A stretch of DNA of 60,037 nucleotides, filler included, from Hausera hauseri (lineage: Eukaryota): assembly GCA_046269625.1 (NCBI GenBank). It is 10 parts of 10 records of this genome, joined end to end, with 100 filler letters (N's around TTAATTAATTAA, not from the genome) between each part and the next. Parts side by side here need not be neighbours in the genome. Positions count along the whole stretch, not along the records: positions 23,439 to 29,260 come from JBJURY010183083.1; positions 29,361 to 35,259 come from JBJURY010171750.1; positions 35,360 to 41,236 come from JBJURY010175750.1; positions 41,337 to 45,839 come from JBJURY010551007.1; positions 45,940 to 49,956 come from JBJURY010816864.1; 5 more parts are not named here. One strand, given 5' to 3'. Both the position numbers and the translations under genes were made by a program. Of the stretch, positions 1 through 60,037 are shown piece by piece; position 1 is the stretch's first letter, and each line of letters begins with the position of its first letter. The notes under the pieces are model-generated. The model was not told the origin of the DNA. It ran no database searches and saw only the letters and a program-made list of their open reading frames with translations.

Positions 1-1474
1 AAAAGTTTACATCACCTCCAAAGTCCGCAAAAAAAGGAATAAATTCAACTACTTTCGAAATTCACCATTTATTTTTTTTCTAATATTTAAACAAAATCAT
101 TTTACATAACGAGTTCCACTTGCAGATCACCAATCGGGTGAATGTGGACACCAGTGATACCAAAATCTACCATTAATTAAAAGTTATCATTGGTACCTTC
201 AAAGACGGTATTACTCTATGTGTTATTTTTGGCTTCTCAATATCTGATAAATACACTTTTCAAACTTTTATATATTGAAAAACTACCGAATTGCAGAGCG
301 ATAAATTAAACCTGCAAAACAATTGTTGCTGTTTCTTCCAATTGTAGGTCAATTAAACAAATTTCACTAATACAAAGTATTATGTTAACTATATATGAAG
401 GAGGTGGCATTCCTTTGTGCCCTCGAGTCCTCCTTTCTATCTACTGGTGTAGAATAATTCACGTGTCAACATTTCTTCATTTCAACAAATGGGGCCATCA
501 GAAGAGCAGACAATTCTGTGTATATAACACCATTACATTTCAAAATATCCGCCCCATTTCCTTGTAAACAGAAACACCAGTTTATGGGCCAAGCATCCAT
601 TAAAGTGGCGAGCACATTCACATCGAATCCCATTCCAAACTTCTTGAAAAGCAACCTAATGTCGTTAACTAATTTGAACAATTCTGTCACGACTGTTAAC
701 TTCTTAGCGATCAGTCGATAGTTCTTGTTTTATATGGCTTTTCAGACTCAAATTCAATCTCTTCTTTCTTCCATTATTGTTGACAAAGTTTTTTTCAAAT
801 AAATTTATTGAAAAAAAATTCCACTAAATGGAGTAAAAAGGATCCAACTCATCTCATTGTTTTTTCTCATTTCAGTGATTTCATGGTGTGCACAATGGTA
901 CATTTTAATGATACACAGTGTAAATGTCAAAATAAAAGGTTATTTCATATGCAAAATGAGTCCTAGAATGGAAATCAACACTTTTATTTGGTCAGATTCT
1001 CTTTTATGAAGTAAAAACCTCATTTGGCACAGTTTTGGGTACATTTGGCTAAATTGTGCCAAAATGCCATTTCCGCCTGGCACACTGCTCACTAAAACCT
1101 TTGTAAAATGAGTATACTTCAACTTTTTCAGTCCTACTTTGCTACAATTATTCTCAAGCTGTAGATGCATAAAATCTATGGGCTTTCCTGTGTTTTCACA
1201 AGAGTTTTCATTCTGTTTTGCACTTTTGATTTAAAAAAAATTTAGGTGAGGCTAAAAAATTAAAAAATTTCATTATTCAATCACTAATAACTCAGGCACA
1301 GTGTGAGTTACAAAAGTGGTTTCACTTAAGAAATTATCTCTAGGATCTTACCTTTACAGAGATACCAAGAATTAGTATTTAAACCTTATAAATGTGGAGC
1401 TATTCTTGATTTATTTTGCTGTGTATTTTCAGGCGGAAATTACCTATAAAAACCCCTAGGGCTTAACAGGTTAA
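1..1474. mobile_element. Possible right part of a TTAA-targeting (piggyBac-like) non-autonomous DNA transposon
   Basis: Ends CCCTAGGGCTTAACAGG-TTAA (1471-1474); repeated GATACCAA subterminal-type motifs near 157 and 1361; the other end is not in the window. Confidence 0.3.
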
Positions 1475-3257
1475 AGTACTGAATTAGAAAAGATGGATGG
1501 AAACGGCAAAATTTGCAAAAACTTCTTTAATTTCGCAAAAACATTTTTACACTCACTTGAAGTGGTTTTTGGATTTTCCATAAATAGAGTTAATGTGGTA
1601 AAAGGTAGACGGAAACTCATTTGGCAGATAAGTTCTGACATAGTGAACATTTACCTCACAGGATTGATCAGCTGTTCCCTCTGTCCATCTCTTCCCAGAT
1701 ATTTCCATAACGTGAACGTGCATTTCTTTCTCTACATCTCGAGACAGCATGTAACATCGTCAATACTAGTTAATATGGCAGAATAATTAGAACATTCCTG
1801 ATAGTAGCAACATGTTCCTGATAACTTCTCTCCGTTGTCCTGAGATGTGTAGTCCCTGGGAGTTTGTGACTTCACTTCCTGTTCACTACAGCCATGCGTA
1901 ACGTCACCATCTGATGTATTTACACTTTGCGTAGCCTGGTTGATTCACTCCAAGCTAGTAGATGGAAATATTTCTGATTGGCGTTTTCTCTTTTTTTCCC
2001 CTTTTTTCAACATTTTAAAAAATTGCTCAAAACTTGCATTAAAATTGGAAACACGTCTTCAAAACAGCTATAACTTTAAACCTCCTCAGCCTAAGATCAT
2101 CTTTGTTTCAAACTTGGAATGAAAAACAGCCAGATTTACTGGGTCTGTAATTAAATCTCCTAAAAACATTTACAAGATTCAACAGACAGTAACTCAAACT
2201 CACCTATCTAGTGACTTTTAAAACGCACTTTTCATTTCACCCCTCGTCTCCAAACATGGTCACTTTCATTGTTGGCTTCAAAAAAGCCTAACCCTTGGCG
2301 GGACTCGTCGAAAGCTGACTACCTCCTGGTACCAAATTCAGCAGAGCTATGGTAAGATTGGGCCATTTTCTGGTGACATAAATTAACAGGTGCTCAGAGT
2401 TAAAGTTGATCCTCTCTTTGTATGAGTTTTGATAAATCATCATAGTTTAACAACTTCCTTCCATTTAACTAAATTCTACCTAGGAGAACCGTTAAAACAT
2501 CACTTCTTAGAATAACCTTCAAAGTATACTTTTCACCTTAAACCCCAGAACTTTACGTTTGTCTGTCTGTTTATTCGTTTGTTTGTCTTGTGATCAACTA
2601 TTGTCTTATTTAAGGTGCGACATCATTTGTCATAAGTTACAGTGTTAAATTAGGTCCAACCTTATCAAAAATTTCACTTTGGTTCTGTTCTAAAATCATG
2701 CCATTATTCCCTACTGACCATAACTGTACATACATTTTACTCTGTAAATAAATGATATGTGGTGAACATATCAACTTTAATTAATGCCTGTTTGTGTCTT
2801 GATAAAGTTTTTATTGACTCGTCTAAGACAAGAGCTCATGAGAAAATTTTGGGTGCTAATTTATTTTGAGACTGATAACAACTAATTTTGATAAAACTAA
2901 AGGTTTCTTCTTTTTCCTGTGTTATAATCTTAACAATAAAAAAGGAGTGGTGCTCCACGAGGTATATTAAAGGAATACTTTAATATTTCATAATTCAACA
3001 TACTTAGAATGCCCAAAAGCCCTACAACTACACCACATTTTATCTGCTTAGTCGTAAATTAGAGTTGATTTGCTGTGACAACCATCTTTATTGGTTTTGA
3101 CTACAGAAGTTCATGAGTTGTAGATTTCTATTCAGTGATTACTTTCTGAAAATTTTATTAAAATGTAATTTCTTCATCCTAACCCTGACACTTTACCCCA
3201 AACCTAACCTCGCAGGTACCTACCTGATCTCAAAGCTAACCTCATAAAGACTTTCCG

Positions 3258-3374
3258 TTGACTTCCATTCATTTTTCGTTCCTTTCTACAGTCTAACCCT
3301 GACCCTAAGGCATGAATTTGAGTTCAGATTAGGTTTAGGGTCAGGGTTAGGCTGTAGAAATTAATGGTAGTCAA
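3258..3374. repeat. Inverted-repeat (hairpin) element with telomere-like CTAACCCT motifs
   Basis: Arms 3283-3308 and 3335-3360 are complementary at 25/26 positions; outer TTGAC/GTCAA also pair. Confidence 0.7.
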
Positions 3375-4328
3375 TGCGTACTGGAAAAATGGACCGACGT
3401 GGATACATGTTAACCCCTTCGGACATTTACTTGTATCTTGACCCTCTAAAATTTGTAATTATTATAAAAATAAAATACCTAGTACCCTCACATGATCTAA
3501 TTGGTGTTTGGTGACAAGCGGGCTGTCAGCGGTGGGATAAGCTGCTGCAGTGCAGTGGTGAAGAGAAAGGACGACAGGGAGAAGTGGCAAACTTACCATA
3601 TTTATTCATGTATAATATGATCTTGAATATCATCATTTTTTGAGCTTAAACAGCACAAAAAAATCTAATCAACAATAACTTGTGTACAATAGGGATTTTT
3701 TTGGGTTAATTTCTAGTATTATACATGAATAAATACAGTATTTCTACTTATTTCTAGTAGCAGAGTGGGGTGTGAAATTATTCAATTTAATTTATTGTTT
3801 TGTTTACTTTCTACAGGTTCTCAGAGATAAAATAAATTTGAAGCTGAGTTTTTGAAAAAAGTCTGAGATTTGAAAAAAAAATCCCTGAGATTGCCCTATA
3901 CAGTCCTATACCTACATATTGGATAAAACTGTGTAATTTAGAGTCAATCTGTACAATTTGACATGTATGGAAATGGTCCCCACAAGGTAACAAAAACATG
4001 TTCACACAGACACACGCAGAGACATGAGCAAAAACATTATCATCTGCTTTCATCCTACAGTGGTGGGTGATAAAATGCAACTATGTGACTAAAATCATGA
4101 CAGTTGATTTTTACAGCTCACTTTCACCAAAAAAGTTCAACTAAATGAGAAAATCGATCTGACAAAACATTTCAGGGATGTTTTTTTCCCCCAATGAAAC
4201 ACTTTAAAAACCCAACCTTGCAGGAGGAAATGTAACTCCCTGACCAGTTTGACTGCGCTCAGATAAAATGTCTGGAAGCGTTGAGGAAAAATGAATTGAA
4301 AGTAGTTCATTCGATCTTTTCACTATGA

Positions 4329-4329
<1 letters not shown>

Positions 4330-4372
<43 letters not shown>
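4330..4372. repeat. (TG)n microsatellite
   Basis: Perfect TG run. Confidence 0.98.
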
Positions 4373-4378
<6 letters not shown>

Positions 4379-7300
4379 TTTCCCTTGGGTCATGTTTCTG
4401 TTTCTGTTTCACACTAACACAGCCAACTGTGAACAGCAACCTCAATAACAGAAGCTGAACGTGGAGAGATGATCGGGCTTCTTGAGCCCTTCGTTTGGAA
4501 CAGAACTTGCCCCCCCCCCCATCTGTTTGATTTTATTTTTCTGGCTCATGCTGGAGCATAAGCAAAAGGAGCGTGGTTGCAGTCAGAACAAAATCTCTGT
4601 AAAATGAGTCATTTTTGGCGTCAATTTGTTCTGTCCAACACACAATCAGTGACATTTAAATGTGGTTAACTGTCCCAACACTTTCGACAAACACACACTC
4701 TCTACTTTATACCAACAGGTACGACTGCAGAGTCTCTTCCTCTGTTATTTAATGGAGTTTTCTCAATGGAGTCTGAAGTCATGGCACCTTTTTTTTAATA
4801 CCACACGCTCTGAATGTGGCTCTGTCTCAGTGAGAAAAAGTACCACAGGTGTAAGGAGATCACCTCTCATTAAATCTGTGGGAGACAGTGAAGGCTGGAA
4901 GGAGAACTAATCAGAGCAAAGGAGTACAAAAGAAGAAACAGGCTCCTCTGACTGCCTAATGAAGCCTTTTAAGTCTGTGTTGATATCTGGATACAATAGC
5001 AGCACACAGATGGGCTTTACAAATCCACCCTCAAGATATCTTTTTTTACTACTCTGACCAATGTATCAATGACTTTATGTTCCTCTTTATGCAAACAAAC
5101 TACTAAAGACACGTTTACTTTTAGTAGCAGAAATGTGTCACGGAGATTTGAAACACCACACTTTAGTTTGAACCGATGACAAACAGTGACCAATTCAGCT
5201 TTTTACAGTGAGGATAAAGTTTGAGTATCAGATTCTCACATAATATAGTTTAAACTTTTGGATTTAAGACTCAGGAAATGAGAGTTGCCAACAAAAAGTT
5301 TTGGCTGGAGTCGAACTTTTCGCTGTAAGTATAGACAAAACAGATGTCTTACATTAAGTGAAAAGCTGTTTGGGTTAATAGCTTAAGAGCAAAAATACAT
5401 ATTGCCAAGTGTTTTTATTCTTTTTTAAAGCACAGACAGCAAGTAATTAATTTTCAGAAATAAAATAAATTATTAGTTCAGAAGTTATGAGTGGTGGCTG
5501 CTGCAGCCTTGGCAACAGAAATGATGGGAGGCACCTAGGAGCCTGTGGGCACGACGTCACATGGAAACAGGACTACACTTTGTACAGATGCTGCAAAGTG
5601 AAGAGAAGAGCAGGATTAAGGATTTCTGAAGGAAGAGTGAACCAGCAGAAAGAATGCAGGTGATTTAGAGTTCTGAAAACTTTATCACCTTCATTCTTTT
5701 ATAATATCCATTATTTTGAACTCTTTCCCTCTAACATGCTTTCACAGTCATGCCTTTTAGGTAGACACGTCCCACATTTTTATAAATACATGAAAGCATT
5801 TCTGAACATATAAAGTGAAACTTTTCAGAGGTAAAATGAGAGGAGCCCGGCGGCTCGGTTGATTGAGCTGTTAACAGACATAAACAATTATATCCTAAGC
5901 TGGTGTTTGTGAGGTCTTAAAAACTAACAATGGAGATTAAATCTTAAGCAAAATCACTTTTTGTCAGCTTGTTTGAAAAGAACTGGTTGTTTCATTTTAT
6001 AACACATTTTATTTGAAGCCGCCTTCACTGCACTCAAAGACACCATAGTAGTGGTCAAAGTAGTTTAGTCAAATATTTCCACCCCATTAGTCTTTAGTGG
6101 GATTAATGGGATGCAGAAGAAAGACTAAGAAAGTTGGTCATGTGGTCTTCTGTCTTGTTGAGGGAGGTTGCAGTTTTTCTAACAACACAACACAGATAAT
6201 TGAATCAATTTTTGGCCTGAGTTTGCCTTTCTGACAATCTAATTATTGATGGCCCTAAAGATAATCTTTCGTGATATTTCTGTCGTGTGTGGTATGTTAA
6301 GTAATCCAATCAACTTACAAGGAAAATCAGAAATCAGGGATATTCAACATGTTGGATTGTCTCGATCCGATCCCAGCGTGTAGTGTTCCACGAGGACAAA
6401 CACCCTCGCAGGCTGTTGAATGTGACGTGTAGCCAATCAGAAAGCAAGGTGACTGAAACAGACAGGGGAATCCAAAGTACAAAAGAAAAAACAATTGCAA
6501 TGGAGACATCTTAAAAATAGTCGACAAACTATTGCCATTGCTTTTTCCTCGACTGCATGTTTATTTCCTCTGAACTCGTGTTTGATCGAGAGTTCTCGTG
6601 AGATTTCTCATCTGACGTCTGAATGTTCGTGAGCGAAATTTCTGCGGTGTGTTGTCTTTGCCATACACCAAACTCTGTAGGACCAAACCTGTTATATCCA
6701 TGAGTTTCTATCAACATGTGGGGAGGGGGGGTCTCTCAGCCTTAGAAAATCAACCAACAATTTCAAAACCCTCTCATGTGAACCAGGCACAGCTTGCAGC
6801 ACTTTTCCTTTGTGTTTGTTTTGTTTGTTGTACGTTTTTGCTTCTGTCTATTTTCTGTGATTGCAGCACTTTTCTTTGCAGTGTTTTTCTGTTGCATTTG
6901 AGTTTGTTGTTTTTTGTGTTATAGCATTTTGGAGTTTGCATCATTCATGTGTTTGCTGAACATTTGCACTTGTCAGGCACCGTAGTTTTAACTATTTTGT
7001 ACAAGTACATAAAAATCAAAAGTAGTGAGCTTGAAGGTTAGAGCGCAATAACTTTTTATTCCCCACTTCAAACACTGAACTGACATGTCTCAGTTTGAGC
7101 CTTCATAAAGAAAAGAAAAAATAAGAACTTTTGGGGAGATAACAATATAAAATGATGCACATAAGTGAGGAACAAAAAAAAGTTTTCTTTTCCTTAAAGC
7201 AGCAAAAACTCATGGTGGCAACATTTGTTACTGTGTATACAAGAGAGCAATTAGGAAATGTCTTGTAAACCAAAACTTTCGATGCAAACAACAGAATGTA

Positions 7301-9468
7301 GGTTAAATCAGTTGTAAAATGATAATCTGGCTGCTTAAGTGACTACCTTCAGTTTCAGAGACAATCACAGACAAAGTGGGCTAAAAAGATGGTTTCCCCC
7401 AGGCGAGGGGAATTTTCTGTTAACAAAGCCAACAGGATGAGCAGATGAGTCTTAGCTCCCGCAGGTCATGCCTTTTGTTTTGACTGTACAAGGGGGGCAG
7501 CAGGGGGGGGGGGGCAGGACTGAGTGATGCATTCTATTATTATTCTCACTACAACAATCAGCAGCACACCGCCACACGGTTGCTGTTATCATCATCACCC
7601 TCATCTGCTTTGAGTCAGACTCTGCAAGCAGCAACAAAGGCAAGAGATGATAGTTCCTCTAATGGCATTAAGAGTCAGCTGGTAGACACCCTGACTCACT
7701 CTCGCTCCCTCATCCCCCTCTAAACCACACAAATGACTGTAGTCTAGACTCTAAGCTGCACTGCTGAGGCCTGAACTCTCTCACACATGAATACAGGACA
7801 AACTCACACACATTCAGACTCTTCCAGATGTCAGCTGATGACAGGTTCAGTGTGAGGGCTTACAGGACATTGACTCATTTTGTGGGCCTCATTTTATTCT
7901 GTGCATTCAATTTCAGCTGCTTCCATCAGGAAGCTCTAAAATACTGTGTTCTAACATTTTATCAATCCTGCCTTTTCCACTGAGTTTAAAGAGTTTGTGG
8001 TGTCTTGTTGTGTACATGACAGTGAGGTATCCACAATAAGTCTTAGTGGGAGTTTGTGCCCAAGCTAATACTAACATATGTGGCTTTCTGGCGCCAATGA
8101 GAAAATCTGTGAGCGTGATTTGTGCTTTCAGCTAACAGGGGTCCGGGTTCCACTCTCGTCCAAAGCTTTTATTTTTCACAGTGCTTGTAGTAATTTGCTT
8201 CTGGGATTGTGGAGGGAAAAAAGCTACACTGACTTGTTTGAGTTTTTCTAAGCCTTTCCCATATATCACAGGCAGCTCTGAGCTCAGAGACCGTGCACCT
8301 GTTAAATGGATGGGAACAACTCTGGTGGACAAAGTGGAAGAAGCATAAATGTCCCCGTCTGGAGGGTAGTGTAGTCAAGACCAAGACCGGGAAAAAATAA
8401 AATAAAAATTAAAAAAAAAACAAAACAGAAAAATACTGCTCTAAAACATACACTGTACAGAGGTAGATAGCTATTAAAATCTCTTTGTGCAGGGGCTGGG
8501 TAAAGAATTTTGGTACAGAGGCAGATTGCAAGAGTTAGCTAGCTAGCTTTGGTAACAACACTCGTACTGTACATAGGCTGCATCTCAATTCATGCGTTCA
8601 AGGGTTGCAGCCGTCGTACACCACGGCCCACTTGGGTCACAGCCTACGTGGGCCGTAGCAAATGACACTGTCTCATCTACATACCACGTGTTTTTTGCAA
8701 GTGAAACAGAATTGGAGGTAATAGTGGTAACAAAAATCTCAGGGAATTAATTTGATGTTTTCACAGTTGTGATTGTGACTGCTTTTGAAATACAATCAAG
8801 ATTCTTCAATGTTGAGGGCCGAGACAAGTCAGAGTACAAATGCAGTTGTATCCGAGGAGAGACCTAGACCATCAAAAAGTGGTTGAGAGACCGGTCTTGA
8901 GTAGCCTACCAGTCCAATAAGAATAAAGCTCTATTTCTCCAAACAAATGTTCAAAGTCTGAACGAGACCAAGAAGGACATGGATTACTGCCCTTCTAAAA
9001 CTCCAGTCTCAAACATGGCGTAGTTTTTGTAAACACAAATAGTGTCAGCAGCAGCTAGCTGTAACACTTCCTGTGTAGCCTGGGGTACATGACATTACTG
9101 GCAGGAATATCAGAACATTTCATCAGGAAAAACAAAACTTTTACTGTGGTGAAAAATGTATAAAATAGTGTTTGTGTGAGTCACTTCAAACCTTTTAGAC
9201 ACTGACTTACTGCCAACTATATCAAATTAATCACCGAAGTACTTTTTCTATGTCAGTACTCATATTTGCTTACTTAGGCGGTGACTTGTTGGATTTCTTC
9301 AGTGTCACAAAGACTTTAGGTTAACTAAAATGTATTTGTACTACATCCAACTCCAAAAAATATTATCTCAGGGCTTTATGATAATCAGATACTGACATTT
9401 CTTGAAGTAGCAAAATGTGTCTTATTATTATTTTAAAATATAAAATTAAGGACAGTGACTGTTTAGGG

Positions 9469-9681
9469 CACAGGTGTCGGACTCCAGGCCTCGAGGGCCG
9501 CTGTCCTGCATGTTTTCTTGTTTCCCTGCTCAAACACACCTGATTGGCATGAATGGATGATTAACAGGCTTCTACAGAATTGAAGGAGTTAATTGCAGCA
9601 CTGAATCAGGTATGTGGAAGCAAAGAAACAAAGAAAACATGCAGGACACCGGCCCTCGAGGACCTGAATCTGACACCACTG
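9469..9681. mobile_element. hAT-type MITE (213 bp) with 8-bp target site duplication
   Basis: Long imperfect TIRs (CACAGGTGTCGGACTCCAGGCCTCGAGGGCCG... / ...CGGCCCTCGAGGACCTGAATCTGACACCACTG); perfect TSD GTTTAGGG at 9461-9468 and 9682-9689. Confidence 0.9.
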
Positions 9682-10978
9682 GTTTAGGGACTTTAAATGT
9701 TTAGAGTTTTAATAGTGATGTTCTGGACACTTGTGGTGATATAAAAAAATTAAATATTTTTGAATGGCTGTCCTTTTACTTGTTAAATGTGCTCAAGGGT
9801 GTTAGTATCACATGCATAGCATGTGGTGTGCAAAGAATTGTGTGAACTTCCCTATTTTATTACGAATAAATCGACCTGACATGAAAACAGAGACAAGTAA
9901 ATTCAGCTACAGAAGCCTTTAAATTAAATGTTTTTCTCACTCATTTAAATGACTTGTGAAGTGATGACAAAAATTTAACTGATGGTCAAAATTGTGCAGA
10001 AAATAAAAACAATTACAACTTTTTCATTGTTTTTAACTGTTGGATGTCAGTGAGAGCCACATCAATTATGTTATTATTAACCAGCATATTCACATTTTCC
10101 ATGAAGACTTGTAACTAGAAGGGAAGGAGCTTGCATATGTAGTGTGTCTCAGGAACATGTGAGAGGTTCACTGGAGAATAATGGTTAATGAGACACTGCA
10201 TCAAAAATCAGTGATACTTCTGACTTCAACCTTCTGATTGCTTCATATTTTATATAATCATCCAAAAGGAACAAACAACATCTGCTCTGAAACATGTCTC
10301 CTGAGATCTTCAGAGAAACCCTTCCTCTTATCTCTGCTCGGTCATTAACTCTTTGTCACAGAAGACATTTTGACATGTCACAGTCAGAGATGCTCATAGA
10401 TTAAAAAAAAGGAAAACGTAAGATTCCACTTAGCACCTCTAGTTTCAGGTCTTGGTGCTGCTCACGCTCACTGTCCAAGTGTCAGAGAAGAAGCTGAAGT
10501 CTGAGCTTTTTATCATCGTAACTCGACGCACGCCGTCATTTCAAGGTGACTTGATGAGGCCCAAGAGGACCTCATTAGCAAACAATATTTGAGGCAAAAT
10601 ATCAAGCTGGACAGAAGTAGGCTCCATTGAGCACGCTTTTCGTATTTAATCAGTACATCATTAAAGGTGGCTTTTTATTTTTCAGTGCAGGGAATGTTTG
10701 TGAACAGGACAGGCTGTGGCTGCTGGGAGCTGAGACACTCCTGCTGCAGAGCACTGATTGCTTCTCTATACTACGCCCTCCTCTCCTTTGGTTTGTCTGA
10801 TCACACGCTGAGCTCAGACCAAGGCCGGCCTGCTTGGGTGACATTTGAACAAAACATGAAAATGTGAACCCTGGTTCTGACAGCAGCAGTTTGACCTCAA
10901 AGTCTATATCTGGGTTCAGACCAATTTACTGCCTGTCCCACTGCAGCTACTTCCTTCTTTTGAGCTAAAACTTTTTGC

Positions 10979-10980
<2 letters not shown>

Positions 10981-11054
<74 letters not shown>
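10981..11054. repeat. (TG)n microsatellite at contig end
   Basis: Perfect TG run up to the linker. Confidence 0.98.
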
Positions 11055-11154
11055 NNNNNNNNNNNNNNNNNNNNNNNNNNNNNNNNNNNNNNNNNNNNTT
11101 AATTAATTAANNNNNNNNNNNNNNNNNNNNNNNNNNNNNNNNNNNNNNNNNNNN
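11055..11154. other. Artificial contig linker; identical linkers at 16477-16576, 23339-23438, 29261-29360, 35260-35359, 41237-41336, 45840-45939, 49957-50056 and 54131-54230
   Basis: N44-TTAATTAATTAA-N44, which places stops in all six frames, repeated nine times. Confidence 0.99.
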
Positions 11155-11408
11155 CTACACAAGATAACATACGATTTCTTCATAAAATGGCATGTTTTCT
11201 GAAATATAATAATTTTAATACTTTTGTTCTGTGTATTATTAACGAGAATTTCTACATGATTTTGTTTTGATGTTGACAAGCCTGTATTATCGTTCATCAA
11301 TAAATTTAGATACCTCCAAGTAACATTTCGTCTTCACCGAGTATATAAGATATCTGTACTTACTGAATCTGAAAGACTGTTTCTCCATATTTCTGCAAGT
11401 TTTCTTAA

Positions 11409-13558
11409 CCCTTGAACACCAAATGGGGTCGATTCGACCCTATGCAATGCTTGAAAAGTGTGCCGTTTTGACACTTAAAAAATAGAAAGGTGGAATTCAG
11501 TGAATTTGTTTAATTTTTAGCGCCCAATGTGCTGATGTAATTTTTATATATTGTACTCCACCCAGATGACGAGATATGTCGTCGTAACATTTGAACTTAC
11601 GTTTTCTACCAGACAGATCTATTCGACCCATAGCTTGAGTATAGTACACACTTGATGTATTAACTTACATGCCACTAATAATTATAGTGCAACACATGAG
11701 TATAAAATTTATATTTATTTCACCAATATGTTAAGTTATTATACCATTGCTACAATATCAATTTAGTGTCTATAATGTTTACATAGGATTGCTTCTACAA
11801 GTACGTGTAACGGTTTCAGTCAGGCTCAACAGTCTGGACAGATGTACACTACGGAATTGCGATAACTTTTTGCAACGCTGCACTGTCTTATTAGTCTCTG
11901 CTACTTATAGTGGCCGATAGTATTGACGACTGGTTCACAAGAAGACTAATATTGCCTTTCTCATCCAATTCACCACCACATAGTTCTACACTTAACATCT
12001 TTAGAAATTGTCGTCGGACTTTTTTGGAATTTACGATGGTATGACACCACAGAACAAATGCACTGAAAGCCGTCACATCAGTCATGTGTTGAAAAACGCA
12101 CTTTAGCTAACGACAAGTGCATTTACGGGGTGTGTAAGTTGAATACATCTGGCCAGGGTGGTCGACTCCACCTTTCCCTTTATTGTACAAATGAATAATT
12201 CACTTTTCAATAATAAAACTCGTCTATTCTTCCCAGGTGCATACCAGACGACAGTGACCACTTCGTTAAATCCAAACAATGCGAATCCAACTTTTCGTCT
12301 TTTAGTTTAAAATTCTGTTGGCACCTCCCTACCATTTGATCTGAGGGTTCCAATAAATCCCAAAGTTCAAGAAGCAGTGTGAGAGAGATAAAAAAATTAT
12401 CCGTAACCACTATTATACCTAAATTTAAGCTTCTTTTGAGATCGAAGACAACTTGTTCACCCAACCCAGATGCATGTCCGATATCTTTGTCGATGCCTAG
12501 GTATGGTTTCATTATGAGACAGTACCTAGTGCTGGCATCACATAGTCATCTGAACTTCAAACCATACTTAGCAGGCTTCGAGGGCACATACTGCTTAAAA
12601 CTGCATCGCCCTCGAAATGGTACAAGCGTCTCATCGACAATGACCTACCCAAAGGGAATGACTGATTTTGACAGCTGTTGTTCCCACACGTCGTACAGAG
12701 CTCCCATGGGTGCAATTTTGATTGTAGTCGACAAGTTGATCTAGTATTAGTTATATCATCTAAAATATTTTGTAATCAGTTCAAAGCGAGTGCGCGCCAT
12801 GAACTGACTTATGCATCTCCGCCCTACAGTTTCTGATCAGAATGCCCGGACTGGTTCATTACGACACTTATAGGCTCCAATTAGAATCGTTACCCAGATA
12901 TAAGTTTCCACTTCTTTCCTGGTAATCACGAACTCTGCATTACTGCTCTGAGCCTTATCATTGGTACACTCAATAACAGTATCCAGAATCTTATCAGTTA
13001 CGTAAATCTTCCAGTTTGAGACAGCCGTGCTTCTACAGTAACGACGACCAAACGCGCATATCAACCAGCAGGTCTCATCATGTTAACTGCCTGACCACAA
13101 CCTTTTACCAAAGAGTCAACACATCACATTCTATCCGAATCCATTCTAACCCCTTCAATTTCAACAGCCATCTCAACATCGTTTGCCCCATCTCCATCAC
13201 TTTCTGACACAAGTTGCTGCTGCTGTATTTGCTGATGTTCAAACGACTCTTGGTGTGAAGAATCATCCCAAGATGACGACAATTCACAATGATCATATTC
13301 GTAATCAACATCTGAAATATTATTATCGTTTTCGTGACTACTGTTTCCAGAAATATTATCATCAATATCATCAATATCATCCATGCTCAAAATCATATCT
13401 GTTATATATTGGGGTGGCCCTTAACGTCTCCCGCTATATAACAGATTACAATTTATTTTATTTCGCTGTGCAAATTCGGTTTATCGTTCTCGATAAACGA
13501 ATGTGCCTATGTCGATAATTTTAAAATGCGTGTACTGCTTGTCGCGTCCTGTGCAAGG
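11409..13558 (-). mobile_element. piggyBac DNA transposon, decayed full-length copy (~2.15 kb)
   Basis: TTAA at 11405-11408 followed by CCCTTGAACAC; GTGCAAGG-TTAA at 13551-13562 (imperfect TIR); internal transposase remnant. Confidence 0.8.
11790..13396 (-). pseudogene. piggyBac (PGBD-type DDD) transposase pseudogene
   Basis: Acidic N-terminus; VIECTN; VDETLVPFRGRCSFKQYVPSKPAKYGLK; VVTDNFF; YNKGKGGVD; multiple stops and frameshifts. Confidence 0.92.
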
Positions 13559-13816
13559 TTAAATGTTTCTCGTACCTATATAAGATTAAGTGAGATTTTA
13601 AAACCTAGTGTATCTCTAATCAGCCTTAAGGGCCGATGACAACTATGAAGGGATTTTAGCACAAATAGAATACTCACGAAATGTATTAAATCAACACGAA
13701 TCACCACAGTAAGAATCGTCAATGATGAATCAATTAATATTCTGATGTCAATCGCACTGAAATCTGATACTGCAACTGATTTCTTTCGTGGAAATTTTTC
13801 TTTTATCGTTTAGCAA

Positions 13817-13961
13817 AATCGACGCTATAGTCGATGATAGTCGTCTCGAAAATAACTTCGAAGAATAGCTTAGAAATTTCAACTAAATCGACGCTACAGT
13901 CGATGAAAAACTCTATTTCAATTCAAGTTTGTTGAGAACAATTCGACGCTACAGTCGAAGA
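13817..13961. repeat. Three copies of the palindromic motif TCGAC-GCTAYA-GTCGA separated by unique sequence
   Basis: 21-nt units start at 13817, 13886 and 13941. Confidence 0.85.
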
Positions 13962-13966
13962 AAATT

Positions 13967-14000
13967 ACTGACTATCTACTTAAAATCTACACCTTATATA
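13967..14000 (-). promoter_or_regulatory. Putative Pol II core promoter (TATA + Inr)
   Basis: Minus-strand TATATAA (14000-13994) with a TCAGT initiator whose A (13969) is 31 nt downstream. Confidence 0.45.
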
Positions 14001-15141
14001 CATTTTCTCTGGTGTAGGTGTTGTTTGCTAAATTAATTACTTCCAATTTTCTTCAGTTGTTGACAATTGTTGACAATTTCTAGTCATTCTTACTTACATA
14101 TATCAGTTCGGAACAATATTTACTAAATACATAAATTGCAATTAATGCCATAAAGTTAATATTTACAATTTTGGCAATAGCATGTGCCACTGTTTTCTGT
14201 ATTAATCGATATTGGCCTTTTACAACAATTATTGGCCTTTTACAACAACAGTATTTACAAATTTTGGACGTCTTTACATGTGAATATGTACAATTGTTTT
14301 ACTGACATTGATTAGCATTTTCGTCTGTTGTGTTGGACTGCCGAATGTCAAAAATAACAAAAGTGAAAATTTTGTGATTTACTGCCACGATAACAGCATT
14401 ATAAAAGCTACATCTGGTCTCGAATATGACTCACACGATTATTATTTGATTCTTTTGACGACTGCAAGTTATCTCAGAAAATTATCACTTGTAATAAAGT
14501 GAGCATACTTCCTTTTGTTTTATTTGTCTTGAATACCGTCATAATTATTAATTATAACCCTTTCTTCCTTTTATAAATCAGATATTCGTACATTGAATTT
14601 TGTTGTATTTTTGGTCCTTAATTACAGAGCCGTGGCCTTTGAAATTTAGCTTAGTGGCTACTAGCTCAAAATTAAAGCTTAAGAGGGGGTAGAAGAAAAT
14701 TGTGGCCTTTGGGCCATTATGGCATAACTAATACCTGAGTTTAGTGTCGAGATGATATAAGCGTGATATTTCAGATATTCTCTGAAATAATTTAAAAAGA
14801 GTTGAAATTTGATAATAGTAGAGGAATATTTATAAGCTTGGGCGACAGCAAATGCATTTTGACATTGGTTATATAGAAGTATTTATTTAACTGTGGCTGT
14901 GTGGCATCGCGCACAGTCTTGCATAAATATGTCACGACTGTGGATCATCATAGATCGAATTAACATATCTTTCAATATCTGCAAATACCGTTGGGCATTC
15001 GTTCTGTTATTTACCATCCAGAAGCAGTAGCGATCATCGACCAAAGTGATTAAAATGTTCATATACCATCAAGGCAAGTGAATATTTTATATTCTGTAAA
15101 GTATGGCACTCATGATAACTTGTCACAGACGTCTTCCAATG

Positions 15142-16476
15142 CAGTGGTTCTCAACTTTTTTGGGGTCGTGTTGCGTTTTTTGAGGGGTCACGAGGGATGA
15201 ACAAAATTTAGTATCATAGATCCAATTTGAAGAAACAACTGACTGGGATTTTTTCATAAATCAATAAGTAAATGTTGACATCCTTCTATTCCTACTTCAT
15301 GGATCGTCGAACACCCGTAAACGTAGTTACAACGAAGCATCTCTGGACTTTGGCTTCACTACTGACGATGGGAAACCTTAGTGTCATTTGTGACGCCGTT
15401 TTGTCGAAGGAGTCAATGAAGCAAAACAAGCTGAAGCGTTACTTTTAAACTCTGCACTCAGAGCTATCTACTAAGCCTCCTGATTTCTCCGCGGAAAAAC
15501 TTGAAGCACTGGAAATAAAGAAAAGTTTCATGAACAAATTTATAACTTCAAATGATGCTGCTGTTAAAGCCTCATACATTTACTGCTTTTCACATTGCCA
15601 GGAAGAAGAAAGCGCACACAATTGGTAAAGAGCTGCTGCTTCCAGTGATGAAAGAAGTCGTAAACATCATGTATGGTGAGAAAGAATAAAAAAACTGGAT
15701 TATCTATCATTGTGAATCGCCGACACTGTAAAACACCGTATTCAAGAGATGTCTCTTGACGTCCTTGCTCAAATCCTCGATAGAGTAAAAGGGTCGCCAT
15801 TTTTCGCTAGTCAACTAGATGAAAGTACTGATATCGGAAGTCAAGCTCAGCTTCTCGTTTACGTCCGCTATTTTTACGAATGCAGCTTTGAAGAAAATCT
15901 TGGAGATGGCACCAAATGCTGCTTGGACTCATTGTTTCATCTATCAAGAATCACTAGCTGCTAAAGAATTATCAGCAGATCTCTACAGTGCACTTACTGA
16001 CTGTATCGAAATTGTGAACTTTATCATAAGCCGTCCATTGGATCAACAATTGTTTGCTGTACTCTGCGAGGAAAGGGGGACCGAATACACCACCCTCTTA
16101 CTACATACTGAAGTCCGCTGGTTAATCGCATGTTTCAGTTTAGAAATGAAGTCCAGAGTATCTTGTGTGTTAGCAGTTACAGACACTCCCCTAACTTCTA
16201 AAATCGCATTTGCCTGGCAAAATTAGCTTACTAGTGCGACATATTTGAAAAGCTGAACTGTCTGACTTTATCTCTTCAAGGCCCTGAAAAAACAATTGTC
16301 GACATCTCATCATAGATTGCCGCCTTCTTGAAGAAAATCGAATTGTGGGAGCAGTTGGTCAACCATGGAGAATTCGTACAGTTTTCTATATTCGATAAAT
16401 TCACGAATGAAGAATCAGAGCTGCGCAGTGCAGTTTTCCATGCATCAGTATTCATCTTGCTGACCTTGTTGGCTGC
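15142..16476 (+). mobile_element. hAT Buster/Charlie-family transposon, 5' part, with transposase pseudogene (internally deleted, cut by contig end)
   Basis: Left end CAGTGGTTCTCAAC; motifs KKKAHTIGKELLLP, FASQLDESTD...QLLVYVRY, THCFIYQESLAAK, LLLHTEVRWL. Confidence 0.92.
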
Positions 16477-16576
16477 NNNNNNNNNNNNNNNNNNNNNNNN
16501 NNNNNNNNNNNNNNNNNNNNTTAATTAATTAANNNNNNNNNNNNNNNNNNNNNNNNNNNNNNNNNNNNNNNNNNNN

Positions 16577-19500
16577 GTTTAGCAGTTTGTAAGAGCCAAC
16601 GTATTGAGGCCGAAAACCAGACAGTGAATAATCCTTCAACCATGCAAACTTGGCTGAGTGTATATCCTCTGGAATATAATATTTATCTTTATTTATAAGA
16701 CGGCAAAAGGCGTTCGAGTTTACCTCTACAAAGTGGGACTGTGCTGCACGAATGACTTCATCTGATGCACTTTCATCCAGATTGGAGAGCTCAAATAGTT
16801 CACGAATTGGTGTCCCAAAGAGAGCTTTAGTCGTGGCACAACCAGTGGTAGTGGATGGCGTGTTGCGCCAACCAAGTAGAACAAGAGGAAGAATCGAGGT
16901 CCAATTACGATTGTTATTTGCCAAGATTTTTAAAGAAATCTTCATGGTACGGCGAAATTTCTCAAGAAGGCCATTTGTTTGGGGATGGTACGGCGCAGTA
17001 TGGACGTGGGCTATCCCCAAGTGCTTTACTAGAGATTTAAAGTGATCAGCTTCAAATTTCGGACCCTGGTCCGTTATGATGTGACGTGGTGAACCAAAAC
17101 GGCTGACCCCTATTTTGATGAATGCATCTGCTACTGAGTCAGTGTTGGTTGATCGAAGCGGAACGGCTTCAGGCCAGCGTGACGCACGATCCATCATGGA
17201 TAAGATGTGTTAATAGCCGTTGTCGGATGGCAAAGGACCGACAAGATCCAAATGCACAGTGTCAAGACGGGACGTACAAGAGAAGTGGTAAAGTCGTGGT
17301 TTTAGGTGTTTGTGAACCTTGTATTGCTGGCATGCTGCACATTCCTTGACCCAGATCTGTACATCTGTACCCATGTTCGGCCATACAATGTGGCGTTGCA
17401 GTAAGTGAAATGTGATTTTTGAAGCCGGGTGATGAAGAGAGTGAAAGTGATTGAAAGCTGTCTTTTGTTGCGATGGAGCAAGAATGATCTTCTTGTTGGT
17501 CGTGTTGGAAGTGTTATAAGCGATGCCATCGATGATTTCAACAGATTTAAAAGCTTGAAGAATGTCAGATGATGGCTAATTGCTTTGCAAGACCTCACAG
17601 GAGAAAATTGGCTGAACTGTAATTAAGTTAACCGACCTCGAAAGAAAATCCGCCACTAAATTTTCGGTGCCAGAAATATATTTTATGAAAAAACTAAACG
17701 TCGACAGGTATGATATCTGTCGTTCTTGTCTGGATGATGGCTGTTTCAAAGTTATTATTTGAAGTAGAGGCTTGTGGTATGCTTGGATGGTAAATTGACG
17801 TGAAAGAAGCAAGTGCTTGAAATGCTTTACCGCTAGAACTACAGCCAATTGTTCACGGTCGAATGTTGAGTATCGACTTTCCGGTTGCGTGAGTTTTCGA
17901 GAATAAAACTCTAATGGTTCATCGACCACAGCTGTGGTTGAGGCATCGGTTGTTAATATTAGTTCAGCGTTTAGCTTTATAAAGCCAAGATTTCCACAGT
18001 TTTCAAACCTTCACGAATGCAATCAAATCGGTTTACTAGATCAGGAGTCAAATGGATTAATTGTCTTTTCTTTCCAGATGAGAGGTGTGCAAACAGTGCC
18101 GTTAGTTCGGAGCAGTGTGGGACGTATTTGTGTACGAAATGCAATGTACCTAGAAAACTCCTCATATCTTTAGTTGTAGTTGGCAACGTTACATTTTTTA
18201 ATTGTTGTAAGCGATCAGGCTGGTGCGAATGCCCTTTGGGAGTAATTATGTGGCCTAGGAAGTTTACGCGTTTTTGGAAGAAATTGCATTTGGCGAAATT
18301 AATTTGCAGGTTACTTTATGCAATCTGTAAAAGTAATTTTAAGATGCTGATGCTGTTGTTTCATGGAGCTGGAAGCGACTAATATGTCATCCATGTATGG
18401 TGAGCAAAATCAAGCCCAGAAAGAACGGTGTCAATGTGGCGCTTAAAGGTCTGAGATGCTCTACGTAGGCCTAAAGGCATGAAGATGTATTCATAAAGAC
18501 CAAACAGTGTGATGACAGCAGTTTTAGGAATGTCATCAGGTGCAACAGGGATTTGATGGTAGGCCTTTTGCAGATCAATGGTAGAATAGGTATTGGTGTA
18601 GCTGAGGCTATGAAGAATATCCTTGATGAGTGGTAGTGGATAGGCATCTGTAATACTTAGATTATTTAATTGTCGATAGTCGCTACATGGCCTATAGTTT
18701 CTATCTTTCTTTACCACTGCATGAAGAGGCGAGGCCCATGGAGAATTCGATCTCCGAACGATGCCAGACCTTTCCAGTTCATTAAACTCCTGCTCTACAG
18801 CTTTACGTCTGCGTGGCGACAAAGATCTGACCTTCCGTTTGATAGGCCTCTGATGTTCTGTTACTATATGATGATAAATTGAGGATGAGCACTTAAAGTT
18901 GATGTCTCTTTTAACTACTCGAAAGCATGATGTTGTGATATATGATCTAAGATGGGAATCTAAAGATAAGAATGATTGAGGCGTATAATTAGAAAGAACA
19001 GCAGCAGTGACTGAAAAGAGGCAACTGGCATCGCTGCTGTCGACACCTAATTTAGATTTCTGTTTCAGAATAGATATAGGATTGTCGTTCATAATTAAAG
19101 GTGTACTAACTTTATCGGAAGTTTTTTAATAGATAACGAAACGTTCAACATGTTTTCAGATGAGTGCAATGAATTGCTTGCTGGATTGTCTTCGAGACAT
19201 ATGTTTGAAGTTGAAATCGAGTTTCTGCTGAGAAGACAGCTGTATTTGCAATCTACCAATATATCATGTGCGGCAAGGAAATCTGAGCCTATTATGGGAG
19301 ATTTAATATTGACCACGTGGAACTTCCAGACAAACTTATCTGGCAAGTTTGCGAATGTAAAAGTCAATTCCGTGGTTCCTGCAACGTACAACGGTTGTCC
19401 ACTGGCCGTGAAAAGTGGAGGACAAGAAGTTATAGTGCATGTAGAGGTGAAAGGCAATGGAAGGAGTGAAAAAGCAGCTCCTAAGTCTATAAGAAAGTCG

Positions 19501-20936
19501 ATATGTGAAGTATAACTGCATAACAGTGCAGTCTTCAACAGAAAGACTGCAGAGGCGGTGTTGAAACGGTCAGAAGATTGAGCGATATTGCCTGCGCCAA
19601 AATGTGCCGTAAAATCTGGCGGAACCATTAGTTTTTTGGAGGATTTGGAGGAAAGGAAGAAGAGAGAGAAAAGCGAGGAGATTTTTCGTTGTAATGTTTA
19701 CAACCAGGTACACATGATCTGGCTTGTGACTGATATTAGTTGTGGTATATACAAACAGGGTTGTTTACAGCGTATCGATCACTGTAGAATCGACAGCCCA
19801 AAAAACATTTCCGCGCTTCCTTTCGAAAACTCGTGTGGTAAAAACAAGTCATACGATCGCCAGGTGAAATGGACCGAGAAGAGTGCCTTGAAATGCTTCA
19901 CTCTATTGAAGGTCTGGTTTCACTTAGTCGAGGCCCATTAAGATTGTTCAGTTGGGTAATAATGGCTAAAATCGATTGCTGCAGCTTGTCAAACTGTTGC
20001 TGCATCATTTGTAATTGTTGAGTAACAAACGCGGTATCTAAAGTTGAAGCACATGCTGTTGCAGCCGCAATTGGGAGAGAGCTGTTGGTGTGAAGAATCT
20101 TAAAGGATTTGTCAGCCATTATTGCTAGTTTTTCGATAGCAGTGGACTCGTCGACAACGGTGAGTAAGGCTCTGATTGAGATGGGCAAAGACGATAAGAA
20201 ATAACGGCGAATTAAATCCGTGTTATTCGTAAGTGTCACTCTAAGCGCGCTGAGCTGCAAAACGTCCATTTGAAGGAAGTCGGATGGCTTTTGGCTTCCT
20301 ATCGTACCTTTGTATTATTTTGGCAATCAAACGATCCGTGACATGCAGTACAGCTTCACATATTGTCTCGTAAGGTGTTGAGGATTGTAGCAGCTCGGAG
20401 ATATTATTAATCTGCTGCTTGATGTTGGCAGGCAGAAGAATTAAAAGGTTATTGGCTCTCACAAAAGAATCTGTGATGTTGTTGGATTTTAGCCACTGTT
20501 GGTGAAATTGGAGCCATGGTTTGCTGGAGTTATTTTTATCAAGGAAAAACTCCACACAAGGCTAACTTAGCGAAACTCGAGCCTGTTGGGAGTGGCAAAC
20601 AATAGATGTTGCATGTATTCGTGGATTTATCATCCGAACAGGATGGATTTGGATCCCATCCATCCCGAAGGCGAAAATGGAGCATAAGGTGGATGACTGG
20701 ACGTTTGTGGCATACGAAAGACAAGAGGGAGTTTGAAGGATGTATTATAAGCCCTTGATGTGTCAAATAGAAATCCGAAGTGTTATATGATGAGGACAGA
20801 GCGTTATATAAGAGTTTTGCTGTCTCGTTGAGTGAAGCTTTTATGGTTCTTGTATATAGGTTGTTGTGAAAAATACAAAGGGAAAGAAAAGGTAATGTAG
20901 TTCCGGGGGAGGTTTTGAGCCCGCCGGCGGTGGACA
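16577..20936 (-). mobile_element. Ty3/Gypsy retrotransposon A (gag-PR-RT-RH-IN), decayed, 3' end cut by contig end
   Basis: Gag with KP-, LAIMAD and two CxYH/C knuckle remnants; PR FLIDLGA; RT SPWASPLH, DYRQLN, IDLQKAYHQIP, frameshifted YMDD; RH FYSRKL...YSTFDRE; IN DRASRWPEA, ITDQG, YHPQTNG. Confidence 0.95.
19595..19637 (-). promoter_or_regulatory. Putative -1 ribosomal frameshift signal at the gag/pol junction of Gypsy A
   Basis: Slippery heptamer A AAA AAC directly before TAA, followed by a CGCCAGA/TTTGGCG stem. Confidence 0.6.
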
Positions 20937-20939
20937 AAC

Positions 20940-21879
20940 TCTTGCTCGCATCCTTTATGTAAAACAAAGCGGATTTGTAATCTTCCTCTAAGAGAACTAA
21001 GATGCTCTTAAAACTAACTGGAGTGGAAACGCCAACTGTAAACTCTTTTTTCCACTTAGAAATCGGAATACAATCTTGTGGAAGTTTGGGTTCGCTAAGA
21101 TAAGGTTCGGCTAATAATAAATCTAAACGAAGTACTTGTGTATAGTGTGGTGTAATTCCATTCGGCAGATTTATGGTCTTAGCACAAGTTAAGGGTGACT
21201 TAATTAATTCAGTCAGATACCTTTGCGCAACTATAGTAGGCCGTGGTACATCAGATTTGTATTATTTTTGTCCATTTGTCTACAATAATCGAAATTACGT
21301 TTGAGGAGTAATAACAACACGTAGTGGAATATCCTTAATTGGTCTACTTCTTACTTTAAGAATTGTCAATAATGTTCTCTCGTAGTCAGCGTTTATTAAA
21401 CGAATAAAATTATTCAGATAATCGAGGAAACCGAATTTTCTGTCATCCAAATATATCTGGAAAAATTGTAGCAAATCATCGTTTGTCGTATTTCTAGGAA
21501 TGTTAGTTATTTCTACGTAATAAGCTCGAATATATGGTGATAAATTTATAAACGCAACGTTATCTTGGGACGTCACCTTTCCATACTCATCGGGTACGTC
21601 AAAAAGGTCAGAAACAGATATAAACTCCATAATTAAACTAACACTTTTAAGCAACCTAGAATTTGAATATAAAGCAACAAATACTCTATCCTTATGTACT
21701 AATTGCGCATAGACATAATCACTTGGACGCTTTACTTCATCATGTTCAATTCTTATTCTGCTCTTTGGTTGCATATAAACTGCTTCAAAATTTTCAAAAA
21801 TTGTATAAAGCGTAATTAACGACAATGGCAATGTTAAAATTATAAAGCCACTTACATTCGTCGAGAGGATTCCAACCAA
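20940..21879 (-). pseudogene. Unknown protein-coding remnant with an RRM-like segment, interrupted by Gypsy A
   Basis: 194-aa ORF containing VEITNIPRNTTNDDLLQFF (RNP2/helix A pattern); the frame continues through stops to the element junction. Confidence 0.4.
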
Positions 21880-22789
21880 ACAGGCCCTTCGGTATAATTA
21901 TGACTGACCCAGAATTAGTGCTGGTTTCTTTCTTTTATCAGAACGAATGTCGCTGATGGAAGAGGTTGCCTGAGAGAAAGACGAATGATTTTCGGTACCA
22001 TTTAATCTGACGACAGTTGATTGAGAATTTAATATCCTTAAGGTATCTCTTTTGCAAGATATTTCTTCATCTTTATCATAATCCATTAACTCCCTATACA
22101 AATCCAATTTAAGATTTTCGACATCCTTTTTAAATGAGTGAGGTGTCTTTAGAACTTCTCAACCATGCGTTAAGGTTCGACAACAGAGAAATGTTAGTTG
22201 TTATATTATCGGCTTCATCAGTGACGACAGTCTGTCGATCATCATCAAAATTGCAGGAAATGGCAAGATTCCGTGTAACATTTAACAGGACCTCAACATG
22301 GCAGTTCGGCCGTATGGTGGCCAATAACAAAAGTCTCATCAACATTAATTCATTGAATTTGATGAAAAAATTCATTTACAGTAAATTAATTCGAGTCATT
22401 CTGTATTCAGTAGATTTTGTAATACCGATTTTCTTTTGCACTTCTGAGTACAATTCACGTGGTCCGTTTAAATAGGACAGAAATGACGAAATGGATCTGG
22501 AAAAATACTGGATAATTTTGTTTAATGTCAAACAATGTAATATAATACAACGTTGCATAACATTCCATCTGTGCGGGGTTATGGTTTTATGTATATCTGT
22601 ACATAGACACGTTACATAATGTGTTGCGTAATATTCGGTCAAAAAACAAACAATTCCGGATAAGAACTCGCAAACAATTGTCCTGTTTTTGCTCATAATT
22701 CCAAACTCAGATGTACCGATCTTTTTCACAATCACCACGATTTTATCTTTAACGTTGATGTTTGTTCGTCAATCAAGAATTCTCTTGAC

Positions 22790-23338
22790 GAATTCTTAGA
22801 AACAATATTTGCTTCATCAGCGTTCATGGACAATTCCTGCAATTTTTTATGTATAGTTCAGTAAAAATGTACACATTTGATAAATGTGTACGAAGTTTCA
22901 AAGTTGATAACCATTCATCATAAAGTCGTTGACAATTTTTTGTTCTGTTGTAGGACTGTCAGAGACTTTTGTTTGCTATCCTTTTTTAACGTGCCAGAGA
23001 GCGCTGATTGGTTAACTGAACTAGACCGAATCTTCTTGGAGATAATCTGAATTTTTGCTGCAGTCCTATATTCTGCTAGAAACGTCGTCATCAGAGGACC
23101 GATATTTATAACTGGGTGATGCGATAGAAAAAACACGAAATTCTGATTTCCCAATGGAGAAATAATTGTCTGAAGGCTATAACCAGTAATGCACATGCTA
23201 AGTAATTCACGAATATAGGAAGCCATTATTCGTAGCTTTTCAAAATTTATTAGACCGTCATTGAGAACTGTTTTATTACCCAAATGCATAGCAGCAAGAT
23301 CTTTTGAATGTATTGCCAAACATGGGATCAACGGAGGT
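22790..23338 (-). pseudogene. RasGEF (CDC25) domain C-terminus, Rap/PDZ-GEF-like, partial
   Basis: PPLIPCLAIHSKDLAAMHLGN...DGLINFEKLRIMA matches the RapGEF pattern PPxIP...KDL...H.GN...GL.NFEKLR; downstream KLQELS; stops present. Confidence 0.8.
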
Positions 23339-24188
23339 NNNNNNNNNNNNNNNNNNNNNNNNNNNNNNNNNNNNNNNNNNNNTTAATTAATTAANNNNNN
23401 NNNNNNNNNNNNNNNNNNNNNNNNNNNNNNNNNNNNNNCAGATCAGAGTAAGTAAAGTATAAGTTTAAATTAATAAAACCAAAATCTCTTTATTTTTCTA
23501 AACTTATCACATGTAGAAAATTAAAAATACTTGTATTGATAACAATTAAGACGAAAATGTTGAACGAACAATTCTCTTTAGATTAATACATTTAACATAC
23601 GATCAACTAAAATACACAATTTTATACAAATTAAAATACATTAGTTTTAAAAGAACATTTATGAAATCTCTGGTAGTATAACAGTAGTAACGTTTCAAAT
23701 ATAATTTCCTAGACATTTTAAATTCTTACTTAAAATTTACTTGAATTTAAATCCAATTTTCATTCTAAAAGATTGTTAAATTATACGGTAGTAGCATAAA
23801 CAAATAGAACAAACTGACGGACACTATGTTCAGACAGTTCAATTTGTAAAATAAACAGAAATCAGTTGAAGGCAATACAACTTACAAAATAAACATTCTC
23901 GATAAATGATTGGAATAATCTTTTCTACGAAATAAACTTTCTACGTGTAATTCAAATTACTGTGCAATTTAAATTACATTTTCGCTGATGGCTATTTGCA
24001 AATCAAATTAAATTTTATTTTTCTTTTAAACAATGGAATGGAGTTGTAATTATTTAATAATTAGAATAATGTAATTTTATTTATCATGGAAACTTTTGTG
24101 ATTTCGAAATGGTATAAATACTAGTTGTATTTCGACTATATTTTTAGAAACAAAACTTCTGATTATGAGTCTACCTACTAGAAACGTA

Positions 24189-24541
24189 TGTTATGATGGA
24201 TGTGAGTCTTATTTTATTTTGATTTTTCTTAAATTATTGGTTTAATTAAATATTTATATTTTTATTTCCTTTTTGTTTTGATAGTTACACGTCAGACATT
24301 AGTTGTTAAATAATTACCTATTGTAATAGGAAAAATAAATATAATATAAAGGGCACGATTTTGGTATCCCGTTCAATAAGGTTCGGTTGTTAAAATACGT
24401 AAATAAGGAGATTGTCGATAGTGTACCTCCTAGCTATCGAATCACACCTTAAAGTTAAATAATAATTAAGTAAGAATAACAACCCACAGGTTGCTACCTG
24501 ACTAATAAGTATAAGTTAACTTCGATCCTTTGAACTTAACA
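24189..24541 (+). repeat. 5' LTR of retroelement B (353 bp)
   Basis: TGTTA...TAACA inverted termini, internal AATAAA, immediately followed by a PBS; the start coordinate is inferred. Confidence 0.65.
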
Positions 24542-24542
24542 T

Positions 24543-24560
24543 TGGTGTCCCGAGTGAGGA
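24543..24560 (+). promoter_or_regulatory. Primer binding site, resembling the complement of the elongator tRNA-Met 3' end
   Basis: TGGTGTCCCGAGTGAGGA versus TGGTGCCCCGTGTGAGGA (recalled tRNA sequence), 1 nt after the LTR CA end. Confidence 0.75.
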
Positions 24561-24691
24561 GGCACACTGGCGTCGTATTACTAACGAAATAAGCGTAAAG
24601 TACACGTTAATAACATAATCAAAACTACAGATTCGGCGAGAGGCTTATCCAGTTCTGAAACAGAAAACCTTCAGACAGAAGACGATCCCAA

Positions 24692-25480
24692 ATGTCTAGT
24701 TCTGGAATAGGTGCAAGCTTAGGTAGCAACCTGAGTGGCTCAATGGTTCCGCCGATGGAGAAGCTCAAAGGCAAACCAAATCGGGACTACAGTGAGTTCC
24801 TGATGCAATACCAAATGTATTCAGAAAGCTTCGGATGGACAGACGAGCTCAGCATAAAACGCCTTCCATTTCATCACAAAGGTATAGCACTCAGTGCTTA
24901 TACCCAAGTTACAGATGAGGATAATGCTCATTGGGCTAGCCTTAAGGACTCCCTGGAAGAAAGGTTCTTAGTAGACCCGTCAAGAAAGAGTCGAATTACA
25001 GAATTCAACAATAGACGTCAGAGAAAAGGCGAAACCGTGCAAGAGTATGCATGTGACCGTCAGAAGTTGGCTCAGATAGCCTACGCAGATGAAGATATAA
25101 GAGAAGATGCCCTTCTACCTCAGTTCTGTAATGAAGTAACAAGAGAAAATCAGAATTATTATCGTTGCTGATCCTGACACGTATAAAGAAGCTGTCAGCA
25201 AAGCCAGGAAAATTGAAGTCAATTATGAAAGATTGGAGAATTTAAAGAAACTTCCTAAAACGATAAAAAGAAAGTGAAAATTTTTCAACAGAAGAAAAAT
25301 TTTCAAAAGCCGTGTCAGAAATTCGAGAATCAGACAGAGCAACAGAAGGTTGCCTTTCAGAAACAACCTCAAAAGTCTGCGATGGAGAAACCGATAGTCA
25401 ACCAGGATGGACAACCATTGTATGTCGCCTGTCAGATGTACGGACATATAACCTGTTCGTGTCCCAGTCAAGGACAGTCA
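24692..25480 (+). pseudogene. Ty3/Gypsy-type Gag (capsid plus degenerate zinc knuckle) of element B
   Basis: W.SLK..L.ERF, RRQRKGETVQEYA (major-homology-like region), QFC; knuckle YVACQMYGHITCSCP; frameshifted. Confidence 0.9.
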
Positions 25481-27050
25481 AACTCAAAGAAAAAGAATGA
25501 TATAATTGGTAATATATCTGATACGGATAATGAGCATGAAATTACAGACACAGAACCTGAAAACACAATAGAAAAGCTCCAACAAAAGATTAGAGCTAAG
25601 TTGAAAGGAAGTAAAACTGATATGGTAGATGATGAATATAAAGTAGCTGAATTAAGGCAGCTATATTTAGAATTAAAAGAGCAGCAAATTTGTGAAAAAA
25701 TACAAAATAATGAACGAAATTTCAATTATTGATCCAATAGGTAAGCCTAAAAAGAACCCTGCATCAGAATCAGATAATAAAATGAAAAAAGGTTGAGAGA
25801 GAAGATAAACTCTTGATGCAAGAAGAGGATTTGAAGACTCCTGAATCAGATTCATCCTCAGGTAGTGAAAAAAGTGATCAAAATGAAAAGATAGAGTAAG
25901 AAAAAGGAAAGTGAAGGAACTACAACAACAGTTCGAAACTTCACCTGTAGATTTGGATCAAGACGGTACAGAAATAGTTCGAAAAATATCAAGTTATGAC
26001 AATCAAGAATTAATTGATGGTACCAATTCAGAGAAGACCTTTCAATGTTGTTATCACCTACGACTAATCATCAACAGTTTGCTAATTTACTAGATCTACT
26101 GTTAGTATATGCTGATAACAGTCCACATCAAAATCCTGTACGACATATAATTAATCGATATGCAGGCAGAATAAGGACGGTCGGAGAAAACCCAGAAGTT
26201 ATGGTTACTCTCCAACAATGTCCTAAGGATGAAGTCGTTGGACACAGTAGCTCTATTGAAACAGGATTAATGAAATAGCTCAGCCTCGAATAGAGTTAGA
26301 GTTACGCTTTTATGGTCGAACCTTGTTGGATCACAAAACCATATACGAAATGGATATGTTGGAAAATAGATATAATCCTGTTTGTATCTTTTAAACAAAC
26401 TGAGAAAAAAATAATTGATGAAATTATTACTAACAATTGACAGAGATGCAAGAAACTGAACCACATCATGAGGTTCAAGACCGGAATTGAACCAAATATC
26501 CATATTCAAACAGATTCACACCGATAAAAGAAATTATGGTAGACCCTAAGGAACGACGAAACTTTATCAATTAAAATGCAGAAAAGCAAAGGATGATATT
26601 CGAAGATTACTAACAATTGAAGAAGAGCATGATGCAGATAATGTTTCGTCGGCAACATTACTGCAAACCTTAATAGCAAGAATGGGAAATGCATTTGTCG
26701 AGCTTAATACGAACTTACAGATACCTGATTCATTAATGCAGACTATCAGAAACGAAATAGCAAAAATTAGTGAGCAATTTGCAGATATTCCTACAGATGA
26801 GAGAATAAACGAGATACGAAATATACTCTCCAGAATGATAGGAACAGATATATCCAAAAATATCTCCTATATAAAATAATGTTGATGAACAGTATCAATC
26901 TAAATCAGAAAGAGAAAGAAACAGAAGTTGCCACAAGCGCACTGAAAGCTAATGTAGAAGGGCGGGTAAAGAGTAGAGGTGGATACAAGAATCAGACCTG
27001 TTAGACAACAAACAGAAAACCCTCCTCTACAACAAGACAGCAGTATCAAC
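25480..27050 (+). pseudogene. Uncharacterised ~1.5-kb coding tract between gag and env (coiled-coil/acidic, then globular)
   Basis: Chain of broken plus-strand ORFs (25274-25732, 25911-26278, 26682-26879); no PR/RT/RH/IN motifs. Confidence 0.5.
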
Positions 27051-27059
27051 AGTCAGATC

Positions 27060-28961
27060 TTGACCTGTCTTGGGTAATTAAAGTTCTGCCCGTTCTTTTG
27101 TTGTTCAATTTCATGCCGAAAACATTTTCAATCGTGGCTTATGATAGAAGTCAAGCGAAGGAAGGTCCTATATATTCGCTGCTATATTTAGATAAATGTC
27201 CATATATCAACCCAACATCATTCACTACAGTACCTAACAAGAATATCATGTCCATCAAGAATCGGAATTTGTGAAAACTAAAGTAAAAGAATGTTTCGTG
27301 CGAATAAATCGTTTCCACTTTATTTGCGGTTACTGGTACAGAAACTCCGCTATAGTAGAACTCATTTCGAACCCTTCCAACCACTTCCGATAAGCAAGTG
27401 AATGTGTGTAGAGGCCTTTGTAACCAAATCAATATCGAAGGTATTCGGTTGAAGGCTCAAAAAGGTAAAATTATTAGCAAAAGAATTTTTTTAGTTTGAA
27501 CAATCGACAAAACTGGTTATTGTAAAGGAGAACCATACTACATAAATGGTGAAATTTTGGATAACATAGTAGACATTGAGGATTATCAAGTTGGACTAAG
27601 AGAATATGACGTTATTTGAGTTACCATCTGGAAAAATGATGACATTCCCTGAAAGTGATTATTACAACAAAAAACGCGATACAAGTGATTCAATCATGTC
27701 ATATGAAGTCGACAAGGATGAATGCCATTTGGCCCTGTTGAAAACCGGAAAGTTTAACGAAACAAGGACGAATAAAGAAATATTAAAAAACAAAATAGAT
27801 CGAGTGTCAGATACAATCAAAATCCCAACTATAATACATTCGGCAAACCGGAGTGAAGGGATGAGGTTAAAAATAGAAAGTGATACAAAGAGATGTGAGC
27901 AAGTAGTATATCGAACAAACTACAAAGGAATATTTTTATCAACAACCGAAGTAACTAAAGCATAAAGAAAATTGATAAATTGGAGGTGAAGCAGCGTCAA
28001 TACTTTGATAAAATATATTTCATTTACCATTTTCATCAAGAAAATATCTATACCATGTACCGTGAAATAATCTTAAACGACTAGAAGTTGAGCAGAGAAA
28101 TAATCTGGAACAGAATATACTTATCAACAATACCGGATGAAATAATAAAAGATCCAGCTTAATCATCCGATGCAGAAAGAAAATTTACACGAACGATGAG
28201 ACAAAATCTTGTAACTTTCGAATGTACTAGAGTAACNNNNNNNNNNGACCGACTAGTGACTGTACAAGGGAGCTACCCGTTTGGTACAAAGAGAAGCCGC
28301 GATTTTTGCAACCGATTACCCGGATATTGTTAGATCCCATGGGAAAATCATACGTACATCAAAATTGTACATATACGATGTCGCCAGAATTTCGACTAAG
28401 CGACAACTTTTGAGTAAAATTGCACAAAATGAGCAAATTACTCCATCTCAGAGAATAAGTCTAATCAATTTGAAGACTGAACAAACATAAGCCACTTAAA
28501 GACTTAGTAAAGATGGGTGTATATTAAGGAACAAGATACGGAGATTCATAAGAGAATGATGTTCCCCAACAGATACAGAAAGTTTTAACAGAGACGGCCG
28601 TGAGGGTGTTAGTTGATCATACTGAAAAGGCTAATTGGAAAAACTTGATGGGACCAGACTACGCAAAGCAAATCACAAAGGATATATTCGCTACCGCATG
28701 GGCATGGTAAAATGGTTTGGTCAATTCAATTCTGGATGGGTGGGATTCCATTATATTCTTGCTTTTATAAAAGCAATTCTTACAATGGTAACCAAAAGAT
28801 ACGGTATAAAGCAAGCCGCTAGATGTACATGGAAAATAATCTATGCCTTGATTCCATCCATAGCTAGTTGTTTCTTAATAAAAAAGATGCTGAATGGAAC
28901 CAGAAGAATAAAAACAAATGATTCTAACGATGATGAAGATATATCTCCAACAAAAAGATAA
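27060..28961 (+). pseudogene. Envelope glycoprotein of chuvirus-G / herpes gB-like (class III fusion) type
   Basis: Internal signal peptide WVIKVLPVLLLFNF; IVAYD...YSLL...CP; ECFVRINRFHFICG; GYCKGEPY; CEQVVYRTNYKGIFLS; FECTRV..RPTSDCTRELPV; C-terminal FGQFNSGWVGFHYILAFIKAIL membrane region; many stops; 10-N gap at 28237-28246. Confidence 0.8.
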
Positions 28962-29110
28962 AAACAAATTCTCATTCAACTTCTTCCGTGAATACTAAAG
29001 ATATGGAGTTTAATCACTTCTAAAAGTAAAAAGCGGAGAAAATTACTTTCATATATTCCACAAAAAAGAGAATGAATATTCAATAGAACAGCAACAGTTC
29101 ATTACTTCCT

Positions 29111-29260
29111 ATGATTACATTGACATACATTATTCTGGTGATATGGAAAATTACGATCCGAAACACGAAATTAACGTTTTATCCAACGGCTCCAAAAGAA
29201 GCCCTAATAACTAATACACATGGTGGTAAAGTAATACCAAGAACGGTAATCTGGATTGAT
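29111..29260 (+). pseudogene. Post-env frame with a PTAP motif and possible start of a retropepsin protease
   Basis: FYPTAP...VIPRTVIWID at the contig end resembles the PxVxIxG strand preceding ALIDTGA; the catalytic motif lies beyond the end. Confidence 0.35.
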
Positions 29261-29960
29261 NNNNNNNNNNNNNNNNNNNNNNNNNNNNNNNNNNNNNNNN
29301 NNNNTTAATTAATTAANNNNNNNNNNNNNNNNNNNNNNNNNNNNNNNNNNNNNNNNNNNNACTCAAGAGAAAAAACTGCTTATGGTATCACGATTTGAAA
29401 CTATCATTGAATTCTCATCAATGGAGGACGCTGCTAAGTGGGGTTTCACATATATGGGGAATCGAATGACGTCATTAGATTCTTCGAATAATGCTCACTT
29501 GATCGATTATTCGTGTTCGAATAGCTAATTATTCGACTTGTAAGCTCGAATTAGAATACCTGATGCCATATTCCGATTCGCCATATATACTTTCCTATCC
29601 AACTCCGCTATTCGATTTATCGATTTCCGCTTCACTGAGCTTTAAATGTACATTTTGCTCAATTATAAATATTGATTTTATATCTATATAGTACATTTTT
29701 ATATTATAATTTTAATGCATCAGGAGGTTATCGAATACGAGGAATCGATTTCTGCCGTTAGATTTTTCGAATAGTTTGAACTTCGATTTTTGAACTTGAA
29801 AAATTCGAATTTCGAATTTTTGACTACAGATTCAAGTTCGGCATAGTCAATTTCCTATCTGTCTCCGCTCAATGTTGGATCGAATTTTGCTTTCTACGGC
29901 CTACAAAACCTTTGGAAAATTTGATCCATTTGCACTTTGGATCGATATTAATCGATCACT

Positions 29961-30700
29961 AATCAATAAATTTAAATTCTAACTGCACATTCATATAATA
30001 CACCGTGTTTGTGTTCGAATGCACCCGGTGCCGAGTGCTAATCATCCATAGTGGAAATGTCGGAAATTCGATATTATTGATTTTTGCACACTTGCACACG
30101 TGTTTTTGCACTGCACACCAGCAATCAAGGTGCATCTCAATGTGCTCTATCCATCTGCACTTGACCCCGATCAATTCCATCAATCCTACGCTGCACAACT
30201 GCAAAAGTATGCAAAGTGAAAAAGTGCCCTGGCAACCGTATCCAAGTGCACACCACACTCGAGTTTTGCACTGAACGATACTACATCAAGTGCTGCACCT
30301 GCCAGTATATGTGCAATATTGATATTATTGATTTAAAATTTATAGCGGAAAGGCCTACGTACCTTCTCCCTCAGTTGACGTTTTATTAAAAACCAATCAA
30401 TAAATTCAAATTCTAACTGCATATTCACATAGCCAGTCATGTGTGCTACCGATTGCACCCGGTCCAGAGTGCTAATCATCAATACTAGAAATATCGGGAA
30501 TCCAATATTATTGATTTTTGCACACTTGCACATGTGCTGCACATTTGCACTTGCACCAATCGATGCATCTCGATGTACTCTATCGAGTAGCACCTTGTCC
30601 CGCTCGATACGATCAATACTGCATTGTGCAATTATCGATTTGTGAAAAGTGCAAAAATGTGACTAGCAACGGTACCTAGGGGCACCGTTGCCTAGCACAC
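29961..30700. repeat. Diverged tandem duplication (period 434 bp), rich in TGCA/TCGA, non-coding; probably part of a DNA transposon
   Basis: AATCAATAAATT(T/C)AAATTCTAACTGCA starts at 29961 and 30395 and similarity continues for ~300 bp. Confidence 0.8.
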
Positions 30701-31049
30701 TACCGATCACTAGTGCTCCAGTGCACTATTGATTGGCACATGTGCAAAATCGATTTATCGATTTTACCCCCTCCCCGGGGTGAGGGAGAAGGTATATTTT
30801 CCTACTACTAAAGGTCAAATGGCAGAATTCGGCACGATTACGAAAATCATCGATTTTATCCAGCATTTCTTTATGATTATAAAGAAAAACCAAAAGTTCA
30901 CCATTTATTATCAAATAGAATAAACCTGCTAATTCTTTATTCAGTGTTTCGTAATTGCTGTAGTCCTTTTTCAAATCTTTCTGATCCAAAAACGCATCGA
31001 TGTCGGTAATACAAACTATGATCTCTCCAAGAATAATATGCTGAGGATC

Positions 31050-33533
31050 AAACAAACAGGAACCATGGAGCCTGTGAAGGATGTCGTTGATTAATTGTAG
31101 AGGGTAGGCATCCGTTACTGTTGTAGTGTTGAGTTGGCGGTAATCACCGCATATGCGAAAGGTACCATCTTTTTTGGAACCACATGTAGTGGTGAAGACC
31201 ACGACGATTTGGATCTTCTGATTATTTCTTATTTTTCCACTTCGAGAAACTCGGCCTCCATTGCCTGTCTGCGGCGAGGTGGCAGTGGGTGGACCTTTTG
31301 ACGTATTGGTCTTTGATGTGCTGTTTCTATATTATGGAATGTGGATTTAGGTGGTACGAATGATTTGTCCTTCTGCAACAGACGCGTGCCGAAAGACGAA
31401 ATGTATTGTTGTAGATCAAAAGGCAACAATGAAAAGTTATCCGATGGTGTCGATGCATCGTAACTGGATGTAGTTAAGGTATGAGTTATACACGAGGTGT
31501 TATGGCTAGGTGGTATTTGGTGCAGGATGTTCGTGCTGAATATAGTGTTAGCAGCAGTACTGTCAGTAATAGGTGCCACGCAGTTGGCAATATCGTATTT
31601 GAAACCGTAGTAAAAATTTCTATATAACGAATGATTATAAAAATAATTTAAATATGAAATCGTTTTCTTTAGTATTGACTTCCTGGCAGCGGTCGCCCGG
31701 GTGATCACCGAAAGGCTGATAATTTGATTAAGATTATTTCCGCACTTTAAGGAACATCGATTGCAATCTACAAGTAAATTGTAGTGGGACACAAAGTCTG
31801 AACCCAATATAGGTGTGCGTACATTGGCCACTGTAAATTTCCATGCAAATGTGTTTGGAAAGTGTGGAAGAGTGTACGTTAATTTGGTAACTCCAAAAAT
31901 TTGTAAAGGTTCACCGGACGCAGTGAACAGTTACTTTTTGAGGTGAAATTGTTTTGGATGTGTTGTGTTGGTGGCAGTAGAGAGATTGCTGCGCCGGTGA
32001 TTATAAGAAAATTAATGTTTTGCTTTGTTGGAGTGACGACTGTAGCTCTCAACGTGAGTAGAGCAAAGGAAATGTGTCGGCTATCTTTTTGCACCTTGGT
32101 GCCTTTGCTAGGACTTGCCGTGTGTCCTAGGGGCAAAATCAGTTTTTATAGTTGTTGAGTTTGGACTACTGTGCCATGTGAATTTAGTAGTGTTGCTTTT
32201 ATTGTGTGTGTTGTAGTTACAGCCAGATAGGCATTTCTGTGCTTTTGTGCCAAATTTTGAGTGATAGATGCAAACGATGTTGCTTGTATTAAAATCAGTG
32301 GAGTAAAATTTACAACCGATGCAGCATTTCTGAGAATTGTTACCAAATTTGCTATGATAATAGCAAATAGATGACCGCGCGGGCGAAGGCGACCGTCTTT
32401 GACGTTGAATAAATACATTAGGGGAAGCAGCCCTAGAAAAACCCCGTCGAAGCTGCGTTAATTTGTTTAATTTTTGGTTTGTGGTGTTGATTGTCTTTTG
32501 TAACATTTCATTTTCCGTGCGTAATTGCGCAATTTGTTGCTGCAGCATTGAATTTTGTTGTTGTTGGTCTGTTGTTAATGCTGCATAGAGAGTTCATGTT
32601 GTGTGTGAGTGCAGTACATCATATGCTTTGTCTGCCAGTTCGGCTAGCTTGTCCAGAGCCGTGGAGTTCTCGACCACGGTAAGCAAAGCTCTTATTTGAA
32701 GGAGAAGTGCATTTAAAATATAGTGACGAATAAGTTCTGGACTGTGCTCAGATGTTACGCCAAGGGTGTTAAGGTGAGACAAGAACGTGCATAAGAATTC
32801 AGAAGGCTTCTAAAGGCCCACGGAGTTATCGTTGAAGAACTTTTGAATGATGGAGTCGATTGACGGCTCAGTAAGCTTGAGAACAGCATTGTAAAGTTGA
32901 GCATATGGATCGGTGTGCTGAAGGATATCGATGATATTGGTAATTTTAGTTTCGATGGAAGCTGGTAAGTGGAAAAAGACGCTGTTATCTTTGGATAAAG
33001 AGTCGACGACGTTTTGTGATTGGAGCCAGAATTGGTGCAGTTTTAGCCACGTTTGAGTAGAGTTTTGGCTGTCGAGGAAATATTCGGTGCAGGGTGAATG
33101 AGTGAGGAGGGTGTGTTATGTAGTGGTGTTTGAAGCACTTTGTTTGGATAAGTGAATGATGGGGATCTGTGGTTTGGTTAGTTTGTCCGTGGTATCAGTT
33201 GTGGGTGATGAATCCATGACACCACGGATACTGAAGTGAATGTGAAAACAGATGTGATTTGAGGATGATTGTAGAGTTCCAGCGAGGGGTACTAGAGATC
33301 CATTTATATAAGGTAGAAATCAGAGAAGTAGAGTAAGGTAGAGATGAAATTGTGAATGGCTGCAGTGTGTGAGTAATGCTGTATGTGTTTATGTATTTAT
33401 GTATAAAAAGAAAGATGGAGTAGGGAGAGGTGATATTCCCGGGGACGTGTTGGGGGCGGCAGCTAACGGCGCCGTCCGACCCAATGGTGCAGGATGGGCG
33501 GCTGGGAACTCAGCTTCGCCGCGGTGGGCCTCA
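31050..33533 (-). mobile_element. Ty3/Gypsy retrotransposon C (same family as A): gag, PR and 5' RT only
   Basis: Gag from ATG near 33218 with KPSEFL, LDKLAELADK and two CYYH/CIYHSKFG...KC..GC knuckles; TAAAAAC-TGA plus CTAGGAC/GTCCTAG hairpin; PR FLIITGA; RT KDGTFRICGDYRQLN..DAYPL, truncated near 31050. Confidence 0.93.
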
Positions 33534-35259
33534 AATTTTGGGGTAAAAACAATAATGAAAATTTTAGTTGTTTGAATCAACTAAAGCAAATTCTCATTAA
33601 ACTTACCAACAGGAAGACGTTCAGCATCCAAAAACACATGATATCCACGGAGTCGTAAATGCACCATCAATAGACTGGCTAACTGATATCCGTTACTCCG
33701 TCGATATAAGATAAATACATCTATATTCTTTATAATTGGTTCATTGTACATAGAATCATCAGCATGATTAGAAACAACAAAATTATCAATTTGTGCACTG
33801 GTGGATGACAATTGACGTGGCAATTCTTTCATATAATCGACATAATCTATTGGTTGAGTAGTAACAGCAACCTTAGAGCCCTTCATAAACTTCATTTTAT
33901 AATCTTCTACTGCTTTCAGAATTCGCACTCGGTGGACAGAATTCGTTACACAGCAATCTTTGGCCAGTGAGTTATCAGTTATGTTCGAAAGAAACTTTTG
34001 ATCCACGCCCGCTTTGATAGATGAAGATGTGTAATGACAGAAATCTGATCCAATATGCATTTTGAGCCAGTCTAGACACCGGTGGAATCACATGCTTCGT
34101 ACGTTATAATATTTTTCAATTTCATTATCTCCCTCAGTAATCGAATTCGGGTAATTTTATTTTTTATTTGTATATGATTTTCCAAAATCTCTTCCGTCAT
34201 CGTTAACAAAATATCGACATCTATACGGAGAGATTCAAATAATTCATAAAGATCGTCAAATTCGATCATTTTGAGCCCATGACAAACATCTTCTACTTTC
34301 CAAATAGGAACAAGATGTGAAAAGCTGAAAGAAATATTTTCATTGAGAATTTTTAATGCTTGGCAGGCAAATTGAGCAGCTATTCGAAAAGTACTAGAGG
34401 CGACTTTTCTAAGACAATCAGTAGCACCGGTATCGCTAAATAGCTGAGTTTTTCCTTGCCTATGCTTGATTCGGGCTTCCATTACAAAATGGAATGAAGC
34501 CAATGAAACAGCTTCAATACTGCCACTTTTAAGAATTGGTAAAAGCTGCTGCAACCACTTGGATGATCGACCTTGAAAATGCGACTTTTCAGTTTTTGCG
34601 AAATTATGTGACGAATGATTTCGTAAAAACAAAAAAACTAGTTCTAATGTTCCTGATAAATAAACCATATGAGCTAGTTCTCTATGGGCTGATAGGACTA
34701 CAATAGCCATACAGGCACAATACTTTATAATAACGTCTTCATTAAAAGCTAACGGAAACAACCAATCTGAAACTTTATAATGACCCATTGTCATCTGGAT
34801 GTAAACATTTCCGAAAAGACCCAAATTAACTAACGCAAATGCAACGTGCATAGGAGTTGCGTTATCGGTCGACCTGCATGAATAGATGAAACTTTTCAGA
34901 CCATCACATTGAACAATGAGTCTATTTGTTTTTTGTGATGTTTCACCAAACCTTCGAGAATGGAAATAAATGCTCGATTTAAATCTTCATTAGGCAATTC
35001 AAATGCAGAAAACTGTGAAATGTCCAATTGGTATATCAATTCCAAAACGTCATCATACAGACATTTAGTTTAACTTCATAATTTCGATTTCGTTCTTTGC
35101 TATCATCGAAATCAGATTCACAGAAATAATTTGATGTTGTAATCTCAATAGGTATAGATATTTCTCGTGCAGTATTTTCGAGAAAAACAGCAGTTTCCGG
35201 TTTGTAACTGCTTTGGCTGAAAATCTCACCCTTTTCACAGTCGGATAACTCACTAGCAC
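33534..35259 (-). pseudogene. SARM1: SARM1 homologue (ARM-SAM-SAM-TIR), intronless, disabled, TIR truncated
   Basis: WLFPLAF, LQQLLPIL, AFHFVMEA-like motif, VPIWKVEDV (SAM1), [13 protein letters not shown] (SAM2), [44 protein letters not shown]; in-frame stops at 34072 and 33581 and upstream frameshifts. Confidence 0.95.
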
Positions 35260-35359
35260 NNNNNNNNNNNNNNNNNNNNNNNNNNNNNNNNNNNNNNNNN
35301 NNNTTAATTAATTAANNNNNNNNNNNNNNNNNNNNNNNNNNNNNNNNNNNNNNNNNNNN

Positions 35360-38300
35360 GTTAAAAGATTGAGTAACTATTCGACTCCAAAATTCTTATT
35401 TGTCATTAAAAATAACGTTCTGAAAGAATATCAACATGGTATCAACAAGATCGGTTGAAATTATACAACATAGTTCTTAAAAACATCCATTTCACCATTT
35501 TGGGTTTCAGAACTAGAATTATTGTTCGTCAAAGAATTCGAATTAAAAAATACGTCGTAAGCAAAATAAATTTTATTCCATCATCAAAAATTAATTACGT
35601 CTTTCTTTTCCCTATTATAAAACACGCCCCTTACAAGAAAGTAAATTATTAAAAATAATCTTCTTGATCGAGTTACATTCGGATGATATTTCGAGTAGAA
35701 GTAACTCGTTGAATTGTACCCTATTACCGATAACTGATAGTATAAAATGTAAAGACACCATAAACAGGATAGAAAATTCATTATAATTCCCGTAGTGATC
35801 CACGGCTGCATCCTGTAACTACAAACTGCATATTCAAAGGGATTTGCACCAGACACTTGTCCGCAGCTGATTGACAAATACCTAATGCTAATATTTATAA
35901 ACAAGGCCATCAGAGAAGCACTGTGAAAAAGGAGAAAAATAAAATTCCTCATATTATTTCGTCCAATGCACTTCATCAAAAACAAACAATGATGATCCAT
36001 ATCAACTATGCAATCTTCACAGAGTTTGCAATGCTTCACTTGTTTCGGTCGTGGATAGACTTCACAAAACGTACAAAATCTATCATAAGGAATAGCATTC
36101 ATCGACTTAATACCCGACTTCAACATTCGATGGAATTCATTGAAAAAATCCCGGAAATTCGAATATTCGATTTCTGAAATTTTCAGACGACCCGGATCCA
36201 CAATAACAATTCGTAAATAACACAAGAAAAATAATGGCAATAGACAATAGATGAGAAGCAATTGCCACTCAGTTCCGTTCATTTTTGGATAAATTTTTAT
36301 GCAAAACACAATCAAATCGTGAGTAAATCCTGCAAAATAAGCCCCGGCGAAAATCGGGTTTTGATCGATAACAACGACATTCACCCGATGGCCCTGCGAT
36401 ATGACAAATACAGACATGGCAATGGAACACACCGCAAAAATAATGTAGTCGTGTTGTACAAAATAGTGCGACAGGAAAATGGTGAAGAGGAAAATAGAAA
36501 ACGGTAAGAAAAACAAAACGAATCGATACATTTTGAAATTGATCCGCAGCTGAGCCAGAGACATTATCTGAAGAACGAAGAAAAGCATTGTGAAATGCCA
36601 ATTTTGTGATTTATAATCATCGGGTAATTTGCTGTAGGCATCCGCGGGAGTTTTGTTCTCCGAATTTTTGGCAAAAACAACTGTCGAATCCTCTTGAGTC
36701 AATAACAAGTCAACATCGAACATGGGCATTCGTTCAACGTTGTGGAATACCAACAATGGTACGCATTGTAGCTGGCGATTTTCAATTGCCAAATGGAGAC
36801 AGGTATTTCTATTTTGTCGAGTTCTATCCAAAATATTCGTCCGACTTTTTCGTAACAAAAATCGAATACAGTCGATTTTACCGTGTACACACGCCAGATG
36901 CAGACAAGTCTGACCGAAATTGTCTTTGGAAACAAAAGATAGTTCGGTAAAACTCTCGATCCATAATAATGCTGGAACGCTACCACTGATCACAGCACAA
37001 TGAGCCAAATTTTGACCCTAAAATGTAAAATACATATTCAACATGTTTGACCCAAAACAGGTTCAACTTCATTTTAATAGACACCCTTAGTATCGAATCG
37101 ATGAGTGTAGTAATGTTGGATTGAAAAGCATGCACAAGAAAAATATTCGGGGTCGAACCAACCCATACCAATTAAGAGGAATCTTTAAAATAAAACTAAG
37201 TTAAAGATATAAACTTTTACAGAAAAAATCGAGCATTGTGTCAATATTCATAACTTTTAATTCGCTCGGAATGTTTTCGACATTTAGTATACTTTACTTC
37301 AAAGGTCTTTATTCTTTATTTCCATACGTAGTTTATAATCGCAATGGAAGTTGTTTAAATTCACAGATAGTTTCCACCACATGCAATAATATTTGTAAGA
37401 TCCTGACGAAGGTGCAGGAATTCTTTGTTCAAAGTGGAGCGTTGTAGATTTTGCAAAGAATTCGAGAAAATTATACATTTCATATTTCGTATGTAATGTT
37501 TTATTTCTTGTAGCCTCTATATGCCGAAATGATGGGAAACGTTTATAAGTGTATTGACGCAAAATCATTTGAATTACAATTTCTTTCGATTTTTCTAGGA
37601 TTTTTGGTAAGTATCGGAAGCTGAAGCTTTCTTTCGATACAGTTCTAATAGATTTGTAATTTCTTTCGTAATAATAGACAGAAACGTGCATTAATATAAT
37701 GATATTCTGATTTACAGAAAGTTTATATTTGACATGCTATATTTCGATTTACAATATTCTTTACCATCAATAAATTAATATTAATAAAGTACTACATAAC
37801 ATTTTGTCAACATATTTGGATAATGTAGTTACATAATATTCAAATTCAAATAAATAGAATCAATGCAAAAGCAAACCATTGAAAATTCCATTGAAAAATA
37901 AATTGTAATTTTGAAAAACAAAGCTAAGATTTTTGAATTAATTTGGTGAACATAATATGCTTGCCAAATTCGGCATTCCGCTTACATGACAGTTGTTGCT
38001 CTATATATCGATACAAGCTTATTCTAACAGTGGAATTTTACCATACGGGCTTATAAATTAATGTCGACAAACGTGGTAACTTTTTATATCGACGTCGATT
38101 GAAAATTTTACTCGATTTTTATGAAGCAAAACTGACTTTTTGAAATCACATTATTATAAAAGGTTCGGTATATGTTTCCCAAATGAAATTTTAATTCATC
38201 CGTTATGCTTAACCTCGAATCCCTTAAGATTCGATTAACCCCGAATATAACATGAAACGTATAATATTAGTTTCACAATCTTCAGTTTTAGTATCAATTT

Positions 38301-41236
38301 TCTTCAAGTTTAATTTACAACTTTCTCTAAATTTTATTACTTGTTTGAAAGATTCAAAGCACTTATAATAGAGCACATAAAATTTTGATTTATCTTCTTT
38401 AATTAATATGTTCTACGATTTCTCAACAAGTTCCTTTATTATGTTTTGTATAATTTTACCTCCCTTAGATCTCTTCCGTTTTATTAGCGGATTCCTACTA
38501 ATCCCTTTTGAATATTTCCCAATTATTCGTTTGGTAAATTTTGAAATTTTACTGACTAAATTTATTGTTAAAATGACTCACGAACTTGTTGAAGTATAAT
38601 TTTTCACAAGTATTAATCTTCCAAACATATTTGAAAAATGTCATGATTTCACAGACTTATTTTATCAAGCATACAACTGTTTGAATCCATGACGACATGC
38701 GTAGAAAAAAAATAGAAAAACCGAACTATAATACTATTCATATTACTTCCATCTTTTTTAATTTTATCTCGTTCCTTTCCTTCTTAGTTTTGTTACTTTC
38801 GTTTTTTTTATGTAAATAAAATATCTACAAACTTTTTCAACGATAAGATTTCATTATAATATGTAAATTCATAAATTTACCATACATTATAACTCTTGAA
38901 GTTTGATCGGATCCTTTTATAGTTTTTTCGATTGTTGTATATTTCAGAAACAGAAAATTCTGACTGTTAGTATTTCCAGAACTGAGACATTCTCTCGTTT
39001 ATCACTCACATTTCCTTCAGTAATAATCAAATTCGTTGACTGCAATACAATTAAATATATCTGACTTCAAAGAAACCAAATTGGACGAAATTTTGTATGT
39101 TTTTCTCCAACCAATTTTGTCGGAATTTCTCCATAAATTCAAACGAAGAACTATATGTGTTGTCTTTAGAGTCTACTACATCCGCACGGATATAACTTTT
39201 TATTGACAAAGCCTTTTTTCTTGAAATAATCCCATTTCTTGAACTCTTCTGTTTCAAGACTTTTTGGATCATTATTTCACATTTCGAATTTATAATTAAT
39301 TGAATTGAATTCAATCATTATCATTGAATTCATTATCACGCTGCCATGCGTAATAAAGAATTCAATCAGCATTTCCTTGTTAATGGGCCGACACCCGATT
39401 CTCAGCCGGGTGGGAAGAATTCAGAGGAGTGAGGAAACCCCGAAATAACTCAAGACAATGTCTAAAATGTGTCATTTCATATTCATAAAATAAACTTCAT
39501 CACATTTTGTATTAATTTGTGTTCTGCTATTTTAATTTTACCACAACTCTGTACGCACTTGTTGTTTGCTGTTCTCAAATTTGTATGATTATATAAACAT
39601 TTATGCTTTGTTGTTTTACCCATTTCTTTTTAATATTACAATGATTTGTAACGGGTTAAGCATTGAATCCTGACTATGGATTCTATAAGTTTTTCCTTCT
39701 ATAACTCATCGTGCATTACTTCGTCATCTTTATTGAAATCCAACTGTAAGATAAGTCTATCCTATAACCGATGAATCTTTCATTAAATACTCGAACAATT
39801 ATTCGTTTAGTTGACATTCCTTCGGAATCAATTCTTCGAACATTCATTTAAAGTTGTGATCTAGCCAACTTACACAAGTATCATCTGGTAGTACATTGAC
39901 AGTTATATTTACTAGATTTTGGAATATGAATAAACAGTACAACTACATTTATCAAACTACATGAATCAAGCTACATTCATCTTGTTAATAAGAACTATTA
40001 TAACTCCTCTTCCATGGGTCTATAACTATGTTATTCTTCGACATCAAATTAATTTCATATTAAATATTTACTTCATTTGTTCGCTCGATATTCTACTGAA
40101 GAAAGTATCTATTATTTGAAAACATCAGAACTATGACGACACCTCTAATGGATAAAATCATCACTGAGGTGGGTAAACAGACGATTACTCTGGAATAGTA
40201 ACTGCCTTATTACGGTTGCAGCTAAATATTTTCTTTTCCTAAGCATTCCATCAGTTCTTTTATCATCCTCACGTTCCCATTTGCTTCTTGAATATAATTT
40301 GCCCCCTTGTATTAATGCATTAATAGCAACTGTTTCCCTTTTTCCGGTTCTCCGAATGTCGACAAGAATCATGTGACATTTACGTATCAGTCACAACATA
40401 TTTTCTATATTTCATACATATTCATACATGCATTTTTATAGTCATTCGTATTTCACATTCCCAACTATAGAGACAACATCTTAAACATAAAAACTATATG
40501 TACAATATATATACAATTTTAGCATACACACTCATTCAAATATATTCAATACATTATACACAAACTGTATTTGTCCTAACATTTCCAATTGGTATTGGCC
40601 GGATCACCCAACTGTGCTGTCGGTATACAACAGAGACAACACTTTAAATACACTAAAGTGTGAGTTTTGAACCAAGCAGTAGATTTCTTGTCGATAGAAG
40701 GTATGTCAACACAAAATGATAGCACCGCAGTGGCGTGCCAAAGATTTGCCAACAGAGGATATATCAGAGACGATGAAAAAATATTGAAATCTAATTTCAC
40801 GGGATTTTAACTCCCCTTCGGCACGTCAGCGCAGCGCCGCACAATGCTTCACTACTATTCTAAATAGCAGAATTGAACAGAATAGAGTAAACATGTATCC
40901 GATCCATAATACTGACTGTAGTAATGCTTCAACCATGCAAGAATATACTGTAACTGTTGTGCATGAAATTCGAATTCTACCTAACAATTAGTCACAAAGC
41001 TGAAAATCCCTGAAATTTTTTTGTTCTGTATGATATTAAAATAATATTAGATTTATAATTATTAAGTTACAAATACCATTTACATAATAGAAATTAACCA
41101 ATGTTTTAGTTTGGACATCAAAAAACCAAATTTAAAAATGAGATGAAATAACTTTATTTGTTAAAAGATTGAGTAACTATTCGACTCCAAAATTCTTATT
41201 TGTCATTAAAAATAACGTTCTGAAAGAATATCAACA
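35360..41236. repeat. Contig 6 has an exact 77-bp terminal direct repeat (35360-35436 = 41160-41236): a 5,800-bp circular or tandem unit
   Basis: Identical GTTAAAAGATTGAG...GAATATCAACA at both ends. Confidence 0.95.
35584..37017 (-). CDS. Ankyrin-repeat DHHC palmitoyl acyltransferase (HIP14/Akr1, ZDHHC13/17-like); last large exon, 5' exon(s) upstream
   Basis: Ankyrin repeats (GQTCLHLAC, NTCLHLAI); several TM helices; DPG; intact Cys-rich domain CTFC..RP...KHCKLCEDCIVDMDHHCLFLMKCIG.NN; open 474-aa frame; splice acceptor TTTTACATTTTAG before 37017; AATAAA just after the stop. Confidence 0.93.
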   Translation of the reverse strand, partial: GQNLAHCAVISGSVPALLWIESFTELSFVSKDNFGQTCLHLACVHGKIDCIRFLLRKSRTNILDRTRQNRNTCLHLAIENRQLQCVPLLVFHNVERMPMFDVDLLLTQEDSTVVFAKNSENKTPADAYSKLPDDYKSQNWHFTMLFFVLQIMSLAQLRINFKMYRFVLFFLPFSIFLFTIFLSHYFVQHDYIIFAVCSIAMSVFVISQGHRVNVVVIDQNPIFAGAYFAGFTHDLIVFCIKIYPKMNGTEWQLLLIYCLLPLFFLCYLRIVIVDPGRLKISEIEYSNFRDFFNEFHRMLKSGIKSMNAIPYDRFCTFCEVYPRPKQVKHCKLCEDCIVDMDHHCLFLMKCIGRNNMRNFIFLLFHSASLMALFINISIRYLSISCGQVSGANPFEYAVCSYRMQPWITTGIIMNFLSCLWCLYILYYQLSVIGYNSTSYFYSKYHPNVTRSRRLFLIIYFLVRGVFYNREKKDVINF

Positions 41237-41336
41237 NNNNNNNNNNNNNNNNNNNNNNNNNNNNNNNNNNNNNNNNNNNNTTAATTAATTAANNNNNNNN
41301 NNNNNNNNNNNNNNNNNNNNNNNNNNNNNNNNNNNN

Positions 41337-41861
41337 GGTCGCCAAAACAAATTCTTTATGAAGCAAGGCAACAAACGCTGAATAAATGTACTACCGGATA
41401 TTATTCATGCATACAATCATTCGACACCTCTTGGCATCAATGGATTACGGCCGGTTGACATAAACGAAGATTTGGACATGTGTTGTTATCAAAACCGAAC
41501 ACAACAATATGCAATTAAACGCCCAAAATATAAAATCGGCGCTTACATACGTATTTCGAAAATAAGTACGACTTCATTCATTAAGAATATCAATCAGAAC
41601 TGGAGCAATGAGGTTTTCCGCATTTCGACAATCAACACAAAACAAACAACTGCCATGTACGTTTTAGAGGATGAAAACGATGAGGAAATACGCAGTAAAT
41701 TCTACAAACAGGAACTGCAGATACTGCCCGAGAAACGCGATATATATCGTATTCAGGAAATTTTACGTTCAGGCTGTAAAAGTTCGAATAAACAATACCT
41801 CGTCAAGTGGCACGTATATACTACACCGAGTTGGATTTTTGCACCGCAGATTGAGCGATGA
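41337..41861 (+). pseudogene. Maverick retroviral-like integrase C-terminus with chromodomain
   Basis: LPDIIHAYN..H, KYKIG..IRISK, F.K...NWS.EVF, FYKQELQ, YLVKW...SWI. Confidence 0.92.
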
Positions 41862-43214
41862 ACATTTATTTGATACTTGATAGTAACAGATTATCAGAAC
41901 ATTAAAACAACAATAACAATACCGCTGAACGGTTTACCATGGCGTTGGACCAGCCGCTCGACATATGCCAGGATCCTTGGAAGTGGCTTTGGCGCAATTC
42001 ACGTTTGCATTTTCACCAATAACAATACGTGAGAACAGTGGAATATACTATACCCTAGTAGGACAATCTCCTGCATCTAGTCCTTTGCAGTTAGTACGAG
42101 ACTCTAATGGAACATTTCATGTTCACAATTACAAGCGGCAATATTTTTCGTTTTATATTTTTCATTTAAACTCTCAATTGGTGTAAAAACACAAACATCC
42201 GATGGAATTGCAATTTAAATCACTAGCCCACGCTAAGGCATGGGGTTTTCAATCTGTCAGTGGGCGCTCGAAAGGTCTACAGCTCAGTGGGCAGAGTATA
42301 ATTAGTGAAAAATTGAACTTTTTTACTGCGAAAACCACCGATATTACAGTGAACTGGCAAAAGACTGAATCATTCATTTACTCACATGTAAAAGGAATTG
42401 GTTTTCTTATGGAAACCGAAACAGAAATGTGTGCAAACATCAAGGCAGTAGCTAAATTGGCTCTCAAGACATTTGAATTAAACTATGATGGTCGTATTTC
42501 GTTTACACTATACGATAATGTTACAAGGACTTGTCAAGGGGTTGTCAATTAGTCAATGTACACTCAAAACGTCTACGGCTAGATGGACATGTTATAATTG
42601 GTGAAAAATTGGACCTTTCATCCTATGCGGAATCCGATATTATAATAAAGTGGACTAAGTCAGAATCAGTCTTCCGTTCATATATTATACCACACGATTT
42701 ATTAATGGAAACAGAACTGCATTTATGTGAGTACGTCAAGAAAACGGCTACATTAGCCGTAAAGACATGTAAAATAAACGCAGATGGTCATATTTCGATT
42801 ACACGCCATGACAATGTTACATATTTTGCCTTTGATTAATTATTGGCTCGGAATTTGGGTTTTTCAAAACGCGAATTATATCAAAACATTGTTGGACAAT
42901 ACATTGTTGCCAAATACAAACCAAAACTCTATGGAGCAATTCATAGAATCAACATTTTAACGGACTTAACCGAATCCGTACTCGTTGGTGGAGAACGTAA
43001 ACAACGACTGGCTTCTATTGAACTAGATTCTGACACGTACAAAACATCGGGTGAAACTGTTCGCATTAATATGCTCAGACTCATGTACTTATCATTGTCT
43101 CACAATATTGCACACAATATTTCCATGTATATGCTTGATGAATTTTTGGAACCCATTAAATTTCTGTTTGGATCAACGAGACATTTCACGTTACATCTTT
43201 GTCGTCGTCACTAA
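41858..43214 (+). pseudogene. Minor capsid (penton-like) protein 1 with internal domain duplication
   Basis: ATGA overlap with the integrase stop; MNIYLILDSN, EVALAQF, LARNLGF, TDL.ESVLVG, MYL, TLHL.RR. Confidence 0.8.
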
Positions 43215-43257
43215 CTGCGTCATCACTATCATCATCATTATCACCATCATCGAGATC

Positions 43258-44344
43258 ATGGGTATTTACATGGTGTTGCCGAGCAACAGTTGTCCGACTA
43301 CTCATCCGAACAAATTTAGCCTGTGAATACGTTGTAGATCGGAACAATCCTTTCAATTTATCTGGAAAATGGGAGGTTGCACTGACGGAATTTAACTTTC
43401 CCTACGCATCAGTGGCATTGAAAGGTAGTGTGATAATAACGTACAACAACACTGTTACTGAAACTAAAATGCATTCTTGTCCTCTGACACTTGCTAACAA
43501 TAAAATAACAGTTGGAGAATCGGCCATTTGTACGACCAAAGCAAATTACGGTATATTCGGCAAAATTGGTGTTTTTATTTTAGATCAAAACTTACATTTT
43601 ATGGCAAATTTTGAATTTACTGTTACGTTTGAGTCCTCTGAGATGGCGTAAAAATTTGGATTCAAAAATACAAAGTACAAAGGTACAAATATTAAAAGTG
43701 AAAACACAGTTGCTCCAAGATTAAGTCCCGTATATTACCAGACAACGGAAAAATTTACCTATACAGCATAAAGGGTGTCAACATCATACGTATCAATTGC
43801 AGACAATATTTATTGCGAATCTGTAGCACATCTCTGTCAACACTTTTCTTCAAATCAAAAGTACAAGGAGATATTTAAAGTTTTCGAGTCAGATGCAAAT
43901 GGGTACATTAAATTTGAACTCGCTAAGGATATTGTTGAAATTTCATTAGAAAAAGCTTTGGCCATGATATTGGGTTTTGAATAACAGCGGTTTGAAGCAT
44001 CGACGGCGGCGGCACATGTTGCAATACTTAAACCCAAACTGAAAACGGGACTAAGTCAAATGTATATTTGCGTGAACGTCACCGAACCGATTTTGGTCGG
44101 TGGAGTACGTGTACGGCTACGCCATGCAATTTATCCGGAAAGCAGCAAGTATACTGTTGGCGACAATGTTACTGTCAAGCTCGATAATCCAATGTACCTA
44201 CCTGTGGCATGTACATCTATAAATAATGCTGAAGTGAATATCCGATGTCTCGCGGGCTAAATTATTGAATTTCTGTACGGAACCACTACCAGTCTAACTC
44301 TTCATTTCCGTCGAATTCTACAACAGCAACAACAACATGATTGA
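43258..44344 (+). pseudogene. Minor capsid (penton-like) protein 2
   Basis: MGIYMVLPSN, GKWEVALTEF, LAMILGF, MYIC..TEPILVG, NPMYLPV, LTLHFRR. Confidence 0.85.
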
Positions 44345-44668
44345 TTGTGAAATCGTTTTCATTTACAGTAAACTCCAGCAAGGCGGTGAACTGCCGTATT
44401 TCGTTGGTAAACAGTACGGCTCTGGAAGTTTGCATACATTCGCACGTTTAGCGTTTCCGGTGTTGAAGCGTATTGGAGCCGTGGCAGCAAAAACAGCGCA
44501 GAACGTACTACATGAAAACAAATCGATTTTACCATCATTGAAGAAACACGCCTTGTCAGAAAAATCGTCAAAAAACAATTCGCTGGCAGTGACTTGAGAA
44601 AACGCCATAGAGCATCACCGAGCTCATCAACTATAAACAAACGTCGTCGTCATACGATTTTCATTTGA
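44337..44668 (+). pseudogene. Small basic core-like virion protein
   Basis: QQGGELPYFVGKQYGSG...FARLAFPVLK; Gly-flanked putative maturation-protease sites; basic tail ending ..RRRHTIF. Confidence 0.7.
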
Positions 44669-44687
44669 TTGATTAATTCATAGACAA

Positions 44688-45839
44688 ATGGAATATGCAA
44701 AATCTGAATTGTGCATATTCGACAAAGCGGCGCCACAAGTTGTTATTGGAAATGCGGAATTTAAAGAAATCTACCCCGTTGATTGGGTTTGAACGGTCGA
44801 CAACATTGACATTCAATTCAACATTATGGCATCGGCAATGAATACCTGGATTGTAACGATAGGCTACTCTGTGTAAAAGTCATTGTTAAGAATTCGTCAA
44901 CAGTTTGCGCTGCAACAGACACTATCACACCGGCCAATTACATTTTCCTGACACTGTTCCAGGAGGCTTTACTGACTCTGAACAGCGTCAAAATCGAAGA
45001 CAACACCAGTCTATACAGTGTCAAAGCACTCATTGAAACGGCTCTGAATTACATCGCAGACACGAAAACGATTCATTTTATAAAAACCATCGGATACAAT
45101 GCCACAGCGGCAAACCGTCAGGCAAGGGTGGCAGAATCAAAAGCGCTTACAATATGTGGACCGCTGTACTTTGACTTTTTTGATCAGCCGAAATACCTAC
45201 TGCCTGGTGTTAAAGCCATGATTGGGCTCAAACGCAGCGACAATATTTTTTGTTTAAAAACTGCCGTTGCACAGCTTAAACCCATACTGAAAATTACCGA
45301 GGCACGATTATACGTACGTCGAGTAAAGGTAAAACCATCTGTGCTCATGGGACATCGATTCGGCTTGGAAACGCAAAATGCATGCCACCCATTACAACGC
45401 ACAGAACTCTTGTTTTACACCATACCAAAAGGTTCAACTACGTTTCACAAAGATGCACTGTTTGGCAACATGTGATTGACGATATTTGTGCTCGATACAT
45501 TTCAAAGGACTGTTCAACAAACGGGCAGTTATACCACCAATTCGGAAACGTTTACCCATAGCAATGTGAATTACACCAGTTTGGGTCGGAATGCGGATTT
45601 GTTGAGACGTACAGACAAGACTTTGAGTCTAATGATTATACTTGAACATATATGCAATCTATCGTGCGCAACATAGGTTTGATGAACAAAAATATCAACA
45701 ATGGCATATCGATGGATTTGTTTAAGTCCACATATCCATTCTTCACCTTTATCCTAGCTGCAGATTATGACGTTGAACAGACTCAACTACCTCAGCAGGG
45801 AAACCTACGACTGGAGGTTCACTTTGCTAAAGCGTTGGA
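44688..45839 (+). pseudogene. Major capsid protein (double jelly-roll), cut by contig end
   Basis: MEYAKSELCIF..Q..I...EIYP, PLYFDFFDQPKYLLPGV, ARLYVRRVKV, GNLRLEVHFAKAL. Confidence 0.9.
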
Positions 45840-45939
45840 NNNNNNNNNNNNNNNNNNNNNNNNNNNNNNNNNNNNNNNNNNNNTTAATTAATTAANNNNN
45901 NNNNNNNNNNNNNNNNNNNNNNNNNNNNNNNNNNNNNNN

Positions 45940-46800
45940 TGGGTTCTGGCTCAGTTCTTGATTTCCAGCTATGTAATCTTGTCTAATTCATAGTCTCTTC
46001 AAAGCTTTTTGCGCTCGGAATCCGGTAACAATGTATCCATATAAGCAATGGCTTATTTCTTCTTGGATCTCCAAAAGATCCTTTTCTTTTTCCAGATGTA
46101 TTTTCGTTATTACTGTAACGTCGGGGAAAGTATTTTTTATCCTAGCTCGAGGTGCTATTATTTTATTTATAATCTCTTATCCATTAGTATTTCTAATTGA
46201 GACCTCAATCGGAACATACCATCCGTCGTCCTTTTCTCCATAGTTTACGGCTAATATTCGGGTATTTCGGCCATCTGGGACTAATCTATAAGATTCCCCA
46301 TTTTGCTCTATTTTATCTTCCGATGGTTTCTGTACATATAATAACCGTGGTAGTGGCTTCATTACTTCTGTTCGCCACGTCATCTCGATCATGATTTTGG
46401 TTGGAAGGTCCGCGATCCTGAATTCCGGAGCATAATTCATGAGGCTGTAGCAACATAGCTCATAAGTGCTAAATTTCCACTGCTGCCCTTTTTGCGTACT
46501 CCAGGACTGTCCTACGATCCTATACTGAATTTCTCCATCAGCGAAATATATGTACAATTGCTGATGTGTCGGCTCATATGGAATTAAATCTCTTAAAAGG
46601 TATGCTCGTGCATCCTTTGGATTTCGCATGGCATATAATCGAACTAGTCAATTCTCTTCTAGACCTCATTTTAATCCATTTGGTATTTTACTCTCTTGGT
46701 TGTTCTCTATATAGTTCTGGGTTTTCAGGTTTTCTCCAATTTATCGGTACAGAATTTTGGACAGTGATTTGAGAACATTGACGTGCTGCTGTAGGAAATC
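45940..46800 (-). pseudogene. Second unknown ORF downstream of the membrane protein in element D
   Basis: 150-aa ORF 46177-46629 continues past a stop to the contig end; an upstream frame carries RSRR; acceptor-like TTTATTTTTATTTTAG near 46862. Confidence 0.5.
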
Positions 46801-46956
46801 ATCTATATCGAAATTGCAACTGATTTCTGAATTTTTCGCCTTCTCGGTCATACTTACTCTGCTAAAATAAAAATAAAGGTTAATCCTGAGACAAATCATC
46901 GTTTTGAAGCAAAACATTTTCTCTGTCTGATGATAAAATAACCCGATCTGTAGTTG

Positions 46957-48336
46957 TTATGTTATGCTATAATAAGGTCCGTCTTGGTGCCCTTCTACCC
47001 TTTTATTTCCCCTCCGATTTTTACAGCGCTTATTACAATTTTTGGAAACTAGAAAAATCATCGCCGTTAATATGATAAGAATGAAAATTGACAAACTTAA
47101 TATAGCTATAGTCGGTAAATTGTTTGTCTCGATGGATCCCCTTGTGGTCAAAGCATTTTGCATACTCAGATCTCTATACTGCATTACTTTGATCTGGTCA
47201 TCTAGAGTCCGCACTGTATAAGTTTTAGGGTGCTTACCCTTTGCGATGATTGTGACTATATAATCATGTTGCGGCCGTAATGAACTTCATTCGGTTTCCT
47301 GACTATTCCTTTTCAGGGTCACGACTTGGTTTGTGTGCAAGGTGCGACATTCAATTTTGACGTCTTAATTTAACGTCTCTTCAGCGAAAAATAGAATTCT
47401 ATAGCTTTTTGCCAAAATCTTAAACGGTATGCTTCCTAGTTCTTTCTCTAGTATTTCATCCGAAGTTACAATCGTAGTAGTCAGAGTTGTGCTTGGAACT
47501 GTAGATGGTCTTCTTGTAGTCGTTGGGAAAGGAAGCTCCCATATTCCATTTTCCGAACGATATCCCCGTAAATAGGTACTTTGCTCTCCGGGGTACGTAT
47601 TATACAAATCGAGTTGCAACTAATACTCCTGTCCTAGTTGCAGTACGCAGCACACAGTAGGTCGTCGTCTGGCCAAATAATAATATTTCGGAATATGAAC
47701 TGAGACGTTTAATGGTATAAATCGGACAGAAATTTGTCTGTCTCTAGGCAGTTCCACCTTAGTTTTAATTCGAATACATTGGTTTATTAAGTCCTTTGAA
47801 ATCCCAATAATGTTATAGTCTAAGAGTCTTTTAAATGGGTCAGTGTTTCGAATTATTTAGTCCGTCTTGGCTCGATTTGCTTCCTTCGGTTGGGGCATTC
47901 TTATTGAGAATTCTGTAATTATAGAAGTTTGAGCTCCAAACTGATTACAATAAAACATGTGAAATCTGTACCCGTAGGCTTTTCCAAAATCAAAATCACA
48001 ACATCTTTTGTGATATCCGTACGGAAAATCGCATGTTCTCATTGTGGATCTAGTTACAAATATTATTTAAAATTTCACATAACTCTGAATGGTTTCACTT
48101 GCTTCGAACCACGCGCATGGTTTGCTCCAATCCATATCGCGTACTTTAAGTGACTGTAGGTTTTGAATATCTCTTCGTCTTGCCGCATATTGTAATTTTT
48201 CGTCTTGATTTATCTCTTTTACCTTCGGTATATACGAAACGATTAATAATAAGACAAAGACTATTTGCACATATGATATCGGTCTAGTCACTATCGATGA
48301 CGTTTTCTTTTCCTTATTGGTTTCTCTCAAACGCAA
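46957..48336 (-). pseudogene. Type-I membrane protein in frame with the integrase tail: signal peptide, Cys-containing ectodomain, Thr-rich stalk, FN3-like domain, TM helix, short tail
   Basis: ORFs 48067-48336, 47857-48042, 47365-47619 and 46957-47214 share one frame; SYVQIVFVLLLIVS; PTTTRRPSTVPSTTLTTT; LRPQHDYIVTIIAKG...RTL; IAILSLSIFILIILTAMIFLV; YYSI. Confidence 0.75.
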
Positions 48337-49956
48337 ATTATAGAGTTTGTTTGGTATTATTTTTGTTTTAACTACTCTCTAAACCGATATGGCTTCTTTG
48401 CTGTTTATATTTACATAAATTGTGGTTGGTGCAACCTTAGTAACTTCATAAGGTCCTCTACCGGTTCTAGTAAGTTTGAGGGATGTGCCTTTTTTGCTAC
48501 TGAGTAATGTATGTAAACCCAGTTCCCGGGTTCAAAACCGTGTAGTTTAGTCTTCTTATCGTATTGCTTCTTGAATTGTTCATGGTATTCTTTAGATAAT
48601 TCCTTGGCTATCTCCCAACACTGGTGCAATCTTGATTGTATTACTTCAACAAAATTTTGTTCTAATTCTTCTGTTTGTGTTGTTTATGGACTCAGTCCTA
48701 GATTTGTAGGGAGCGCAGCTTCTCTTCCGTACATCATAAAAATGGAGTGAATCCTGTCGCGGGATGTGAAGTAGTATTAATTGCAAACTGTGTACCTTCT
48801 AAGAACTCATCCCAATCCTTTTGGTCTTTTGCGACTACCGTCGATAAAATTCGTGTAACTGTTGCGTTCATCCGCTCGAACATTCCGTTACATTGGGAAT
48901 GATAAGCTGTGGTAGTTAGTCGTTCAATCTCAAAAATTTTGGTAATTTTATAGAATAATTCACTCGTAAAGTTCCTTCCTCGGTCCGTCAGGATTTGTTC
49001 GGGTGGCCCATATCTGCAAATCATTTGCCGGACTACTACCTCTGCCAGAGTCTCTACCTTTTGGTCTATTAACGCTACAAGTTTGACGAAGTGAGTTAGT
49101 CGATCTACACAGATCAAAATATACTTGTTGTTTTTATGAGTCGTAAGTAATGGTCCTACAATATCCATAGACATTGCTTGCATTGTTCTATCAGGCACGT
49201 CGATAGGTTTAAGTTCGGCGATGTAGTTTTTTACTTTTTTTTGTTTAATTGCACACACCTCACAAGCGTTCACCCAATTCCTCACATCAATGTAAATGCT
49301 CGGCCAATAATATTTATTTAAGATTGTTTCTAGGGTTTTTTTCCACGACATTTGTCCGGCTAAATACAAATCGTGCTCGGCCATTAGTACTTCTGTACGC
49401 AATCGTTTTGGTATGACTACCAATTTTCGTTCCTTTCGTTCGTAGTATAACACATTTCCGTGGCTCAAATCTCTAGCGACGCGGTATTTTTGACCATATC
49501 GTCGTAGGTGTTTCCGTAACTGATGACCCTTGGATGTTACGTTGCTACCAACGAACTCGATAATCTGTTGTATAACCTTGTCTTTTCTCTGTTCGACAGC
49601 AATCTTCAATGTCTTATCCAGTGTAAGAGTCCGTTGTCTTTCTACCAAGTCTTCGAGGTGGGCTTTCCTTATTACCGTAACTGCGCTTGTTTTGGTTTTA
49701 AGTCTCGATAATGCGTCGGCGTCGACATGCTTATTTCCGGGTTTGTATTGGAATTCAATATTGTAATGGGAGATCTCCTCAATCCATCTGTTAAGTCTAC
49801 ATGTTGGATTATTCGCTCTACCCTTTAAAGTTCTAACTGCCTTATGATCGGTAACGATTACGATCTTTTGTCCGTATACGTACATGTTAAAATATCTTGG
49901 GGCCTCTTTCACTGCTTACGTTCTAGTTCCGTAACAGAATAGTTCTTCTTGGCTTT
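48337..49956 (-). pseudogene. Ty3/Gypsy element D: RNase H and integrase
   Basis: KKNYSVTELE, VTDHKA, YKPG..H.DADALSR, YYWP..CEVC, SMDIVGPL, ILTDRG.NF, TTAYH.QCNG.FER.N, GPY, YNLR. Confidence 0.95.
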
Positions 49957-50056
49957 NNNNNNNNNNNNNNNNNNNNNNNNNNNNNNNNNNNNNNNNNNNN
50001 TTAATTAATTAANNNNNNNNNNNNNNNNNNNNNNNNNNNNNNNNNNNNNNNNNNNN

Positions 50057-53000
50057 TGATTCAACTCATATCGGTGAAAACAAATATGCATGTGTCCGGA
50101 ACTGGGTCAATCGAAATATTTTTTCGACTCAACTCATTGCGGTAAGTTCAAACTTGCAACTGTCCGGAAGTGGGTCAGTCCGAAATTTTTTTTCGACGCA
50201 ATTCATAGCGGTGAGAACTAATATGCATGTGTTCGCAACTGGGTCGGTTTAAATTTCTTTTCAACTCAACTAATTGCGGAGAGTCGGAATATGCATGTCT
50301 CCGGACTGGGTCACTCCAAAATTTTTTTGATTAAACTCATTGAGGACAGTGCGAGGGTGCATGTGTCCGGAACTGGGTAAGTCCAAAATTTTTTTTCGAC
50401 TCAACTTATTGCAGTAAGTTCAAATTTGCAACTGTCCGGAACTGGGTCAGTCGAAATTTTTTTCAAATCAATTTATTGCTGTTAGTCAAAATATGCAAGT
50501 GTTCGGAACTGGGTCAGTCCAAAATTTTTTTTGACTCAAATCATTGCGGTGAGTTTAAATTTGCAACTCTCCGGAATGGGTGAGTCCAAAATTTCTTTCG
50601 ACTGAATCCATTGCGGTGAGTCCAAATATGCATGTGTCTGGAACTGGGTCAGTCCAAATTTTTCTCGACTCAACTCACTGCGGACACTCCTAATATGCAG
50701 GTGTCCTGAAGTGAGTCAGTGGAAATATTTTTTCGACTCAACTTCTTGCGGTGAGTTCAAATTTGCCACTGCCCTGAACTGGGTCAGTCCAAATTTTTTT
50801 TCGAATTAATTCATTGCTGTGAGTCCAAATATGCAGGTATCCGGAACTGGGTCCGTTCGAATATTTTTTCGACTCAATTCATTGAGGTTAGAACAAATAT
50901 GCATGTCTGTAACTGGGTCAGTTCGAAATTTTTCTCGACTCAACTCATTGCTGTGAGTCGGATTGTGCATGTGTCCGGAACTGGGTCATTAATAAATTTT
51001 TTGATTCAACCCATTGTGGTGAATCGGATTAGGCTGGTGTTCGGAACTGGGTCGGTTTAAATTTCTTTTCAACTCAACTGATTGCGGAGAGTCGGAATAT
51101 GCACGTCTACGGAACTGGATCATTCCAAACATTTTTTTCGACTCAACTCACTGTGGTGAGTTCAAATTTGCAACTTTCCGGACTGGGTCAGTCCAAATTT
51201 TTTTTTCGACTGAACCCATTTTGGTGAGTCCAAATATGCAGGTGCCCGGAACTGGGTCAGTCCGAAATTTGTTTCGATTCAACTCTTTGCGGTGAGTTCA
51301 AATTTGCCACTGTCCTGAACTGGGTCCGTCCGAATATTTTCTCGACTCAATTCATTGCGGCTAGAGCAAATGTGCATGTCTGTAACTGGGTCAGTTCGAA
51401 AATTTTCTCGACTCAACTCATTGCTGTGAGTCGGATTGTGCATGTGTCCGGAACTGGGTTATTAATAAATTTTTTTGATTCAACCGATTGCGGTGAATCG
51501 AATTATGCTGGTGTTCGGAACTGGGTCGGTTTAAATTTCCTTTCAACTCAACTGATTGCGGAAAGTCGGAATATGCATGTCTCCAGAACTGGGTCAGTCC
51601 AAATTTTTTTTCAACTCAACTCATTTCGGTAAGAACAAATATGCATGTGTCCGGAACTGAGTCAGTCCGAAATTTTTCTCGACTCAACTCATTGCGGAGA
51701 GTCCGACTGTGCATATGTGCGGAGCTGGCTCAGTTTGAAATGTTTTTCCATTAAACTCATTGCAGTGAGAACAATTATGGATGTGTCCGGAACTGGGTCA
51801 CTCCGAAATTTTTCTCCACTCGACTCATTGCGGAGAGTCCGAATGTGCATGGATTCGGAACTGGGTCAGTCTAAAACTCTTTTCGACTCAACACATTGCG
51901 GTAACAAAAATATGCATGTGTCCGGAACTGGGTCAGTCCGAAATTTTTTTCGACTCAACTCATAGCTGTAACTTCAAATTTGCAACTGTGCGGAACTGGG
52001 TCAGCCCAAAATTTTTTTCGACTTAACTCATAGCGGTGAAAACAAATATGCATGTGTGCGGAACTGGGTCAGTCCTAAATTTTTCTCAACTCAACTCATA
52101 GCGGTGAGTCCGTATGTGCATATGTCTGGATCTGTGTCAGTTCAAATTTTTATTGATTCAACTCATATCGGTGAAAACAAATATGCATGTGTCCGGAACT
52201 GGGTCAATCGAAATATTTTTTCGACTCAACCCATTGCGGTGAGTCCAAATATGCAGGCGCCCGGAACTGGGTCAATCCAAATATTTATTGGACTCAATTC
52301 ATTGCGGTAAGTTCAAACTTGCAACTGTCCGGAATTGGGTCAGTCCGAAATTTTTTTTCGACGCAATTCATAGCGGTGAGAACAAATATTCAGGTGTTCG
52401 GAACTGGGTCAGTCCAAATTTCTTTTGATTCAACTTATTGCGGTGAGTCGGAATGTGCATGTGTCCGGAACTGGGTCAATCGAAATATTTTTTCGACTCA
52501 ACCCATTGCGGTGAGTCCAAATATGCAGGTGTCCGGAACTGGGCCACTCCAAATATTTTTTCGACTCAACCCATTGCAGTGAGTGCAAATATTCAGGTGT
52601 CCGGAAGTGGGCCAGTCCAAATATTTTTTCGCCTCAACTCATTGCGGTAATTTCAAATTTGCAACTTTCCGGACTGGGTCAGTCCAAAATTTTTTTCGAC
52701 TCAACTCATAGAAATGATAACAAATATGGATGTGTCCGGAACTGGGTCAACCCAAAATTCTTTTTCGATTCAACTCGTAGCAGTGAGAACAAATATGCAT
52801 GTGTCCAAAACTGGGCCAGTTCAAATTTTTTTGATTCAACTCATTGCGGTGATTTGGAATATGCATGTGTCCGGAACTGGGTCGGTTTAAATTTCTTTTT
52901 AATTCAAATGATCGCGGTGAGTCGGAATATGCATGAGTCCGTAACTGGGTGAGTCCAAAATTTTTTTGATTTAACTCATTGCGGTGAGTTTAAATTTGCA

Positions 53001-54130
53001 ACTGTGCGGAACTGGGTCAGTCCAAATTTTTTTTCGTGTCAATTCATTGCTGTGAGTCCACATATGCACGTGTCCGGAACTGGGTCAGTCCAAATTTTTT
53101 TCGAATCAATTTATTGCTTTTAGTTAAAATATACAGGTGTTCGGAACTGGGTCAGTCCAAAAATTTTTTTCGACTCAACTCATTTCGGTAAGAACAAATA
53201 TGCATGTGTCCGGAACTGAGTCAATCCGAAATTTTTCTCGACTCAACTTATTGCGGAGAGGTCGACTGTGCATATGCGCAGAGCTGGCTCAGTTTGAAAA
53301 TTATTTCGACTCAACTCATTTCGGTAAGAACAAATATGCTTGTGTCCGGAACTGGGTCTGTCCGAAATTTTTCTCCACTCAACTCATTGCGGAGAGTCCG
53401 AGTGTGCATGTGTCCGGAGCTTGCTCAGTTCAAAATTTTTTTCCATTGAACTCATTGCGGTGAGAACAATTATGGATGTGTCCGGAACTGGGTCAGTCCG
53501 AAAATTTTCTCGACTCAACTCATTGCGGAGAGTCGGAATGTGCATGTATCCGGAACTGGTCAGTCCAAAATTTTTTTTCGACTCAACTCAAGGCGGTGAG
53601 TTCAAATTTGCAACTGTCCGGAACTGGGTCACTCGAAATGTTTTTTCGTATCAATTCAGTGCCGTGAGTCCAAATATGCAGGTATCTGGAACTGGGTGCG
53701 TCCAAATATTTTTTCGACTCAATTCATTGTGCTGAGAACAAATATGCATATGTCCGAAACTGGGTCAATCCAAAATTTTTTTCGACTCAACCCATTGCGG
53801 TGGGTACAAATATGTATGTGTCCGGAACTGCGTAAGTCCGAAATTTTTCTCGACTAAACTCATTGCGGACAGTCCGAATATGCATGTGTCCGTAAGTGGG
53901 TCAGTCGAAATATTTTTTCGACTCAATTCATTGCGGTGAGAACAAATATGCATATGTCCGGAACTGTGTCAGTCTTAAATTTTTCTCAACTCAACTCATA
54001 GCGGTGAGTCCGTATGTGCATATGTCTGGATCTTTGTCAGTTCAAATTTTTATTGATTCAACTCATATCGGTGAAAACAAATATGCATGTGTCCGGAACT
54101 GGGTCAATCGAAATATTTTTTCGACTCAAC
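50057..54130. repeat. Satellite DNA, ~68-bp monomer, ~60 diverged copies, with higher-order structure
   Basis: Consensus ~CCGGAACTGGGTCAGTCCRAAATTTTTTTCGACTCAACTCATTGCGGTGAGTCCAAATATGCATGTGT; the same 77-mer recurs at 50057, 52154 and 54054. Confidence 0.97.
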
Positions 54131-54230
54131 NNNNNNNNNNNNNNNNNNNNNNNNNNNNNNNNNNNNNNNNNNNNTTAATTAATTAANNNNNNNNNNNNNN
54201 NNNNNNNNNNNNNNNNNNNNNNNNNNNNNN

Positions 54231-54316
54231 ACGCATATGTTAAATTCCAATGACGAGTCAGGCTCGTCATCTGTAACTTTGGTTATTCAATAAGATGACG
54301 AGTCTCATTCGTCAAA
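54231..54316. repeat. Partial second copy of the piggyBac-derived MITE end (matches 58784-58869)
   Basis: 77-nt identity; TGACGAG..CTCGTCA hairpins. Confidence 0.9.
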
Positions 54317-54599
54317 ATGGTTGCCATTGATTCGTATTTAGTCCTTTCATTGGTTTTAATAACGACCATAACCCAGTACTTTGAATATCCTAGGTTTAAT
54401 ATCTTATCGAGCAGTGTATTAGTAAACAGCTTGTGCCAACCATAAATCACGGTTGGGTGTTAGTCATCTATAGCCAACAATTTAGTTGTCCATTTATTGA
54501 GATTAATGAAGATATTGGTATTCGTCAGGTCTATGACAAAAATTCAATCATTAGTTTCTTATGTGTAAAACATTGATTTATTCTTTTATCCTGTTTATT

Positions 54600-54885
54600 G
54601 AATAAACTTATCATTTGACAAAATCTTCTATTTCCACATTCTGTGTGGTTATAATTAGTGAAATCCTCTGGAGATAAACATTGAAAGTTGAATGTGCCAT
54701 ATTTTTTAAATATTATTTGTGCGATGGGTTCTCCAACAAAAATCAGACATGGAGTAGGTGAATAATAAATTAATAGACCTTTAATGTATCCACGATAATC
54801 TGATTTTATCACTCCTGTGCCTACATGGACATTATGTTTATTTGCTAAACTACTTTTGGATCATATATGTCCACATTATCCGTTC
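54600..54885 (-). pseudogene. DUT: dUTPase pseudogene (trimeric type)
   Basis: Motifs II-V recognisable but mutated: KSSLA, GTGVIKSDYRG, GEPIAQII, TECGNRRF. Confidence 0.85.
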
Positions 54886-55112
54886 ATCTATATATAATGG
54901 TATAGGAGAATAAGAGAAATATGTAGACAAATTGTACAATTTAATTTTGTTATTTAGAATCTATAAAAGTAGACGTTTGCATAGACAAACTTATATAATT
55001 TATTATCACTTCGACCTAATAAGGTGTTTCCATAAGACTGAGTCATTAACTTCATTCTTTCTGTAAGTGATCCCAATTTTTACATTTTATAGTGGACCAA
55101 CAATTTTGCAAT

Positions 55113-55896
55113 ATGAAGAACATTTATCCGGCATGGTGTCTTTTATTGGATGGGGTATGGTATATTTTAAAGTTTTTAGAAGGAAAAATCATTATGATGC
55201 TGTGACTGTAATAGGTTGAGAAATAACCCAACATTTTTTCACTAATTATGTGGTATACCTTGAATATTTTATGTGGATTTAGAATGCCAACGTAACAGTC
55301 GATACATTGCCGAAGGATGTACCAAAAATTCCACCAAAGCATACCTCCTACACATATTCAATCAAAATGTCAATGGAAAATGCATACCCATTACAAAACG
55401 AGTCAAACAATTATCATGTGAGATCCATGAAAATTCATGTGAAATTAAACTGAAATTAATTCAGGTCAATGCTACAAGAACAGATCAACAAACATTCAAG
55501 TGACTGTTGGACAACAATGTGAGAAAGGATTTAAAACTCGAGTTCTTACATACATGGAACAAAGAAATGGCAAATGTACATCAATAACATACAGATTGAG
55601 ACGAATTCGATGTGTGAGATTGTGTGCTCGACGACCAAAAATCGTTGCATCGCCATGTGAAAATGGTAAACGACAATTGCGGATCTCGAGAGAAGTCCGT
55701 GAAAATGGAAAATGTGTATGGAAATTGAGACAAACTCGAACTGTGAGTTGTACAGAAGAATGTCCGAAACCAAGAGAGAAATTCAGTCCTTGTTTGAGAG
55801 GAAAACGAGCATTGTTGAGAATCACATTCAAGAAAGAGGGTGGAAAATGCAAATCACTTGTTGCGAAATTGAAATTGATGGCTTGTGGAGGAATTA
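55113..55896 (+). CDS. Basic cysteine-rich repeat protein (four ~46-aa 4-Cys repeats), spliced
   Basis: A 47-nt GT-AG intron (55418-55464) joins ORFs 55273 and 55500 in frame; repeats C..C..(N/G)GKC..C; probable short hydrophobic first exon from ATG 55113; GTAAGT donor near 55897. Confidence 0.7.
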
Positions 55897-56211
55897 GTAA
55901 GTTAAATGACTTATTTTTCGAAAGCCAATATTCATTTTGTTGTGGAATGTGTTGCTGTTTGATGTTATTTATTCCTATTATAAAACAGAAGTTATTTAGA
56001 TTCTTCTGTAATAACATCGTTGAAATTTATACGAAGTATTTATTCATTTTATTTTACTGTCAATCATATTTAGAAACATTTTGATACAGTCGTAGTGTTT
56101 TTCGATCATGTTCATAGTGTGTGGCAATTGAGTTTGTACATTTTTGTTTTGTATATCGTTTGAATTTGACGTTTGCGTGCAAGTAGAAGTTTGTGTGTCA
56201 TCTATATAGTA

Positions 56212-57480
56212 CTGTGGACAAAAAATAATGAGACTGATTAAATAAAACACAGGAAATATTTTATTCATATAAATTTATTGTGTTTCCTTCAAAGTAATCC
56301 CCTCCCACTTGAATACACTTATTCCAATGTTTTTGCCAGTTATTATACGCAGCTTCGGGTATAGTGTGCAAAGGGGTCAACAAAATCTCTTGGATGGCTT
56401 CATTGACTCAAATCAATGTCCACGAAGTGATCATTTCAAACGTGGAGAAAGGAAAAGTCACAAGGAGCCATATCTGGCGAATATGGCACTTACGGTACGG
56501 CATACACTTGATTTTTTATGAGATACTGACGAATAATTAAGGCGGTATGCGATGGCGCATTATCGTGATGCAGAAACCGTGAATTGTTTCGCCATAATTT
56601 TGGTCGTTATTTGCGTAAAGGGCTAAATAATATTCTTTGTTGACTGAAAGGCCAGTTGGAAGGAACTCTTTGTGGACAACGACACGGTAGTCGAAGAAAA
56701 CAGTCAATATGACCTTGATTTTTGACTTGCTTCGACGTGATTTTTAAGTTTTGGTTCACCTGCAGCACGATATTCACTGGATTGTTGAGCTGTTTCCAAG
56801 TCATAAGCATAGATCCAAGTCTCATCGCCAGTAATTATGCATTTCAGATCATCATCAGTCATAGAAAACATCCATTCGGCCACTTGAACATGACGTTGTT
56901 TTTCAAACACATTCAAAGCTCTTGGAACAAGATGAGAAGACACACGAGACAATCCCAAATCGTCCTTTACAATTGTTTGTATTGATCCTTTTGATATACC
57001 AACACTGTCTACGATGTCTATTTGAGTCAATCGACGATTGAAAAGTACAAGCTCCTTGATTTTGTTGATGTTTTCATCAATAGTTGATGTTGATGGCCTT
57101 CCTGAACGAGACTCATCTTTGACTGCTTCACGACTCTCAACAAATGATTTGTACCACTTAAAAACTTGTGATTTTGATAAACATTCATAGACGTAAAACT
57201 TTTGTAACATTTTAAATGCATCAGAACAAGAAATTTCATTTTTTAGACAAAATTTGACACAAATTCTTTGTTCCACATAATTATCCATATTAAAAAATCG
57301 TCGAGAACAATTTTATTCAAACACAAAAGACTCTGTAATTTCTAACCTAACAAAGCAAATGCCATGAAATTTCTGTCTGCTGTTCACAACAGTCATACCG
57401 CCCTACGAAATAAATATACGCATAGATATTCAACGCGCGTACCTTTTTATAAATACAGTCTCATTACATTTTGTCGACAG
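56212..57480 (-). mobile_element. mariner (DD34D) transposon, full length (~1.27 kb), transposase disrupted
   Basis: TIRs CTGTGGACAAAAAATAATGAGACTG / CAGTCTCATTACATTTTGTCGACAG with TA flanks; EQRICVKF, RSGRP, VPRAL, ITGDETW, HHDNAPSH, PYSPDMAPCDF. Confidence 0.95.
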
Positions 57481-57489
57481 TAGTATATC

Positions 57490-59340
57490 TTCTACAATAT
57501 CCGTCGATTATTTAATTAATGTCTTTAGTTGTCATTTATTCGTTGTAAATTTTGCTTAATTATTAGTAGATTTCTGCATATTCTCTTTGCGAACTATATA
57601 TTTGTTTTCTAGTAACATCTATTTACTTTTCGACGTGTTCTGTTCTTTCTTTTAGTCCGTCCAATTTTCTGTATTATCTATAGTATTTACTTCCACTAAA
57701 TTATCTCTTTGGTGGTAAATTTCCTGTATCTCTATATTCAATTGTTCGATACTATCATCTGTGCGGTTTTGCCTTATTCTTAATTCATTCACGTTTATTA
57801 GTTGAACTTTGCCTCTGGCATGAGATTGCAGCTCTTGGTTAACAATTCTTTGCGTAAGTTGTCCGGGGCTAATGTTTCGATATTGATCATTTTGTGCTCG
57901 GCGACGACCGGTATTTTTTCGTTAGTAATTTTGTTGGGTTAAGGCGGGAAAAGGTGAATATGGTTAGGGTTTGGTTGTTTGTTATTACCGATATTGTTCA
58001 ATCCTTCTGGGGAAGATGGTGTACTTAACGCATCTGAAATAACAACAGAGCTGGTACTACTATCGGCACTATTTTTATTTAAGTTTACTTCATTTATTGC
58101 TGTTATTCTTTTTTATGCTAATCGTTCTCGAAATAGAGTTTTGTAGGGGTGTTCTTGCATCATAGTTGTTAAAAGAAACTAAGTTGGTATCCATTTTATT
58201 GCGCACATATTGTACATGATTCTTCTATTAGCAGGTCACAGATAGTACACTTCGGTAATGTAAGGCGTCCAATAAGACATATGAATATTTCTACAGGGTA
58301 TATAAGTGATGTTCGGTTGGTTCTTCTTACAAAATATGCATTTCCAGATTATCTGACTGATTTATGTACACGTTTCTTCTAATTCTCCATCTTTCTGTTT
58401 CAGTGCTGCTATTAGTTGTTGGATATTTCGATAGTATTCGTTATCTATTAACCCCTTGAGTCCCGATTTATTTGAAATTTTTTAACACATTGAACGTATT
58501 TAATTTGACTGTAATATCATGTTGAATACATTTCACTATCATATTCGTCTCCCAAATCACTGTAATCACTAATAAATTCTACATCCGATTGCTCAAGATC
58601 ATTCTCCTTATCACTATCATCTACTGTATGTTTTATTTCTGACATTTTAGGGTTTAATATACACGAAATAAAAATGAAAATGTCTGCGTGTTGAAACAAA
58701 TTTATCTTCGCGCGTCAATTGTTACGCGGCCACCTATCGTGTGAGGGAATTGGCTCAACGCACATTACTGCAAAAAAAACACCACGCATATGTTAAATTC
58801 CAATGACGAGTCAGGCTCGTCATCTGTAACTTTGGTTATTCAATAAGATGACGAGTCTCACTCGTCAAATGTACCCAAAGGGTTAATTCGTTACTCATTC
58901 TTGTGTAACGTATAACTATCCATCAATGACTTATCGGCACCTTCTAAAAATTTAAACTGGATAGCAGATATTTATAATAACCAATACTTCTAAAAGAAGA
59001 ATAATCATTGATTCGTTACTCATTCTTGTGTAACATATGGGCTGATAACAACGCTTCCTTAGCATCTCCACATGACTGTCGATCTGGTTTGTACTTCAGA
59101 TTTGACCTTTTCCATTGTTGGATAACCGATGCTTTCATTTAATTAATTCCATAAGGTTTCGCCTCATAAATGAAATCTTTTTACGGGAGCTTCCAGTTTT
59201 ATTCAATTGATTTGGCTTCCAGGTAACACCTAAATTACCTCAGTTCTATAATTTCATCTTTTCTTGTGTTGACATGAATCTTGTACATGAACTTTTCGAA
59301 GCATTGTCTTCAACAAATTAAAATTCAGTTTATAAATAGG
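57490..59340 (-). pseudogene. Decayed coiled-coil ORF(s) with an IAP-type RING-finger remnant
   Basis: LIAALKQKDGELEE...WKCIFCKKNQPNITYIPC...*PANRRI (58346-58220); flanking heptad-like frames; split by the MITE. Confidence 0.4.
58452..58882 (-). mobile_element. piggyBac-derived non-autonomous element (431 bp)
   Basis: TTAA TSD at 58448-58451 and 58883-58886; CCC...GGG ends; subterminal hairpins; acidic transposase N-terminal remnant (58517-58699). Confidence 0.85.
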
Positions 59341-60037
59341 ATTCATTATCTTTTCAAGTAGATCTTTCAATTTCTAGGTCTAATATATATTTATAAAAAA
59401 TTTTACATTTCATAACAACAAAACATGGCTAATTGACTTCAACAAAGTATACGTATATATTTACCATTTTCCGTACTGTTTAACTCTAATTGCCCATTGT
59501 TCGAATTTACATCATTCACGATCAATCGTTCAGCATTTGCATTGGCACGGTTCATGTTTGAGAATTACTGTGGAGATAATATCGTAATTTTTCTATTCAT
59601 AGTGAATTCAACTTTATTATAATAGGTACACTTACCCTTTAGTTGAATTCACCCTTAAACCTTCGGTAAGGTATGATCACAATCGTAATATCAGTGAGGA
59701 AAAATGTTCAATATGTGAGAGTTGTTTTTGCTGTTCCTTGCTTCACTTATATATTGACCGTCACACCTCGACTTCATTTCAAAATTTAATTTTAGAATAT
59801 GTACTTTGCGCTATTGTTAAGCCGGCATTCTATTTCAGAATTCTATTTTAGAATTTGTACTTTGGTATTTCAAAGGTATACGCTATTCACTGTGATGTAC
59901 CTGTCAACTTCATCAATTTTTTAAAGAATTTTTATAATTCATCTACATTCTTTACTATCATTCAAGTGTATCTACAACTTTGTATTTTTAATGTTACCCA
60001 TCTAACTTTGTCTCAAACTTTAAAGCTCTACTCTACT

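Follow-up and report, generated by a model that had tools for sequence, protein, structure and literature searches.

The window, a stretch of 60,037 nucleotides of Hausera hauseri DNA, consists of short contigs strung together through linkers (N44-TTAATTAATTAA-N44), and a single 5.8 kb contig (23439–29260) holds the whole finding. On it lies a decayed 5′ portion of an abundant LTR retroelement that is present in many copies, with the following features:

24189–24541, + strand: candidate 5′ LTR (TG...CA), from the sequence, a similar LTR end in related locus L007 and contig depth
24543–24560, + strand: primer-binding site (PBS), fitting tRNA-Met(CAU) and also other rows, and matching L007
24692–25240, + strand: Gag capsid region, starting with the ATG at 24692 and interrupted by a frame change (PF03732; identity to relatives P0001 and P0002; tblastn tiling)
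25421–25462, + strand: one zinc knuckle, in degenerate form here (zf-CCHC match of P0001 and P0002; window translation)
25955–26190, + strand: conserved five-helix module directly 5′ of the ubiquitin-like domain (limits from P0002; alignment, profile, model)
26192–26412, + strand: predicted ubiquitin-like domain (UBL), split over two frames (limits from P0002; profile, model)
26526–26546, + strand: GRP motif, presumably AT-hook-like (window translation)
26622–26998, + strand: predicted Bcl-2-like domain, split over two frames (profile A2, P0002 model, window mapping)
27065–27130, + strand: internal signal peptide of env, putative cleavage site (hydrophobic segment that shares the gag frame in P0002)
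27131–28961, + strand: class III (chuvirus/gB-type) env with ectodomain, transmembrane segment (28737–28790) and tail, many frame changes and stops, and an N10 gap (PF24664; tblastn of relatives; P0026 model)
29219–29260, + strand: probable start of an aspartic protease (first strand), truncated where the contig ends, some nine codons short of the expected catalytic Asp (profile, spacing)

Decay runs through the LTR end and PBS, gag, another 1.5 kb or so of coding sequence (X) and env, all on this contig, and the N10 gap lies at 28237–28246, inside env. Frame changes and stops in gag, X and env bear out the earlier note's description of the copy as decayed; it is dead and broken, and nothing intact is encoded. 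In run X1, 5,968 contig records aligned to the stretch, 178 of them at ≥99% likeness, with depth reaching the last bin. Searches of the window for tRNAs and Rfam families returned no match. A ZDHHC-ankyrin protein of the window stands at 44% and 41% to two other proteins and at 27% to Ptychodera, and Atlas matches were specific to no phylum.

The 5′ boundary was partly resolved. A similar LTR end ahead of the PBS in L007 supports an LTR 3′ end at 24541, and the PBS begins at 24543, after ...TAACA-T, an arrangement of LTR and tRNA-type PBS expected of Ty3/gypsy elements, here with a candidate 5′ LTR limit. By hand count, 16 of the 18 PBS letters are identical to the PBS-like site of L007. Summed contig depth in run X1 rises from 30 over 24219–24413 to 21,821 over 24414–24608, and the start at 24189 is a candidate taken from a single LTR, without a second LTR or target duplication. 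The PBS differs at 2 of 12 positions from two Met_CAU rows in the eLife table (PMC13524379), and equally from two rows without tRNA assignment. The LTR and PBS proposed in the earlier note thus stand as to the LTR 3′ end and the site itself, while the LTR start is a candidate and the assignment to tRNA-Met is tentative. The gypsy-type gag was borne out by the Pfam family Retrotrans_gag (PF03732; E 5.6e-6 over 24659–25168); gag identity to both P0001 and P0002 is 74%, and the zf-CCHC knuckle of these relatives gives the Ty3/gypsy combination of gag with a CCHC knuckle.

The env region matched Monjiviricetes_fusion (PF24664) in two of the three forward frames (E 4.6e-10 and 4.8e-6). The model of a relative, P0026, matched herpes gB (E 4.7e-11; Z 10.7) and chuvirus-like glycoproteins (best E 2.4e-36), supplying the structural match to class III fusogens that had been called for and supporting the proposed chuvirus/gB-like env; env frame 1 against PDB sequences gave a single chance match. 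A class III env with signal peptide and transmembrane segment, as in gB-type errantiviruses, is accordingly indicated by the window Pfam matches and the P0026 fold. From the TAG at 27002 up to the signal peptide the window copy has no in-frame ATG, confirming that none lies nearby upstream.

About 1.5 kb of coding sequence does separate gag from env, but it is no longer featureless: in a fold modelled from alignment A5, X is predicted to comprise a helical module followed by ubiquitin-like and Bcl-2-like domains. Residues 84–160 of the P0002 model resemble ubiquitin folds (Z about 10, rmsd 1.3–1.7), and profile A5 matched the ubiquilin UBL (E 6.8e-5) and SUMO1 (E 6.9e-4) in the PDB. Profile A2 returned Bcl-2 family members for all 60 PDB matches shown (best E 1.1e-4), and the P0002 model superposes on canarypox CNP058 (Z 13.4, rmsd 2.8, 126 aligned residues) and BHRF1 (Z 13.0). 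Profiles built without P0002 match X in the window weakly (iE 0.0011 and 0.034), so that the domain calls in the window depend on P0002 as a bridge. The Bcl-2-like domain is patchy among relatives: P0003, P0004, P0027 and P0032 carry the helical-UBL module with no Bcl-2 match, locus L003 likewise has no Bcl-2 match, and in L001 a stop falls between the Bcl-2-like domain and the signal peptide. The GRP motif, which we take to be AT-hook-like, is equally patchy (4 of 15 proteins, none of six loci checked). The five-helix module (helices at model residues 3–79, pLDDT about 70–89) returned no family in family searches. It may resemble a TFIIS N-terminal-like (TFIIS-N/LW) domain, but family searches gave no TFIIS-N/LW match and so no support for this reading. 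The fold comparison scarcely covers residues 1–80. No paper joining the TFIIS N-terminal domain to a retrotransposon gag was found in the literature searched.

Gene order was established through relatives. P0002, a natural relative of 1130 aa, reads gag-X-env uninterrupted in one frame, as expected of the single polyprotein with an internal signal sequence suggested in the earlier note, and tiles onto 24695–28063 in eight pieces, in the same order, at 44–72% identity and with no gap for pol. Since P0002 is colinear with the window across gag-env, no pol has been lost between them. The two close relatives, P0001 and P0002, end before the point where protease or pol would begin. Among more distant relatives, P0003 (3771 aa) and P0004 (3761 aa) place env at about 850–1490, followed by PR, RT, RH and IN in one chain, and three of ten JGI loci (L002–L004) have intact long frames past env, single ORFs of 3184–3703 aa with env-PR-RT-RH-IN. 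When 20 of the 150 listed matches, all long, were scanned, PF24664 was found in 17, of which 12 carry a protease further along the chain and the other five end in or at env; in none of the 17 does pol precede env. In each of the 17 distant relatives whose frame continues beyond env, the chain goes on to include a protease, and in 10 of them also RT. Env identity between the pol-bearing relatives and the window is only about 35–40%, and P0002 lies in an open fork of the env tree (33 rows, excluding the near-duplicate cluster members P0005–P0024). The pol families of the relatives are RVT_1, RT_RNaseH, Integrase_H2C2, rve and gypsy-type proteases; none matched a Pao-specific family, as judged by the Pfam families that we take to mark BEL/Pao. 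Scans with P0002 matched one stretch in IMG/VR and 43 in JGI, none of them related.

Within the window contig, four motif patterns for PR, RT, RNase H and IN had no match in six frames, and tblastn with the PR, RT, RH and IN probes of P0003 found nothing at E≤1, in agreement with the reported lack of a pol motif between gag and env; the PR-RT-RH-IN order known from the distant relatives would fall outside this contig. The contig does end in PRTVIWID, as recorded previously, and this end is likely the first protease strand, a reading missed at that time. Against a profile of 23 protease starts from relatives, it reaches, in the best of seven registers, a score that 0.4% of 61,379 window 12-mers attain; this is weak after allowing for seven registers and three frames. 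The distance from env start to this putative protease start is 716 codons, compared with 682–913 in 10 relatives. Because all 17 relatives continuing past env carry a protease and the contig stops at the likely first strand of one, pol probably follows env beyond 29260. Two pieces on other contigs, an RH-IN fragment (48737–49915) and a gypsy element (16529–20314), were considered as this pol and set aside because their identity to the clade is 25–34%, and IN domains within the clade are 63–65% alike.

We conclude, with a probability of about 0.85, that the locus is a decayed element, likely of Ty3/gypsy type, encoding Gag, helical module, UBL, Bcl-2-like domain and class III env as one protein that likely continues into PR and pol past the contig. 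The nearest relative documents gag-X-env in a single frame, and distant ones document env-PR(-RT-RH-IN), likewise in a single frame, in keeping with the gag-X-env-(pro-pol) order first suggested; the window itself contributes only the probable protease start.

A non-autonomous derivative without pol, or with protease only, that either provides capsid and fusogen or borrows them would account for a contig lacking a pol motif, for close relatives that stop short of pol, for P0025 and P0027, whose chains stop after several protease-like domains and have no RT, and for L006, which runs about 1.4 kb beyond its broken env into a tandem repeat without a pol match. We consider it improbable, since the protease follows in all 17 relatives that read on in frame past env, an outcome that tells against the pol-less satellite of the earlier note; moreover, the contig stops where a protease should start, and the truncated relatives are explained by short contigs. 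Still less credible is an assembler mosaic of several repeat copies, in which the part 3′ of the N10 gap would come from another copy: thousands of related contigs align but none spans the whole stretch, and the gap lies within env, yet env homology continues in order across it, contigs free of differences cover 23483–23837, 23851–24386, 25671–26097 and 26221–26783 (run X1, which may be the source sample), and a mosaic within the family would leave the layout unchanged. An ordinary gag-pol-env element that lost pol in this heavily decayed copy, put forward earlier as a refuting outcome, is already largely refuted by the P0002 colinearity, by the lack of any pol-before-env match among the 17 and by related contigs (run X1) as deep over X as over env.

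For the continuous Gag-to-env protein that we favour, the env ectodomain would be directed into the ER lumen by the internal signal peptide, and the transmembrane segment would lead the chain back into the cytosol, after which host signal peptidase and the element protease could free the Gag-side proteins, env and the pol enzymes. The signal peptide may stay attached to the Gag-side product and serve, behind the Bcl-2-like domain, as its membrane anchor, and this anchor might bring capsid assembly to the env-bearing membrane. For the predicted Bcl-2-like domain, the most likely role would be to dampen apoptosis in the producing or receiving cell. In the literature searched, which included few subscription papers, no report of a signal-peptide anchor for a retroelement Bcl-2 domain was found.

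Env before pol is already a published layout. Burro (GYPSM1) comprises giant gypsy-like elements of dugesiid planarians with gag-UBL-BCL2-env-PR-RT-RH-IN in one ORF (Arkhipova and Yushenova 2019, PMC6431247, citing Grohme 2018 and Jurka 2007), and Ty3/gypsy errantiviruses with GAG-ENV-POL order and HSV/gB-type env are described from Nematoda, Bryozoa and Platyhelminthes (Chary and Hayashi, eLife 2026, PMC13524379). The novelty implied in the earlier note therefore falls away, leaving little surprise. What the finding adds is of modest but genuine value: it ties together two bodies of work without mutual citation in the passages compared, shows the UBL-Bcl-2-env core in compact form in several unrelated datasets, and lends fold-level support to the prediction of a retroelement-encoded Bcl-2. 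Arkhipova and Yushenova regard meddling of Burro with apoptosis as an idea worth testing (PMC6431247), and such a test becomes easier with a 135-residue domain available from a compact family. More speculatively, and with considerable doubt, Burro may be the swollen end of a wide compact clade with a viral Bcl-2 and hosts beyond dugesiid planarians, in which the env signal peptide doubles as the Bcl-2 membrane tail and signal peptidase, in one cut, separates a class III fusogen from a membrane-anchored Gag-UBL-Bcl-2 that blocks apoptosis.

In layout the element is Burro-like. Anakin and other BEL/Pao elements are LTR elements that also bear a class III glycoprotein of chuvirus-like type (Dezordi 2020, PMC7642597). 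Chuvirus-like env is not confined to that group. Relatives of the window element have gypsy-type pol families, with env inside the polyprotein before pol. The predicted Bcl-2-like domain shares its fold with viral Bcl-2 proteins (canarypox CNP058, EBV BHRF1, ASFV A179L and KSHV Bcl-2; Z 11.9–13.4, rmsd 2.8–4.5 over 126–138 residues) at 8–13% identity, but would lie within a retroelement polyprotein, ahead of the env signal peptide. The errantiviruses of PMC13524379 share the gB-type env ahead of pol, and by eye six Schmidtea env rows (Platyhelminthes_C1a) share YQES, ELRE and TGES with P0002, whereas motifs of this type are absent from the nematode and bryozoan rows inspected. That study covers intact elements, unlike the broken window copy; Bcl, ubiquitin, polyprotein and Burro are absent from its main text, and Bcl and ubiquitin from its seven text supplements.

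Burro, as described in PMC6431247, likewise combines in one ORF a Gag with CCHC, Ubi2/SUMO-like and BCL2-like domains and a mononegavirus-fusion-like env ahead of PR-RT-RH-IN, and has very many copies and decayed fragments, as does the window family. The order UBL, Bcl-2, env in frame with gag is predicted here from the P0002 model and profiles, mapped to the window. Burro exceeds 30 kb and has a dUTPase-like domain between PR and RT; its ORFs reach 4.9–5.1 kaa (near 5,000 aa), against 3.2–3.8 kaa in relatives of the window element. The gag-env span of the window is short, and P0002 is far more compact, mature env beginning about 810 aa after the gag start. Burro has two or three CCHC knuckles and the window element one; the five-helix module before the UBL is unlike Burro; and the Burro accessory domains MATH, BIR, ankyrin and SMC gave no Pfam hit (E≤1) in the window frames or in P0001 and P0002. 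Window genes point to an animal host; the hosts of Burro are dugesiid planarians. Set beside Burro by description, the window element is a compact Burro-like member and not Burro proper.

The decayed retrovirus-like element lies on a 5.8 kb contig (23439-29260), one of ten short contigs joined in the window by N44-TTAATTAATTAA-N44 linkers at 11055-54230, so that contigs adjacent in the window are not genomic neighbours. SAM-domain, ankyrin-DHHC and transposon sequences on the other contigs point to an animal. The features are as follows.

24541: CA end, with the primer-binding site (PBS) after it
26021-26412: helical and predicted ubiquitin-like (UBL) domains of X, the coding stretch between gag and env
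26622-26998: predicted Bcl-2-like domain of X
28237-28246: N10 gap in the element's contig
16529-20314 (-), 30726-32593 (-) and 48432-49915 (-): three more decayed gypsy-type elements, without kinship with the element
33581-34986 (-): tandem SAM domains encoded in a pair of long open frames; judged by eye, presumably a SARM1-like gene that has few introns, if any, and is broken by a stop or a frame change
35584-37017 (-): ankyrin-DHHC palmitoyltransferase, 477 codons without interruption, closest proteins 44% and 41%
41382-45475 (+): pieces with integrase-like and with capsid-like frames that by eye resemble a Maverick/Polinton in decay; a Pfam search of them gave no match
50057-54130: a whole contig of 68-bp tandem satellite
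55449-56081 (+): basic cysteine-rich repeat frame; Atlas leads weak, TSP1-like, score at most 0.85

The LTR end followed by a PBS, described in the earlier note, is mirrored in the related JGI locus L007, where 16 of 18 PBS letters are the same. The element belongs to a large, diverged family: 5,968 contig records of sequencing run X1, mostly less than 95% alike, and 700 of run X2 match the stretch. In X1, which may be the source sample, the summed depth of matching contigs (no measure of copy number) reaches hundreds to tens of thousands over 24414-29260 versus 3-13 in most of the flank.

The gag matches Pfam Retrotrans_gag, and a gag search returned two proteins out of 315 candidates, each 74% identical. 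One of them, P0002, is an uninterrupted 1130-aa chain that runs from gag through the knuckle into env, of which it has the first half, and it tiles onto window 24695-28063 with its order kept. On this sequence evidence, gag-X-env is a single predicted polyprotein with an internal signal sequence, as had been suggested, and no pol was deleted between gag and env; the internal signal also accounts for an env signal peptide that indeed has no nearby in-frame ATG upstream. Single in-frame TGA codons interrupt otherwise open frames in related loci (L001:3058-3060, L007:3103-3105, L004:9955-9957), and may reflect either decay or readthrough.

The window env matches PF24664 (Monjiviricetes_fusion) in two frames, stops being read as X. 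The structure predicted for P0026, a natural relative (pLDDT 73), matched herpesvirus gB at a best E of 4.7e-11 with low TM-scores of about 0.23, HCMV gB at Z 10.7 (261 residues, rmsd 5.7) and, better than herpesvirus gB, predicted chuvirus-like glycoproteins (best E 2.4e-36). Both lines bear out a chuvirus/gB-like fusion glycoprotein.

The earlier note saw no pol motif between gag and env; in the whole contig, neither motifs nor tblastn matches of protease (PR), reverse transcriptase (RT), RNase H (RH) or integrase (IN) were found. A search with P0002 gave 1,381 matches; among the 150 listed, 20 long ones were scanned for domains, and 17 carried PF24664. Protease lies downstream of env in 12 of these 17 (five of the 12 also with RT), the other five stop in or at env, and none has pol before env. 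In both P0003 and P0004, env is followed by PR, RT, RH and IN within one chain. Ten related JGI loci were fetched for domain reading: L002-L004 each hold env-PR-RT-RH-IN in one ORF (3184-3703 aa), L006 continues beyond a broken env into sequence where no pol was found, and the remaining loci stop in env. The element's last 12 residues in the window fit the first protease strand, the final Asp standing nine positions ahead of the catalytic Asp; this score, equalled by 0.4% of window 12-mers, is weak on its own because the best of seven registers was taken. From env start to the putative protease start there are 716 codons, against 682-913 in ten relatives. Because the pol-bearing relatives share only about 35-40% env identity with the element and P0002 falls in an open fork of the env tree, we infer, rather than see, pol after env in the element's own family. 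Of the proposed order gag-X-env-(pro-pol), the first three parts stand in one chain (P0002), and pro-pol would follow from distant relatives.

Downstream of env, P0003, P0004, P0025, P0027, P0028 and L002 have as many as three or even more aspartic-protease-like domains, one such domain among these relatives lying even downstream of IN. P0003, P0028 and P0032 bear two more hydrophobic stretches downstream of IN, which would suit a chain that ends in a second membrane protein. A separate downstream ORF (L002:10617-12104, L003:12085-13470) encodes an exonuclease of the RNase T type (E 1.4e-5 and 1.1e-3). P0132, a 2430-aa gag-pol relative, has about 1,000 aa ahead of its protease and no Pfam env match.

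Within X, Pfam pointed weakly to ubiquitin (E 0.031) and Bcl-2 (E 0.055) in P0002. These leads were followed by a profile of relatives whose 60 listed matches were all Bcl-2 proteins, and by a second that matched ubiquilin, SUMO and UHRF1 UBLs as well as Bcl-xL. In the predicted model of P0002 378-775 (pLDDT 71), model residues 83-161 form a ubiquitin fold (Z about 10, rmsd 1.3-1.7) and residues 244-379 a Bcl-2 fold at Z 13.4 (rmsd 2.8, 126 aligned), a Z near 13 being borderline for helical bundles; in the latter search the top 17 rows without exception belonged to the Bcl-2 family, in agreement with the sequence profile. A five-helix module ahead of the UBL received no assignment in family searches. 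The helical-UBL and Bcl-2 profiles each match seven of the ten JGI loci, L001 not being independent because it appears to encode P0038, itself in the profiles; in several full-length relatives the profile search gave no Bcl-2 match. The window's X domain matches are strong when the profile includes P0002 and weak without it. L003:1621-2850 carries a tandem duplication of the helical-UBL module.

An internal signal peptide and one transmembrane segment in a single chain would leave Gag-helical-UBL-Bcl-2 in the cytosol, place env in the lumen and return PR-RT-RH-IN to the cytosol. In five of eight Bcl-2-bearing rows, the conserved Trp of the last Bcl-2 motif stands 46-56 residues ahead of the mature env start; the distance is 76, 111 and 122 in the remaining three, for which the script may have taken a different motif. 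The signal peptide would therefore occupy the place of a Bcl-2 protein's tail anchor and, once cleaved, would serve as anchor of the Gag-side product. By analogy with viral Bcl-2 proteins, an anti-apoptotic role of the Bcl-2-like domain is likeliest. This anchor idea is among what lifts the finding above routine.

Arkhipova and Yushenova (PMC6431247) describe Burro, giant gypsy-like planarian elements, as carrying Gag-CCHC, Ubi2/SUMO-like, BCL2, env and PR-RT-RH-IN in one ORF, the env being similar to the fusion proteins of mononegaviruses, and call it the first element with env in frame between gag and pol. Chary and Hayashi (PMC13524379), who cite Sacco 2022, report gB-type GAG-ENV-POL elements in nematodes, bryozoans and flatworms and chuvirus-like glycoproteins adjoining gypsy pol; their Schmidtea env rows, compared by eye only, resemble P0002. 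The element would work like Burro, yet Burro's extra domains were not found in it, and we file it as Burro-like. The observation is real and was correctly seen in the earlier note, and this kind of element is already known.

Follow-up and report, generated by a model that had tools for sequence, protein, structure and literature searches.

The window, a stretch of 60,037 nucleotides of Hausera hauseri DNA, consists of 10 contigs with N spacers between them. Two of these, contig 4 (positions 23439-29260) and contig 8 (45940-49956), are unlinked, decayed fragments of high-copy Ty3/gypsy elements, with the following features.

24540..24554, + strand: LTR-end-like CA followed by a TGG primer-binding-site (PBS)-like stretch (from sequence)
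24695..25480, + strand: gag with zinc knuckle, frameshifted (PF03732, E 5.6e-6; matches the Gag of P0122)
25481..27067, + strand: linker 'X', broken (weak domain matches in P0122 and relatives)
27068..27124, + strand: internal signal peptide 1, ahead of gB; the A[YF]DC start common to gB relatives comes next
27125..28960, + strand: gB-type (class III, Monjiviricetes-like) fusion glycoprotein (PF24664, tblastn)
28961..29260, + strand: spacer, possibly reaching into protease (no profile match)
48737..49915, − strand: C-terminal half of RNase H, bridge, and integrase with H2C2 and core (PF17917, PF17921, PF00665)
48330..48736, − strand: frameshifted C-terminal (GPY) part of integrase, with a YNLR motif at its end
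48220..48276, − strand: internal signal peptide 2 (peptide alignment)
47110..48219, − strand: ectodomain of ~370 aa with five in-frame stops (from sequence)
from ~47856, − strand: possible first FN3-like repeat; the N-terminal part of the ectodomain is Cys-rich (from sequence)
from 47526, − strand: Ser/Thr-rich linker, then a putative second FN3-like repeat from 47433 to ~47215 (weak profile match)
46960..47109, − strand: transmembrane (TM) anchor (47109-47041) and short basic tail (from sequence)
45991..46647, − strand: further open frames of 156 and 62 codons in the repeated element, at high copy as elsewhere in contig 8

The high-copy sequence of contig 4 begins in the bin 24414-24608, which showed a depth of 21,821 as compared with 3-31 in the preceding four bins. 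Only ~130 high-copy bases lie upstream of the PBS-like site (24543), so that this is a candidate LTR end only. The PBS-like sequence was absent from the eLife element table, no repeat pair representing paired LTRs was detected inside contig 4 or contig 8, and neither contig reaches a 3' end. A zf-CCHC domain was present in P0122, a near-intact member of the contig 4 family. A ubiquitin-like domain and a Bcl-2-like one, both known from Burro, are probably present in linker 'X', as suggested by matches in P0122 (ubiquitin, E 0.031; Bcl-2, E 0.055) and in the relatives P0257 (ubiquitin, E 0.0046) and P0245 (Bcl-2, E 0.00096), all of them below the Pfam curated cut-offs. MATH, BIR and ankyrin domains gave no Pfam match in P0122 or in the contig 4 frames.

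Stops and frameshifts interrupt the gB gene of contig 4, as does a gap of 10 N. It matches the gB of intact relatives over its whole length (tblastn), and PF24664 was recognized at 28635-28958 with E 3.8e-5, and in P0122 with E 6.3e-19. Comparison by eye of domain I-II revealed motifs and eight cysteines common to contig 4, P0122 and six Schmidtea sequences; in alignment A2, which gave no PDB sequence match, the cysteines varied little or not at all. In the gB tree the contig 4 family was not resolved among its relatives. With its PF24664 match, its signal at 27068 and its similarity over the whole gB, contig 4 agrees with the HSV/gB-type GAG-ENV-POL errantiviruses, in which the gB-type env has both a signal peptide and a TM segment; the gag-env order was seen in contig 4 and P0122, and pol after env in relatives only. 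The part from gag to the end of gB spans only 4.3 kb. Contig 4 stops ~105 codons after gB, and in 10 of 13 relatives 32-125 codons precede the first protease motif. A protease start had been suspected at the contig end, where a profile of the pre-protease-motif stretch from 13 relatives gave no match.

As had been noted from the sequence, contig 8 begins within RNase H (PF17917 profile positions 56-105). Its RNase H-integrase frame is open over 393 codons, the top match being P0123/P0392 (37.6%). RNase H precedes integrase as in Ty3/gypsy pol, and RT is contained in neither contig 4 nor contig 8. The YNLR motif is in frame with the membrane gene, and a Y.LR motif likewise lies upstream of signal 2 in P0392, P0247, P0251 and P0393. 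The ectodomain carries one N-glycosylation sequon. The frames at 45991..46647 showed no match in Pfam or among the fetched proteins; the 156-codon frame had no usable Atlas match, and its structure model (pLDDT 34) was unusable.

The sequence-only reading had proposed that the two contigs carry non-overlapping gene sets. Indeed, they have no common gene, and blastn and tblastx detected no DNA match between them. In run X1, which may be the source sample and in which depth is not equal to copy number, thousands of divergent contigs (7,387 and 5,968, respectively) together covered contigs 4 and 8 over their full length. The contigs of this run are short and spanned neither of the two; it was the sole run with a match to contig 8, and no RNA run was listed. 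In the comparison of abundance and divergence suggested earlier, the median bin depth (hand count) was ~3,600 for contig 4 and ~5,300 for contig 8, i.e. of the same order, and both contigs lay at a matching distance from intact relatives (gB 27-31%, by hand; RNase H-integrase 32-38%). The 3-mer distance between the two contigs was 0.104, as against 0.198-0.220 to the gypsy elements of contigs 3 and 5, and an A-rich sense strand is common to contigs 4 and 8 and absent from those elements.

In four intact database ORFs (P0392, P0393, P0247 and P0251), gB is followed by pol and pol by a second membrane protein of type I. P0392, of 3735 aa and with no X in the sequence, comprises Gag with the Ty3 capsid, a zinc knuckle (zf-CCHC), a linker, signal 1, gB (PF24664, E 1.2e-91), a TM segment, protease(s), RT, RNase H and integrase, followed by signal 2, an ectodomain, a TM segment and a tail, with hydrophobic segments beyond integrase at 3322 and 3644. 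P0123, its 99.3% twin, is likewise a top RNase H-integrase match to contig 8. The suggested layout of gag, X, fusogen, pol and second protein was thus found whole in P0392 and from gB to the tail in the three other ORFs, whereas its LTR is represented by a candidate only. Judged from these ORFs, the arrangement of gB, pol and a second membrane protein is almost certainly real in this lineage. The full protease-RT-RNase H-integrase order was present in P0392, P0247, P0251 and P0263. Six ORFs contained both gB and integrase (P0247, P0251, P0258, P0263, P0392 and P0393), and five of them extended beyond integrase; a second signal-like segment was found in all five, and a C..L.P...Y/H repeat with a TM segment in four. 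The ectodomain of P0263 looks different from the others, and P0393 showed an ankyrin match. Tails of at least 60 aa were present in 45 of 239 integrase-matching proteins collected earlier, one of which (P0123) had a strongly hydrophobic segment. Elements with the FN3 protein and no gB, which would have spoken against the earlier proposal, were not encountered among the fetched ORFs: gB was present in all five fetched ORFs that had such a tail and reached far enough upstream, and the tail in all five gB-pol ORFs running well beyond integrase. Identity among the intact relatives was 17-24% for the second ectodomain, 39-65% for gB and 51-74% for RNase H-integrase. Related loci were detected neither in viral contigs, nor in metagenomes (P0122 query), nor in prokaryote genomes (P0251 query), and a metagenome scan with P0123 returned 10 loci, all gypsy pol matches, with a gB or FN3-like match in none of the 10.

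The P0123 ectodomain model (pLDDT 50) matched tandem FN3 domains in Foldseek, with 22 matches at E <= 0.001; all 20 that were listed were FN3-bearing by title, and the structural matches included IFNAR, IFNGR, NCAM and neogenin. VIA analysis of the same model gave an FN3 match with a Z of 9.1 (rmsd 2.6, 82 aligned). The second membrane protein of the lineage is accordingly predicted to adopt an FN3-like fold, the seven-strand FN3 sandwich being seen in the low-confidence model of the relative P0123 only. Atlas yielded no usable match for the P0123 ectodomain, and Pfam fn3 none in the window fragments or the relatives. For the contig 8 gene, the FN3-like assignment is a prediction from position, motif and a weak profile match. 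A natural-repeat profile scored 9.4 bits (i-E 0.0034) with its second repeat, which ranked first among 60 frames and exceeded all of 20 shuffles, and a 5-repeat profile scored 6.8 bits, which was equalled by one of 20 shuffles. Sequence homology is weak among the ectodomains: in leave-one-out profile searches P0393 and P0247 ranked first and P0251 second, and P0392 was not recovered. P0123 and the window ectodomain showed no significant similarity, 40 of 300 shuffles scoring no lower.

The internal signal peptides, 19 residues each (27068-27124, +; 48276-48220, −), align without gaps with seven identities, in accordance with the initial count, and 13 positives (BLOSUM62 score 33). They are mutual best matches among the 43,172 six-frame 19-mers of the window, the next best scoring 30 and 25. 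Shuffling that kept the hydrophobic pattern reached 33 in 0.09% of 20,000 trials, a figure that overstates the case because the pair was picked after the fact. The pair also tops 133 natural pairs of gB signal and post-integrase signal (35, mean 15), in which the unrelated element P0256 scored 30. The likeness of the two peptides is real. As a general sign of linkage it was ruled out by the scores of only 11-17 between signals 1 and 2 within five natural two-signal elements. The second peptide, previously placed near 48279, starts at 48276. Both peptides had been described as preceded by K.SS..TR, which does not hold: contig 4 has K.SS.TR 10 residues upstream and contig 8 has K.SS..TR 2 residues upstream. 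This candidate common motif is missing from the near-intact P0122.

In an integrase tree of 23 rows contig 8 grouped with the six gB-pol elements and P0002 (97/97), and the same grouping was obtained with 20 rows and long branches restored (90/98). An unfinished 46-row tree, in which contig 8, a long branch, gave rise to a long-branch warning, joined it with P0160 outside the gB clade, and with FastTree the env-less P0133 fell within that clade. Very probably, the element of contig 8 carried gB, and membership of both contigs in one family is favoured over the contrary by a modest degree. The original proposal is supported in its layout by the natural ORFs and by the integrase grouping. No contig or read joins contigs 4 and 8 across the missing protease-RT part of at least 1.8 kb, so that one family is the likelier reading and two sister families a possible one. 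Our main reading, to which we assign a probability of roughly 0.55, is that contigs 4 and 8 represent one gag-env-pol family, in the relatives of which the polyprotein has gB and a likely attachment protein of predicted FN3-like fold.

Attachment is the likeliest role of the second protein; as its main role, its chances are at best about even. Herpesviruses (gB with gD/gH-gL) and paramyxoviruses (F with H/HN/G) pair a fusogen with a separate receptor-binding type I/II surface protein, encoded by a separate gene and having an Ig-like or beta-propeller fold. Here, in contrast, both would come from one retroelement polyprotein, the partner being predicted FN3-like and a putative receptor binder. 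Somewhat more tentatively, we propose, for a lineage of invertebrate Ty3/gypsy elements, two-component entry by a class III fusogen and a separately captured, fast-evolving FN3 receptor-binder made from one polyprotein that would cross the ER membrane twice, with Gag and Pol remaining cytosolic and both ectodomains becoming lumenal. Signal peptidase and the element's protease would release the parts; freed from one chain, both membrane proteins would therefore be made along with Gag and could reach the budding membrane together. Fusion would then fall to gB, and the FN3-like protein would recognize a molecule on the host-cell surface and so set which cells are entered. If this is true, binding and entry are divided between two proteins in a retrotransposon, as they are in herpesviruses, and a captured gB-type fusogen can acquire a partner within a retroelement, a point of relevance to the origin of multi-protein entry systems. 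It is an open question by what means retrotransposons with an env, outside Drosophila, select their target cells and get into them, and the conserved second membrane protein is a candidate determinant of tropism; for most elements the mechanism of transmission is elusive (PMC13524379).

The gag-env(gB)-pol arrangement itself has been published for errantiviruses (PMC13524379) and Burro (PMC6431247); no report of a second membrane protein after integrase was found in the literature searched. The flatworm group C1a (Smed_errantivirus_1-6), with HSV/gB-type env, has the same order of gag, gB-type env and Ty3/gypsy pol but, unlike the P0392 group, is described with three ORFs and without a second membrane protein (Chary and Hayashi, PMC13524379), and the words 'fibronectin', 'FN3' and 'immunoglobulin' are absent from the main text. 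For 8 of the 9 flatworm elements in that paper, a region of 3 kb from the ORF ends yielded no LTR or PBS, so that these elements may extend further at the 3' side. According to section 7 of a review, Burro/GYPSM1, a planarian giant gypsy element, likewise encodes one polyprotein with Gag, CCHC knuckles, ubiquitin/SUMO-like and BCL2-like domains and an in-frame env related to mononegavirus fusogens, followed by protease-RT-RNase H-integrase; the review names no post-integrase membrane or FN3 protein (PMC6431247). At >30 kb and with MATH, BIR and ankyrin domains as described there, Burro differs from the far more compact contig 4.

Possible, and less favoured than attachment, is that the second protein acts on the host as a cytokine-receptor-like decoy, an aid to cell-to-cell adhesion or a block to superinfection. 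Cytokine receptors and adhesion molecules such as those matched above are built from paired FN3 domains, the polyprotein probably holds other host-control domains (Bcl-2-like and ubiquitin-like), and most errantiviruses as described have a single env. Some class III fusogens, GP64 among them, need no partner for binding and fusion, which also counts for a host-acting protein. On the other hand, a protein that is translated together with Gag and gB and has a stalk and an anchor would fit display on a particle. The fast divergence of the second ectodomain fits both roles alike. Even if it should modulate the host, the literature searched contained no FN3-like membrane protein that is kept behind integrase in divergent elements.

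Less likely than one family, yet possible, is the derivation of the contigs from sister families of the same lineage and layout, in which either family has a gB and a second membrane protein of its own. S. mediterranea alone has six gB-type families, five of them 32-64% pairwise where shown (PMC13524379), and the unlinked contigs differ in CpG o/e (1.11 in contig 8, 0.80 in contig 4) and in X1 contigs per kb, which are more numerous for contig 8. Against two families stand the top rank of their signal peptides among the 133 pairs, the matching distance from relatives and an abundance of the same order.

Improbable is a derivation from two unrelated elements, a gag-pol element with an FN3-like gene in the env slot (contig 8) and one ending after pol (contig 4). 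It would accord with the unfinished tree, with the env-less P0133 as a near neighbour of contig 8 and with rotifer LTR elements, in which a captured post-pol ORF3, in some families encoding a membrane protein, is known without a fusogen (PMC5408684). That ORF3, as far as described there, is separate and replaces env, whereas the gene considered here is in frame with integrase and added to a full fusogen. Both finished trees group contig 8 with gB elements, and the mutual occurrence of gB and tail (5/5 each way) and P0392 in particular weaken this explanation. Finally, a captured host fragment carried as a useless passenger, for which the broken gene of the contig 8 copy and the very low similarity among relatives might speak, is most improbable, as four elements with integrases differing by 26-49% have retained an open, in-phase frame together with its signal and anchor, and the FN3-like gene occurs in many copies in run X1.

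Analysis of database proteins related to the elements of contigs 4 and 8 showed that the reported feature, an element in which gag, a fusogen, pol and a second membrane protein follow one another, is real. Searching 1.84 billion representatives with the protein record P0122 yielded long polyproteins, and a cluster look-up added P0392 and P0393. Among the 20 proteins subjected to Pfam analysis (16 of the 150 matches listed, picked by length, and four from the look-up), six carried gB, a class III fusion glycoprotein, and integrase in one ORF. The ORF of P0258 stops within the integrase, and the other five extend to a second signal-like segment, which in P0392, P0393, P0247 and P0251 is followed by a single or double FN3-like repeat and then a TM segment, and in P0263 by an ectodomain of different appearance. 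All the domains, Gag through tail, are present in the 3735 codons of P0392. Thus, the layout proposed in the sequence-only reading exists in one natural ORF, even though no record physically links contigs 4 and 8. Judged by titles, abstract openings and term counts, a literature search brought up no paper pointing to an FN3 protein or a further membrane protein in elements of this kind; Grohme 2018, Sacco 2022 and Repbase may mention such a tail.

Contig 4 (23439–29260, +) carries the gag and gB half in decayed form:

24543, + strand: PBS-like site, ahead of the broken gag
contig 4, after the PBS-like site, + strand: gag, broken (PF03732)
contig 4, between gag and env, + strand: linker
contig 4, after the linker, + strand: gB-type env, broken (PF24664)

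A protease start suspected at the contig end could not be confirmed. The env fragment retrieved P0122 at 65% identity, a natural ORF of 1130 aa that parallels contig 4 along its length in the order Gag, zinc knuckle, ubiquitin-like and Bcl-2-like domains (weak matches), signal and gB. PMC6431247 gives the same domain order for the planarian element Burro, and by eye the gB of P0122 resembles those of six errantivirus sequences from Schmidtea supplied with PMC13524379, which describes gag-env-pol elements with a gB-type env from Nematoda, Bryozoa and Platyhelminthes. Given the Burro order and these published elements, the gag-to-gB half is already known in kind. The host may plausibly be a flatworm.

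Contig 8 (45940–49956, −) has an RNase H-integrase open over 393 codons, and its GPY region continues through a YNLR motif into the membrane gene. This gene, which contains five in-frame stops, comprises a signal peptide, ∼370 aa of ectodomain that include a Ser/Thr-rich stretch, a TM segment and a short tail. Its closest integrase relative is P0123 (38%), in which an ending of this kind is intact and which is 99.3% identical to P0392. Among 239 integrase matches, one of the 45 long tails, that of P0123, had a strongly hydrophobic segment, the weaker signal of P0002 having escaped the cut-off of this count. When the P0123 ectodomain was modelled from its sequence alone, the structure (mean pLDDT 50) resembled tandem FN3 domains in Foldseek and aligned with FN3 in VIA-align (Z 9.1, rmsd 2.6, 82 residues), so that the model gives fair grounds for a predicted FN3 fold. 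The assignment is probable for the membrane gene in the window: a profile of six natural repeats ranked its second repeat first among 60 frames (9.4 bits, exceeding 20 of 20 shuffles), a five-repeat profile was borderline, and leave-one-out profiles recovered two of four relatives as top match. Eleven contigs of X1, a sequencing run covering contigs 4 and 8, depart at 48312, just upstream of the signal peptide (median 102 loose bases); the integrase-signal linker differs among element copies.

The domains lie in one reading frame in the natural ORFs. Such a polyprotein would enter the ER twice, so that the two ectodomains would face the lumen and Gag and Pol would stay in the cytosol; once cleaved, it would yield two type I membrane proteins, synthesized alongside Gag. 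On the basis of its family, gB would fuse membranes. Our best guess for the second protein is attachment: it would be co-synthesized, it has a stalk and an anchor, its predicted fold is of the adhesion type, and it diverges fast (among P0392, P0393, P0247 and P0251, identity is 17–24% in the second ectodomain, 39–65% in gB and 51–74% in RNase H-integrase); a host modulator or decoy would be nearly as plausible.

As for whether contigs 4 and 8 belong together, we favour their origin from one family (probability about 0.6). They share no gene, as had been noted, with neither DNA nor protein matches between them. In an integrase tree of 23 rows, from which P0160, P0180 and redundant rows were excluded, contig 8 fell into one group with P0002 and all six gB-pol ORFs (97/97), and the grouping persisted in 20 rows with the long branches P0160 and P0180 restored (90/98). 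The gB tree gave the same sub-groups, the placement of P0122 being unresolved. In base composition, the sense strand is A-rich in contigs 4 and 8 alike, which sets them apart from the gypsy elements of contigs 3 and 5. Derivation from sister families is a possible but weaker alternative. That the two are unrelated is improbable in view of the integrase grouping, even though an unfinished 46-row tree, with a long-branch warning, placed contig 8 beside P0160, and FastTree put the env-less P0133 inside the gB-pol clade. Thousands of contigs of X1, possibly the source sample, together cover contigs 4 and 8 end to end, most <95% alike, and with so many divergent copies the two are unlikely to be parts of the same insertion. 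X1 depth, which is no copy number, stayed at 3–31 in the contig 4 flank 23634–24413.

The two signal peptides, on whose likeness the proposed link had drawn, were found within three bases of the positions reported. They align with 7/19 identities (score 33), are mutual best matches among the 43,172 six-frame 19-mers of the window, and rank top of 133 natural signal-signal pairs (35 versus 30 for an unrelated element). As a rule for linkage the likeness fails: in five natural elements with both signals, an element's own two are unlike (scores 11–17). With these differences and the closeness of the unrelated element, the likeness may be taken as a mild hint. The K.SS..TR motif said to precede both peptides differs in spacing between the contigs and is missing from the near-intact family member P0122.

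Several polyproteins showed further peculiarities. P0251 was deposited under a Flavobacteriaceae metagenome-assembled genome and is probably misbinned animal DNA. Protease-like domains are multiplied in P0393 and P0247, with extra copies also past the integrase; P0393 has up to seven such stretches plus ankyrin and C2H2 matches. P0351 shows Gag, a signal at 578, a TM segment at 1076 and then pol with no tail; Pfam gave no PF24664 match, and a different envelope protein possibly lies between its gag and pol. P0263 runs on past the integrase through an extended linker rich in Ser and Arg, a signal and a Cys-rich ectodomain that does not resemble the FN3-like type, with two further hydrophobic segments; the post-integrase ectodomain slot may be exchangeable.

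The ten contigs of the window, joined by N spacers, are unlinked, and eukaryotic host genes are present (SAM-domain, ankyrin-DHHC and RasGEF frames). A long unbroken host frame with two SAM domains (33581–34986, −), which we take to be SARM1-like, adjoins a gypsy remnant, and an unbroken ankyrin-DHHC frame of 477 codons lies at 35587–37017 (−). The regions 16577–20560 and 30726–33115 hold two related, decayed, C-rich gypsy elements (tblastx E 4e-102) distinct in composition from contigs 4 and 8. Several frames in 41337–45839 resemble, by eye, a Polinton/Maverick remnant; none of the three tested had a Pfam match. Contig 9 (50057–54130) is a degenerate tandem array (75–80% between offsets), and in it, as in contig 6 (35360–41236), the two ends share the same 77 bases, pointing to assembler overlap. 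Finally, a dUTPase fragment (E 5.7e-9) was located at 54534–54860 (−) and an HTH frame of mariner-like appearance at 56707–57312 (−).
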